A DNA stretch of 64,000 nt, taken from positions 20,896,001 through 20,960,000 of the forward strand of contig NC_086097.1 in NCBI RefSeq assembly GCF_963921235.1, in the 5' to 3' direction. The position numbers and the translations under genes are program-made. Source of the stretch: Mobula hypostoma. Taxonomy: Eukaryota. How positions within the stretch are numbered: the first letter of the stretch is position 1; each line of letters begins with the position of its first letter. Positions 1-64,000 of this stretch are shown here, one piece after another. Below the pieces are notes generated by a model that was not told the DNA's origin, did no database searches, and saw nothing but the letters and a program-made list of their open reading frames with translations.

Positions 1-459
1 AATTGAGAATCATCCTAATGACCATCCCTGGCTTGTTTTACCTTCAATGCTTGCCAACAAAGATTGGCTTCATTAAGAAATAAGGAACTTTTATTTGATA
101 TTTCCTGGTCTTAAACTACTTATAATTATTGCTTGCATACATTCATATTGTTTTCATATGCTTGACCTCATTATTTATAAAAATTCACTTGCCCAGTCCT
201 GCGGGTAATCTGTTAACCCTCAGACTGGTAGAGTGCTGAGAGCAAAGACGTTGAGCTGGATTTGAAAGGTAAAGTAAAATATCAGGGATTAATGTAATCA
301 ATTAAATCGAAGCAGCAAATATAATTTAATCATATCGGTTGCTAAATGAAGCATATAGAATTAATGCAATGACATGGAAATATAGATGGAAGAACTCTGT
401 TACAACCAGCACAATAGCAGAATCTTGTGCAGTGTAAAGAAAATAAATACAATATATTG

Positions 460-590
460 ATACAAGAGGTTTTGCAGATGCTGAAAATCCAGAGCAACAC
501 AAAATGCTGGAGGAACTCAGCAGGTCAGGTAGCATCTATGGAGGGGAATATACAGTTAACTTTTCAGTCCGAGACCTTTCATTCGGACTT
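460..590 (-). mobile_element. Penelope-like terminal repeat fragment with degenerate hammerhead
   Basis: tgcagatgctgaaaatccagagcaacacaaaatgctggaggaactcagcagg... shared with about 20 other copies in the window; hammerhead core mutated. Confidence 0.7.
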
Positions 591-662
591 GTATCAGCAA
601 ATTGGGTATACTGATGTTATTTAAGGTTTGGATGGATGTCATGATATATACTGCAATACATT

Positions 663-880
663 AGACCATAAGTCGTAGGAGCAGAATTAGGCTATTCAGC
701 CCATTCAGTCTGCTCCACCATTCCATCACGGCTGATTTATTACCCCTCTCACCCCCATTATCTTGCCTTCCTACCCAAAATGACTACTCAAGATCCTATT
801 AACCCCTGCTTTAAATATACTCAATGACTTGGCTTCCACAGCCATCTGTGGCAATAAATTCCACAGATTCAGCCCACTTT
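663..880 (-). mobile_element. CR1 LINE 3' end
   Basis: agaccataag...ggagcagaattaggc...ttccacagattc is the reverse complement of the CR1 tail (LWNSLP..EAKS) seen elsewhere in the window. Confidence 0.7.
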
Positions 881-1799
881 GGGTACTCAACCCACAGCTC
901 CTCCAGCCATTTATTGATGAGGTACAGCACAGAATAGGTCGCTGGTACTGTAAAGTGTTGTGCTAACCACTATGCTACCATGCCGCCACAAATTTGCTCC
1001 AGGTTCCAGCACAGGTGAGACAGGCAATGTATGACAGAATTAGTTGGTGGTCCAGTAGTTAAGTGACAAGTTCCTTCTGCCTTTTACTTTTCTTCACTTG
1101 ACCCATGTTGTCAGTATAGGAGAGTGGCAACAACGGGATATTGTTGCAAACTGAGGAAACTGGTCATTTGAAGCCAAGGTTCAGTGAAAGTTCTTTCCTC
1201 AGAGTGGCAAATGTATGGAATTCTTCTCCACACACCCCCCCCCCCGCATCTCGCAGATGCAGAAGGGTCTTGGCCCAAAACGTCAACTGTTTAGAAATGA
1301 ATAATGCTGCCTGATCTGCTGATTTCCTCCAGCATTTTGTGCGCGTTGCCCCAGATTATTAGGTTATTTAAGATGGAGATTGATAAATATTTGAAAGGTT
1401 ACAGATTAAGGGCTCTGGGAAACTAGCAGTGAAGTGAGACTAGCACAGATCAGCCATGATTGTATTGAACTTGTAGGTGGCTTGAGGGACCTAGAGGCCC
1501 AACACCTGCTCCAGTTTTCATGTTTGGTCTCAGATTCAGTGGTCATCCAAGATACCACTCCTCTGCAATAGACAAAATGCTGCAGGTACTCATGTCAGGC
1601 AGCACCTATAAAAATGAATAAACAGGCACCAGTTTGGGCTGAGACACTTTAGGACTGCTCCCCTACTACTCTACTTTGAACATTCACAGCCTTTGAATTC
1701 CCAGTATTTGCTGAGGGAGTTAGAGTGGATTTAATCTGGTAACTTTTGCATAAAAACCTAGAATAGCATTCCCTTCAGTGGTCAAGGACAGGAACTATA

Positions 1800-2097
1800 C
1801 TGCAACCTTCCTATACCACCTCCTTCTACTACCCATTGTGCTTTCCCCTTTTCCTTCTTCACCTTTCCTGCCTATCCCCTCCCTGCTTCCCCTCCCCCAC
1901 CCCTTTATCTCTCCCCTTACTGGTTTTTCACCTGGAACCTACCAGCTTTCTCCTTCCCACCCTCCCCCCACCTTCTTTATAGGGCCTCTGCCCCTTCCCT
2001 CTACAGTCCTGACGAAGGGTTCTGGCCTGAAACTTTGACTGATCGTTTCCACGGATGCTGCCCGACCTGCTGAGTTCCTCCAGCGTGTTGTGAGTGT
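1800..2097 (+). mobile_element. Penelope-like 3' fragment (pyrimidine-rich UTR plus terminal repeat with hammerhead motif at 2004-2041)
   Basis: cagtc-CTGACGA-agggttctggcct-GAAAC-ttt-gactg followed by gatgctgcccgacctgctgagttcctccagc. Confidence 0.75.
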
Positions 2098-2235
2098 TAC
2101 CAGTTGAGGGTAATCTGGGCCTTGATGTTTGGCCTGGGAGGGAATGGCAACATTAGTATCCTTGTCCTTACAGAGGAGTGAGAGGATTTTTCAACAATAG
2201 AAGGATTTTGAGTGTCTCTTGAGTTGTGATCTCCG

Positions 2236-2637
2236 TACTTGACGAAGGATATACTGGCTTTGGAGGCAGTGCAGAGGAAGTTAACCTATGAGAGATTGAG
2301 TCGCCTGGGACTATACTCTCTGGAATTCAGAAGAATGAGAAGGGATCTTATAGAAACATGCAAAATTTTGAAAAGGATAGATAAGATCCGTTTATTTTTC
2401 CCCAGAGAGTGGTGAATCTGTGGAATTCTCTGCCCAGGGAAGCAGTTGAGGCTTCTTCATTAAATATATTTACGATACAGTTAGATAGACTTTTACATAG
2501 TAGGGGAATTAAGGGTTATGGGGAAAAGGCAGGTAGATGGAGCTGAGTTTACGGACAGATCAGCCATGATCTTATTGAATGGCGGGGTAGGCTCGATGGG
2601 CCGGATGGCCTACTCCTGCTCCTATTTCTCATGTTAT
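2236..2637 (+). mobile_element. CR1 LINE 3' fragment
   Basis: Degenerate RT C-terminus (EAVQR, RRMRRDLIET, RVVNLWNSLP) and tail cctactcctgctcctatttctcatgtt. Confidence 0.8.
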
Positions 2638-3891
2638 GTCTCAAAGTGGCTGCTGTATGTAACCCAAATTTCTGTGTGCTTCTGAAGGACTGGAAACAAA
2701 TACTTAGTAAAACACAATTCCTGTGCTGACCCACTCAAGGCAATGGTGAATGCTATCAACATCCAAGCCCCCCGATAGCTCCCAAGGTCTAGCGCGTGCT
2801 CCACATTTGAGGGAATTGTCCTCAGCTGTTATCAGTGTATAACAGTAGTAGGTTTGTCTTTGTTTAGCAGATGCAACTAAGACTCATCCAAGTTGGAGGG
2901 CTGAGCTTAGCCTCTAAATGGGTCTAAATGTAAGCACCATCTCTCTAGCATCTCAACTATTGAGGTTGGTTCTGGAGTGGCAGTGATGTAGGTTGAATAT
3001 TTTCCCATTAACCCTGAAGTAAGCTCCACTCCAGCAGAAAGATGCAGAATTATGATAAAAACTGGAAAATGAATCTCATACTAGATCGAGATGAAATTCT
3101 AGAATAAATACATCTTGAATCAGAATGATCCACCAGCCCATTCTGCCTGAGGCACAAAACTAAATCGCCTTGCACACCACAATATTGATACTTCTCGACC
3201 TGAAAGATCAGTAACCCTTTAGGAAATACAAAAATGCAGATTTAGGGAACAATGGCACAAACAAAACCTGGAAATTTCCTTTGACCCTTTTGAGTGATCA
3301 AAGCTCATCCTGGAAACCAAGTGAAATCCAAGATTATGTGGTACCTACATCTTCTAAGTGTTTTTCATAAAAGCTAGGTGCAGCCACTTGCTTGTCCTGG
3401 CCTTGCAGAAGAGGAGATTGTGACCCCCTGATGCAACCTATTAAGTTGAAACAAACTGTCTAAACAATTTATTTCCTTCATCTTATAAACTTCAATCACA
3501 CAAGCCTACGCTTTTGAAATGTAGAATCCCAGCTCTGAGCTTATCTTGATGACTAAGATGCTTTAAACTGGGTATTAATCATGCAACTCTCTGCACCCCT
3601 GACAAATCCTCAACATATCACCCATGTAATGATGACCGCCTCTGCAGTTGTGATGCTATCAATTTAATTTCAGATTAAGGAACAAAGTGAAGCCAGTACT
3701 GTCAGGCAAAATCAGGATTCAAGATTAACGTTTATTTATCACGTGTACATCGAAACGTAGTGAAATGTGTTGGTTTGTGTTAACAACCAGGAAAGTGGAG
3801 AGAGAACACAGCCGGTACAAAGAGGCAAAGGAGAGGAAAGACAGGGACGGGTAAGGATAGTGGATGAAGGACGATGAGCTGAAGGAGCCAG

Positions 3892-3935
3892 TGGGAGAAA
3901 GGTAGTGCTGGGAGAAAGGTAGTGCTGGGAAAAAG
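3892..3935. repeat. 17-bp tandem repeat (about 2.5 copies)
   Basis: tgggagaaaggtagtgc x2 plus partial third copy. Confidence 0.85.
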
Positions 3936-4059
3936 AGGCAGCTGAGTAACAATTTGAAATAGACAAGTGGCTAGATAGCATTAGGTTTGGGATGGGCTGT
4001 GAGGGGTAAGACGACTGGCAGCTTATGCTTTAGGTAAGGGAACACAAATTCATATGAAA

Positions 4060-4680
4060 ATAGCACCATAGATTCTGCCTAGGCAGTCTACAGCCCATAT
4101 GGAATGAACACTCAATGTTCCTTTTTTTTCAGGAAACACTATTTTCCTCTCCTAATCCACCTCCACTCTTCCCATTTTTTGCTCCCTTTCCCATCATCCA
4201 CTTACAAATCACTTTCCCCTACCGAATCTATCCACCTATTAACTCACTTCAACTAGATCTCACTCCCCCACATGGTTCGAACTTCTATCACGTTTCTCCC
4301 TTACCAGATTCCAGCAATGAGAGCCTTTCTGTCCCAACTCATCACTCTCTAGCCCGTCTACTTTCACCTCCTCAGCCAGCTCCGTTGGCCGTTATGTATC
4401 CTTGACCGTTTCCGCCCATCACCCACCTGCCTACTGCCCAGTTCCCATCTCCTTCTGTTCATGATCCCTCACAAACCAGCACCCCCCCACCTCCTGGTCC
4501 ACTCATCACCTACAGACCTCCTCCCCCTCTTTATACTGGCCATCTTTCCTCCACTTTCAGTCCTAATACAGATCTCAACCGAAACAATTCTTCCTCATCA
4601 TCTGTGAGGGAGCTGCTTGACCTACTGAGATCCTCCAGCAGTTTACTTCTTTTGCTCTAGGTTCCATATCTGCAGTGTTA
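4060..4680 (+). mobile_element. Old Penelope-like 3' fragment
   Basis: Remnant of GIY-YIG end (ggcagtctacagccc...ggaatgaac), C/T-rich UTR, degenerate terminal repeat. Confidence 0.55.
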
Positions 4681-5084
4681 AACATTTAAAAACAATTTTG
4701 TACGTACTCTACATTGTGACTAAGAGCTGACGACTGTGATGCTTTCAGCAAGTTGTTGCATTTTATATAATTTTGAATAAATTAAATAACTTTGAATAAA
4801 TGAATAAAAAAATCAAGTTTAAAGCTATCTTTACCAGTAGATTTTCACCTTCCATTTAGTCACTGCATTTTAATCAGATAATTCTTTATTCTCTTTACAC
4901 TCACTGATGCACTTCTGGAGTCACACAGGCGCTTCCCCCCCACACACCATGGAACACAAAATTCTAAGCTGAATTCACAATGCAGCACCCAGTTAGTGCT
5001 GAACTCTGGTGGGATTAACATGAGATGTTATACTGCAGTGGAGAGAAAGATCACACAATAATATTTCAAAGGCTATTGGAGAGA

Positions 5085-5215
5085 ACCCTTGTGCCCATGT
5101 CAACACTTACAGGTTAGCACCAAAGACTGTCGCTGTGCAGAAATTAGTGGTTGCATTCCCTGTGTCACAACTGTGATTACACTTCAAAAGTATTTCATTA
5201 GCTGTAAAGGATTTC
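5085..5215 (+). mobile_element. Ancient DeuSINE/L2-tail-like remnant
   Basis: gctgtgcagaaattagtggttgcattccctgtgtcacaactgtgattacacttcaaaagtatttcattagctgtaaag resembles the AmnSINE1/SacSINE1 3' tail as recalled. Confidence 0.45.
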
Positions 5216-6154
5216 AAAATGCCATAGACGTACACCTTCAGAATCCTCTGAAAAGGGAAAAACCAAAGATCCCACTGAAATTTTAGTTCTTACAAACATC
5301 TGACAGAAATGATAATAAAAAGAAAGCTCTGGAATCAAACAAGCATCCGTGGGAAGAGAATCTCAGATGACAAGTCCGATTGAACACCATTTCACAATTC
5401 TAGCATCTGCAGGTCCTTATTCATGCATGTGACATGTGAAATAAGAGCTTCACATCATTAGCAAAATTTATTTGAAGGCTACAAGTATGAACTGTGTGAA
5501 TGGACTGCAAACAAATCAGCCATTAAATTCAAGAGAAAACCCATTAGTCATGAATAACAGCTACAGATATGAACTGCAGTGGAGTAACACAAGCTCAAGC
5601 CAACCTGTTACAGATGACCATAAAATCTGAACGTCTATAGCCCAGTAAGCACGTCACTGAGGTTTGACATCATCCACATAAAAGCCTCCTGGTGATGAGA
5701 AAATATGGCTCCGAATATCATACTTGACAGAGATTTTTGTAGCTTGACTGGTGTACAGAAGTTTAATTACAATGCATTGTAAATTGGGGGTCCAATGGTA
5801 TCAAAGAAAACTCCTCTGCCCACCCACATGAAAAGTTTCAGCCACATTAAAGTTATGGCATGAGAAGGGGATTGGGCCCCAAAGTGGAAATATCCCACTT
5901 CAGGTTCAGAGAGAAACTCAGACTCTGATTAAAGTACAAACTTCAAAACATTCATAAAAGCGTGATTCAACATCTGTTTGTGGATGGGAAGTATAGGCTG
6001 GAACATTTATTTTTAGTCACTTAGTAAAGAGCTTGGGTAGAACTAAATTTGTACCTTTACAGATCTGCTAATGTTGCCTTCAACATTAGGCAAGTCTGCT
6101 TTGCACCTTAACATAGACCTCTTGCTTTCGTCTCCATATTGTGGAGGGCAAGTC

Positions 6155-6990
6155 ACGTCTCACAAACTTGACCAAGTTATTCTGAGGAAGTGACAAAAGA
6201 GCTTGACGGGGGTAAGGCAGTGGACACTGTCTATAGGGATTTTAGTACTAGAGAAGGTCTCTCAAGGTGGGTTGATTCAGAAGATAAAGATGCTTGGGAT
6301 CCAGAGCAAACTGCAAGTTTGGATTCCCAAGGGGCTTTCTCAGAGAGGACAAGGGGTGGAAGGCTGTTATTCTTGCTGGAGGTCTGACCAATAGTGTTTC
6401 ACAAAGATTGATATGGAGACCTCTTACCTCTTGTTTGTGATAGATAGATAGATAGATATCAATTATTTGGATGTAGATGGGTGGATTAACAAGTTTGCAG
6501 AATACACTAAGATTGGGAGTTGTAGACAGTCTAAAGGACAATCAAAGAATATTGCAGCATATAGCTCAGCTACAGACATGAAATGGCAGTTGGAGTTTAA
6601 TTCAGGAAAGTGTGAGGTGTTGCTTATTGGGAAGTCAAATGAAAGAAGAAAGTATCGTTAGATGTACAGAGGAATTTTGAGGTCCAGATCCATAGCTCAC
6701 TGAAACTGGCTATGCAAGTGGATAGGGTGATAAAGACAATATGTGGAATGCTTGCCTTCATTAGTGGGGCTGTTGAGTACAAGAGTAAGGAAATCATGCT
6801 GCAGGTATATAAAACCTTAGACCTCACTTAGGAGTATTGCGTGCAGTTCTGACCACCACTCCATTAGAGTTTTACCATGATGCTGACTGGATTAGAGGGT
6901 ATGAGCTACAAGGTTGGTCAAACTTTGATTTTTCTCCCTAATTTTGCAGGTGAAGTCTAGACCCGATAGAGGTTTTTACCCATGTCAAAC
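6155..6990 (+). mobile_element. CR1 LINE RT fragment (frameshifted), with (GATA)n at about 6438-6458
   Basis: ORF pieces TKELDGGKAVDTVYRDFS, WINKFAEYTKIG, WQLEFNSGKCEVL are RT domain remnants. Confidence 0.85.
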
Positions 6991-8430
6991 TCCAGAGTAC
7001 ATGTTTTTAAAGGGGGGGGGGGAGAAAGAGGTAGCACGAGGGGGGCAAAACCATAGACCATAAGACTTAGGAGCAGAATTAGGCCATTTGCCCATTAAGT
7101 CTGCGCCGCCATTCAATCATGGTCAATCATTTTTTTTTCTTCATCCAAGCTTTTTTTTAAAAATTAAAAAGTGGTAGGTGTCTGGAATAGATTACGAGAG
7201 GTATTACAGGAGTCAGGCAGTTTGGTGGAGGCTTTTAGATAGAGGAACTTAAAAGAATTGAGGGAGTTTGAATGATATACAAGAGATCATTTAGCATATA
7301 TTGGCACAACACTGTGGGTGAATGACATGACCAGTGCTGCACTGTTCTAACATCTGAGTGTCAGAGGGGGACTTGGCCAATCTGATGGTGAGGAGGAACG
7401 AGCTAATACATTTATTTTTATGAACTAATGCAGTTATACATTGTCACTTTTCACTGGATAAGTAAGTAAAATACATTGATTTCAGCTTCAGAAGTTGATT
7501 GCTGCCATACATGTGATACAACTGCAGCCCCAAAACCTACTCTTGGAATGGCAGGTAAAGGCCTTTATCTTGCTGCTACCCTTTTTGAAAGGCTTGTGTT
7601 GAAATCAAACAGCCCAAGAGCAATGCCTCACATCTTAACTGTTTAGTGTCAGAGTCAGTTCACAGACCTCTTCATGTGAAGTTGGTCTTAAATTCAACAG
7701 TACTGGAGAAGCCCTGGAACAAAGCAAAGTCCTTTATTTTATCTCAAGTAAGGTGGGCAGTGCTCAGTATAAAGCATTGGGTGGAACATTTCCTTGCTCT
7801 TCAATTGGTTTCTTTGCCTTCACACACAACCCATGAGATACTGTCAACTCTTAGTGAAATATAAAACAGACCTGTTGCTTAATTCCATGTTCCAAAACAT
7901 TGATGACAAATTGTGCACTACATCATACTGAACAGCAGGAACTACATCTCAGAAAACAGCAATTCATTATTGTATATATAAAATTGGGATTGAAGGCATG
8001 ATGCTATAAATGATATCCCTCCAGTTAAACAATCCTTTCAACGCCGAAGTTGTAGAATAATTAGCTCTATACTGCAGTGCCACACTTGGTCACCGAGCCA
8101 AGTTTTTTTGTCTAGAATGTGCAAATGAGTTCAGACCTAGGCTACTCCTCCAGGGAATAGTTTTCTTTTGTGGGTAACAAGCTGTAACACAACCTTGATT
8201 TTTAGGCATTTGGTGGAGGAGGGGAATAGAGGAAGATTGCATCCCAGAATGTTCATAGGTACATATAACCATAACAATTACAGCACGGAAACAGGCCATC
8301 TCAGCCCTTCTAGTCCATGCTGAACGCTTACTCTCACCTAGTCCCACTGACCTGCACTCAGCCCATAACCCTCCATTCCTTTCCTGTCCATATACCTATC
8401 AGATAATTTATTAAAAAGTACAAGAGAAAG

Positions 8431-8655
8431 ATGAGCCAGCTGGTAGCGTAGCGGCATCAGCGCCAGACTTCGGAGCGAAGTCTCCCGAGTTCGAACCCAG
8501 CCGGCTCCCGTGCACGCTCTCCATCCATGCCTGGTTGAGCATCGAGCTAGCAACTCGACCTCGTAAAAAACAAATTACCTGCTACAGAAACATCAACAGC
8601 AAAAAGCTGATGGCCTATGCTCTCTCATGAGTTTAAAAGGCAATTTCCTTTTTTC
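8431..8655 (+). mobile_element. tRNA-derived SINE with RTE-like internal motif, 10-bp TSD
   Basis: A-box-like tggtagcgtagcgg, B-box gagttcgaacc; TSD caagagaaag at 8421-8430 and 8656-8665. Confidence 0.8.
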
Positions 8656-8779
8656 CAAGAGAAAGGTAGTTGATCCTAGCTTTATATGGGGCTTTATTTT
8701 ATGAGACTCTCAGCTTCTTAATTTTCTGGAATCACTATTTTTAATACGTAAAGTGCATTTCCTTAGCCTGTTATGGAAA

Positions 8780-9145
8780 CCCCTCCCCCATCATCCAGGC
8801 CATGCTCTCTTCTTGCTTCTGCAATTAGGAAGGAGGTACATGAACCCAAGGTCCTACGCTACCAAGGTCAATAACAGTTATTACAATTCAACCATCAGGT
8901 TCGCGAAGCATTGAGTCCACAACTCACTTTCAAGGACTCTACAATTCATGTTCTCAATACTATTTACATTTTTTTTACATATGTTTTTGTATTTGCACTG
9001 TTCTATTTTGCATATTGGTTGTTTGTGTGCAGTTTCCCATTGATTTTATCGTATTTCTTTGTTCTATGAATGCCCACAAGAAAATGAATCTCAAAGCAGC
9101 ATATGGTGACGTATACAGTTTGATAATAAATTTACTTTCAACTTG
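8780..9145 (+). mobile_element. Rex1/Babar-type LINE 3' fragment
   Basis: ccatcatccaggccatgctctcttc...ggaaggaggtac (HPGHALF..GRRY) and tail gataataaatttactttcaacttg. Confidence 0.65.
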
Positions 9146-9696
9146 TGAAAATGTTGGAATTTCCCAACAAAATTCAAATTCAAATTGACTTTTAAAACAT
9201 CAATTTTCTTAAGTGATGTTTTGGAGTTGGGTGTGTTGATGGGTAGATGGTGAAAGAAAACAGGAGGGAAAAAAGTACTCAATTCTTTGCCAAAAACTTG
9301 TGGTCTATATAAAACTATTGAGAGAACATGAATGCATATACAGTAAAGAAGTCTTTGTTAAACACAAGGGTATACAAGTTGAAGCAATTTAGAGCCTGGG
9401 ACCATTAATCATGTTTGTAATTCAGAGTTTCAGCCAAGTGATTTGATAGCTTTTATGTTACTATGCAATTGTATTGCCCAAGATCTTACACCTTATGATT
9501 CTGGCGCCAGAGCTTGTATAGGGTAGTATCATTTTCAACTTCTCACACACTGTTTGCAGGTAAAGTTACAGCTCCTGAGAACAGTTGACAGGTTTTGAGA
9601 GGTCAGTTCTTGTTTACTTTTTCTCCCTAGAAATGAGCACATACACCCTAACTATCGTGTTCTGCCACATGCTACCCAAAGGCATCTGTAAATAAG

Positions 9697-9888
9697 GGTA
9701 AACACGAGGAATTCTGCAGATGCTGGAAATTCAAGCAACACACATCAAAGTTGCTGGTGAATGCAGCAGGCCGGGCAACATCTCTAGGAAGAGGTACAGT
9801 CGACGTTTCAGGCCGAGACCTCGACTGTACCTCTTCCTAGAGATGTTGCCTGGCCTGCTGCATTCACTAGCAACTTTGATGTGTGTTG
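9697..9888 (-). mobile_element. Fold-back Penelope-like insertion, 68-bp inverted arms, 10-bp TSD
   Basis: Arms 9736-9803 and 9821-9888 (2 mismatches); TSD tgtaaataag at 9687-9696 and 9889-9898. Confidence 0.88.
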
Positions 9889-10019
9889 TGTAAATAAGTG
9901 AGCAATACACAAAAAAAAGTCTAGGTTGTGTCGTAAGCAGCAATACAGGGGAACCTCACCTGCGAACACAGATCAACATTCATGAAATTAAAGGATGTAA
10001 TCAACCTTAAAAGTATATT

Positions 10020-10520
10020 ATCATTTCCATTCCAACATGTTGGTCCATGGCCTTCTCTTGTGCCAAGATGGGGCCACCCTTGGGGCAGAGGAGCAACACC
10101 TTATATTTTGTCTGGGTAGCCTCCAACCTGATAGCATGAATATCAATTTCCTCTTCTGGTAAAAAGATATCCACCACCTCTTCCCTCTTCCTCAATTCCC
10201 CACTCTGGCCGTTTACCTCTTCTCACCTATCACTCCCCCCGGGTCCCCTCCTCCTTCCCTTTCTCCTATCCTATGGTCCAATCTCCTCTATCTTCTCCTA
10301 TCCTATGGTCCACTCTCCTCTATCTTCTCCAGCCCTTTACTTTTTCCACCCAGCTGGCTTCACCCATCATCTTCTAGCCTACTTCCTTCCTCTCCCTTGA
10401 TATTTTTATTCTGGCATCCTTTCCAGTCCCGAAGAAGGGGCACGGTCTGAAATGTTGACTGTTTATTCGTTCTGTAGATGTTGCCTGACCTGCTGAGCTC
10501 CTCCAGCATTTTGTGTGCTC
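10020..10520 (+). mobile_element. Penelope-like 3' fragment: GIY-YIG C-terminus, UTR with 32-bp tandem duplication (10261-10324), terminal repeat
   Basis: 10052 onward reads LLLCQDGATLGAEEQHLIFCLGSLQPDSMNINF; degenerate hammerhead at about 10424-10461. Confidence 0.8.
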
Positions 10521-10584
10521 CTAATATTCTGGAGATGATCTTTTGTTTTTCTGCTAAAAGTTAGTATTTTAAATGTAATTTCAA

Positions 10585-10812
10585 CATGGTTAGAATAGCA
10601 CTATTAAAGCAACAGCGATCTGGGTTCAGTTCCTGCTGCTGTCTGTAAAGAGCTTGTACATTTCTCCTCATGACTGCATGGGTTTTCTCCGGGTGCTCTG
10701 GTTTCCTCCTACATTCCAAAGATGAACAGGGTCAGTAGGTTAATTGGACACATGGATGTAATTGAGCAGTGTGGGCTCATTGGGCTGGAGGGGCTTTTTT
10801 CTGTGCTGTGTC
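10585..10812 (+). mobile_element. V-SINE (HE1-like)
   Basis: tRNA-like head plus V-domain tgggttttctccgggtgctctggtttcctcctacattccaaaga. Confidence 0.75.
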
Positions 10813-12023
10813 TCTAGAAACTGATGCAAGTCACATTGGGATAGAGTTACAAATTCTACCATTTGGAGAAACAAATCAAGGATCAAGAATCAACTTTATG
10901 CACCATGTACATTTACATGCATTAGGAATTTGCTGCGGTGCGTTGGTTGGGGTGGCTTGCAACAAAAAGCATTCAACAATTACAAAGAAGAATTATACAA
11001 AAAATAAACATAGAAGTTAAAGTATAGATATGAAACAAAGTGTGCATAAATACAGAAATACCAGCTTGTATTTACAGCATTAAAAAAGTGATTTAAAGTG
11101 TTATCAGAGCAGTGATCTGGGTAAAGGGGGGGGGGGGCTAGCTAGAATAGTTGATCAGACTAATTGCCAGGGGAAGAAACATTTAAGATGTGAATTTTTT
11201 TGTTTTAATAGCCCGATAGCACTTTCCAGAAGGGAGCATTTTACAAGGTGGTAGCGTCCATAATGAATTTTCCTGCCCGCTTCTTTGTCCTGGACACATA
11301 CAAACCCTGCAGTCTTGGTGGACAGCAGCAAATGTTAAAATGTGAAAAGCAAGCATTCCCAAGTGATCAAACTTCAGCCCAAGTTAAATATTTGAACAAA
11401 CAAGTTATTTTACACACTGCAGATATATGTGTACTACTTTGCAGTTCAGAATCAGGTCTAATATCACTGGCATATGTTGTGAAATGTGTTTTGGCTCAGT
11501 TGAAAACTTTCTCACCCAAGTGTTTTGGGATACCCACCTGAGGAAATAATTCTTCTATGAGGACAAATTTCTCTGGGGTTCTGGGGGCATATATTCAAGG
11601 CTCACATTACAGCACACCTCTGATAAAATGCCTTATGGTTAGAAGTTCAGTGGGTTGAGACATACAAAACTTTTGCCAACTGAAACACAAAAATCCTGTT
11701 ACATCAAATCACCGGGAACTCCTGTGGCTAATATTCCTCCCTCCACAAATCTCAGAACCATCTATGAATTAATCCACCTGCTTTCTGGGAAACCTTATTG
11801 TGCACTAACTTATTGCTTTAAACCATGCCTGTACCTGAAAATGATCAATTGGTTCTGAAAATCTTTGCTATCCTAAGGTTACAAGGTGGCCATAATTAAC
11901 TCAAATTATTTTTATCCCGATCTTGAGAATCAAATTCTCAAAACATTAACATTAAGATTAGAAGATTAAACATTTCTGCTCTGTGCAGATTAACTTCTAG
12001 CACCATCATTGGGCACTGTCTAT

Positions 12024-12888
12024 TGTGACGAGAATACACATAAAATTAAGATGTTTGCTGGCCTGGGTTAGCATCAGTGACATCAGCAAGTGGTCTGCCA
12101 CCTGCCCTCAGGGGAAGGAGAGATAAGGAACAATGGAGCAGCGTCTGGAGATGTGTAATGAAGGGACGTGGGAGAGAGAGCTGTCTGGAGCGGCTCCCCC
12201 CTTTGATCCTTGAACTGTTTGAAGTGATGGACAGGCGATACCCCAGCAGGGGGATAAAAAGGGACCGGTTCGCTAAGGCAGGACACACACGACACCCGAG
12301 GTAACGAGACCCTGGAAGTGGTACGCCTCTCACGAGTCGGTGAGAAGTATCAGACAACGGCCAGGGTGGAAAGGTACGATCAGCGGGAACCCGGTGTGTG
12401 TCCGCCCTTGCCTGGGTGCCGGGTTCACTGCAGAGGATCGACCGCATTTGGAGGAGGGGTCACAGTCGGTGACCTCAGGTGACATCACCAAGGACCCGCC
12501 CAAAAGCTACTTGTGAGCCATCTCGCCGGTCTGTGAGTGAAGCCGTGTCTGAATGATCAGTTGTTCCTGTTCTCTCTCTCTCTCTCCCCCCACGTTGTCC
12601 ATCGCCATGGCAACAATTACTGCGAACTGAACTACTAAACTGGACTGAACTTTGAGTCACTTTGAAATTTGGGCATTTACCCCTAGACAACGATAGAGCT
12701 TGATTGATGCTGTTATCTTAATTCTGTGCACATGTATGGTTATCATTGCTGAACTGTTGTATTTATTATCCTTTCGATTACTGTGTTGCTTGTTTCTTTA
12801 ATAAAACTTTCTTAGTTCTAGTAATCCAGACTCCAACTGAGTGATCCATTTCTGCTGGTTTGGCAACCCAGTTACGGGGTACGTAACA
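12024..12888 (+). mobile_element. Solo LTR (865 bp), probably Gypsy-type
   Basis: Begins TGTGACG, ends CGTAACA (6/7 inverted termini); 4-bp TSD ctat at 12020-12023 and 12889-12892; TATA-like gataaaaa at about 12253; AATAAA at 12800-12805; CpG-rich. Confidence 0.88.
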
Positions 12889-13311
12889 CTATATAAATTG
12901 CTACAGTTTGCATTGCATTTCAAATATATTCCAATATTGTTACAGCACTGTAAAATTCCAACCATCCACATTTTCTGAATCCTGAAATCTAGATTCCCAA
13001 ATCTGAGGGGTTCAGCTGACCTATCATTGACAGATTTTGGGATAAGTATCATATTTTATTATTCTATGTGGAGGAAGTGCTTCATCTCATGCCTAAGCCT
13101 TTAGTTTATTATGGATCCTTATTTTGGAATCGCTCAGCAGATGAAATAATTTCTCCCTCTACACCCAATCCAACCACCTTGAATTGGGCACCCAGCACAC
13201 TTAAACTCAAGGGAACAGAGTGAATCTGACTGGGTGAAGACTGGCTTCTGTTTATTAGAATTTACCCAATTGGCACTTCAAATGAATACATTTATACATC
13301 TTCAGCACTCA

Positions 13312-14530
13312 CAGCTGTCAGAATGTCAGGAGGCTGAAGGAGTGATAGATAGGACAGAAAGATAGTTACACCCAAGATGCAGGACACAGGAAACTGGGTG
13401 ACAAGCAGGAAGGGGAATGGGTTAAGGAGCCAGTGCAGAGTACCCCTGTGATCATCTGCCTCATCAGCAAGTATATCACTTTGGATACTGCCTTGGGGGG
13501 CGGGGGGGGGGGGTGGTGGAGAGAAGAGGATGACCTAACATAGGAAAGTCACAGTCGTCAGGTCTCTGGCACTGAGTCTGCCTCTGTGACTCAGACGGGA
13601 AGGGGGAAGAAGAGGCACACTGCGGTGATAGGGGATTCATTAGTTTGGGGGAAAGAACAGGAAGTTCTGTGGGTAAGAATGAGATTACCAAATGGTATGC
13701 TGCATCCCAGGTGCTAGGTTCCTGGATATCTCTAACTGAGTCCTCAGCATCCTTAAGTGGGAGGGTGAACAGCCAGAAGTTGTGGTCCATGTAGGTACCA
13801 ATGACATGGGTAGGATGAGTGACCAGGTTCTGCATAGGGAGTTTAATTCAGGGAGTTAGGTGCCAAGTTAAAGGTCAGGGCCTCTTGGGACTGCTACCCA
13901 TGCCACGTGCTAGTGAGGCTAGAGCTGGGAAGATTATACAGTTTAATATGTGGCTAAGGAGTTGGTGTAGGAGGGAGGGCATAGGATTTTTGGATCATTG
14001 GGCTCTCTTCCAGTGAAGGTGGGACCTGTATAGAAGAGACTGGAGGGTGACTAATATCCTAGCGAGAAGGTTTGTTAATGCTACACAGTGGGGTTTAAAC
14101 TAGAGGAGTTGCAGCAGATGGGAACCAGAGTGCCAGTACAGTTAGGGGAGAGGTTGTGGGGATAGATGTTGTTAAGATCTCAAAGTTAGGAGGTTGAGCA
14201 CGGTGCGTCAAAATCGAAGTGGGTGAATACAGAACCGAAGGTATTGTATCTGAATGTGCACAGTATACAGATGAACTTGCAGCACAGTTGCAGATCGGCA
14301 GGTATGATGTCATGTCACTGAGTCATGGCTGAAAGATTGTAGCTGGGAGCTTAATGTCCAAGGAAACACATTGAATCAAAAGGATAGGCAGGAAGGCAGA
14401 GGGGGTGACGTTGCTCTGTTGGTAAAAGAAATGAAATCAAATCATTAGAAAAAGGTGTCATAGGGTCAGAAGATGTTCAATCATCATCGATAGAGCAAAG
14501 GAACTGCAAGAGTAAAAAGACCTTGATACC
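13312..14530 (+). mobile_element. CR1 LINE 5' part: ORF1 SGNH-esterase and start of ORF2 APE endonuclease (disrupted)
   Basis: VIGDS, VVHVGTNDMG, NMWLRSWCRREGIGFLDHW; then LYLNVHS, TESWL, GGDVALLV. Confidence 0.8.
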
Positions 14531-14539
14531 AGTCTAAGA

Positions 14540-15278
14540 ATAATGGGGGCTGCCTGAATGACTATCGCCCGGTAGCACTCACATCTACAGTGATGAAATG
14601 CTTTGAGAGGATGGTCATGACTAGACTGAACTCCTGTCTCAGCAAGGACCTGGACCCATTGCAATTTGCCTATCGCCACAATAGGTCAACAGCAGATGCA
14701 ATCTCAATGGCTCTTCACACAGCTTTAGATCACCTAGACAACACAAACCCCTATGTTAGGATGCTGTTCTTTGACTATAGCTTAGCATTTAATACCATCA
14801 TTCCCACAATCCTGATTGAGAAGTTGCAGAACCTGGGCCTATATACCTCCCCTTGCAATTGGATCAAGACAGTGGCTATACTTTATTAGGAGTTTGAAGA
14901 GATTTGGTATGTCAACAAATACACTCAAAAACTTCTATTGTTGTACTGTGAAGAGGATTCTGACAAGCTACTCACTGTCTGGTATGGAGGGGCTACTGTA
15001 CAGGACCGAAAGAAGCTGCAGAGAATTGTAAATCTAGTCTGCTCCACCTTGGGTACTAGCCTACAAAGTACCCAGGACATCTTCAGGGAGCGGTGTCTCA
15101 GAAAGGCAGCGTCCATTATTAAGGACCTCCAGCACACAGGACATGCACTTTTCTCACTGTTACCATCAGGTAGGAGGTACAGAAGTCTGAAGGCACACAC
15201 TCAACGATTCAAGAACAGCTTCTTCCCCTCTGTTATCCGATTCCTAAATGGACATTGAAGCTTTGGACACTACCTCAC
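14540..15278 (+). mobile_element. Rex1/Babar LINE fragment, internally deleted
   Basis: [39 protein letters not shown] and ..GRRYRSLKAHTQRFKNSFFPSVIRFLN. Confidence 0.85.
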
Positions 15279-15365
15279 AGCAAGTAGAGGCACTGTCATG
15301 CTTTCTTTGCAATCATATTTATATGATGGGTCCAGGACAGGTCCACTGAGATAGACACACCCAGG

Positions 15366-16530
15366 ACAATAGACAATAGGTGCAGGAGTAGGCCATTCAG
15401 CCCCTCAAGCCAGCACCACCATTCACTGTGATCATGGCTGATCATCCACAATCAGTATCCAGTTCCTACCTTATCCCCATAACCTTTGATTCCGCTATTT
15501 CTAAGAGCTCTACTGCTTTCTTGAAAGCATCCAGAGACTTGGCCTCCACTGCCTTCTGAGGCAGAGCATTCCACATATCCACCACTCTCTGGGTGAAAAA
15601 GTTTTTCCTCAACTCCATTCTATATGGCCTACCCCTTACTCTTAAACTGTGGCCTCTAGTTCTGGACTCACCCATCAGTGGGAACATGCTTCCTGCCTCC
15701 AGCGTGTCCAATCCCTTAATAATCTTACATGTTTCAATAAGATCCCCTCTCATCCTTCTAAATTCCAGTGTCTACAAGCCCAGTTGCTCCAATCTTTCAA
15801 CATATGACAGTCCTGCCATCCCGAGAATTAACCTTGTGAACCTACGCTGCACTCCCTCAATAGCAAGAATGTCCTTCCTCAAATTTGGAGACCAAAACTG
15901 CACACAATACTCCAAGTGTGGTCTCACCAGGGCCCTCTACAGCTGCAGAAGGACCTCTTTGCTCCTATACTCAATCCCCTTGTTATGAAGGCCACCATGC
16001 CATTAGCTTTCTTCACTGCCTGCTGTACCTGCATGCTTGCTTTCAGTGACTGATTAACAAGAACACCTAGATCTCGTTGTACTTCCCCTTTCCCTAACTT
16101 GACTCCATTTAGATAATAATCTGCCTTCCTGTTCTTACCAAAGTGGATAACCTCACATTTATCTACATTAAGCTGCATCTGCCATGCATCTGCCCACTCA
16201 CCCAGCCTGTCCAAGTCACCCTGCATTCTCATAACATCCTCCTCACATTTCACACTGCCACCCAGCTTTGTGTCATCTGCAAATTTGCTAAGGTTACTTT
16301 TAATCCCTTCATCTAAATCATTAATATATATTGTAAACAGCTGTGGTCCCAGCACTGAACCCTGCAGTACCCCACTGGTCACCACCTGCCATTCCGAAAG
16401 GGACCCGTTAATCGCTACTGTTTCCTGACAGCCAGCTAATTTTCAATCCATGTCAGTACTCTGCCCCCAATACCATGTGCCCTAATTTTGCCCACTAATC
16501 TCCTATGTGGGACTTTATCAAAGGCTTTCT
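15366..16530 (-). mobile_element. CR1 LINE 3' about 1.15 kb (RT domain, few frameshifts)
   Basis: VTSGVLQGSVLGPQLFTIYINDLDE..KFADDTKLGG and MRGDLIET..WNALP; tail acaatagacaataggtgcagg on plus strand. Confidence 0.92.
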
Positions 16531-16624
16531 GAAATTACTGACCCTCTCCACCTCTGATCCTCCAATGAGATCTGGTTCAGGGACCTCTGGTTTCCCTCTA
16601 CTGAAGTGTACAATCAACCTTTCC

Positions 16625-17350
16625 TCACAAGACATTCTCTCCAATCCAGGCAGTATCCTGATAAATCCCCTCTGCACCCTCACCAAAGCTTCCACATCTT
16701 TCCTATAATGAGGTGACCAGAACTAAGCAAAATATTCCAAGTAAGGTCTAAACATGGTTTTATCAAACTACAACATTATATTGTGGCTCTTGAACTCAGT
16801 TCCCTGACTAACGAGGACCACCATGCTAAACACCTTCTTATCCACCCTACCAACTTGTGTGGCAATGCTGAAGAATCTATGGATGCAGAGCCCAAATTCC
16901 CTCTGTTCCTCCAGTTAAGAAACCTGCCATTCACCTTGTACTCTGTCTTCAAGTTTGACTTTCCAAAAATGCATCCTTTCACACTTATCCAAATTGAACT
17001 CCATCTGCCTCTTCTCAGCCCAGCTATGCATTCGATCAATGTCCCGCTGTAACTTATGACAACCTTCAACACTATCCACCACTGTCTCCTGCAAGCTTAA
17101 TAACTTATCCTTTAACTTTCTCATCCAAGTCATTTATTAAAATCACAAAGAGCAGGTGTCCTGGAACAGATCCCTGAGCAAGAGCACTGGTCACTGACCT
17201 CCAGGTGCAATACACTCCGTCTACAACCACCCTCTGCCTTCTGTGAGCAAACCAATTCTGAATTTACACAGACAAATTTCCCTGGATCCCATGCCTTCTG
17301 ACAACCTTGAATGAGCTACCATGGGGAACTTTGTCAAATACCTTATTCAC
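16625..17350 (-). mobile_element. CR1 LINE RT fragment
   Basis: FDKVPHG, LQRDIDRMHSWAEKRQMEFNLDKC, EALVRVQRGFIRILPGL. Confidence 0.85.
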
Positions 17351-18258
17351 AAGGAAATTGGGAACACCCTTGTGCAAAATTTGAATTTTTCCATCCAAAG
17401 GGGCAAACAGATCTACAATAATACCTATTAAACTGGTTACTTTGTGCACAAATATTTGTATTCTTTGGACAGTAAAGTATTCACTGGAACTTCTAATACA
17501 CCATTGCCATCAAGTTACAGTAACAAGCTTCTCTAAATGAGATATTGCTATCGAGAATATGAGAAAACCTGTCAACCTGGAATAAGAATTGTTGCATTGG
17601 TTTGAAAATCAAGACAACACTCCACCCCCACCAACAGCCTCACCCATTAATACGGGTTTCTTTCACTGTGGTTCCTCGACAAGCAGAACAGCAGGCTTTT
17701 ATCAACACCTGTCAATTCAATTTAGATCCACTTGATACAATTTGGGAAATGAAGGAATACACTAATGGGGAGGCCAGTTACACAAGGTTTTTGAGCAGAA
17801 ATATCTTACTGTCATGACAATTATTGCGAAAACTTTTGTAGCACTAGAACAGGGCAACTAAAGGCCAGTTGTATAATACGGGAATGCAGAGGGTGAATTC
17901 CAAAGACATTTTTGTCAAATATCAGGAAATCCAGTTCTAAACCAATGGTTGAAAGCATAAGAGAAAAGGTCAATTTCTTAAGTATAAATGGATACAATGT
18001 GAAGCATGTTCTGAGTGGGTAAAGAATGGTGACTCAATTTCCTTTTGAAGAATCCTATTAAGTGGAGAAAAAATTCCTGTGGGAATGAGAAAAGAGAGCA
18101 GTGTTGATTTGAACCATTCTAATACACCACGTACAATGATACAGTTTTATGTAACATTATACAGCTTTTTGTTAGAGATTCAGAAGTGACTGCAAGTGTA
18201 CAGGCTATTCAACACAGCTCCACCTATTGCAAAGCTTTTGTAAAAGCGAACTAAAATA

Positions 18259-19022
18259 CACTCAGTACCTAATTAAGTGGCCACTGAGTGTATGTTCATG
18301 GTCTTCTGTTGTAGCCCATTCACTTCAATGTTTAACATGCTGTGCATTCAGAGATGCTCTTCTGCAAACTTCTCTAGATGTGTGGTGGAGAGTATATCGA
18401 CTGGATGCATCACAGCCAGGTATGGCATCAGTGTTTCCATTGAACAGAAAACCTTACAAAAAGTATTTACCTGGCCATCACAGGTAAAGCCCTCCCCAGC
18501 ACTGAGCACATCTACATGGACCGTTGTCGCAGGAAAGCAACATCATTGGGGACCCCCGCCACCCAGGTTAATGAATCTCAGGGTTGTATATGGAGATGCA
18601 TATACTTTGATAATAAATTTACTTTGAACTGTTGTAACACATGGTTTTTTGAGTTACTGTCATCTTCCTGTCAGCTTGAACCAGTCTGGGCATACTCCTC
18701 TAACCTCTTTCAAAGGACTTTTGCCCACAACTGCTGTGCACTAGATATTTTTTGGTTTTTCGCACCATTCTTTGTAAACTCTAGAGACTGTTGTGTGTGA
18801 AAATCCCAGAAGGTCAGCAGTCTGAGACACTCAAACCACCCCATATGGCACCAACAATAATTCCATGATCAAAGTCACTTAGATCACATTCCTTCCTCCT
18901 CCTCCCATTTCTGAACTGAACCTCTTGACCATGTCAGCATGCTTTGTGTTGCTGCCCCATGATTGGCAGATTAGATATTTGCATTAGTGAGCAGGTGTAC
19001 TTAATCAAGTAGCCATTGAGTA
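18259..19022 (-). mobile_element. Non-autonomous Tc1-like element with an internal Rex1 fragment (about 18385-18625)
   Basis: Terminal motif caggtgtacttaatcaagtagccattgag-ta; reverse-complement homologue of 57156-57915. Confidence 0.7.
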
Positions 19023-20349
19023 TACACCTGTATTATATTGCTAGTATATAATTCAAGCATTTGCAGAATGGTTATGTCACTTGCCCATGTGAGATAAATA
19101 TTATGGTTTTACATTGAAAGATTTAACTGCTAACATTGCTTCTTTTATTACTTCCCATAATGGTAGTCAGAGTTCGACAGGTCAAATCTTAATACTAATG
19201 GTTGTATAACAGAAGACATCAAACCGATTAACTGTCCCACATGTTTTTCGTAAAAGAAAAATGTTGGATGAAAACGAACAGAACAGCTTCTTAATTTCCT
19301 GGACAAACTGCAAATTCCTATTTAAAAATGAGTGATCCCTAAACCTGGGCGAACAACCCTCAGTAATTTTAATCAACCAGCTATGAGTGGTTACCCAATT
19401 AATCTCTGTAGTTTGAGCGTGGCTCTATTTCCTGTCGAGACTAAGATCTTTTACAGATTGACTGATACTCTGTGTAGGCGTTCCTGACCCTCAGAAGCTT
19501 GAAAATGGAAGGCATCCATTGTAATTATCTGCCAGCAGATGAAAAGGAAGCTGAGAGAACTGTTTCAAAAGGATTCTGCTGCTACATCTGGAAGCTTTTT
19601 TTTAAAAAAAACTCCCCAGCCCCCCTTGAATTTCTTGGAAGGTATCTGGAGTTGCTTAAGGCAAACATACAAGTGCTCTGGGTGAAAGAATGCATGATCA
19701 GCATTCAGTAAGATCAGCAGTAACACTGAATGTCAGGGTGATTTACTTCAGTTGTACCACACCTCTCTCCCAATGCCCTATCCCACCCAAAGTGCAATGA
19801 GAGAATCTTTGAATGCTTCAGTTCAGCTTTTTAAACAAAACAAATCATCCTTGCTTGGATAAGCAGATACAATATTTGCTTCATTCGACTGCAAATATAT
19901 TGGTAAAAAGGTTAGCAAAATATGATAAATATGGATCTTACTTTATGAACTCTTGTTATATACTCCTGAACACGAATTACTCAATTCCAAATCTTAACTC
20001 CAGTACACCAAATATCAGTAATTTCTGGAGCCCACTTTTAATTCAATTCTGAAACAAGCACTGTTGCACATTTAAGCTGAAGCACACAATATCATATGAA
20101 ACATTGCAAAATCTACTAAAATATAACGTGTGCAGAAGGCTGCTGTCTGTACAGAACATAGCAATGAATCCCAGTCAAACAGAAATTCATCTGCTAAAAG
20201 TTAAAAAAAAAATTCACCTTGAACATAAAACAAGATGGGCCAGTGAATATTTGCTTCCACTTATGCTCAAAGGAATTTAACATTCTTTTGCATAATATTT
20301 TGCAAAGATTAGAAATGGTCAGTTTCGGTGATTACAGCTTTCTGACTTA

Positions 20350-20790
20350 AAACCATAAACCATTGATCATAAGACATTGAAGCAGAATTAGGCCATCCAA
20401 CCCATTGAGTCTGCTCTGCTATTTCATCATGGCCGATTTATTATCCCTCTCAATCCATTCTTCTGCCTTCTCCATAACCTTTGGCATCCTTACTAATCAA
20501 GAAGATATGAACCTCCACTTTAAATATATCCAATGATTTGGCATCCACAGCCGTCCATGGCAATGAATTCCACAGGTTCACTACACCCTGGCTAAAGAAA
20601 TTCTTCATTTCTATTCTGAGGCTGTCTCCTCTGGTGGTCCTAAACTCTCTCATTAACAGAAGCATTCGTTCCACGTCCACTTTATCTAGGCCTTTCAATA
20701 TTCAACACATTCTGCTAAACTCCAGTGAGTACAGGCCCAGAGCCATCAAACACTCCTTTATGTTAACCCTTTAATTACTGGGATCGTTCA
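20350..20790 (-). mobile_element. CR1 LINE 3' fragment
   Basis: KGLDKVDVERM..NFFSQGVVNLWNSLP. Confidence 0.85.
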
Positions 20791-21519
20791 TTATAAGAAA
20801 GCATTATAATAACTATGGCTGAAAACAATCAAGTGTGTACAGATAGTTAGCATTCATGCTGGTAGTAAAAGAAATCTTGTTATAAGTTCTCTGAAACACC
20901 CTCTTAGTTTTCCAGAAAAACTAAGCTATTAGCCTCGGGCTTAGTAAAAAGTGAGATTAAAGCTTTACTTGCACTTGACTTTCTCTTCTAAATGCTAATT
21001 CTTCCTCCATCCCTCATTTCTCTACACAAAATAAAATCACTCATTACCTTTTAATTCAAAAATTCAACAAGCCTTCTGTCAAGAGTTGATGTGCAACTTC
21101 CTTTTGTGGGCTTAAGTGTCCTAATTGTAAAATTATTTTGGAAGCCAGATGCAATTTACCTGATGTTGATGTGGAATCTTGTTACAAAATTCCCCATTGT
21201 TTGACAATTGCTGAATGAGTGAAGTCAGTTCTCATAAAATGCAACCATTTCAGTCAAGTGGGCACTCTTCAGTTCTTGCATTGCCATATTAGAGGCTCGT
21301 AAAGCCTCTTCTACCTTTGTGTTGGAGATTACTACTACTAGTGCAAATCAAGTACACTTTCCCCTGTGGGCTCTTCAACAAACTGAGTGATTAGATAGAG
21401 TGAATTCACTGTACCGATTCCTCATCAATGGCATTGGCAACCTACCTGTGCTCACCACTCATGCATAACACAAGTATAGTTAATAAATTGCTATCTTCCC
21501 CATCACTCCTAGATATATT

Positions 21520-22320
21520 TATTATGCTATCCTGATCGTCAATGGCAAAATATTGTGGAAGCAAAGTCCATTTAATGGCAGGGCAACAACTAGTCAATGA
21601 CAAACCCCGGTTCAGTAAGTAATGTTCCTGCCCATGTCAATATTGTTTTCTAGGACATCTTCAAGGTGCGACAACTCAGAAAGGCGGCGTCCGTCATTAA
21701 GGATTCCCATCACCCAGAACATGTCCTCCTCTTACTGTTACAGTAACCTGAAGGCACACACTCAGCAATTCAGGAACAGCTCTTCTCCCCCTCTGCCATC
21801 TGATTCCTAAATGGATATCGAACCCATGAAAACTACCTCTCTGCTTTATTTCTGTTTTTGCTCTATTTTTAACTATTTTATATGCATATATATACTTACT
21901 GTAATTGATTTACTTATTTTTTCCCATTATCATGTATTGCATTGTACCGCTGCTGCTAAATTAACAAATTTCACAGCGTATGCTGATGATACTAAATCTG
22001 ATTCTGATTAACATTCATACAGTTGATATTTCAAAAAGATAGTTTTAAATCACTTTTTAGTTCACGTTGAAATACTGATATTGATTCCACCCCATTATAT
22101 TTTTAAGTTACTCTGATCCTCAATGACAAAGCACTGTGGAAGCAAAGTCCATCGAAAGGTGGGCAACAACTGCATAACATATACTGCGACAGTAAATAGT
22201 GCTCATAGGCATGTCAATAGTAAAAAAATTATTTTTGATATTCACAGATATTTCAAAAATTACATTTTAAAACTTCTCCAGTTTAGGTTAAAGTCCTAAT
22301 ATTTCCCTGCCACCTTCAGA
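21520..22320. repeat. Diverged tandem duplication of a ~240-bp non-TE unit; first copy interrupted by a Rex1 fragment
   Basis: Shared blocks ctgatc.tcaatg.caaa, tgtggaagcaaagtccat (21554-21571 and 22135-22152), gggcaacaact, catgtcaata, gatatttcaaaaa. Confidence 0.7.
21654..22008 (+). mobile_element. Rex1/Babar LINE 3' fragment
   Basis: LKAHTQQFRNS motif and tail gatactaaatctgattctga; homologous to 15075-15260. Confidence 0.75.
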
Positions 22321-23804
22321 CTTTCCATTCAAATGGATGGAGTTACTATACTTTGCCAGGTCTACAGTCCTGATGCAGGGTCATGACATAAGATATTGAC
22401 AATCCCTCTCTCCGCAGATGCTGCTTGACTCAGTTCCTCCAGCAGTTTGTCTTTGCATCATATTCCACCGTCTGAAAACTCATGTCTCTACTTTTCACTG
22501 GATGAATTCATCAGAACTAGACTTAGAGGCAAGACCAGTGAGTACCACAGGAAATTAGGGATTTCCTGATTTGACCAGGATCCTTGGAAAGAGATGAGAA
22601 GGATCCATTTCCATCCAGCTTAGTTCCAGGTCAAAGTTTTAGACTAAGCAAAGTCCATCCAATCATTGTTTATCAGGCACAACAAATTTCAAAGCAACAC
22701 TGCACTCACGGGTGAGGCTTGAGGCAGACCAGCTGTTAACAATATCCAACGCAGGGCAAGCTTGAGGGGCCAACTTTCAAATTCACTCTGTTTCTTTTGT
22801 TTGAAACACTCTTGAAAATATATTAAGACAATGTTACTCATGTAAGAAGCAAGAACAAAAGAGTAGTATGATTAAATGTTTGTACTGAGCTATGTGAGTA
22901 ACAGCAAATGCTGGGCAACTTGGTGTGAGAGTGCTGAACCAGGCCAACTGAGACAAAATACATCCACACTCCAAAGCCCGTGCCAAACGAAGAGCCCTCT
23001 GCACGTAGGAGGCCCAATCAGTTCACCACACTATCAAACGACCTGATGTGCACTTGTCACGCTTTTGAAATCAAACTGATATGATACAACAATGAAGGGA
23101 TTAAACTGAGTGGACAGATTTCAGTTAATGGAGAAAAATGCAAGCAAACCACAAAGCATCACAACTAGTGAAACCTGGGCAAGATGCCAGAAAGTGCAAC
23201 TTTTGCATAATCAACCACCTCTCCCTCTCATGGATTTGCCTCTTCCTTCTTGTGACTTTTGTATTCAATTTGGTGCCCACCAATGGTGTTGTTTATATGG
23301 TAGCGTTCGGTATTTGATTAATCTTGCATGCAGGAACTTTTCCTCCTTGTAAAATGCTGCTAGTATGTTTCTATGTGCCTATGATGCTGCTGCAAGATTT
23401 TCATTGCACCCCTGCATATTTGTGCTTATGGCAATAAACTTGATTTTGAACAAAATTTTTAAATTCCCAAATAACTTGTATAAAAGCTAGAAAGACACTT
23501 AGTGTCAGAGTCTTAAAGTAGAGTAACTGGCCCTGTGGCCATATCTGTGACAATCATTTTGCCCAGCTACACTTATCCCATTTCCCCACATTGTGACTTT
23601 CTATACCATGCCTATTAAGTGGCTGTCTCAATTTCCTACTTTCTAAATGCAGCAATTGTATCTGATTACATTTACTCTGGCAACACATTCCAGTTATCAA
23701 TATTTCCATGTAGAAGTTTCCCCTTCAGATTTCATTTACAATTCCTTCCTCTTCTCTTAAACCCAATCCTGCTCGGTTTTGATCCCAGTCATGGAAAATT
23801 GGGG

Positions 23805-24062
23805 TACAGGTGCAATGGTACTCCATGACGCTATTACAGCTTGAGGTGTTGGGAGCTCTGAATTCAAACCCGGCATACTCTGTAAGGAGCCTCTGTACAT
23901 CCTGCCAGCAGAATGTGTGGGTTTCTTCCTAGAGTCCAAAGAAATACTGGGTAGGTTAACTGGTCATTATAAATTGTGCCATGATTAGATTAGGGTTAAA
24001 TTGGGTTTGTTGGATGTTGCTGGGTGGTGTGGCACCCGAGACTGGAAAGGCTTACTTCTACA
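23805..24062 (+). mobile_element. V-SINE (degenerate)
   Basis: ctctgtaaggagcctctgtacatcc...gtgggtttcttcc..agtccaaaga; homologous to 59628-59885. Confidence 0.65.
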
Positions 24063-24505
24063 TAAATAAACAATTAACTGTGTACCTTATGTCTCTCAAT
24101 TTTGCACATTACCATCAGCTGCGTCAGTTCAAGAGACAAGGCCAGTCTATCCAATTCCAAGTCCACCAATTCAGCAACATTCTGGCAAATCTTCTCTGCA
24201 CTCTCTCCAGCACTATCACAGCCTTCCTACAGTGTGGTGAGTCGAACTGAGTACAGCATCCCAAGTGTGGCTAAACAGTTTGTGTAGAGTTGAAATAAGT
24301 CTTAAGTCATTCTGTGCCCCAGCTTATGAAGGCCAGCATGCCATATGACTTCTTCATGACCCTATCTATGTGTTTTGCCACTTTCAAGAAACTCTGAATT
24401 TGGATGCAAACAACAGGAATTCTGCAGATGCTGGAAATTCAAGCAACATACATCAAAGTTGCTGGTGAACGCAGCAGGCCAGGCAGCATCTCTAGGAAGA
24501 GGCGC

Positions 24506-24541
24506 AGTCGACGTTTCAGGCCGAGACCCTTCGTCAGGACT
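24506..24541 (-). ncRNA. Minimal type-I hammerhead ribozyme motif (sense to SPTLC2 pre-mRNA)
   Basis: AGUC-CUGACGA-AGGGUCUCGGCCU-GAAA-CG-UC^GACU: helix I AGUC/GACU, intact core, palindromic ACGU helix III; predicted cut between 24510 and 24509. Confidence 0.75.
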
Positions 24542-24546
24542 CAGTT

Positions 24547-24582
24547 AGTCCTGACGAAGGGTCTTGGCCTGAAACGTCGACT
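24547..24582 (+). ncRNA. Minimal type-I hammerhead ribozyme motif
   Basis: AGUC-CUGACGA-AGGGUCUUGGCCU-GAAA-CG-UC^GACU; predicted cut between 24578 and 24579. Confidence 0.75.
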
Positions 24583-24814
24583 GCGCCTCTTCCTAGAGAT
24601 GCTGCCTGAATTTGGATGTTGCTTCATCAACTTTGTTTAGCGATTTCCCATTTACTATAATGTCCTGACTTCTCAAAATAATTTTCACACGTTAGTCTTA
24701 AATTCCACCTGCCAACACTCTGGCCAACTTTCCAACTCTGGCATCAGACAATCTTCCTCACTATCTTACCACTACCTCCCAATACTTTTGTGTGAATCTT
24801 TGAATAATTAATAA

Positions 24815-26010
24815 GCAGGATGGACAAAGCAGTATCAGTAGATGGTGTGTACTTGGCTTTTCAGAAGGCTGTCAACAAGATGTCAAGAGGCTGCTTAAGT
24901 TACAAGCCCATGTTATTACAGGAAAGACAGTAGCATGGATAAAGCAGTGGCTGATTGGCAGGAGGCAAAGAGTGGGAATAAAGGGAGCCTTTTCAGTCTG
25001 GCTGCCGGTGATGAGTGTTTCATAGGGGCCTATGTTGGGATGGCTTCTTTTTACGTTATATGTCAATGACTTGGATGACAGAATTGATGCCTTTGTTGCA
25101 AAGTTGGCAGATGATCTGAAGATAGGTGGAGGGGCAGGTAGTTTTGAGGAAGTAGAGAGGCTACAGAAGGACTTGGATTAGGAGAATGGGCAAAGTGACA
25201 GATGAAACACAGTGTCAGGAAGTATACTGCCATATACTTTGGTAGAAGAAATGAAAGGGTTGACTATTTTCTAAATGGAGAGAAAATTCAAAAATCTGAG
25301 GTGCAAAGGGACTTGGGAGTCCTTGTAAAAGATTTCCTAAAGGTTAATTTGCAGGTTAAGTTGACTTTGAGGAAGGCAAATGCAATGTTAACATTCATTT
25401 CAAGAGAACTAGAATATAAAAATAAGGATGTAATGTTGAGACTTTATAAACCACTGGTGAGGCCTCACTTGGAGTATTGAGAGTAGTTTTGTTCCCTTTA
25501 TCCAAGAAAGGATGTGTTGACATTGGAGAGTGTTCACAAAAATAATTCCAGGATTGAATGGCTTGTCACACGAGCAGCATTTAGTGGTTTTGGGCCTATA
25601 TTAACTGGAATTCAGAAGAATAAGGGGTGACCTCATTGAAACCTATGGAATGCTGAAAGGCCTCAAGAGAATGGATGTGGAGAGGATATTTCCTATGGTG
25701 GAGGAGTCTAAGACCAGAGGACACAGCCTCAGAATAGAGGGCCATCCTTTTAGAATGGAGATTGGGAGGAATTTCTTCAGCCAGAGACTGCTGAATCTGT
25801 GGAATTCGTTGCCACAGTCAGCTGTGGAAGCCAAATCTTTAGGCATATTTAAAGCAGAGGTTGATAGATTCTTGATTAGTCAGGGCATGAAAGGATATGG
25901 GGAGAAGGCAGGAGAATGGGGCCAAGAGGGAATATGGATCAGCTGTGATGAAATGCAGAGCAGACTCAATGGGCCAAATGGCCTAATTCTGCTCCAAAAT
26001 CTTATGGTCT
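24815..26010 (+). mobile_element. CR1 LINE 3' about 1.2 kb (frameshifted RT)
   Basis: [52 protein letters not shown]. Confidence 0.9.
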
Positions 26011-27671
26011 TAATTTCCATCTGGTTCAAGCTCCTTATACTAAGGCAATTTCACTGAATTTTGGGCAAGTTAACATTCCCTACTACTATAATCCTATTGC
26101 TTTTACCTCTTTATGCAATTTGTTTACATACCTGTTCCTCCAATTCTTGTTATATTGATCTGTCTTATTCTTATATTCATTGGGCCTCATTGGACAATCT
26201 CTACAGGTTATCCTCTCTGAATACTGTTGTGACCCTTTCCCTAATCACCAGTGCAATTTCTCCCTCTTTTGCATCCTGCCTGTCAAAACTAAACCATCTG
26301 TATCCTGGAACATTAAGCTGACAGTCCTGTCCTTTACTCAGTTAAGTTTCCATAGTTGAATAATATCACAACTGCATGTAGTGATCCATTTTCTAAGCTC
26401 AACAACTTACCGTGAAGCTTCTACTAAAAGTAAATACTGTTGAGCCTTCAAGTATACCCATGCTTTACAACCCGTGTACTGTACTTGCTCGATTTATCCT
26501 CTCCAATTTGGGTCAATCACCTTAACTGCCATACTATTAGTCTGTCATTCCCTACTCCCACCCACGCCAAATTAGTTAAAAAACCTCCCAATAAACTTGC
26601 CTGCAAATATACTGGCCCCCCCCCTTCAAGTTTGGATGTATCCTGTGTCTGGATGACATCTGACCCCAGCACTGGAATATCCTGGAGTCTTGTTCTAGGC
26701 CACAGAAAACCTGCCTATTCCTCTCACTAATGAGCCCCTTACCACTTTGCTTCACGCTTCCAACTTAGTTAGTATCATTGTATAGAAACAGGCCTTCAGC
26801 CCAATTTTCCATGACAGCCAAGATTTCCATTCAAGCTTGGTCTATATCCTTATAAACCATGGACCCCTCAGTTAATAGTAGAGGGTTCATGACATAAAAA
26901 AGGTTGGAAACTCTTGCACTAAATCTTCTCTATTTCTAGATGTTTTAACTCAAGGCCAGCGGATGCAAATTGATGGTTCTCATTTCTTGATGGACTCGAT
27001 CTTATATTGTTTTAACGGTACTTTTCCATATTCCAGATCTGTGTTCTCAGCAGGCCATTAGGTAATTCAGGCCTTACAACCACTGCTCCAGTATTCATTT
27101 CCTGCCTATGCCATGTCCCTGATAATACAGCAGCATGCAGGTACTAAAGGACAACATGCACAAAGTTGAACAGAGCAACATTTGTCTTCTGCCAGTTAGT
27201 AAACAGTAAGTGATCTGGTTTAGATAGATGGCTACACACATCAGGGATGGATTAGTGTTTATCTGACAAGCCAAAATAGAACATTGTGCTCCTTAAAAGA
27301 ATGCTACAAGACATCTGCGGGAAGCAAACCTAGTCTGTAAACAGCAAAATAAAGAAAGGGTCCACCTACTCACCTGAATCAATGAAGACATCTCTTCCAC
27401 AACCAGATACCTTCAGATCACAATCAGTTATTTTAAAAACATCAGAATAGCAAAAAGTAATGTGAAATTTTAGGACTATTTTTCCCTGACAAGATAACTC
27501 GGAGAAATAAAATTTTCTTAAAATTGCAACGCAGAATAGGCTTTCCTCACACCTTTGAAAATTTCCCAGCAAATTTCTGTTATTTCCTTTGAGATCAATA
27601 ACAACACTAGTTATCTTCTACTTTAGTCATTGCTTAATTCAATTACAAATAGATCAAAAATAGAAACATAC

Positions 27672-27795
27672 TAAGCACGAGATTCTGCAGATGCTGGAAA
27701 TCCAGAGTAACATACACATAATGCTGGAGGGGCTCACTAGGTCAGGCAGTTTCTATGGAAGGGAACAGAATCTACATTTCAGGCCGAGACCTTGG
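27672..27795 (-). mobile_element. Penelope-like terminal repeat fragment
   Basis: gattctgcagatgctggaaatccagag...tttcaggccgagacc. Confidence 0.7.
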
Positions 27796-27859
27796 TGAAG
27801 TATTGAAAATATTGAAAGAACCAGAAGTATTCAATTCAGGTAGAAACAGTTAAATCAAC

Positions 27860-28378
27860 CTTATCCAAGAAAGAAAAATGTGCTGGCATTGGAGAGAGTC
27901 CAGAGGAGGTCCCTGAGAATGATTCCAGGAAAGAAAGGGTTAATGAATGAGGAGCATTTGATGGCTCTGGACCTGTACCTGCTGGAGTTCAGAAGAATGA
28001 GGGAAGGGGGATCTCACTGAAACCTTTTGAATATTGAAAGACCTGGATGGGATGGATGTGGAGAGGATGTTTCCTGTAACAGGGGAGTCTTAGACCAGAA
28101 GGCACAGCCTCAGAACAGAGGGACACTGCTTTAGAACAGATGAGGAGGAATGTCTTTCGCCAGAGGGTGGTGAATCTGTTGGATTCATTGGCACTGATGG
28201 CTGCGGAGGCCAAGTCATTGGGTACATTTAAAGCAGAAGTTGACAGGTTCTTTAGTATGTCAAAAGGTTACCGGGAGAAGACAAGAGAATGGGGTTGAGA
28301 AGTATAATAAATCAGCCACAATGGTGGATCAGAATTAACGGGTGAAATGGCCCTTTTCTGCTCCTATGTCTTATGATC
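27860..28378 (+). mobile_element. CR1 LINE 3' fragment
   Basis: LALERVQRR..QRVVNL and tail ctgctcctatgtcttatg. Confidence 0.8.
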
Positions 28379-28599
28379 TCGACCAACTTCTGATATTTCA
28401 GGTCACTAACCAATTAGGCCTATATTTAAACTGGGATCCTTGAACAGATCAACAAATTATTGGGTCCACCTTGTTTGCAATTGCTTCCAGATGCTCCCTG
28501 GCCTGATTTACTTGCTCATATTTAAAGCTGTGGCTCTTATTACTAATGAACCAGATTGGTTCTTCAACTGGCCTTAATCCACTCTGAACAGAGAGCTTT

Positions 28600-28897
28600 G
28601 AGGGACATATACAGGATGAAAGAATGCAGCTCTTCTAGGAGTGGGGAAATCAAGAACTAGAGCGCACAGGTTTAAAGTGGAAGTGGAAAGATTTAAAAGG
28701 AAGCTAAGGGCAACTTTTTTCCTCCCACTGAGGGTGGTGGGTATATAGAATGCATTACCAAAGTGGCTGAGGTACACAGAAAGGAAAGGTTTAGAGTATA
28801 GGTGAAATGTGGACAAATGGGAGTAGATTAGCTGGGCACCTTGGTCTACAAGGATGAATTGGGCTGAAGGACCTATTTCCATGCTACATTACTCTGA
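28600..28897 (+). mobile_element. CR1 LINE 3' fragment (second subfamily)
   Basis: agaactagagcgcacaggtttaaagtg...gggctgaaggacctatttccatgct. Confidence 0.7.
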
Positions 28898-29809
28898 CTA
28901 TTTGACAACATTTGATTCTTCAGCTTCACCATTTATATTGGCTATTTATATTGTTGCTTTGGACAAGCACCCACTCTTCAGAAAATGGTTCTTTACCACT
29001 AGTTGGGTTCATCAGACTTGCGTTAACCACTTCAATTGTCTCCTCATGATTGAAGATTTCTTGAAAGGGAGTATTTTAATTCATTTTTCAGGACCTGAGT
29101 GTTGCTGACAAGGCCAGCATTTACTGTCTGTCCTCAAGGTGGAGCCAGTGAGGCATCCTTATAAACAAATGCAATAATTCTGAAGATATTCTGATAGCAC
29201 ATAGTTGCACAAGTCATATGGGAATTTAGAAACAGCAAAGAACTACTGCCATTTACAAATCATAATGGTGTGAGACTGAGAACCTGCAGGAAGTGGTGTG
29301 CCCATGCCCTTGCCAGTACAACTTTGGCAGGAGCTACAGTAGTCCAAGTGACGTGCATTCTGTAGGTAGTGATACACACAGTTGCCATTGTGTGCTGCGA
29401 AACAGGTGATTGTTTAGAATAGTTTATACTGTGCCAAACAGGCCACGTTTACCTTAATGATGCCAGGCTTCCAGTGCTCTAACAGCTGTTGACTGGAGTT
29501 ATCTGAGGTGGGATGTAGACTACTGTCAAGACAGCTGAAGTGAACTCCCATTGCAGATAGTATGGGTGACACTTTACATTAGATATGACAAAATGGCTGA
29601 GCAGAAGCTTTTCCAGAACTATCGCATCAAGCTGCAGACCCCTAATGCCTCAGACTTTGCCCGAGGATGTCATATGTTCCATCCAGTAAACTGAGAAGCT
29701 CTTGGGTTGAGTGACACAATCAGATGAAGCAACTGTAAGTCACATTTCAGTGAGACATAGCACACAGCAATGCCTCCGTTCTCTTTGTTATGTCAGTCTT
29801 GTCCTTAGC

Positions 29810-29930
29810 CCTGAAGGATCTCGGCCTGAAACCTTGACTGTTTACCGTTTTTCATAGATGCTGCCTGCCTGCTGAGTTCCTCCACCATTTTGTGTGTGTT
29901 GTTTTGGATCTCCAGCATCTGCAGACTATG
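29810..29930 (+). mobile_element. Penelope-like terminal repeat, hammerhead core partly deleted
   Basis: cctgaaggatctcggcctgaaaccttgactg...gctgagttcctcc...ccagcatctgcaga. Confidence 0.7.
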
Positions 29931-32389
29931 TTTACCCTTAGTTCAACTTTGTTCTTGATAGCCTGAAAATTAACAAATGTTTGAGTGGGGTGGGGGGGGG
30001 GGGGGGGATTGAACCTTCATTGTTATAGCCTCACCTGCAGCCCAGTCCTCTTACCATGCATTCGAGATAAGTAGCTGCATCTAGTTAGTCTAATTGAAAG
30101 TTTTCTCGTCCATCGAAAAAAGTTTGAGATGATAGCTTCACTACGTCATAAGCCTCAACGCTGCTGTTTTGTGTGATTCAAGCTGATAAAAATTATTTGT
30201 ATTTTTTTAATGGCTCATTTGAAGAAATTGAGCCCCATTCATTTCTATTGAAAGAAACACTCCAAAATATTGTGGCTGCATGGGGGGGGGGGGTGCGGAA
30301 GAAAGGGAGGGAGGAAATGCCTGATACTGATGCTCAGGTCATCTTGAATGTAGGGCAGGTCTAATCAACTTTGCCTCCAAATTACACATTTGCAAATCTT
30401 GTGAATTTTAAGGCAGAAAAAAAAAACCTTTGTAGGAACATGGCATTGTATTTTGACCACGAGTTTCATGTGTAATGTTTATCACAACTTAAGACGTTTT
30501 GCAAGAACCGGAATGAAGACATCTAACGAGCTCCCATGTGTAGGAGTATTGCGATCATTATCTTTGTGAAGAGAAATACCTGGACTTACAATATAAAATA
30601 AACACAATAAGGGCTACGGATTGATCTTTGTTTATCTTAGTTTATCCTCTGACCAAAAGCAGCCCAGGTGCAACTGTTTCATTCAAGACTACGTGCACCA
30701 AGTCATTTTCAGAGAATGACAATAATGTCATAAGGTTAAATTTAGTCCAAAACGTTTGGTAATTTTTTTAAAAAAGGAAGCTCTACTATCCAAAAAGCAA
30801 CTACAATGTACTGGAATAAAAATAGAAAATGTTGGGAAAACTCAGTAGCTACAAAAAGTGAAACAGATAATGTTTCAGGTCAAAGATCTCTTCACTGTTT
30901 CTTTCCGCTGATGCTGCCCAACCTACTGATTTTCCTGCATTTTGTTTTATTTCAAATCACCAGCATTAGCACTTTATTTAATTTACAATATACAGGATAA
31001 ATTGGTTGTTTTATACACTCCTATAACTAGTTTATTAGAAGCACTTCTCCATTGCACCAATTCCATTAAGAAAAAAAACAATTAAGTCATTTCATATGGT
31101 AAAACAAACTATTCGAAATACATAGATGCTACCTTTCTTGCTGACAGGGGAGAAAAAGTCAATTTTTAATTGATGACTGAAAGATCAACCTGAACTTCTC
31201 TCCCCATTCATGCCATCTAACCTGCTAAATATTTCCAGTACCTGCAGTTTTTTTCTATTACCATGACGTACAGAGATATAGCTATTAATGTTGAATATTC
31301 AAATAGAAATGTTTATGCATTCCTTCAGCAATACACTGTTCACTTTCCACAATTTTATTCATAATTCAAACACACCAGTTCTTCATACTGGGGGATTTCA
31401 CTTGATAATCTGATGACTTCATCCAAGGACAAGTATCTTGCTGTCAGCTGGGATGCCCAAAAGTAAAGATAGATAATCACAACAGGAGTAAGCATAAATG
31501 TTCCAGGAGATGTAAATTGATAGAGCCACAGATGACATTAGGGAAAATTCCCAAAAAGTTTATTTGAAAAAGCTTCCCAAAAAGAGACAGAAAAACAGAT
31601 CAGGGAGCATTCCTAAGCTGAGGACTTTTCTATCTAAAAGCACAATCACAAATAGTTTAATCAATAAATTTGGGAATTATCACCAAATTCTATAGCATGG
31701 TAAGCAGAAAATTATGAGGGGCACAGATAGTGAGAAACCTTTCACTTAGCTGAGATGTTCATGGCCAGAGCTTTAAGGGGTGGATGATCTAGAGGGGATT
31801 TGAGGAAGAATTTCAGCCACTCTGGGTGAAAAAATCTGGAACAAACTGTTTAAAAGTAAGATACTCTAACATTCAAGTATTTCGATGAACATTAAGTATC
31901 AAGGCCTAGAAAATTACAAGCTGAGAATGCTAGAAATGGAATTCCTACAGATCCTTATTTGATGGCTGGTATCAACACGGTGGGCCAAATAGCTAATTTC
32001 TGTTGTATAACTGACTCCAGTAGGTCCCTTGGCTTGTTTCACCAAAACTACCACAGAATCCAACTGGAAACAAATCTCAATCTGGAAACAAATCCTGTTC
32101 ATGCTCATGCTAAACTGTAGTTAGAAATGTTTCAACTTTCCAAAGAATAAATTTTAGATTTCTTTTTCTGGTGGTTCCCTTTGATTAAATATGGCAATCA
32201 ATTCAATTCATCCAGAATACTAACTCAATCCAGTCAAATATCACCCTCCTCTGAGTATGTTCTGCAGCCAATGAGACATTCTCTACACAGCAAGGAAACA
32301 TGACTCTGACACCGCTTTCACTGCCACAGAATCTCCTGTCTATCCCATAGCTGTTGAGTCTTCTATCACTATCGCTCTGCCTGACTTTA

Positions 32390-32715
32390 GAATGTTTCCA
32401 AAGCTTGGAGTGTCCAAGCCCAAATCGCAGAGCTTCAAAATACAACATTATCCCTTTAGAGCCAGTGAGGCAGAATTTCTTTAGCCAGAGGCTGGTGAAT
32501 ATGTGGAATTCATTGCCACAGAGAGCTGTGGAGGCCAAGCCATTGGGCAAGTTTAAAGCTGAGGTTGACAGGTTCTTGATTAGTAAAGGCACCAAAAGGT
32601 CATGGGAAGAAGGCGGGAGAATAGTGTTGAGAGGGGTAATAAGTTAGCCATGATTGAATGGCAGAGCAGATTTGATGGGCCAAATGCCTAATTCTGTTCC
32701 TATTTCTACTGGTCT
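32390..32715 (+). mobile_element. CR1 LINE 3' fragment
   Basis: RQNFFSQRLVNMWNSLPQRAVEAK..EVDRFLISKG. Confidence 0.8.
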
Positions 32716-33539
32716 TACAGTCTTTACCCTTCCTGCTGAGCCATATTTACACAAACTTCAAGCTGTTTTTCCAGCCACAAACAAGAATTCATGGGAACTT
32801 GAAAAAGGAAGCCTGCTTCAGGCAAGAATAAACTCAATGACACTGACTGGAGATATACCGCGAACTCTCTTGTAAGAAGATTCCTTCACTGCACATTTCC
32901 ATTTATGGTTTAGCTAGCTGTGTAATCAAAATCCCAACTGAAGTATAGTACTTTTTTTTTGAAGTCTCAAGTTGCAGCATATTTCAGATCAAAGCAGTTC
33001 AAGAGCAAGTCAACCTGTTTATGTTCAAACCTGCAGTTGGAAGCAGTAACTCATTGGAATTCCATGCTTCTTTTGGAGAGCAATTGATCAAACAGGGAAA
33101 GCAAACAGATGATCCCCCTCCATCGAACCACTGCTGGTTCCCTATGGATCTCTGGTGGTTTTATACACAATGTAGCTAGAAGACTTAAAAAATATGTATA
33201 CACAACAACTCAGAAACCTCCCCACAACACCCCACCCCCCCAAACTTGCATGCCCACCAGAGAATGCATTTCTCCTCCGGCAGAAGCAGCTTTAGTATAC
33301 AAAATTTGATAGGTATGCCTCAGGAGATCAAGTATTGAAATAAAGCCTTTCAAACCTTATGCACGATCCTGCTCTCTGGCATGATAATGGCAATTGAGGG
33401 ACTGGATTTCAGCACTGAGAATTCAAATGGAGCTTGAAATGTCCCTGCTACTTAAAATTCAGGACAAGGACTTGTACTTGTTTTAACGCTTATGTTTTTA
33501 AACCTGCAGTTTGCCTTTTTTATAAATAAAGAAAAGATC

Positions 33540-33820
33540 AGCTTTGTCACATGTACATCAAAACAGTGAAGTGTGTTGCTTTTGCACCAAACCACAAAAG
33601 CAAGGATTGTGCTAGGCAGGCCACATGTCGCTACGCTTCTGGCACCAACATAGCATGCCCACACTCTTAATGTATATTTTTATAGTCTGGGAGAAAACCA
33701 GAGCACCTGGAGGAAACCCAGAGTAAGTCACGGGGAGAATGTACAAACTCCTTGCAGGCAGCAAAGGGAATTGAACCCCGATCGGCAAAAGCTGGTGCTG
33801 TAAATGACTATGCTACCAAG
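33540..33820 (-). mobile_element. V-SINE with LINE-like tail
   Basis: gggagaaaccagagcacctggaggaaaccca is the reverse complement of the V-domain. Confidence 0.7.
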
Positions 33821-36800
33821 CTGTCTTTAACATCTAAAGTACAGATACCAGAATGCTAGTGCTGCAAGTTAACTTAAAACTGTTACCCTGCAGATTCACT
33901 AGGAGACCATAGAATGACTGTATGAACACTGAACCGTGCTGTGGATTGCGGTGGAGAAGCTGTCCCCATGTGAAGCCGTTCCTCAGCAGGTTCTGTATCA
34001 TTCCAATGTGCGGCAGCTTAAGCAGGTATTTAAGATTAATGTTAAAGCTCACACATTCACATTTAGTAAGCTCAATCAAAATTTAAGGATATTTGCCAAA
34101 TTCTACCTTTTCTACTCTATCCCCACTCACAGTACTGGGTTTTTTAAAACTACGTTCAGGCTTAGAATTTTCAATACTAGCTCATGGGGGGTTCACCTGA
34201 GCAAAGGGAAAAAAAAAATCACCCATAAATTTCCTTATGAACCGTTTATGCAATTTTCCATTAAAATATTTGAATTAGTGTGAGAAACACTTTGATTGAT
34301 GGATAAAGAACCAAAGAGAATGAGGTTCAGACTCTTGTTTAAATGGCAAGGTCACAGAATTCTGACTGATGGAAGTTAGAAGCAGTTTTCACAAACACTA
34401 TCAATCATTACATCTGACTTTCAACTTGGTGCCTTGGGAAAAATTAGCCATCAAGGGGACTCTCTGATTTCCCTTTTCAAAATTATGTTTTTCTAATATG
34501 CATCCTTGCCAAATAGTTTTTTTTACATAATAAATGTACTTCCAACTCAAACACGAGCAATTGTTACTGCAATAAATTCTGCAAAAACAAAATCTGTAGA
34601 AGAGAATGGACATTGCAGAGGCAATTTTCCAGCAAAATGATGAAGGGGCAAATTCCCTTCCCTTCATGAGCAGGACAGAATTAATATTCTCCTTAAAGTA
34701 GTTTTTTGGCCATTTTACAACCCTCTACATTGAATTTAAAGATGTATACTCATGGTTTCTGCTAATCCAAACCAATTCCTTGGAGTTCAAAATGCGTCTT
34801 TCTCTTGTGCCCCAAAATTTGTTTCGGAGGCAGAGATTATGTAGTAGTTATACAACCCTCCCTTCCTGAGGCTAAAAAACAGACACAAACGATGTCTGCT
34901 ACTTTTGTAGCTTGCCACATGCAAGCAGCTTTGCTGCCAGAAGTTCTATATATGGATGAGAAGAAATGATCCAGGAAAAGCAACTGGTAAATTGCCACTA
35001 ATGACAATGGAAATGCCCAAAATTCACAAGCAGCCACAATCTTTGAAAAGCTACTCCAGGTAGAGGGGCCCTGTAAGTTAGGAGAAGGCATCCTCCCACA
35101 AAAAAAGTACCCAACTTCTATGGCCATCTGCTCCCATTCCATTTTACAACCATTTCAAGATTGTGAAATAAACCTATGCAAAGTTTACCAACGCAGTTTT
35201 TTTTTAAAGCAGACTATTTTATTTATTTTAATCTGCTCCAGTCATCAATTTATTAAGTGAAAATGAGGTAAAATGACAAAGTACATGCTAATTAACAGAT
35301 TATCTAAAACTTACCTGGACTTGGAAAACTATTCAAGGTAGCATAAATTAGAAAAGTGGCTTTTCAACAGTGCAGCAACCAATTGATTTTCCATCACCTT
35401 CCATAAGGTTCCACTGGGCATCCATCAAAAATGAATGACCCCTTACCCAGAAATTACAGACCCTAGGTCTAGTCTCTCCAGCTAAAGGAACCAGCCACAT
35501 CAACTATCATCCCATTTCAGAATGTTGTACATTTCAATGACATCAAACCTCATTTGAACTACCCAGGTATATTCCTAATCCCTTACGGTTCAACATGATT
35601 ACCCTCAAAATCCTGCAGTTGAATGCAGTGTATAACCATCAGTCCATTTTCCTTTGGCAAGACACCATTCTAGGCGTGGCCTTCTTAACAAACGCATTGA
35701 ACAAGATTTCTTATCCTTGTGCTCCAAACCCCTAGTAAAAGGGCAACATATCTTTGTTTGCTGCTGCTGCAAGTCCATGATATATTTTGTGCAATAGCTC
35801 TTCCAGATCTGTCTGAAAACCAACATTAGCTCCACTATTTAGATATAGTTTTGCTAATTTTCCTACCAAATAATCCAATTTTCTCACATTAAGCTCACTG
35901 CCACCTGTTCACCCTCACACGATCTGAATGCCTTGGCAACTCACTTGCCAAACTTTTGCCAGCAAATTACATGAAAGGGTTGAGCACAGTTATTACCATA
36001 ATCTGTAAAATGCTGAGGGCATTGTACTGATCCTCAATGTATTCTGTGGGTAACATCACAACTCCCACTGTGGCGTCCAAGTGATCTCAATTTAAGTTAA
36101 TAAATGTAAAGCCAAGGTCAGTACCCAACATCAACACAAAGTGCAAACCTCAGGATTTAATTCAATATCTAGATTCTTAATGTAATAACTCAGAGTTCTG
36201 ATCTGCCATACTAAGCGTCGACAACTCGAACAGTTGAACAATAGGACGACAGAATTTAAGCCTGAATTTACACCACACAAGACAGCTGCCAAACTTCAAA
36301 AGTTAGTAAAGTTCCCAAATTCATGGAGCATAATCGTGAGTAAACTAGAAAAGTCAAGATTGTAGGTATCCTGCTTCCAGATGAATGGGGGGGGGGGGAG
36401 AGAGAAGAGAACTATAGTTCCATTTTAGCTGCACTGATCACCCAAATACCAACAAAACACAAATGGATGCAAATCATCTTCAATACTGAGATGAAGATAC
36501 TACAGATAACCGAGAAACAGTTAAAACCAGAATGAAATTGTTAAAATACTGATTACAGATTTCACAAGAAATATTATTCATCCACTATTCCGTAGATTTC
36601 CCAGTTTATAAAAAATCAGCACAAAGCATGAACTTTGTACTTCCTCACCATTCAATTGTAGCCAAGTTACCCAACTACATAATTTTTTAAAAAGAGACAT
36701 CCATTGTTACCTTACACCAAGATTAAAATACTCATCTGCTCCAAGCACACAAACTCCTTACATCATTTCCGATTCGCAGCTTGTACAAATCATTAAATGA

Positions 36801-37159
36801 TACTATTTCTTTCCAAATTAAATGTCTATTTGATCTTTTAATCTAAAAAGGTGTCTTGATTCTTTACAGGGCAACAGGTGGCCAACAAGAGACAGAGTGT
36901 GGACGTTATGGAGAAAAAAAGTACATCTTTTGATAATTTTACTTCTTCAGAGTGGGAAATAACCATCTTGAGGCATTTCTTGGTATCAGAGCCACACTTT
37001 TGTTGAAAATTCAGTGCAACTGAAGTTGTAGAAAGCCATGCTACCTTTAGGATCAGGAGACCGCATCTAATACAAATGAGAGAACCAACTCCAATTTAGG
37101 ATGAAAGGCAAGCCCTACAAAAACCTCTGGGAGAATGCAGAAATCATGGTATGAACATT

Positions 37160-37545
37160 GATTCTATCTGGGCAACCTCCAAACTGATGGCATGAACATC
37201 GGTTTCTCTAGCTTTCAGTAATTTCCACCCTCCCCCCCCTTTTTCATTTTCCATTCTGGATACCCTCCAACTCCTTCCCTTCTCACCTGCCCATCACCAG
37301 CCTCCAGTGCCCCTCCTCGGCTATCCCCCATCCCCCTATCACTTCCCAGCTTCTCACTTTACTCCCCCTCCCCTCACCTGCTTTCACCCATCACTAGGCA
37401 CCTCCACCCCGTCCCCCTACCTTCTTATCCTGGCTTCTTTCCCCTTCCTTTCCAACCCTGAAGGGTCTCACCTGAAACATCAACTGTTTATTCCTCTCCA
37501 TACTCGCTACCTGTCCTGCTGAGCTCCTCCAGCATTTTGTGTTGC
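37160..37545 (+). mobile_element. Penelope-like 3' fragment
   Basis: YLGNLQTDGMNIGFS (GIY-YIG end), C/T-rich UTR, degenerate terminal repeat. Confidence 0.75.
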
Positions 37546-38109
37546 TGTGGGTCAAAAGCTTGTTATTGTGTTGTACTATGCTGCCCTATTATGCAGCCCA
37601 TAACATCTAATATCTCAAGTCACTTGCTCCGATAATCCATATACCCACTCCCTGAACCATCTTCCATGGCTTTTGTGGTGAATACAAATAAGAATGTGTT
37701 TAAGAGTTCACCCATATTCCGAGCTCCACACAAAAATGACCCTTTTGCTCCCCAAAGGAACTTACTACTAGATACTTGTCCTGAAAGACTTACAAAATAC
37801 TTCATACAAAATCACCTCTCCAAAAGGTATTCCAGCAGGAATCATTGCAACAGACACTCTAAACTACCTTATCCTGCTGACTTAGTTTCAAACATTAGGA
37901 CCTTAGAATATTGAAACTAATAAATTAGAAACTTAACCTCTGAAGCCAGCAGATTTCAGTTACTAACAAAACATTCCCAATGGAACAGAATCCTTAAATA
38001 CATGTGGTGCCAAAATTCTGGGAAGCCGAAAACAGTATAAAATATGTTCACTTTTCATTCACTAATAATTTCAAACCCCAAGTTGTTAAATATAGCACAT
38101 ATGCAGTGT

Positions 38110-39440
38110 TCAAGTTTGTTTAATGTTATTTCCAGTACACAACTGTAAAGCACTTGTTACTCTGGATTCACTAAAGCATGAAGAAACATCTTTAAGCACA
38201 ATAACAAAAAACAATAAATATGAATACATAAGATAGCTTATATACGTAGATTGCATGTCTGTAAAGTGATGCTAGGCACAGGAGTATTTGTATGCAAGGT
38301 GACTGACTGGAAATGATAAAATAGTGGTGGTTTGGGATGCAGAGGGGTTAGTTAGTGGGTGGAGGTGTTGATCAACCTTACTGCTTGGGGAAAGCAACTG
38401 TTTTGGAGTTAGGTAGTCCTGGCATTGGTGCTATGTAGACTCCTTTCTGATGGGAGTTGATGAGCAGTTAAGGTGAGATCCTTCATGTTGTTACTGGACC
38501 TTTTCTGACATCTTTCTGTATATACCAAAGACATTGTTCTTTTTAAATTTTTTTTAAATAATCACAAGACCCTGCTGAACATTAAAAACTTGAAGCACTG
38601 CAGGACTTATCCCATCAGCAAATTGCTCGTTGGCAGAGAAACTGAAGGAACTGGACTTGATGAGGATTGTGCTGCTGTCTGTGTCACAGATATGTCAGAG
38701 GAGTCAGCATTCGAAGGTAGTGTGCAGTCCAACAGTGAGTGATCGTCTTAGTCACTTTTCTTGTGATCGCAAGACCCTGTTAGACATTATTAATGTGGAA
38801 TGCTGCAAATTCGATTCACTGATTTATTGGTGGATGTCAGGGGAGCCACATGGCCTCAGTTGTTGTAAGGATGAGGCTTTAAACTGTGGCGTCACCCATT
38901 TACAGCCACCTAGGAGAGAGGTGGAGTCGGAGTGCTCCATCGGAGGTGGTGTGGTGTGCTGTCCAAGCTGGAGTCCGTGTTGCCCGGCAGTGTTTGCTCG
39001 GCAGAAAACAGCTGTATTGTGTTTAACTGCATATTGCTGCAACATTCACGGACTCAGGGTCTTGGACGATACTTTTTTGTGAGACTATTTTACTGCTGTC
39101 TTATTTGTGCTTGCTACTTGATTGTGTTATACATGCCTTGTGCTATGAGACTGTTGGTGCTGTGTTTTGAACCTTGTCCCCAAGCTAACACTGTTTCGTA
39201 TGGCCATATTCATGTATGGTTGAATGACAATTAAACTTGAACTATATGTCCTTGATGGTGGATTGGCTGGTGCCAGTAATACATTGGGCAGTTTTGACTA
39301 CCCATTGTAGAGCCTTCTTGCCCACTGCAGCACGTTCGGCTGGTCTCTACTGCACATCTGTAGGATGATGCAGGATGATGCAAGTACTGATGACCATATT
39401 CAAGCTCTCTTCAGCATTCTCAGAAAGTAAACAATACTCC
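38110..39440 (-). mobile_element. Rex1-type LINE fragment split by an unclassified ~720-bp plus-strand insertion (38525-39242)
   Basis: Rex1-like sequence ...ctttctgtatata resumes as tatatgtccttgatggtgg after the insert, which ends gaatgacaattaaacttgaac. Confidence 0.55.
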
Positions 39441-39920
39441 TGCTTTAGACTGAGTGTGTGTGTATATATAAAATATAAAAAGGAGGAACATAGATAGGAT
39501 AGGTAGTAAGTAAGAAATGTTCCTAGGCGATCAAGACTAGAGGGCGTAAGTTTAAGGTAAAACAGAACATTACAGCACAGGTCCTTCTGCACATGATGTT
39601 GTGCTGACCTTTTAACCTATACAAGATCAATCAACCCTTCCCTTTTACATAACTCTCCATTTCTCTAAGAGTTTCTTAAATGCCCCTAATGTATCTGCCT
39701 CTATCAACACTTATGACAGAGCAATCCCCACACTAACCACAGGAGAACCGTGGAATAACCTTTTAAACACAGAGGTGGCAAAGAAAGGGACTTACAAAAT
39801 TTAAACATCTAGCAAACTCGAGTCACTATTAAATACGTGACTTTGAACCAAGTACAGTTAGTACTTGGTCGGCATAGACCTTGCAGATTGAAGATTTGTA
39901 CTAACTACGACAAAATAAAT

Positions 39921-40079
39921 AACACTCACAACATGCTGGAGGAACTCAGCAGGTCGGACGAAGGGTTCCGGCCCGAAACGTTGACCGATCTTTTCCACAG
40001 ATGCTGCCCGACCTGCTGAGTTCCTTCAGCGTGTTGTGAGTGTTGCTTTGACCCCAGCATCTGCAGATTATTTTGTGTT
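39921..40079 (+). mobile_element. Fold-back Penelope-like insertion, 15-bp TSD
   Basis: TSD tacgacaaaataaat at 39906-39920 and 40080-40094; 37-bp inverted 5' arm (39921-39957 vs 40008-40044); hammerhead truncated at its 5' core. Confidence 0.88.
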
Positions 40080-40536
40080 TACGACAAAATAAATGCCGCT
40101 TGAGCAATAACAGTGAATTTCTATTGATTGAGATATTGCAGCACAAAGGACTGAATTGGGACAACATTGACACAGACCAAGGCCACCATATCCTTGATGC
40201 AGAAAGGACATCAAAACATGTACGACATTGATGTCATCTATATAGCTTTGCAAGAACAAGCATGCATTCACCAATAGAAGACAAACTCCACAAATAAATT
40301 TAGGCCTATCATAGTTAAAATTAATACTAACAGTAACGTACATAGTATATACTCACGTCGAATTAACATTTCATGGTTGCTATTTCCGCAGTGCATGTTT
40401 TTCTTTTCATTACTAACTTAACAGAAATTCATGGTACACTATAGAAAGATTTTTCCCACCAAGGTATGGCCTCCGAGAATTCAATGTACCCAAAAAGGTT
40501 GAAAGTTGCACCTTCCATTATGCCATAGAAACTTAC

Positions 40537-40663
40537 CAAGAGTTGTACCATCTTCTCCCATAATGCACTTCATGGAGGCGATGATCTGTTCTGCAACAGG
40601 TGCAGACATTGAAGTAGCATAAACCGTACTGTGAGAATATGAGCGAAGATAGTCCACAAGTTC
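40537..40663 (-). CDS. SPTLC2: SPTLC2 internal coding exon (human exon 9 equivalent), 127 nt
   Basis: tttcag|GAA CTT GTG...CTT G|gtaagt; [42 protein letters not shown](G); in frame with previous exon. Confidence 0.95.
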
Positions 40664-41891
40664 CTGAAATGCAGATACATCCCAAATGTTAAGAGGGGTG
40701 ATTAAATAAACAGCCACCGAAATGAACAAGGAACTGTTTCCCATTCCAGCAATGCTGAACATTTCTAGCATTTTCTGCTTTTAATTATGGAAACTAGCAC
40801 TGAGTTGCCTGAAATATATAAGATTAAAGGGTTAGTTAGGAGGGTCTAGAATCAGCCGAAAAGAAAATCAAAAGCAGGGCTTTCAGAATTATACCAAGGG
40901 AACACTTCAACACAGTATTGCAGCAGCCTGCAACTGTTAGATGTTGATCTTTAAACAATGGATTCTTACATCAATTTATTAAGGACTATAGAACCAAAGG
41001 AAATATGAAACCATATCACAAATTAACGACAGTCTTTCTGAATGGGTGAATAGGTTTGAGGGGTTAAAAAGATTCTTATGTGCCCATCTTTCCCACAGGT
41101 AGAATTTAACTCAAATTCAAACAGCAACCAACACATTAAAAAAAAATAGTTCTAACCCTATTTTAAAACCTGTTTTAATTCTAGTGTTCAAAGTGCTCCT
41201 TCCCACCCCCACCAACTCTGAGCTATTTAACAATCTTTTTGTAACACTTGCAATCGTAACAAGCCAAGGCATTTCTTACTTTTCCACACCTTTCCACAGC
41301 ATCCAGAATACCAGTATCTGCTGGGTTTTACAAATCCAATTTCCTTTTCATTTACCCAACACATTTGGAATTGAACAATATAGTAAAATTAATTCTCTGC
41401 AATAAGTTGAATCCAAAGCCACAGTAACAAACCATCTTGTGGAATAGGTAGATAGACTGATATACACTATCAATGCACCAGATTATTCTTTGAAGTATCG
41501 TTTCAGATCTGCAAGATTAAGTTAGATAAAGAACATGCAACCCCTTGTTAAAATGAGCTAGTGAGGCAGAGTTAAATTTGCATTCTACAGAATCCTTGAA
41601 AAATACTTCCTTAGGACAGATGGCCATTCAGCCCAGCAAGTCTATGCTAGCCCTCATAACAATCCCATTAATTCCACACCTCCCCCACTTATTTCTTAGT
41701 ATTTTGCTCTCACCTTCTGTCAACACCCACGCTGGTGCTACTTTACAATTAACTTCCAGCACATCTTTGGGATCCAAAGGGGAACCAGAGGTCGGTCCAA
41801 ATCAAAACCAATGTGGTCACAGAGAACGTGCAAACTCCACATGGTCAAGATAAGAGACCAAGTTGTTAAAACTCATTAAGTAGAAGCTCTA

Positions 41892-42713
41892 GCGCACATG
41901 CGCCGGTTGTGCATGCAGCCTGGTACAGCTGTTCCGATCTATTCTTACTTTCTTCTCCTTACTTTTTAATTTACATTATTTTTGTATTTTTTTTTTCTCA
42001 TGGTAACATGTTGAAGCTGCACCCTCTCTAACATGCTGGTAGAGAGAGTTTTATTTGGTTTTTTTTTAAGCGCTGGAAATGGTTACATCCCGACATGCGG
42101 GACAGAAGCAAGGTCACATTGTGTATTCCAGAAACCAGCTAATGCCGGCTGGTTTAGCGAGCAGAGTGGCGGACACCCCTGCTGAAATCCGGAGGAAAAC
42201 ACAGAGGATGCAGAGGGGGATCACAAAGTCGAGGAAAGAGGACCGGGTCGAGACAACAGAGACGTATGGAGAAGAGGAGTTCGGTGGGTAATACCGTTCC
42301 GGCTGACCGGAAGTGCACTGAGAGCGGTAAGCGTAAAGGAGTTGGGTGCTTACTGATCTGGTTAACAACAGATAGTGCAATTCGGTGCATATTACCATCG
42401 AGGAACGCGTTTGCAGACTGGATATTGACATTTTTACTGTTGGACTTCAGTCACATTCCACCGTGATACAACACTGGGCGGCACGGGAGGTCGTTCCTGC
42501 CTGTGGCCATCGAACGTGCAGCTCCTCCCGTGGAGGGTCAGACACCCTGAGCCAATAGACTGGTCCTGGACTTATTTTCCATCTGGCATAGTTTGCATTT
42601 TGTTGTTTGATTGTTGGTGGTGTTTGTATTGCTATATTTACGCTCTATTCTTGGTTGGTGCGGCTGTAACGAAACCAAATTTCCCTCGGGATTAATAAAG
42701 TCTATCTATCTAT
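41892..42713 (+). mobile_element. Young internally deleted Rex1-like element
   Basis: CpG-rich 5' region, endonuclease fragments (ADRKCTESGKRKG), Rex1 3' end (RSFLPVAI) and tail gggattaataaagt(ctat)n; inserted in the head of a minus-strand V-SINE (about 41620-41890). Confidence 0.65.
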
Positions 42714-43414
42714 GCCACTGCATCACTGTGCCCTCAAGACAGACACACACTAAGTAAACTGAACTAGATTTCAGCTTTGGCTGCTTTGTGGATCACTGCT
42801 CCCACCTAGTGGATTCAGGACATTGCATCTTTTGGTATATTCCAAGTCTCAGTTGGAAAGGTACTTGGCTAGGTGAGAAACGCAACTTGCAGCGTTGAAT
42901 TGGTTTGAAAATTACACAGACAATAATTATGCCTATGTCAAATTAGACTGCTTGAGAAAAAATTCATGGTAAGCCCTCTACATACCCAGTGTTTTTTTTA
43001 GTATTTAAAAATACAACATGATGCAATTCCACCCTTAAATTTCAAGTTTTGCACATCAGTATCAACATTTACAGCAGCCCTACTCCAATAACTTTAAAAT
43101 CCATTAACTATGTGGCATGACTTGTGTGATGAAGTAGAGAGGATTTCTGGGGTCAGTTTCCATTAAAATAAATAGCACGTTTATCACTTGTGGTACACAT
43201 TAGTCTGATTTAAATGTCCTCACGAGAAAAAAAGCAGTAAATTTACTCAAGTTAATTAATTCTCAATTACAAAATTATGAATTTAAATTAGGTGCTTTGT
43301 TTTAGAGTCCAAGGCTTTACAGCAAGCAACTTGTAATAGTATTTTCAGTGATTGCCAGGAGGTGGCGATAATAAGCAGCTACAGGCTGCCTTCTAACAAC
43401 TACAGTTCCATTGA

Positions 43415-43708
43415 ACACTTCACCAGTGAGTGGTGTTGGGGACCGCTGATCTACTGTATGCAATGCACTTCGTACAGCCTTCTCTACATCAGTGAGACTT
43501 GACATTGCAGGACTGCTTTGTTCAGCACCTCTGCTTTGCCCACAACAAGCAGGATTTCCCAGTGGCCAAATATTTTCATTCCAATCCTCATTCCTACATG
43601 TTGGCCCATTGGCCTCCTCCACTGCAACAATGTGAGGGATGGAAGAGCAACACCTCATTCCACCTGGATAGCTTTCAAACTGATGGCATGAACACAAATT
43701 TCTCCAGC
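43415..43708 (+). mobile_element. Penelope-like GIY-YIG endonuclease pseudogenic fragment
   Basis: LIYCMQCTSYSLLYISET* then DCFVQHL..PVAKYFHS..FHLDSFQTDGMNTNFS. Confidence 0.8.
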
Positions 43709-43709
43709 T

Positions 43710-46150
43710 TAGAACATAGAAATCTACAGCACATCACAGGCCTTTCGGCCCACAATGTTACCTACTCGAGACACTGCCTAGAATTTCCCTACTGTATAGT
43801 CCTCTACTTTTCTAAGCTCCATGTGCCTACCAAACAGTCTCTTAATAGACCCCAAAGTATCTGCCTCCACCACCGTTGCTGATAGTGCATCCCACACGCC
43901 CACCATTCTGTGCGGAAAAACTTACTCTCGACATCCCCCCTGTACCTACTTCCAAGCACCTTAAACTATGCCCTCTCATGTTAGCCCATTTCAGCCTCTG
44001 GCTGTCCACATGACCAATGCCTGTCATCATCTTGTACACCTCTGTCTGGTCACCTCTTATCCTCCATCACTCTAAGCAGAAAAGGCCAAATTCACTCAAC
44101 TTATTCTCAGGCATATTTTCCAACCCAGGCAACATCCTTGTAAATCTCCTCTGCACTCTCTCCACATCCTTCCTGTAGTAAGTTGACCAGAACTGAACAC
44201 ATACTCCGAGTGGGGTCTGACCAAGATTTTATGTAGCTGTAACATTAGCTCATGGTTCTTGAACTCAATTCCACAGTTGATGAAGGCTAACACACCATAT
44301 GCATTCTTAACAACACTGTCAACCTGCGCAGCAGCTTTGAGCGTCCTATCCACACAGACCCCAAGATCTCTCTGATCTCTAACTATGTCTCTCTAACTGC
44401 TCATAAATCCTGCCTCTCAGGATCTTCAATAACTTGCCCACCACTGAGGTAAGACTCACTGGTCTATAATTTCCTGGGTTATCTCTACTCCCTTTCCTGA
44501 ACAAGGGAACAACATTTTCAACCCTCCAATAATTCTGTCCCTATTGATGATGCAAAGATCATCACCAGAGGCTCAGCAATCTCCTCCCTTGCTTCCCACA
44601 GAAGCCCAGGATACATCTCGTCCGGTCCCGGCGACTTATCCAACCTTAATGCTTTTCCAAAGCTCTAGCACATCCTTTTTCTCAATGTCTATACGCTCAA
44701 GTGTTTCAGTCTGCTGTAAGTCATCCCCACAATTGCCAAGGTACTTTTCCCTGGTGAATACTGAAGCAAAGTATTCAAGTACCTTTGCTACTTCCTCCAA
44801 CTCCATGCACACATTTCCACTGCTGCACCTGACTGGTCCCATTCTCATACGGCTCATCCTCTTGTTCTTCACAAACTTGCAAAATGCCTTGGGGGTGGGG
44901 GGGGGGTGTCTTTTAACCTGCTTGCCAAAGCCTTCTCATGGCCTTTTCTAGCTCTCCTAATTTCATTCTTAAGCTCCTTCTTGGCAACCTTGTAATTTTC
45001 TAGAACTCTATCAGTACCTGGTTTCTTGAACCTTTCGTAAACTTTTCTTTTCATAACTAGATTTTCCATATGCTTTGTTTACCATGGTTCTCTTGCCCTA
45101 CCACCCTTTCCCTGCCTCAATGGAATATACCTATACAGAACACCATGCAAATGTTCCCCAAATATTTGCCACATTTCTGCCATGCATTTCCCTGAGAACA
45201 TCTGCTCCCAAGTTCCTGCTTAATAGTATATTTCCCCCTAACCCAGTTAAATGTTTTCCCAAACTGTCTGCTCCTATCCCTCTCAAGCACTATGGTAAAG
45301 GAGATACGAGTTGTGATCACTACCTCCAAAATGCTCTTCTGAGAGATCTGACACCTGACCAGGTTCTTTTCCCAATACCAGATCAAGTACAGCCTCTCCT
45401 CCAGTTGGCTTATCTATATATTGCATCAGGAAACCTTCCTGAACACACCTAACAAACTCTAACCCATATAAACCCCTCGCTCTAAGGAGATGCCAGTCAA
45501 TATTAGGAAAGTTAAAATCTCCCATCACAACAACCCTATTATTGCGCTGTTCCAGAACCCTCTTACTATTGGAAGGGGGAGGGTCTATAAAAACACCCAA
45601 TAGAGTTATTGCCTCTTTCCTGTTTCTGACTTCCACCCACACTGACTCAATAGCTAATCCCTCCATGACTTCCTCCTTTTCTGCAGCCATGACACACACT
45701 ATGCCTGATTAGCAATGCCATGCCCTCACCTCTTTTGACCTCCCTGTTCTCAACCCCTGCAATTCTAGTTTAAACACCGCTCCCCCCCATAGCATTAGCA
45801 AACCTCCCCGCCAGGATATTAGTCCCCCTCGGATTCAAGTGCAACCTGTCCTTTTTGTACAGGTCACATCTGCCCCAGAAGAGTTCCCAATGATCCAGAA
45901 ATCTGAATCTCTGCCCTCTACTACAATCCTTCAGCCACGCATTTATCTACCACCTCATTCTATTCCTATACTCATTGTCGTGTGGCACAGGCAGCATCCA
46001 GAGATTACTGTCCTTGAGGTCTTGCTTCTCAGTTTCCTTCCTAACTCCCTGTATTCTGTTTTCAGGACCTCCTCCCTTTTTCTACCCAAGTCGTTGGTAC
46101 CAATATGTACCACAACCTCTAGCTGCTCACCCTCCCATTTCAGGATGTTG
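43710..46150 (-). mobile_element. CR1 LINE with ORF1, APE endonuclease and RT remnants, several deletions
   Basis: ESVWVEVRNRK..VVMGDFNFPNIDW..AVLDLVLG; EYFASVFT; LHKILVRPHSEY; 3' tail agaacatagaaatctacagcac on plus strand. Confidence 0.9.
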
Positions 46151-46151
46151 T

Positions 46152-47212
46152 GCTAACTTCCACTACTTTCAGATGGATACAAGAAAATTTCCAAGTCAGT
46201 GAACATCCCTTGGAGTACAGTGAAGTCAATCATCAAGAGATGGAAAAATACGGCTCAGCTGTAAATCTGCCTAGAGCAGGCCATCCTCAAAAACTGAGTG
46301 ACTGTGCAAGAAGGGGACTACTGAGGGAGGCCATCAAGAGACCCATGACACTCTGGAGGAGTTGCAAGCTTCAGTGGCTGTGAAGAGAGAGACTGTGCAT
46401 TCAACTGTTGACCTGGTGCTGGAAGAGGGTTCTACAGTCTGATGAAACCAAAATTGAGCTCTATGGCCATTAGACTAAATGCCATGTTTAACGCAAGCCA
46501 AACACCACACATCAAAAACACACCATCCCTACCATCAAGCATAGTGGTGGCTGCATCACGCGATGGGGATGCTTCACTGCAGCAGGCCCTGGGAGGCTTG
46601 TGAAAGTAGAGGGTAAAATGAATGCAGCAAGATACATGGAAATCCTAGTGGAAAACCTGATGCAGTCTGCAAAAGAATTGTGATTTGGGAGAAAATTTGT
46701 TTTCCAGCAAGACAATGACCCTAAGCACAAAGCCAAAGCTACACAGGAATGGCTTAAAAACAACAAAGTTAATGTCCTGGAGTGGCCAAGTCAGAGTCAA
46801 GACCTCAGTCCAATTGACAATTCGTGGCTGGACTTGAAAAGGGCTGTTCACTCACGACCCTCATGCAATCTGACAGAGCTTGAGCAGTTTTGTAAAGAAT
46901 GGGGAAAAATTGCAGTGTCCAGATGTGCAAAGCTGATAGAGACCTATCCACACAGACTCAAGGCTGTAATTGCTGCCAAAAGTGCATCTACTAAACACTG
47001 ACTTGGAGGTGAGTGAGTAAGCAATGAATTATTTTTTGTTTAATAATTGTAATAAATTTAGACTAATTTGTAGTAATTTGTTTTCACTTTTGACACGGAA
47101 GAGGCTTTTCTGTTGATCAGTCAAAAAAGCCAAATTAAATCCACTGATTCAGTATTGTAAAACAATACAACATGAAAACTTTCAAGGGGGAGAATACTTT
47201 TTATAGGCACTG
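46152..47212 (+). mobile_element. Tc1/mariner transposon, 5'-truncated, transposase pseudogene
   Basis: NLPRAGHPQKLSD, SDETKIEL, WGCFTAAGPGRLVKVEGKMNAARY, FQQDNDPKH, WPSQSQDLSPI; right terminus ...ataggcactg. Confidence 0.9.
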
Positions 47213-47509
47213 CATACTGTTCCAAACTAACCCAATGCAACAAAGAATACAACGTAATATTTAGACTTGTTACATTTGACATTCAATTCAACAATTACAG
47301 ATAAGCAGCCTTTCCTGTTCGCATCAGAACTGAGCAGCTCTGATGGGAAATTATTGACCTGAAACATCAATCATTTTTCTCTGCAAAAGCCACTTGGCTT
47401 GAGTGTTTCCTGCATTACTTTTACTCCAGCTCTCCAGCATCTGCAGTTTGCCTTTCATCTGGATTAAGAACAGCAAAATATATTGCTTCTAATGCAATAT
47501 ATACCACTT

Positions 47510-47985
47510 TTCTACAAAAAAGTCTTGGAGACAGCCCAGTCCATCACAGGCAAAGCCTTCCCCATCTTTGAGCACATTTACAAGAAGCACTGCCTTACAA
47601 GTAAGCAGTATCCATCGTCAAGGACACCCACCACACAGGCTTTTCTTGCTACAACCATGGGCACAAGGTACCGGAAGTCACATCACCAGGTTCAGGAACA
47701 GTTACTATCGTGCAGCCATCATGCTCCACAAATACTTCACTCACCTCAACTCTAAAATGATTCCAAACCCAACAGACTCACTTTCAGGGACTCTAAAACT
47801 CATGCTCTGTTTTTTTCTAATTTACACAATTAGTCTTTTGCATAATCATTGTCAGCCTTTAGGTACATAGTTTTTCATAAATCATTTCTTTACTTTCTTG
47901 TAAATGCCTGCAAGAAAATGAGTCTCAAAATAGTATATAGTGACTAAATCCACTGATAGATCAATTTAATTTGACTTTGAATAAA
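47510..47985 (+). mobile_element. Rex1-type LINE 3' fragment
   Basis: TAQSITGKAFP..EHIYK, TRFRNSYY. Confidence 0.7.
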
Positions 47986-48135
47986 TTTTATTTTGATTTT
48001 AATGCATGGGAGGAAGTTCAGCTCATTATTATAAACAACCAGCCTCTGGGAGGCAAACAGGATGTGAAACATTTGATCTGTTATGGCATTTCATAAAAGG
48101 ATCTGACATGGGAAGAGTGAGACAAATTATTGTAC

Positions 48136-48355
48136 CTTTTTGCCACCTATGTATCCACCAGCTGCACCGAAGCTCTTGGTGAAAGTTCCCATCATGACAT
48201 CCACATCCTTGGGGTTCAGATCAAAATATTCAACCACACCACGGCCTGTGGGTCCTAGAGCCCCGATGCTGTGAGCTTCATCCAGGTAAAGATAGGCTTT
48301 GTATTTTTTCTTTAAAGCTACTATCTCAGGCAAGCGGACAATGGAGCCTTCCATA
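48136..48355 (-). CDS. SPTLC2: SPTLC2 internal coding exon (human exon 8 equivalent), 220 nt, contains PLP-binding lysine
   Basis: cacag|T ATG GAA...AAA AAG|gtacaa; [77 protein letters not shown] and GTFTKSFG motifs of alpha-oxoamine synthases (Lys codon 48175-48177); residues favour SPTLC2 over SPTLC3. Confidence 0.96.
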
Positions 48356-48834
48356 CTGTGAACAAGAAAGGCAGATTTGCACTTAACATTGTTAACGAGT
48401 CCCAGTCATCACTAACTTAACCCATCTCAACTCGCATAGAGTCCTGTTAATTCAAAGACCAAAATTTTATTAACTTGATAAACAAACTGTTTATTTTGTT
48501 CTCGTTATGGCTTTTGTCAATTATTAACACAACCAGTCACAAACTTTCAAGACAATTTCCAAATTACAGTACACTAGCCTCTGACATTGTCACTGAAAGT
48601 AGTGCTCTCATTTTATTGCACTGTAATGATTCCTTTTACACTGCACCTTGCCAGACCTGCAGATACAGCACTGCTCATTAGGTTCTGTCCATGGCACAGA
48701 GTCAAGCTGCCTTGATTTTTTGCAATCTTTCCTCATCCTTAAGCTTAAACAAAAACAATCACTGTACATCACTCTCAGGTCCCTGCATTTCATGGCGCTA
48801 ACTTGGGCTATTAGCAACAGTGTCAAGTCAAGAA

Positions 48835-49275
48835 AGGGTTACTGCATGGGGAACGAAAGGGTTACCATATGAGGAATGTCTGGCAGCTCTTAGGCTGTAT
48901 TCCCCAAAGTTCAGGAGAATGGGGGGGGGGGGGGAATCTCAAAAACATTCTGAATATTAAAAGGCCTGAAAAGATTACATGTGGCAAAGTTACTTCCCAT
49001 GGTAGGGGAGCCTAGGGTTAAAGGGCAAGACTTCAGGATTGAAGAATGCGACCAGAGGGTGGTAAATCTGTGGAATTTACTGCGACATGTGGCTGTGGAG
49101 GCCAAGTCATTGGGTGTATTTAAGGCAGAGATAGATAGGGTCTTGATTTGCCAGACCAAAGGGTATGGGGAGAAGGCAGAGGAGTGGGGATGACTGGAAG
49201 AATTTGATCAGCCCATGATGTAATGGGGAGCAGACTCAATGGGCTGAAGGGCCTACTTCTGCTCCTACATCTTAT
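48835..49275 (+). mobile_element. CR1 LINE 3' fragment
   Basis: QRVVNLWNLL..EAKSLGVFKAEIDRVL. Confidence 0.8.
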
Positions 49276-49585
49276 TTCTGGCATCCGTTAGTCTTGCAAG
49301 ACCATGGAGCTGAACCTGGGAAGTCTTCACTCTCCAGAGCGCAGGCCTGGGCAAGGTTGTATGGAAGACCGGCAGTTGCCCATGCTGCAAGCATCCCCTC
49401 TCCACGACACCGATGTTGTCCAAGGGAAGGGCAAGGACCGATACAGCTTGGCACTGGTGTCATCGCAGAGCACTGTGTGGTTAAGTGCCTTGCTCAAGGA
49501 AACAACACGTTGCCTTGGCTGGGGCTCGAACTCACGACCTTCAGGTTGCTAGTCGAATGCCTTAACCACTTGGCCACATGCCCAT
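49276..49585 (-). mobile_element. tRNA/CORE-type SINE with RTE-like tail, 7-bp TSD, inserted in a CR1 tail
   Basis: Minus-strand head ggcatgtggccaagtggttaagg..gagttcgagcc..ccttgagcaaggcacttaacc; TSD atcttat at 49269-49275 and 49586-49592. Confidence 0.8.
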
Positions 49586-49971
49586 ATCTTATGGAATAGG
49601 TTAGGGATTTATTCCATGGAGTGTGAAAGAATGAAGGAAGATCTTTTAAGGGTATACAAATTTATGAGCACTATAGATAGGGTAAATGCAAATTGACAGA
49701 AGATCACATACCTGCAAGAATACTGTTGTACCAGATGATTTTAAACTTGCCAAATATTGACTGGAGCTGCTATAGTGCAAATGAGGAAGAATTTGAATGT
49801 GTTTAGGAATGTTTAAGGAATATGTAAATAGTCTTACTAGAGACAGTAACACTAGTGCCTCAGAAATGAGGCTGGACAAATGGCTCAAATGTCAGTGGGG
49901 GAACACTTTGGACCTGTGAATATAGTTTTAAAATAATCATGGAAAAATATAAGACCAGTCCACCATGCTGA

Positions 49972-50270
49972 GAGGCGCATGGCCAAGTGGTTAGGGTGTT
50001 GGACTAGCAACCTGAAGGTCGTGGGTTCGAGCCTCAGCTGAGGCAACGTGTGTGTCCTTGAGCAAGGCACTTAACCACAAAATGCTCCGGTCTACCCAGC
50101 TGAGAATGGGTACCGGCAAAAAAATGCTGGGGGTTAACCTCGCGATAGACTGGCTTCCTATTCGGGCGGGGGCGGGGGAAGTCTTGTACTCTCAGTCACT
50201 TCACGTCATGGAAACTGGCATAAGCACTGGCCTGATGGGCCACAAGGCTCGTGACAGACTTAAAAAAAAA
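49972..50270 (+). mobile_element. tRNA/CORE(Meta)-type SINE with a different tail
   Basis: A box tggccaagtgg, B box ggttcgagcc, gtgtccttgagcaaggcacttaacc, gaatgggtaccggc, tail cctgatgggccacaaggctcgtgacagactt plus A-tract. Confidence 0.8.
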
Positions 50271-50546
50271 TAACAACTGTGCTGAAATCCTCAATTTTGA
50301 TGAGAAATAGCAAACACTGATTGGGAGAGGCTGTCAATAGAAAAACAGAGGTCTGGAAATTGGTAGACTGTTAAAGTGAAACAGGAGGAGGCCGAGGTCA
50401 GCATTCTCCTGTTAGAGCGAAGGCAAGGTTGGCAGGAACTCTAGTTGACAAGCAATTTTAATGTTATGGTCAGAAAAAGGAGGCAGCATCAATCAGAAAT
50501 AGACTGCTAAAATCAAGAATCCTTCAGTAAAAGGGATATAGGAGTT

Positions 50547-50569
50547 GGGGGTGGGGGTGGGGGTGGGGG
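50547..50569 (+). repeat. (GGGGGT)n G-quadruplex-forming motif
   Basis: Four G5 tracts separated by single T. Confidence 0.8.
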
Positions 50570-50854
50570 AGGAGAAGTACTCCATCAGGAATTTTAGGGT
50601 GTATTACCAGTTTTTCTTTCTGGTAAATGACTACACATTTACACCATATTCTGCTACAACCAAAATTTGGCAATCCTGCTATGCCAAGTTTCATAGAAGT
50701 TACTAAAAGTACATAATTAGTTTTACTAGTTTGACAGGTAAACAAATTTGTATGTATCTGTATAAATTTCTTTGAAGTGGCAGGACAAGCTGAAAGGTGT
50801 ATTAAAAGTGTTCTGAAATAGAGGCGTAGAAAAAAATAAAGATGGTTATTTAAT

Positions 50855-51630
50855 ACAACGGATTCTGGTTAATTGTGCCATTGGTTAATTGGGGCAGCTG
50901 TTTATTTGGAACAACTCAAAAACAAAAAACGAATCAAGAAAATAGCCATGATTCCTTCATTTATTTGGGACACTGATGCTTAATTGGGACAGAAGTCTGT
51001 CACTGAATCATTTCTAATTAGCATCAATTGCATGCACTTGTGTGGCTTTTCAACACTGGACCGTGCTTGGAGTGAATAGTTTTTAAAATACCATCAGTTG
51101 CATGTGGTTGCGTTCACAGAGCAGAGATTTTTGTCACTGATAAGTGGCAAGAAATAAGCAGTTCACTGCAGTTTCAAGCATTCAAATCTTTGAGATGCCA
51201 GAAACAACTGGGAGCAAAAATGAAACAATTTTACTCGTTGAACAAGTTAGGAACTAAGAATGTGAAGGTATCTACAATCATCCTGAATGTTACAATGAAA
51301 GTTAATATTTGGAAGATGCAATCGTTGAAAGCATTGTATGGAATCAGTCTATCATTGGTACTAGGCATCTGCTGATTTTGTTCATTTCTAGTCAAAAGAA
51401 CACAGCAGCATACACTGGATGCATTAGGAGCTAATAGTCTTACAGTACTGGTAATGTTTTAAGTGAAATTTAATTTCAATAGCAAATACATAATTTGCTA
51501 CTCAGTTCAACAGCGTTCGTCTTTTTTTCAAACCTTTTTGACCATTTTCATGAAACTTCAGCCAATTGAGCTAGCTGCTTAATATAGCCAAAATGTCCTG
51601 GTTCTGATGTGTCCCAATTAACTGGGACAT
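50855..51630. mobile_element. Tigger/pogo-like non-autonomous DNA transposon
   Basis: ta-caacggattctggttaattg... and ...tgtcccaattaactgg with repeated ttaattggg sub-terminal motifs. Confidence 0.55.
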
Positions 51631-52345
51631 ATCAAGTTAACAATTTACTTTGCCCTGAGCATTCAGTCCATTAAGTGAGGGTACTACAGGCCCATCTAGT
51701 CTGCAATGAACTATTATTTTGCCTCATTTTATCGACCAGCACCTGGACAATGGCTGTCCATACCCCTTCCAACCACATACTTATCCAAACCTCTCAAACG
51801 CTGCAATCAAAGTCAATGCAGACTTTCAAAACAATTGCATTCCTCAATTTACATTCTTTAGCAATCAACTTGCTGGTTGCCCTACGACACACCTACACAA
51901 TGGGGGAAATTTATAATAGCCAATTAACCTACCAACCAGCATATTTTTGGGGCTATAACAGGAAACTGGAACAACTTTGGAGAAAACAGATGGTCACAGG
52001 GAGAAGGTTCAAACACCACACAGACTATACCAGAGGTCAGTACTGAACATAGATGCTGGTGCTATTCTGCCAACTTGTATTGAACCATAAAAGCACTGGT
52101 TAAGTAACAGCATTTTATTCAATTTTAGGCTTGGATAGGGATAGCCAAGTAAAAATGTGGAAACATTTAAAATGGCTTCAGGTACCAGTCATTTAAGATA
52201 CCAGACTAAACTGGAAAAAGCAGGTGGTTGCCTTTGGTTCAAAATATGTTTGCGAGTAGAAGTATGCATCCAATGCATGGTAGAAGTATACTCCCATCAC
52301 AAGGACCAAAAGATTCAACAAACGCAAGAGCAGGCAAGATTGAGG

Positions 52346-52477
52346 AACACACACTAAATGCTGGAGGAACTCAGCAGACCACTTTTTCTAGCCCATAGAT
52401 GCTGCCTGGCGTGCTGAGTTCCTCCAGCATTTCGTGTGTTGCTTGGATCTCCAGCATCTGCAGACTTTCTCTTGTTT
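52346..52477 (+). mobile_element. Fold-back Penelope-like insertion lacking the hammerhead
   Basis: aacac..aaatgctggaggaactcagca is inverted against tgctgagttcctccagcattt..gtgtt; possible short TSD gattgag. Confidence 0.75.
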
Positions 52478-53070
52478 GTGAAGATGATTGAGAATCTTTC
52501 TAAAACTCAATATACTGTTATGACCAGGATTTTGCTGCCTGAGAAGATGGCAAAAATTACGGTCTTCAATAGGCAAATGGATCAGCTCTAAGAGGAAAGT
52601 AAAATTCAGGGAGAAGACAGGGAATGGGAGAAAACAATAGGTGTCAAATTAGCTTGGATTTGATAGGCATTTTCTGTGCCATTATGATTCGACAATATTC
52701 TTGTGCTAAGTGATTCACAAGTGTATTTCAACTTTCTGTTCCTTGAGCACACAATCTAAAAACCCACAAACAACTTGAACACTGACAGTGGCATATTCTG
52801 ATCCTAATTGAAATAAGAGACCGTCTTATAAAGGTTACTTTGATTAGGTAACCTAAATACATTGAATAAAGTGCTGCTCAGCGGTACACAGCATATACCT
52901 CAGGATGTAACATGCTGACTTGACACCACATTCTAATTATTAGAAACTCCCCAGTCAGTCCAAAGCACTGTTTCCATGATAATGCAGATGGGTTACTTAG
53001 TAAGTTTGTAGATGACAAATGGCTAAGTTATGGGTAGTAGGGAAGTTATCAAAGGAAACAGTAGGATCTA

Positions 53071-53845
53071 CAGTACTGTGCAGAAGTCTTAGATAGTTAG
53101 AATATGAATATATACATATAGTGACTTGACCATATTCTATATATCTATGGGGTCTCTGACTTTTACACAGCCCTGTATATCAACATGGAGCAGAACAAGT
53201 TTGTAAATCCAGCAGAAGCAAGTGATGCTGGGAACGGCAAGGGTGGAGAGTGCCGCAGGAGGGGCGTGGAACACATGGCAGAGAAGGAGCGCCGGGGTGG
53301 GGTGGCGCAGGTGTAGACACATCCAGCCCTGAGACCACAGGCAAGGTCATTTGATTCCAAACAATTGGTTTATTGATCATTACAGAATGTCTCTCTGGTG
53401 CTTCCTGCTCCCTCCCCTCTCCCTTCCCCTTTTACCAACCATGATTCCCTCTCCTTGCCCCTTCCCCACTCAGTCCACAATAGAGACCCAGATCAGAATC
53501 TGGTTTATCATCTTTTTTTTTTGCAGCAGGACAGTACAATGCATATTACTACATTACTGTGCAAAAGTCTTGGGTGCCTTACTCTAGTCAGAGGGTGGTA
53601 AATCCAGAATTTGTTGCTAACAGCGGAGGTGGAGGTCAGTCACTGGGTGTATTTAAAGAAGAGATAGTAGGTTTTCCATTAGCCAGGGCATCAAAGGGTA
53701 TGGGGAGAAGACAGGGGAGTGGGGATGACTGGAATAACTGGATCAGCCCATGATTGAATGGCGGAGCAGATGATGGGTTGAATGGCCTACTTCTGCTCCT
53801 GCATCTTATGGTCTTACAGTATCCTATGACTTTTGCACAGTACTG
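53071..53845. mobile_element. Tc1-like MITE (TIR cagtactgtgcaaaagtc) inserted in a decayed CR1 and carrying a CR1 3' fragment (about 53585-53815)
   Basis: ta-cagtactgtgcagaagtc ... gacttttgcacagtactg; internal copies of the motif at about 53158 and 53558. Confidence 0.75.
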
Positions 53846-55115
53846 CAGATCAGTTGGAAATCCGGGCAGATAGAGTGTGAGGTGTTATAGTTTGGGAGGT
53901 CAAAGCAAGACGAAAAGCAGTAGTAAATCGCAAGACCCTTAGAAGTATTAATGAACAGAGGGATCTTGGTGTCCAAGACCATAAACTCACTGAAAGAGGT
54001 AGCACAAGTGGATGCAAGGGTAAAAGCAAAAGTAGGCAAATGAATTGGACTGTTTGCTTTAAGTAGAGTTTGGACAAATTGCGATCATTTCCTCTGGAGA
54101 GTCATGGTGACATTACATTAACTTTTGATACATTTTTAAAGGTACATAGCCGAGTCTTGCCCCCCCACCCTGGGCATGGAGGTATGTGAGGGAAAAGTGG
54201 TGTTTTCTTTTATACAAGGAACACATGCTAGCAATGGTGGTAGAAGCAGCTATGATAGTAATGATGATTAAGAGTCATCCAAGTTGACATGAACAGGCAA
54301 GGAATAGAGGGATAGAGACACATGGAGGCAGATGAAATTATTAGATTAGCATCAGGCTCAATGCAGACACTGGTGGGGTGAAGGGCCTGTCTGTGCTGAA
54401 CAGTTCTAGGTTCTAAATGGCTACACTGCTTGGCTAAACTATTTGCTACATGTAAAGTTTCAGGATGATTGAGATGCAATGAGGAGCTACGTTATCAGTT
54501 CAGATTTGGAAACATGATCGGTTTAGTTTTGTCTTTATGAAATATGTATGTCAACATAATGATGAGCTGCTGCGGTATCGGTTGTCTGCCAAGTTCCAGT
54601 TTCACCAGCATATGTCAGTTCAACAGCAGCATTACAAATTAACAGCCAGACTGCCAAATGCATTGAATACACACAGAATATTTCTGCACTGATAAAACTT
54701 GAGGCTCATGTTACAAAACAACTTACTTCCCGAATGTCATTTCAGAAAGGTTTTAGGAAGGTGTTGAGGTAAGCAAAATACAGCTGAAATTTTTCTTTTA
54801 AACAAACGTTTACCAAATTAAATAATTAGCCTTTATCTGCTATGTACAACTCTCAGTTGTTTCAGTCACGAGGAAAGAATTGCTTGTTCATATTACCAGA
54901 ATGAAGCTGGTGAATAGGAAACCACAGAGAATAGATGAAGCTATTTCTAGATAGAAAAACAATTATTGCTGACAAATTTCAGAGAAGTCCACTTTTAAGA
55001 CCAAGCAATACAGAGAAATTGGAATGCAGTTTAATCAGGACAGAATTGGTAGTTAATTAGTTTAGTGTAAATTAAAGAGGTGCATGGGAGAGAAGATTAG
55101 TCTGGTATGATGCAT

Positions 55116-55251
55116 AAACACAAGAGATTCTGCAGATGCTGAAAATCCAGAGTAACACACACAAAATTCCAGAGGAACTCAGAAGGTCAGACAATGTTTA
55201 CGGAGTGGAATAAAGAGCCGATGTTTCGGGCTGAGACTCCTTTGTCAGGAC
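55116..55251 (-). mobile_element. Penelope-like terminal repeat, hammerhead G8 mutated
   Basis: Minus strand gtc-CTGACAA-aggagtctcagccc-GAAAC-atc. Confidence 0.75.
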
Positions 55252-56625
55252 AATGACGATATGATGAATGGTGTGGCAGTAATGTCTGGCAATTAAAATA
55301 CAATCCTATAAAGACTGAAAACTACATTCTAAAATGGAAATTCCCCATATTCGACAGATGTAAATTAGCAACAAATACTTGTAATTGTACAGGAGCCTTT
55401 AACTTAATATAATTCACAGAAATGTGAAAAAAGGACTGATCAAAACAGAAAATTAACAAGACAGGTCTTAAAGGTCTTGAGGAACAAACTTAGAGGGGCC
55501 TGGTTGACTGATGGCATAACTACCAATGACCAGAGTAAAGGAATAGAAGCTGCAGTAGGTTTGAAGTCAACGGAATCGGAAGTCTGCCAGTTGGAAATGG
55601 AAGACGTTACCAATTAAGACTGGAGAAAATTGCAGAGAAATTTTTGGCAACAACATTGCAGTGCTAAATAGCAGCACGTTTGGTAAATGCGAGTCCCAAA
55701 ATGATTTGTTGATGAAAACACCACAAAATTTCAATTACATTTGGCCAACTGCAGAAAGATCTATTAGCAACTTTCAGTTTCATTAAACTCCCAGCTTTCA
55801 TCTAGGTGTTTTGGCGCAAGGTCACAACAGGAAGGTGGCTGGTGTGACAATTTGGGGAGAGAATTTAGGGGTGGGTGCAGAGTGATGGCATTCATAAGCG
55901 CGAGAGTGTACTAAGTGGGGGAACAGGACTGCTCTGAGGGCTAGAGTAAATGCTGTGGGCCAAACTATGATTGAAGGAAATATGAAAAGTATGTTCTGAG
56001 ATATAGCGATCATGATACTCCAAATTCTAACCCTTGTTACCAAATCTCTTCTTCACTTTGTATTCTTTGTCAGACAACTCCCATTTTCTCCAACCACCCC
56101 ACCCCCCCAACCACAAGTTCTGGTCTCGTTCACATCAGTGATTTTAAACACTTCATTGTTGGTTCCCTTGTCGTAAGTTACCTAGGACTGTCCATAGACA
56201 CTGTCTCAGTGTGATGACAGCAGTAAATGGATTACAATAATATTAGCAAGAATGGGTGTTCTAAGGTCAGTGCGCTTTTGTGTTGTAATTGATTTAAGCT
56301 TTAAGCTTATGTACCTCCTTTCTACAAAATGGTTCTGTGATTGAGCTTTTAAACATACTGATATTTGATAACATTTGGAACTACTTGTTTAGAATGCTTT
56401 ATACAGCTAACAGAACAACATAAATGCATGTTAAACTGCAGATTGGACAAGGCATTCTTAGATTAAGCATTTTAATATGTTAGTTATTCAACTTAAAAAG
56501 GTCTGATACCACAGAGTGCAACATGAATTGCACACTGCATTGAACTCAAAGTGTCAATACAGCATTCCACAGGTCAGCTTGTCTAAAAACTTATTCAGAC
56601 TGGATCCTGCACTTTGTGATTGTAC

Positions 56626-56731
56626 CTGTAAATCCCCTCCACTACAATGAGAATCTTTTTCCATGGTCGGCGTGTTCGCGGCTGCCCGTGCACAATTGCG
56701 TCTTTAAGCAATTTATCCAAGCTCTGCATAT
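56626..56731 (-). CDS. SPTLC2: SPTLC2 internal coding exon (equivalent to human exon 7), 106 nt
   Basis: Minus strand tattttcag|AT ATG CAG...TAC AG|gtacaa; translates [35 protein letters not shown](S), near-identical to LCB2/SPTLC2; phase 1 in, phase 2 out, joins next exon in frame. Confidence 0.95.
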
Positions 56732-57155
56732 CTGAAAATAATACAAGCATTGTAATGATGACTACCCAGTTGGCAGTAAACAAACATCTATTAAACAAGT
56801 TTGCATTTCCAGTCAATACCAGCTGGTGGATATCCAAAAGAAAAATGTCATCGTTACCTCACAACGTTCAGAATAAATTTCATGAGAATTGAATCACTAC
56901 ACATTCAAACTCAGTGGGTAAATCCATTTAGCCCACTCAGAAGGAATCTACATAATTCGTGGCAGCTTTCTTTAATGATGTTCCACACTCACTGTCATAT
57001 CCAGAAGTTGATTAAAAGTAAATCTCTATTTCCCCACAACTATTGCAGTAGGATCAAATGAACATTTCTAAACTGACTTCAAGTTACTAGATAAGGACAT
57101 CTAGGGTCATGTAACTTAGGTGAGTAAGTGGGCATGAGGCACACACACACACACG

Positions 57156-57915
57156 CAGTGGCCACTTTATTAGGTACACCTGCTCATTAATACAAATATC
57201 TAATCAGCCGATCATGTGGCAGCATGCAGACATGGTCAAGAAGTTCAGCTGTTGTTCAGACCAAACATCAGAATGAGGAAGAAATGTAATCCAAGTGACT
57301 TTGACCGTGGAATAACTGTTGGTGCCAGATAAGGTGGTTTGAGTATGTCAGAAACTGCCGATCTCCTGGAACTTTCTCACAGAACACTCTTAAGAGTTTA
57401 AGAGAGTGATGCAATAAACAAGAAACATCTAGGGAGCAGCAGTTCTGTGAATGAAAGTGTTTATTAATGAGAGAGGTCAGAGGACAATGGCCAGACTGGT
57501 TCAAGCTGACAGGAAAGCAACAGTAACACAAACAAACATGCTTACAACAGTGGTGTGCAGAAGAGCATCCTAAATGCACAACACATCAAATCTTGGGGTG
57601 ATGGGCGACAGCAGAAGACCACAAACATGCATTCAGTGGCTACTTTATTAGGTACAGGAGGTACCTAATCAAAATTCAAAGTAAATTTTATCAAAGTACA
57701 TACATATCACCATATACAACTGAGAGATTCATTTCTTGTAGGTATACTTAATGAGTCAATAGAATAGTAACTATAACAGAATAAATGAACAACTGCCAAA
57801 CTTGGGCAATCAAGCAGAGTGCAGAAGACAACAAACTGCAAATACAAAAAAGCAACAATGCAGACAATAAATATGAATATGTGATGAAGATATTTATTGC
57901 TTAGTGGCCACTGAG
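57156..57915 (+). mobile_element. Non-autonomous Tc1-like element with transposase N-terminal remnant
   Basis: cagtggccactttattaggtacacc ... agtggccactgag; MRKKCNPSDFDRGITVGAR*GGLSMSETADLL. Confidence 0.8.
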
Positions 57916-58209
57916 TCTATTCCCCATGTACTGAAAGCTTAACATTGAGGAACTGAATGCCCACATTCCAACAGTAGCCACTGTTGATTATATTTTTTCT
58001 GGTTACCATTTACATTAATCCTACAATAACTTTATTATTTTCACCCTTTTTAAGGGAGGGAATTCTAAAATGAAGATCCCAGGCAACCAACTTTACTGCA
58101 TAGTTAAATGTAATATTTATACAACCTTCAGCAAGTTGACATCCCATTGCCCAGTATTTGGTAATTAACAGTTGTTATACTACAATTTCTCCACCCAAAA
58201 TTTATTTGA

Positions 58210-58465
58210 GATACAGTGTAGAATAGGCCCTTGGAGCCGAGCCACCCAGCAACCCGATTTAGCCTTAGCCTAATCATGGGACAATTTACAATGACCAATT
58301 AAACAACCAGCTGGGCTTTCCACTGTGGGAGGAAACTTGAGCACCCAGAGAAAACCAGCGTGGTCACGTGAAAAACGTACAAGCTCCTTACAGACAGCAG
58401 AAGAAATTGAACCTGGGTTGCTGGTACTGTAAAGAATTGTGTTAACCACTATGCTACTGTGCCAC
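58210..58465 (-). mobile_element. V-SINE
   Basis: tgtgggaggaaacttgagcacccagagaaaacc is the reverse V-domain; tRNA-like head at about 58410-58465. Confidence 0.75.
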
Positions 58466-59627
58466 TGTACAATATTTGATCTGGCTTGGAGATTTATTCA
58501 ATTTTAAGCTTAGACATCTAATCCTTAACGTACAAAGAAAATGCAGGAAATAATCAGGTGGGTTAGGCAAATCTTTGTAGTTAATATTTCAGCTTGATGA
58601 TCTCTTATCACACTCCTTTAGTATTTCCTGTTCTACAATGTCTATCCTTTCAATATGGCATGTAGTTTGTCTAAATACATCAATATCTTTCCCTATATAG
58701 CCACCAAATATTATGAACATTCATCAACCTCTACACATTTATCAAGCTTTCACTGTTTTAATGTCACCCTATATTTTCTACATTAAGCTTTCTGTAGTAT
58801 TAAGCTCGGAGAACTGATGCGTCATGCTAATTAGTCAATAATACAAAGTCTTCACATCAAACGGATCAGGATAAATCTAAAAGGAAGATGGTTTTTGTTT
58901 TCGTTCTATAACCTTTGCTGCCTTGTATGCAAATCAATTGGCTCAAAAGGTTACAGGTTTCTTTCCCATGGGTGCTGTCTAAACTGCTACACATTTTCAC
59001 CATTTCAGATTTCTTCCATATACAGTATTTTGCTTTAGCCAGTTATACATTTGACTGGAACTGGAAGAATGATTTTGGAGAGGACTCTCTCAACCAGGAA
59101 TTGGAAGGGAAGATGAAGCGCAAAAAGGGAATAAGGCAAAGATTTAATTATTTTATCACCATGTCCCTGTATTCAATAGTCATCATTTTCTGCACTGAAC
59201 TTTCCTGATTTTGCATAATAAATTTTCCAATTTGCAATTTTCCATTTGAGGACGTGTCACACAGTCTGATGCAACAAACTGATTAGTTCCTAGCTTTCTC
59301 AGAGGAAAACAGATGCATAGCCACTCATCTGAGCAAGCTTATGTACACCTTTTGCTTCCTTTAAGAGTAACAGTGGAAGGGGGCTTGATTGTTTCTAGTT
59401 GTATTGCTATACCACTGGAGGGATGCAATGTGGAGACCCAAGCAATAATGGGCATCGATAAAAAAAGAAAATCAGGAAAAGGTAGTATTTGGCAGTTTGG
59501 AAATATTGAAGCTACATCCCAGAAATGGGATTATGTGGCCTGCACACAGAACCTGGATGCACCAAAGCTGTTTACCAAATTATTTGATCAATTAAACCTG
59601 CTAAAGAATTCATGCATCGAGGTGTCA

Positions 59628-59885
59628 TGGGAGCACAGTGGTTAGCACAATGCTTTACAGTACTAGTGACCCAAGTTCAATCCCCACCACTGCCTACAAG
59701 GAGAATGTACATTCTCCCCATGACCACATGGGTTTCCTCCGGGTGCTCCAGTTTCCTCCCGCAGTCCAAAGATGTACCAGTTGGTAGATTAATTGATCAC
59801 TGTTAATTGTCCCGTGATTAGGCTCGGGTTAAAACCGGATTGCTGGGCAGCACGGCCAGAAGGGCCTACTCCACACTGTATCTCA
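59628..59885 (+). mobile_element. V-SINE (HE1-like)
   Basis: gcacagtggttagc..gttcaatccc..tgggtttcctccgggtgctccagtttcctcccgcagtccaaaga. Confidence 0.85.
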
Positions 59886-60117
59886 ATCAATAACTCAATA
59901 CAGGACATCATAAATATTTTAACAAACTCAAATTCTACACAATATTTAGTTGAAAAATTCCAATTAAAATGTGTTGCATGTTTACATTTACATTATACAA
60001 GGACGCGCATGTAATTAAAAAGGGACTGTAAATATTCAGGCCAATCATTGTTACTTTGGGGATCCATTTCATCCCAACCAATTTGAACTTGAGAGCTACA
60101 CATCACAATTCAGACAC

Positions 60118-60241
60118 AAACACAAGAGATGCTACAGATACCGGAAACACACAAAAGGCTGGAGGAATTCAGTAGGTCGGGCAGCATCTATGGAGGGGGA
60201 ATAAACAGATGATATTTCTGGCCAAGACACTTCATCAGGTC
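60118..60241 (-). mobile_element. Penelope-like terminal repeat with hammerhead core
   Basis: Minus strand gac-CTGATGA-agtgtcttggcca-GAAAT-atc; helix I disrupted. Confidence 0.75.
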
Positions 60242-61264
60242 ATTATTTAAGATTCAAGATTGTTTAATGTCATTTCCACTATACGAGTGTAAAAGGAGAA
60301 CAAAATAATTGAATCAACGTGACTCAGTACTGTTTAAGCCAAAGTGGTAAATAGAAAATCAAAAGAATTTTTATCAATATGTTATCTTTCACAACACATC
60401 ATGTCTTCAAAACATATTGCTATCAGTGTAGGAGCTTTGCAATGTGAAGCATCCAATTTGCCCGTAGCAAGATCCTGAACACGATAATCTGTCTTGTAGA
60501 TGATTGAAAGATAATTATCAACCTAAACACCATGAGCACTTGAAGGCGAGAAAACATACATAAACAATATATTCCAACTCTTACATTCCTTAGCTGGATG
60601 AAAGAGTCCAAGAATACATTTTGTTTAGAGCACAAAGTGAAGCACTGCAAGGATGAAGGATTGCTATTCTAATTCTAATTTGAATGAAATCAATGCCAAA
60701 TTGGTAACAGTTCTGCTCTGTGAACTTTCATGCAAGGGAAACAATGATTTATTTCAAGAACTGCACCTACTGCAAATTAACCATTTTTATCCAAGATCAG
60801 TTCTAGAGTTGAAGAGCACTTGTCGCCCTCAACTGATTTTAAATGTTGTATTTAAACCGTCAAGCAATATTGCAGACCGATGCTATACGGGCTCAATTTA
60901 ATGCTGGTATCTGTTACACAAGGGCAAATTGACATTTGCAAGCAATTTTAGCAATCAGGGCGCAAATCAAAGCTGATGAATTCCAGTCAGCACTAACACA
61001 TTGAAATGTGTAATTGGAGAGTCAGTAAGTGTTGGCCCAAAACATTGACCCTCCATATAGATACTGCCTAATGTGCTGAGTTCCTCCAGTATTTTGTTAA
61101 ACTACAGACTGTGCAGGTTTCCTAAATCCATTGAGTATGCCATCAATTTGTGGAGCAGTTATTTCATTTTTCTTTGCAATCACCATTTGCTAGCAAAGGT
61201 CAGTGAATAGCTTCGGGCCACATCTTCTGCAAAAGACAGGATCATATCCACAGAAGGAATAATA

Positions 61265-61620
61265 TGGATCAACTATTCCAAGCAAAATTGAAATTTGAAA
61301 GATGTATCAGTATTACAGTGGAGTAAAGGCAACTACAGGGGCTTGTGAGAAGAGATGGCCGAAGTTTTTTTGGAAGGGAATACAAGCAATGATGACTGCA
61401 GAGCAACAAAATCTGGAGTTTCTGGGAGCAATTCAGAAGGCACAGAATAGATGCATCCCAAAGATTAAGTAGCATTCTAAAGGGAGGATGAGGTAACCGT
61501 AGCAGACAAGGGAAGTCAAAAGCAGCATAAGCACAAAAAAAAAGAGGGCATATAATGTAGGAAAAATTAGTGGGAAGCAAGAAGATGGGGATGGTTTTAA
61601 AAACCAGCAGAAGCCAACAG
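61265..61620 (+). mobile_element. CR1 LINE ORF2 internal fragment
   Basis: aaaggcaactacaggggcttgtgagaagagatggcc..gcacagaatagatgcatcccaaag resembles the CR1 endonuclease-RT linker. Confidence 0.6.
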
Positions 61621-61954
61621 AAGTAACCTCATCAGTAATTTAAAAAAAGAGGATTCTCCATCTGATTTCTGCTTTGACTTAGACCTCTTACACTATTCTA
61701 ATGAAGTCCATAAAAAGCTCAAAGAACGCGTCATGAATTTGGCCTATTACAGCTCAGGCCATAACATGGAACTCTGGACAGATGACCTTTCCAACCTGCA
61801 TCAGAACTGGAAAGTCATCTTGCAATGTTAACTGTTACTCTTCCCATAGACAATGACTGACCTGGATGAACATATCCAGCATTTCTTTTTGCCATCTCAC
61901 TTCCAACATTTACAACTTATATTTTGCAAAAGCATCTTGGAATCCATTACTTAC

Positions 61955-62125
61955 CAGAGTAACACACAAAATGCTATCTGACCTCCTGAATTCCTCCAGC
62001 ATCTATAGCAAGGAATAAACAGTTGACATTTCAGGCTGAGACCCTTTATCAGAACTGGAAAGGAAGTGGGTAGAAGCCAGAAGACCAAGGAATGTGGACT
62101 ACAGGAAGGGGAAGTTGAGAGGACC
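61955..62125 (-). mobile_element. Penelope-like terminal repeat with hammerhead variant (62020-62057)
   Basis: Minus strand cagtt-CTGATAA-agggtctcagcct-GAAAT-gtc-aactg. Confidence 0.7.
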
Positions 62126-62139
62126 AGTCCTCAGAAGAG

Positions 62140-62404
62140 TCAGCAGTGGAAAGGGTGAGAAAATTCCAGGCTATCAACATTTGAAGATCTAGCCTGGGTC
62201 TGACATCAATACAATTACAAATGCGGCACGACAGTGGCTATATTTCATTGGTATGTCACCAAAGACTCTCGCAAATTTTTACAGATGTATTGTGTAGAAC
62301 ATTCTAACTGGGAGCATCACCACCTGGTATAGAGGGGCCAATGCACAGGAATAGGGAAAAAACTGCAGAAAGTTGTAAACTCAGCCAGCTCCATCACAGA
62401 CATC
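62140..62404 (+). mobile_element. Rex1-type LINE fragment
   Basis: gactctcgcaaatttttacagatgtattgtgtagaacattctaactgg (FYRC..IL..ITTWY); homologous to 14870-15040. Confidence 0.7.
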
Positions 62405-62406
62405 TA

Positions 62407-63465
62407 CAGTGGCATGCAAAAGTTTGGGCACCCCGGTCAAAATTTCTGTTACTGTGAATAGTTAAGTGAGTAGAAGATGAACTGATCTCCAAAAGTCAAA
62501 GTTAAAGATGAAACATTCTTTTCTTTTTTTTGCGTGCTTGTGCATGTGTCCGTAATGATGTCTTTTTCATGGCTTTTACAAGGCGCTGAGCGAGAGAGAG
62601 AGACTGTGTGGCACGCCACTCCTCACACAAGACATTTTTCGCAATATTTTCCCTTTGTTTTATGAGGTCGAGTTGCGTTCTCGACACTCAACCCGGCACG
62701 GATGTTAAGTGTACTCGGGGGCGGACCCGTCTAGTTTGAAACCCGGGGACCTCTGCTCCCAGGTTCGGCGCCGATGTCGTTGCGCCACCAGCCGGCCCTG
62801 AAACATTCTTTTCAACATTTTAAGCAAGATTAGTGTATTATTTTTTGTTTTGTACAATTTTAGAGTGAAAAAAGGAAAGGAGCACCATGCAAAAATTTGG
62901 TCACCCCAAGAGATTTGAGCTCTCATAACTTTTACCAAGGTCTCAGACCTTCATTAGCTTGTTAGGGCTATAGCTTGTTCACAGTCATCGTTAGGAAAGG
63001 CCAGGTGATGCAAATTTCAAGGCTTTATAAATACCCTTACTGCTCAAACCTTGTCCCAATAATCAGCAGAAATGGGCTCCTCTAAGCAGCTGCCTAGCAC
63101 ACTGAAAATTAAAATAAATGATGCCCACATAGCGGGAGAAGGCTATAAGATAAAGCGTTTTCAGGTAGCCGTTTTCTCAGTTGGTAATGTAATTAAGAAA
63201 TGGCAGTTAACAGGAACGGTGGAGGTTAAGTTGAGCTCTGGAAGACCTAGAAAACCTTCCAAGAGAACTGCTCATAGGATTGTTAGAAAGGCAAATCAAA
63301 ACCCCCGTTTGACTGCAAAAGACCTTCAGGAAGATTTAGCAGACCCTGGAGTGGTGGTGCACTGTTCTACTGTGCAGCGACACCTGCACGAATATTACTT
63401 CATGGAACAGTCATCAGAAGAAAACCTTTTCTGCGTCCTCACCACAAAATTTAGTGTCAACGTCA
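62407..63465 (+). mobile_element. Tc1 (IR/DR-type) transposon left half with transposase DNA-binding domain ORF 63072-63485
   Basis: TA plus cagtggcatgcaaaagtttgggcacccc; inner direct repeat catgcaaaaatttggtcacccc at about 62886; MGSSKQL..GEGYK..IKKWQLTGTV..SGRPRK..NPRLTAKDLQ. Confidence 0.9.
62524..62798 (-). mobile_element. Young tRNA-derived SINE in the Tc1 inverted repeat, 15-bp TSD
   Basis: TSD tgaaacattcttttc at 62509-62523 and 62799-62813; head gggccggctggtggcgcaacg..gtttcaaac; related to 8431-8655. Confidence 0.88.
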
Positions 63466-64000
63466 GACACAGACTTACAGTTTAAAACATTATATATAGA
63501 CTCCATTATTCCAAAGAAAAGTTGCAGTTTCTACCCTGATGTTTCACCAGTTTGTAATAGATATAAATCTGTGAACAGTAACTTGTCACATTCATTCTGG
63601 TCATGTTGTAAGCTTTATGCATACTGGAAAAGTATTTTTCACTGTTTCTCTGAGGCTTTTGGGAAGCAGTGGGAACCAGATCCACCGATAGCCATCCTTG
63701 GAGCAACAAACTCCCCATCTTCAGCCAATATGTATGAAAAAGTGGCTGTATTGTTTGGAACGGTGATTGCCAAGAAGTTAATCCTGCAAATGTGGAAACT
63801 GGACTCTGTGCCTATGTACAATCTGCGGCTGAGAGAATTGGCAAGTACTTCACATTTGGAGAGACTAAGACTATGTAATGAAGACAGAGGGGACATATTT
63901 GAAAGGATATGGGGCCCTGTACTGGCTTTCTTACAGGGTGAGGACTGAGGTTTTTTGGCACAGTGCACCTCTGCTGTGTATGTTTACTTTTGCCTTTATA
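63466..64000 (+). mobile_element. L1/Tx1-clade LINE 3' fragment (ORF2 C-terminal zinc-knuckle region)
   Basis: FYPDVSPVCNRY..SHSFWSCCKLYAYWKSIF..AKKLILQMWK..FERIWGP. Confidence 0.8.

Follow-up and report, generated by a model that had tools for sequence, protein, structure and literature searches.

Minimal hammerhead ribozymes have been described in the pseudo-LTRs (pLTRs) of metazoan Penelope-like elements (PLEs) (Cervera and de la Pena 2014, PMC4209133). The repeat dispersed through the window (the whole 64-kb stretch of ray DNA analyzed here) carries the motif that an earlier sequence-only reading had reported, and its majority sequence agrees with the minimal type I hammerhead as published. 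Common to both are CUGANGA, a single extra nucleotide ahead of helix II, a G-initiated helix II, GAAA, a palindromic 15.2/16.2 without loop 3, a GUC cut site and a 5-bp helix I. In both, the motifs are mostly dispersed singly and associated with truncated PLEs, and opposite-strand pairs are reported there too. Cartilaginous fish are absent from the species of Table S1 and Figure S3 in the accessible part of that study, and the ~1 locus/2.8 kb seen here, mostly decayed, looks far denser than the 4,000–9,000 intact motifs counted in each coelacanth or frog genome, although these counts are not like for like.

As far as the available portions of Craig et al. 2021 (PMC8557442) and Arkhipova et al. 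2013 (PMC3846280) describe them, EN+ PLEs of the Neptune clade share with the repeat strong 5' truncation, an inverted 5'-truncated partner, an optional 30–40-bp tail on one end, solo pLTRs, a C-terminal GIY-YIG and target-site duplications (TSDs) of ~8–10 bp or of variable length, and their CX2-5CxxC linker is seen in two ray relatives, P0013 and P0016; in contrast to what is described there, the window holds no full-length copy and many of its insertions are just 130–200 bp. Likewise, in PAc, a Poseidon element from the green anole (Frangieh et al. 2024, PMC11167929), two alternative 3' ends mark out a tail and lie ~90–120 nt downstream of the hammerhead; the element's reverse transcription starts internally, and its protein-assisted hammerhead is not needed for insertion in vitro. 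Poseidon is without the CX2-5CxxC linker, whereas the ray relatives have it. Non-LTR retrozymes (Li, Clavereau and Pollet, bioRxiv 10.64898/2026.07.22.740005) are also non-coding, hammerhead-bearing and PLE-derived, but in the accessible sections of that preprint they are defined by head-to-tail tandem units, of which there are none in the window. Finally, abundant intronic PLEs are known from the whale shark expansion (bioRxiv 10.1101/443036), another cartilaginous fish, with no mention of a hammerhead in the part of that preprint at hand.

Considering these likenesses together with the data below, we regard it as very likely that the repeats are 3'-end fragments (pseudo-LTR with or without the tail) of a recently mobile PLE family, likely Neptune-type, whose hammerhead, decayed in nearly all copies, likely matters only in the parent RNA. 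An iterated nhmmer profile placed the repeat 30 times in the 64-kb window and not once in the reversed window, and merging inverted arms leaves ~23 insertion loci, or one per 2.8 kb, and the very high copy number proposed earlier is supported. The profile matched at all 19 main coordinates, on both strands, where the sequence-only reading had placed the repeat, most faintly at 47354-47415 (E 0.014). From its four "older" copies, those at 30810 (30876-30952, E 9e-11) and 61780 (61803-61894, E 1e-11) were recovered and that at 31120 only marginally (31177-31239, E 0.045), while the one at 58530 was missed by both profiles and resembles the repeat by eye only. Contig depth summed over the repeat is ~10^5-fold above flank depth, a ratio not usable as a copy number. 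Short, old and marginal copies are found at:

460..590, minus strand, short copy, starts at helix I, tailed, core decayed
1259..1357, plus strand, short decayed copy without tail
1569..1657, minus strand, short decayed copy without tail
22361..22470, plus strand, short decayed copy
27676..27793, minus strand, short decayed copy, tailed
29807..29933, plus strand, short decayed copy, tailed
31177..31239, plus strand, marginal old copy (E 0.045)
47354..47454, plus strand, old decayed copy, tailed (E 6e-6)
55114..55251, minus strand, short decayed copy, tailed
58945..59005, plus strand, weak old copy absent from the earlier list (E 0.0023)
60116..60239, minus strand, short decayed copy, tailed
61032..61097, plus strand, short decayed copy
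61803..61894, plus strand, old decayed copy (E 1e-11)

The view that most copies carry the hammerhead motif did not hold. Core scoring took 28 of the 30 placements (excluding 30883 on the minus and 31121 on the plus strand), and the full core is kept in only two of these, both in one insertion; two more (the 2004 and 39945 copies) have one mismatch, and in 24 there are at least two mismatches or the region is absent. The pattern CUGANGA-N10-16-GAAACGUH occurs twice in the window (24510-24537 minus, 24551-24578 plus) against 0.01 expected; CTGANGA by itself is not enriched (38 observed vs 41.1 expected). Selective conservation of the core relative to its flanks was not found in the genomic copies (changes 44/202 in the core vs 227/1031 in the flank, p = 1.0). 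The minimal palindromic helix III of the intact copies, A15.1-C15.2-G16.2-U16.1, has C15.2 retained in 10/20 copies and G16.2 likewise in 10/20. Helices I and II are paired in 82.8% of cells across 16 copies, compared with 14–44% when slid, with 138/500 shuffles equally high, and their covariation score, matched by 48/500 shuffles, does not rise above shuffles. RNAalifold predicted no consensus structure for the copies, Rfam gave no match to a hammerhead family in the window (its only three hairpin matches, all below the gathering score, are to one microRNA family and two plastid families), and the exact degenerate hammerhead pattern was absent from viral and from metagenome contigs (0 loci in each set). 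Slow change at C7/G8 was dismissed as a sign of selection, these positions being near the alignable end, with incomplete counts. Compared with the old majority, the young subfamily has changed in 6/39 columns of the hammerhead and 23/66 downstream (p = 0.04), and in a third subfamily (two copies) this contrast is not significant (p = 0.12 and 0.64). Decay of the inserted copies is neutral and CpG-driven.

Both intact cores belong to a single young insertion:

24407..24605, no single strand, young 199-bp head-to-head inverted PLE-end insertion, arms match 61/62
24510..24537, minus strand, intact minimal hammerhead core, sense to SPTLC2, predicted cut after 24510
24551..24578, plus strand, intact minimal hammerhead core, antisense to SPTLC2, predicted cut after 24578

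Its left arm (minus) carries an intact hammerhead and the tail, and its right arm (plus), which is cut short, an intact hammerhead; the arms begin at the same nucleotide and are separated by a 5-nt spacer. A 13-bp TSD (24394-24406 / 24606-24618) flanks the pair, and loose ends in contigs fall at 24406-24407 and 24442-24443 (the tail). The orthologous site is empty in two related organisms (runs X5 and X11), and record 16 of X5 joins 24393 to 24606, omitting 199+13 bp and so confirming the 13-bp TSD. Because the pair is absent from this site in two relatives, the family moved recently, and because a relative without the insertion differs at only 5 of ~510 flanking bases, we describe it as very recently mobile.

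The window contains five head-to-head inverted pairs (at 9.8, 24.5, 30.8, 39.9 and 52.3 kb), the other four being:

9697..9888, no single strand, young inverted pair, 192 bp, arms match 66/68, 10-bp TSD
30843..30971, no single strand, old decayed inverted pair
39921..40079, no single strand, inverted pair, 159 bp, 15-bp TSD
52345..52480, no single strand, inverted pair without hammerhead, arms match 27/28

The pair at 9697..9888 groups in one subfamily with the 24.5-kb pair, from which it differs at 8 of 121 nt, with its CUGANGA box removed by 5' truncation and a 39-bp tail on the left arm only, while the right arm of 39921..40079 begins within CUGANGA and carries the tail, as does the right arm of 52345..52480 (~39 bp). 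Overall, the optional tail is ~36–39 bp long. Exact TSDs of 10, 13 and 15 bp were obtained at 3/19 loci tested, against a null maximum of 10 in 1/300, the insertion boundaries of these three loci having been picked after the TSDs had been seen.

Evidence for the parent element comes from longer fragments and from a separate endonuclease remnant:

1856..2100, plus strand, 3'UTR and hammerhead with one core mismatch, short end
4061..4675, plus strand, older PLE 3' fragment with endonuclease-end remnant (DNA E 0.079), 3'UTR, decayed hammerhead and tail
10013..10512, plus strand, PLE 3' fragment with strong endonuclease remnant
37149..37553, plus strand, PLE 3' fragment with endonuclease end (DNA E 1.5e-6; protein profile 12.8 bits), 3'UTR and decayed hammerhead
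43353..43727, plus strand, frameshifted GIY-YIG endonuclease remnant (tblastn E 4.8e-7; DNA E 5e-12)
61955..62100, minus strand, 3'UTR end and decayed hammerhead with internal inversion of ~20 bp

The fragment at 10013..10512 runs from a GIY-YIG C-terminus (10013-10159) through a pyrimidine-rich 3'UTR and a decayed hammerhead to the short end. The sequence-only reading had seen GIY-YIG C-terminal remnants before the repeat at three places, and the support is strong at 10020, moderate at 37160 and weak at 4060; the extra GIY-YIG fragment that it placed at 43415 is borne out by tblastn, and a profile search detected no terminal repeat behind it. An exhaustive protein search matched the peptide at 10001-10159 to 23 proteins, after no match to this 53-aa endonuclease remnant in a word-indexed search, and among ten matched proteins checked, the nine that are named are all from rays, a skate or whale shark. 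Ray protein P0013 combines an RT YIDD motif, a CX4CxxC linker and an endonuclease motif, is ~45% identical to full-length RT + GIY-YIG proteins (relatives that carry RVT_1 plus GIY-YIG), and shares 62–69% identity with the endonuclease C-terminus in the window; P0016 matches Pfam GIY-YIG at E 0.0021, below the curated cut-off. The CX2-5CxxC linker is present in both ray proteins and not preserved in the window remnants. The window holds no RT remnant, 25 full-length queries having matched only endonuclease pieces, and neither a full-length element nor an upstream pLTR. The PLE origin first proposed from the sequence is thus upheld by the link to the GIY-YIG C-terminus, the inverted 5' arms, the optional tail, the TSDs and the one empty orthologous site, and the PLE is probably Neptune-type, a clade assignment based on the linker motif in ray relatives, not on a tree.

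While the anatomy, the duplications and the empty site are observed directly, the insertion steps are modeled on the anole PAc (PMC11167929). By this analogy, the RT/GIY-YIG protein would nick the target DNA, and reverse transcription would begin internally on the RNA, either ~60–76 or 98–106 nt behind the ribozyme cut site, with the nearer start giving the short end and the farther start the tailed end. Synthesis would mostly halt in the hammerhead or at its outer edge, at times with addition of an inverted second arm, and a staggered second nick would produce the 10–15-bp TSD.

The upstream 3'UTR is missing in 14/19 hammerhead-bearing copies, with the other 5/19 running on into it, and, where mapped, the copies without 3'UTR start in the hammerhead or at its outer edge, not at the cut site. 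The 5' ends of placements spread from −36 to +35 relative to the cut site; nine placements begin between −28 and −36, and 0/28 between −36 and −180. The cut site itself was rejected as a pattern of 5' ends, as only 2/28 placements come near it: at 9.8 kb the right arm begins 2 nt upstream (by eye), and in the old 30.8-kb pair the right arm begins at +1. Random truncation leaves unexplained why 5' ends cluster at the edge of the hammerhead. We tentatively raise the idea, to which we give only a modest chance, that most insertions owe their 5' boundary to the hammerhead fold rather than to cleavage, with reverse transcription stalling or folding back at helix I, and that ribozyme and tail form a self-delimiting ~135-nt cassette, still moving, whose SINE-like spread has brought it to very high copy number in batoid genomes. 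If true, PLE hammerheads would have a structural function in transposition, and a natural data set for testing it would be at hand.

The same clustering of 5' ends, the frequent lack of 3'UTR and the shared starting nucleotide of the two 24.5-kb arms would also suit a dedicated non-autonomous ~135-nt mini-element (hammerhead + tail), transcribed from the outer helix I edge, mobilized in trans by a PLE and yielding most copies, along the lines of the largely non-autonomous family that the sequence-only reading had proposed; putatively non-autonomous PLEs are described for Chlamys in the accessible part of PMC8557442. This is conceivable but, in our judgment, unlikely, as the 5' ends are scattered, the same subfamilies occur with 3'UTR and endonuclease upstream, and an internal promoter was looked for in the window and none identified. 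Moreover, the most common loose-end sequence upstream of the hammerhead in the contigs of three DNA runs is the 3'UTR (agreement only 0.42–0.43), which, with the 5/19 copies that continue into 3'UTR, is as ordinary 5' truncation of longer PLEs predicts.

PLE-pLTR-derived retrozymes, with dispersed monomer derivatives, are reported from one chondrichthyan in the available part of bioRxiv 10.64898/2026.07.22.740005, and the repeat could in principle be such a non-LTR retrozyme, with tandem hammerhead units spreading through circular RNA. However, there is no tandem array (0/6 tandem-repeat rows in the window involve the hammerhead unit), paired copies are inverted and not head-to-tail, and the 5' ends lie off the cut site while the 3' ends coincide with the short end and the tailed end of the PLE instead of a cut site, making this explanation highly improbable.

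Three exons of the host gene SPTLC2, which serves sphingolipid synthesis, were located:

40540..40665, minus strand, SPTLC2-like exon, AG/GT ends
48136..48363, minus strand, SPTLC2 exon, AG/GT ends, matching residues 317-392 of the serine palmitoyltransferase 2 chains 7k0i_B / 6m4n_B (E 7e-42)
56628..56735, minus strand, SPTLC2-like exon, AG/GT ends

Placement of the copies in SPTLC2 introns, as originally proposed, therefore stands within 40.5–56.7 kb; as no additional SPTLC2 exons were found in 1-40500 or above 56760, copies beyond that span are presumptively intronic. That the hammerheads are working ribozymes, cutting SPTLC2 pre-mRNA or releasing small or circular RNAs, might be suggested by the two perfect cores at 24510-24578, one on the gene strand, and by the weak cleavage of minimal hammerheads as dimers (PMC4209133). 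We nevertheless find it very hard to credit. The cores are oppositely oriented, hence one per transcript, and the insertion is predicted to fold into a 62-bp hairpin (−149.8 kcal/mol) that buries both; the core at 24510..24537 in context has a predicted helix I and II pair probability of 0.0. As this is the sole intact sense copy, cleavage of SPTLC2 pre-mRNA would not be expected. An active dimer is predicted at −12.9 kcal/mol against a cofold minimum of −33.9 kcal/mol, in a nearest-neighbor model that ignores tertiary contacts. The insertion is absent in two relatives, the placements show no strand bias relative to SPTLC2 (11 sense vs 19 antisense, p = 0.20), and the anole hammerhead requires its protein, with no reads ending at its cut site (PMC11167929). 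The window copies are relics, probably without effect on SPTLC2.

An ordinary tRNA-derived SINE with a chance hammerhead likeness, a label the sequence-only reading had rightly warned against, would be short, dispersed, very high-copy and TSD-flanked, as the repeat is, and would fit the missing Rfam match, but can be set aside as having almost no chance: the window has 0 tRNA genes, 0/16 B-box-like matches lie inside a copy, there is no poly(A) end, the full motif far exceeds expectation, and the endonuclease–3'UTR–hammerhead run is continuous, which largely refutes this reading.

We found no paper describing the hammerhead of this ray family, though the supplementary tables of bioRxiv 10.64898/2026.07.22.740005 may already include it. 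PLE hammerheads and the shark intron PLE expansion are already published; what is new is the extension of the PLE minimal-hammerhead catalogue to a very recently mobile cartilaginous-fish family. Annotators should read the short repeat as the end of a PLE rather than as a tRNA-SINE. What PLE hammerheads do is called unclear in the accessible part of PMC8557442, and cleavage is dispensable in vitro (PMC11167929); a family this abundant could allow a statistical test of their role.

The repeat works like the pseudo-LTR (pLTR) end of an EN+ Penelope-like element (PLE) with a minimal hammerhead, passing most of the tests for membership of that group. Self-BLAST of the window recovered it at the places where the sequence-only reading had located it, and an iterated nhmmer profile that started from the 2004 copy gave 30 placements in the window and none in the reversed window, corresponding to ~23 loci once inverted arms are merged (one per 2.8 kb). 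These placements cover all 19 main coordinates proposed earlier; of the four copies described as older, two are firm and one is marginal, and the copy at 58530 was not detected by the profile. All copies had been assigned to SPTLC2 introns. We found minus-strand exons of serine palmitoyltransferase 2, three in all and bounded by AG/GT, and no exon beyond these in the window by profile search, so that the intronic position is shown between 40.5 and 56.7 kb, and we infer it elsewhere. Positions 1-40500 lie downstream of the third exon, and the distant-homologue profile found no further exon across these 40 kb; the stretch is either a very long intron or includes an exon overlooked by that profile. 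Strand relative to SPTLC2 is unbiased (11 vs 19, p = 0.20).

Some copies are tail-to-tail neighbours, namely 1259-1357 (plus) with 1569-1657 (minus), ~210 bp between them, and 61803-61894 (plus) with 61955-62100 (minus), ~60 bp between them. In the second pair, the copy at 61955-62074 holds a ~20-bp internal inversion (61970-62002) between short inverted repeats that belong to the repeat itself (ATGCTG / CAGCA-like), and this inversion yields an extra plus-strand profile match.

The link to a PLE endonuclease had been drawn from GIY-YIG remnants ahead of the repeat, an arrangement that holds at three places with the graded strength listed here; a fourth remnant has no detected repeat behind it.

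Mobile-element remnants in the window
10013-10159: endonuclease remnant ahead of the repeat, strong match
37149-37260: endonuclease remnant ahead of the repeat, moderate match
4061-4154: endonuclease remnant ahead of the repeat, weak match
43353-43727: endonuclease remnant, clear match, no repeat detected behind it
14527-14889 (plus), 15924-16442 (minus), 45283-45708 (minus): LINE-type remnants, RVT_1 matches and one endonuclease/exonuclease/phosphatase match
46684-47001 (plus), 63063-63485 (plus): Tc1/mariner-type transposase remnants, DDE_3, HTH_Tnp_Tc3_2 and HTH_SB matches

A 53-residue frame at 10001-10159 matches 23 proteins; nine of the ten checked are named, and their sources are rays, a skate or whale shark, which points to a cartilaginous fish as the probable origin of the window. 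One matched ray protein, P0013, combines the RT YIDD motif with the endonuclease motif and a CX4CxxC linker, and shares ~45% identity with proteins of 730-960 residues that contain RVT_1 and GIY-YIG domains; another, P0016, gives a weak Pfam GIY-YIG match. By the criteria in sections of PMC8557442, the linker points to a place for the element with Neptune or Nematis rather than Poseidon, and excerpts of a retrozyme preprint (10.64898/2026.07.22.740005) report only Neptune and Poseidon from vertebrates. Searching with 25 full-length queries found no PLE RT remnant in the window. The PLE endonuclease C-terminus also occurs inside predicted isoforms of unrelated ray/skate genes (P0014, P0015, P0018 and P0034; the genes concerned are ATP synthase C3, Gemin8, RecQ5 and neuromedin-U receptor 1), which are either exonisation or gene-model artefacts.

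Insertion anatomy agrees with this affiliation. Head-to-head inverted pairs occur at five loci (9.8, 24.5, 30.8, 39.9 and 52.3 kb), with a ~36-39-bp tail on only one arm, and on either side of three pairs stand direct repeats, identical over 10, 13 and 15 bp, a null comparison reaching 10 bp once in 300, with the boundaries of these three pairs fixed after the repeats had been seen; the remaining 16 loci tested gave direct repeats of at most 7 bp. The pairs thus resemble published PLEs, for which parts of PMC8557442 and PMC3846280 give an inverted truncated partner, an optional 30-40-bp tail and a variable TSD as hallmarks. The 3' ends fall into two groups, ~60-76 and 98-106 nt behind the predicted cut site. 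We note that short and tailed 3' ends each lie ~13-24 nt behind a CCAGCA motif (for example, 24407-24500 and other tailed copies), and that these motifs, which the profile places at +48 and +78 relative to the cut site, may be a duplicated site recognised when RT initiates.

At the other end, a pyrimidine-rich 3'UTR lies immediately upstream of helix I in 5 of the 19 hammerhead-bearing copies, and 14 (one borderline) are without it. Nine placements begin at the outer edge of helix I (-28 to -36 relative to the cut site), and 0 of 28 begin between -36 and -180. Exact start positions lean toward this edge, since copies truncated close to it were among those used to train the 5'-end profile; 3'UTR presence was checked in the upstream 32 nt independently of that profile. 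Reverse transcription may be halted or turned back by the fold, or else the copies may stem from a short non-autonomous master; an earlier proposal (PMC3846280) invoked self-priming at inverted junctions.

The majority sequence runs from helix I through CUGANGA, an extra A, a helix II of 4 bp closed by a tetraloop, GAAA, a palindromic ACGU that has no loop 3 and the GUC cut site to helix I again, in agreement with the consensus and examples of PLE minimal hammerheads in the PMC4209133 supplement. Two instances of the strict motif are present where 0.01 would be expected, and CTGANGA by itself is at chance-level frequency in the window. The proposal that most copies carry the motif did not hold, as the core is perfect in 2 of the 28 placements scored (two of 30 were left out), has one mismatch in 2, and has at least two mismatches or is absent in 24. 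Nor is the core selectively conserved relative to its flanks: across 20 copies (25 rows less 5 that are twin arms, truncated or marginal), mismatches amount to 44/202 in the core vs 227/1031 downstream (p = 1.0). Since core and downstream mismatch alike, inserted copies decay neutrally. Core mismatches divide into 32/102 in CUGANGA, inflated by 5' truncation, vs 12/100 in GAAA plus U16.1, and only 9-11 of the 20 copies retain any given one of the four CpG positions near the cut site. Constraint between parent lineages is weakly visible: between the young subfamily and the old majority, 6/39 hammerhead columns differ, four of the six stemming from one alignment gap, vs 23/66 downstream (p = 0.04). 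The same contrast is not significant for two third-subfamily copies, and helix covariation, scored over 16 copies, does not exceed that of shuffled controls.

Both perfect cores sit on opposite strands of the 24.5-kb insertion (24407-24605), at 24510-24537 (minus) and 24551-24578 (plus). Its minus-strand transcript is predicted to form a single 62-bp hairpin (-149.8 kcal/mol, z -18.6), in which helices I and II have a computed pair probability of zero. The intact unit by itself is predicted to favour an off-pathway fold, and a model without tertiary contacts puts the cofold minimum 21 kcal/mol below the active dimer. Such predicted misfolding would agree with PMC4209133, where minimal hammerheads show low activity, and with the anole element of PMC11167929, whose hammerhead cleavage is protein-dependent and dispensable for insertion. 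On the host gene's strand, the young inverted pairs 24407-24605 and 9697-9888 form near-perfect 62-68-bp double-stranded hairpins, which would be likely substrates for A-to-I editing or small-RNA pathways.

Contigs of four runs were aligned to 24150-24870. Single-copy contigs of run X1, possibly the source of the window itself, cross both junctions of the 24.5-kb insertion. In X5, from a relative (organism B), record 16 joins 24393 directly to 24606, with the 199-bp insertion and one 13-bp duplication absent and otherwise 5 letters different in ~510; record 9 of X11, from another relative (organism C), is likewise without the insertion, so that it either postdates a very recent split or is polymorphic. 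At 85% likeness, 90,457 X1, 54,410 X5 and 24,004 X11 contigs aligned, with depth concentrated on the repeat, which shows that the family is huge, aligned-contig depth giving no copy number. Among loose contig ends, the 3'UTR is the commonest upstream sequence (agreement 0.42-0.43), the tail end is fixed at 24406-24407, and a major subfamily has the same hammerhead and diverges right behind helix I; CpG changes at cut-site positions reach 8-10% in X1.

Two other identities were considered: as a tRNA-SINE the repeat fails the tRNA-SINE tests, and as a tandem retrozyme it fails the test for head-to-tail arrays in the window. Earlier work already describes PLE expansion in whale shark introns (10.1101/443036) and a retrozyme survey with one chondrichthyan (10.64898/2026.07.22.740005), and our literature search, conducted without Repbase and Dfam, found no account of this family's hammerhead. 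PLE ends with a minimal hammerhead are a kind already known.

Follow-up and report, generated by a model that had tools for sequence, protein, structure and literature searches.

A palindromic insertion with two opposed hammerhead motifs in an SPTLC2 intron of Mobula hypostoma, probably a head-to-head pair of Penelope-like terminal repeats

Genomic setting and structure of the insertion

The window, a stretch of 64,000 nt from contig NC_086097.1 of Mobula hypostoma, carried exons of SPTLC2 on the minus strand. The exon at 48139..48354 (48.1-48.4 kb) covered the PLP-binding region, with a match to PF00155, and corresponded to residues 320-391 of human SPTLC2 in a PDB match (E 6e-40). Two further minus-strand exons, one at 40537..40663 with AG/GT borders and one near 56.6 kb, were assigned by short sequence motifs and presumably belong to the same gene. 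An exon about 4.2 kb before the window start was likewise taken to be SPTLC2, based on a short sequence motif that was one of five genome-wide matches to the pattern. Between 40.5 kb and this pre-window exon a further SPTLC2 exon was expected, but searches with short motifs did not find it. The insertion was located approximately 16 kb downstream of 40537..40663, the nearest upstream SPTLC2 exon found. Since the flanking SPTLC2 exons are on the minus strand, the insertion is intronic and its minus-strand motif lies in the sense direction. LINE-like repeat fragments with RT-like open frames and high depth adjoined it at 24800-25400 and 24140-24290. A second locus, G000:C22:75811567-75820202, held a PF00155 exon together with the downstream motif at a distance of 8 kb and is probably the SPTLC3 paralogue.

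The insertion was bounded by an unstranded direct repeat of 13 bp, with the left copy at 24394..24406 and the right copy at 24606..24618. A sequence-only reading had described 62-bp arms with one mismatch and a 13-bp target-site duplication (TSD), and the repeat comparison bore this out (24480-24541 against 24547-24608; 24394-24406 against 24606-24618). The inverted repeat of 62 nt was 98% complementary, with one mismatch and 5 nt between its halves. These 62 nt were, however, only the mirrored part of a left arm that was in fact 135 nt long. This long arm, at 24407..24541 on the minus strand, was a 135-nt pLTR running from the hammerhead 5' edge to the usual 3' end of the family (+131 from the core). 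It included a 'tail' of about 35 nt and was 100% identical to sister loci such as L009, L010, L012, L016 and L019. The short arm, identified by inverted-repeat comparison at 24547..24608 on the plus strand, was an inverted second pLTR copy that extended to +58, and its final three bases were common to the right TSD as microhomology. The mismatch between the arms was a C>T change at 24564, within a CpG, giving G-U in the plus-strand RNA and A-C in the SPTLC2-strand RNA. The 5-nt gap between the arms (24542..24546, plus strand) was present as described, but it was no foreign spacer: its bases were native to the element, belonged to the right, short arm only, where they lay upstream of the plus-strand motif, and also preceded the motif in longer sister copies. 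The 5' extension at this junction was 10 versus 4 nt, with 1 nt of microhomology.

A core search placed one minimal type-I hammerhead motif at 24506..24541 on the minus strand, sense to SPTLC2, with a predicted cut between 24510 and 24509. The other was at 24547..24582 on the plus strand, antisense to SPTLC2, with a predicted cut between 24578 and 24579. The loose core search gave eight matches across the window, and only these two had a complete 4-bp stem I. For the minus-strand RNA, the predicted hairpin had a folding energy of -154 kcal/mol (z -18), and 0/200 shuffles were as stable.

Further members of the family were present in the window. A second fold-back at 9700-9888, between the same two SPTLC2 exons found, had a long arm to about +130, a short arm to about +94 and a flanking repeat of 10 nt. 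Its junction lay inside the hammerhead and neither core was complete. At 39939-40067 and 52364-52478 lay older relatives that are more diverged, have short inverted arms and account for spurious Rfam hairpin matches. Eight decayed pLTR fragments, with 72-86% identity and without an intact core, were distributed over both strands (462-589, 1262-1289, 2005-2077, 10425-10508, 27682-27791, 29813-29925, 55116-55251 and 61997-62056). The Rfam matches to mir-2432 and psbJ in the window were dismissed as generic hairpins; as a microRNA precursor, mir-2432 reached only 35.7 bits against a gathering threshold of 100.

Age and authenticity of the insertion

Presence or absence of the insertion was compared across four sequencing runs, of which one (X5) came from another, related organism, here organism B. 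One 750-nt contig of X5 ran from 24393 straight to 24606: the site is empty there, and the 13-mer occurs once. Its flanks differed from the window at 8/750 letters, plus one 3-nt insertion. The empty site identifies the 13-nt repeat as a true TSD and places the insertion after the split of the two lineages, making it young. A fold-back chimera of the assembly could also yield a palindrome, and the palindrome centre was spanned by no contig of the read sets. Both flank-to-element junctions were, however, present in contigs of run X1 with 0 differences, although X1 may be the assembly's own sample. In addition, the arms differed at one base and the duplication agreed with the empty site of organism B, so that an artefact is extremely improbable.

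Properties of the hammerhead motif

Each arm had been described as encoding a complete hammerhead core. All conserved core nucleotides, the NUH triplet and a 4-bp helix I were indeed present, but helix III consisted of four self-complementary bases without a loop, which makes this a minimal, dimer-type motif whose helix III requires two motifs to form. Helix II was weak, with 3-4 bp, and had G-U or A-U where G10.1-C11.1 is usual. A C at the site of the 11.1 pair occurred in 5/94 arms and in the L089 copy; G10.1-C11.1 is highly conserved, not universal. No hammerhead family was among the seven matches at E<=5 in an Rfam scan of the whole window. A canonical, monomer-active type-I hammerhead was ruled out by the missing loop 3 and the missing Rfam hammerhead match.

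The motif shared its core, the 4-bp helix I, the palindromic 15.2-16.2 without loop 3 and the location in the pLTR with the minimal type-I hammerheads described for metazoan PLEs (Cervera and De la Pena 2014, PMC4209133). In contrast to the motifs described there, helix II had 3-4 bp and started with G-U or A-U instead of G10.1-C11.1. Opposite-strand hammerhead pairs about 100-700 bp apart are already described in the same paper, whereas the cores here were 13 nt apart. The approximately 40,000 identical cores found here also differ from the 2,000-9,000 variable motifs per genome given there. As to activity, single minimal motifs are reported not to cleave and dimers to cleave little (PMC4209133), and a review gives low or no activity for minimal hammerheads (PMC6765202). 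The hammerhead of a lizard (Anolis) PLE is described as cutting only with the element's protein and as dispensable for insertion (PMC11167929). By analogy with these systems, the motif probably could not cut RNA alone. The two motifs of the insertion lay on opposite strands and never occur as ribozymes on one RNA.

The parent element and its copies

In the 3.48 Gb of genome searched, 39,897 exact 31-nt cores were detected, and at least 1,712 head-to-head junctions, defined as exact 15-mers with a gap of <=30 nt. Reversed-pattern controls gave 0 in both searches. Longer copies ran upstream into an ORF with an RT domain followed by a C-terminal GIY-YIG domain; this linkage had been set as the test of element identity and was present in long copies. 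Across parent ORFs, RVT_1 was matched with E 3-4e-5 and GIY-YIG with E 2-6e-4 (one at 2.4e-4), all under the Pfam cut-offs. L090 held both domains in one frame of 654 aa (RVT_1 E 3.8e-5, GIY-YIG E 5.5e-4, both under the Pfam curated cut-offs). In L037, the hammerhead motif was located 269 nt past the ORF stop. The terminal-repeat arm in ORF-bearing copies was 99-100% identical to the arm in the window. A three-cysteine motif preceded the GIY-YIG domain in the translations, forming a cysteine-rich linker between RT and endonuclease (EN). Judged from these predicted domains, the parent is an endonuclease-bearing (EN+) Penelope-like element (PLE). By the description in PMC8557442, where the cysteine motif of the Neptune linker is also noted in Nematis, it is probably of Neptune type. 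The locus in the window is accordingly read as two head-to-head, 5'-truncated PLE terminal repeats without consequence for the host, and this reading, identity and neutrality together, is held with high confidence. The sequence-only reading had missed that the palindrome is the end of a PLE and that the genome holds at least 1,712 sister fold-backs.

Several copies showed further details of the element. L091 (1004-2776 and 577-1431, minus strand) carried a near-full-length parent ORF, with 591 aa open and a frame break before the endonuclease. L090, with RT and endonuclease in one frame, was nevertheless 5'-truncated. L019 and L021 extended beyond the usual 3' end, downstream of the long arm, with the same approximately 70 nt. 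The element's own 5' region probably begins with this extension, as tandem insertion predicts. L092 comprised, at 161-2262, a 1.7-kb arm with a tail and a 370-nt inverted arm without one, the same anatomy on a larger scale, and a separate fold-back at 2705-2920.

Alternatively, the 199-bp palindrome might be a small non-autonomous, MITE-like or retrozyme-like element that is copied as a unit. The 40 scored near-full-length matches with 92-100% identity would suit such an element, as would the one other locus, L003, with the same centre. However, the long and short arms were swapped in L003, centres, short-arm lengths and arm polarity differed between copies, and the commonest centre accounted for 9/50. 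The same anatomy also occurred with arms of hundreds of bases (L092), and direct tandem units were absent. Copying as a unit is therefore very improbable; with non-uniform centres and short-arm ends, and with an inverted pair only, both the MITE and the retrozyme readings were rejected. The non-LTR retrozymes described in a preprint (bioRxiv 10.64898/2026.07.22.740005) are likewise PLE-derived and non-coding and carry a type-I hammerhead. They are described as direct tandem units with at least two same-strand motifs, whereas the copies here were inverted with one motif per strand.

Arm ends and formation of the fold-backs

Arm ends were mapped for 50 of the 1,712 junctions, taken from the start of the genome order, with the window's own copy excluded. 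The long arm ended at +123..137 from the core in 49/50 fold-backs and the short arm at +85..102 in 43/50, defining two arm-end sites one tail (about 35 nt) apart. Short arms ending below +60, as in the atypical window copy (+58), were found in only 5/50. The best flanking repeat measured 13-14 nt in 31/50 fold-backs. An inverted 5'-truncated copy with a tail at one end was found in the sampled fold-backs; such a copy, with a tail of 30-40 bp on one end only, is described as typical of EN+ PLEs (PMC8557442, PMC3846280). The inverted pLTRs of EN+ PLEs, as far as they are described, show the same junction palindrome, one-sided tail and short duplication (Craig et al. 2021, PMC8557442; Arkhipova et al. 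2013, PMC3846280). In contrast to these, both arms were here reduced to the pLTR alone, copies numbered thousands and junctions were piled up at the hammerhead 5' edge. The duplication was mostly 13-14 bp here, compared with 8-10 bp in the rotifer PLE cases (PMC3846280).

Two models were considered for the origin of the palindromes. In the first, priming would occur from both target strands. The element's enzyme would nick the two strands 13 nt apart and each nick would prime one cDNA on the same source RNA. The first cDNA would start at the far start site and yield the long arm with its tail; the second would start further in, in the window copy via the 3-nt microhomology, and yield the short arm. 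Both cDNAs would run to the hammerhead 5' edge, where their 3' ends would then be joined. In the second model, a simple snap-back, the first cDNA would self-prime near the hammerhead and be copied back to the second target end, with the loop trimmed later; self-priming has been proposed for head-to-head palindromes in rotifer PLEs in the cited passages of PMC3846280.

The arms of each fold-back agreed in their subfamily alleles. At three subfamily sites, discordant arms were found in 2/46, 1/43 and 1/42 fold-backs, compared with 21-24 expected for random templates; L046, L056 and L074, which have indels, and the window's copy were left out of this comparison. The shared alleles indicate one source RNA, and a separate source RNA for each arm was rejected on this concordance. 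Concordant arms are also what snap-back would give, and early conversion between the arms is a further possible cause.

At the centre of the palindrome, the long arm reached further 5' in 22/50 fold-backs, the short arm in 20/50 and both equally far in 8/50. Extra bases were present at 21/50 junctions, and such junctions fit either model. Among the 29 clean junctions, 24 had 1-4 nt of microhomology, which snap-back would explain, and a hairpin with a loop fits some junctions, e.g. those of L003, L045, L070 and L076. The short arm was ahead by at least 3 nt in 12/29 clean junctions and the long arm in 9/29. In the window copy and in those 12/29, each arm held bases that the other lacks, so neither arm can have been the sole template of the other, which argues against snap-back. 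If the palindrome centre had later lost bases, the short arm could also seem to reach further. Against snap-back also stands a recurrent junction with an 18-nt gap, which had the 'loop' on the short arm in 4/5 cases. Loopless perfect palindromes were moreover seated on native self-complementary words in 9/50 and 7/50 listed junctions of two control windows (by eye). On balance, dual priming from both target strands is favoured over simple snap-back and considered fairly probable, whereas snap-back is considered unlikely.

The enzyme of PAc, the Poseidon element of Anolis carolinensis, is described as cutting and extending both strands, with two start sites one tail apart and a predicted dimer (PMC11167929). 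The two start sites of PAc lie downstream of the hammerhead, like the arm ends here (Frangieh et al. 2024, PMC11167929). The element here differs from PAc in the 269 nt that separate the ORF stop from the hammerhead and in the cysteine-rich RT-EN linker, and the available passages of the PAc text do not derive inverted structures (PMC11167929). LINE-1 twin priming, as described in PMC12016303, gives the same cDNAs primed from two strands, in opposite orientation and with a duplication of about 13 bp. The L1 cDNAs derive mostly from separate parts of the RNA, with a median overlap of 12 bp, whereas here the overlap is the whole short arm, which results in a palindrome (PMC12016303). Short new insertions, with a median of 128 bp, are reported for PLEs in an alga (PMC9977147). 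Within the titles, abstracts and passages covered from the open literature, no derivation of PLE palindromes from two-strand priming was found, nor any report of a PLE junction hot spot at the hammerhead 5' edge.

In itself the locus is ordinary, a young intron copy among thousands, and its motif, element class and inverted architecture are already in print. It is useful mainly for what it suggests about the insertion of Penelope-like elements. The formation of PLE tandem and inverted repeats has been called an open problem (PMC8557442), and the at least 1,712 near-identical fold-backs allow their ends to be mapped at single-base resolution and set against the two-site, two-strand chemistry observed in vitro. 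The junction pattern across the family may be new and is a lead worth following on how these repeats form.

Position at which the arms stop

Starts of copies were examined in 29 young copies, including that of the window, that were picked by the 3' 99 nt only; L022 was left out of the 30-locus sample because it belongs to one complex locus with L021. The start lay between -20 and +30 from the core in 15/29 copies and the remaining 14 were spread over at least 1.5 kb. Fold-back junctions per single k-mer amounted to 2.04% (1,712/84,000) at the hammerhead 5' edge, 0.43% (514/121,071) around the cut site and 0.19% (124/66,910) in a control about 40-55 nt upstream. This corresponds to a 5-11-fold enrichment at the 5' edge, a rough value as the k-mers differ in length and decay. 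The excess at the cut site over the 0.19% of the upstream control sat on native palindromic words. The highest junction rate at the 5' edge indicates that the arms stop where stem I begins and not at the cut. The hammerhead cut was rejected as the main stop, with 0.43% against 2.04% and a start exactly at the cut in 1/29 copies (L020). In L020 (1400-1600), both fold-back arms began exactly at the base after the predicted cut, and this fold-back is possibly the product of a cleaved RNA.

There are several candidate causes of the stop. Transcription may start upstream of the hammerhead; the junction hot spot contained initiator-like words. PLE promoters are described as located in the pLTR (PMC2377424, PMC6765202). 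A 3' splice site is another candidate, as a pyrimidine run and AG immediately preceded stem I, and the intron of Drosophila Penelope is described as ending at helix I (PMC4209133). Synthesis may also pause at folded or protein-bound RNA. Taken together, a joint reading is put forward tentatively, at somewhat less than even chance: a dimeric enzyme would prime from both nicks on a single RNA, using start sites separated by about 35 nt. On the pLTR at the front of the transcript, both cDNAs would, much like strong-stop DNA, run off where the RNA begins immediately 5' of the hammerhead, rather than at its cut site, and would then be joined end to end. If true, one model would cover the palindromes and the excess of solo repeats of about 135 nt as well as the 13-14-bp duplication and the tail on one side only, and uncut RNA would be the usual template.

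Hairpin formation and tolerance of the intact core in the intron

The sequence-only reading had stated that whichever strand is transcribed yields one ribozyme and its antisense. This is true of either strand, with one motif per strand. It had also proposed that the RNA folds into a hairpin sequestering the ribozyme, and folding predictions agreed: in the SPTLC2 pre-mRNA, the arms would pair into a 62-bp hairpin that buries the motif. The predicted hairpin was favoured over the ribozyme fold by approximately 63 kcal/mol and formed as the motif emerged, already being the best predicted fold once 10 nt of the motif had been made. The predicted pairing of stems I and II was 0.6-0.7 in the single arm and about 0 in the palindrome. 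The antisense arm is made first in the SPTLC2 pre-mRNA, as had been noted, but the geometry makes this so for both strands. The hairpin is well predicted to bury the motif, which is probably almost silent anyway.

The hairpin, it had been suggested, may explain why intact cores are tolerated in an intron. In its full form, an antisense arm would silence a harmful active ribozyme and selection would enrich intact sense cores in fold-backs. The loss of stem I and II pairs in the co-transcriptional hairpin (about 0 versus 0.6-0.7) is in line with this, and among young copies, head-to-head partners were frequent, with 8/29 close fold-backs and 4-5/29 with a more distant head-to-head arm (by eye). 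With some partner in about 12-13/29, pairing with an antisense arm is common, which counts against a neutral reading. The depletion of tandem retrozymes from Xenopus introns, as described in bioRxiv 10.64898/2026.07.22.740005, leaves room for selection on active motifs, although 42-44% of retrozymes were still intronic in the same study. Against silencing, the loopless helix III requires a partner motif, so that the single motif has no helix III on its own, and the reported activity of such motifs is low or absent. The insertion is absent from organism B, with flanks differing at 8/750, and is younger than the split from that lineage, so the intactness of the core reflects its youth. About 10/29 young copies had an intact core without an inverted arm within the 1.5 kb examined (by eye). 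An identical sense core was found in an intron of ABCD4, on the coding strand, 1.5 kb behind an exon (residues 272-312 of 606), with the nearest opposite-strand arms 0.9-1.3 kb downstream. This sense core without a close partner shows, as a single counterexample, that tolerance needs no hairpin. Silencing with selection is accordingly regarded as improbable, and the hairpin is not supported as an explanation of tolerance. The insertion in SPTLC2 is probably neutral and no host function is needed.

A core in TTC7B was dropped as a further counterexample, with an opposite-strand arm about 620 nt away; no exon was recognised in the inspected part of its 6.5-kb region. The approximately 40,000 intact cores offer material for a sense-versus-antisense test of pre-mRNA cutting by minimal hammerheads in vivo. 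The 62-bp intronic duplex is a candidate ADAR or Dicer substrate, as had been noted, and RNA editing or small-RNA production from it is plausible; the family is also a test bed for the handling of many perfect intronic hairpins by a vertebrate.
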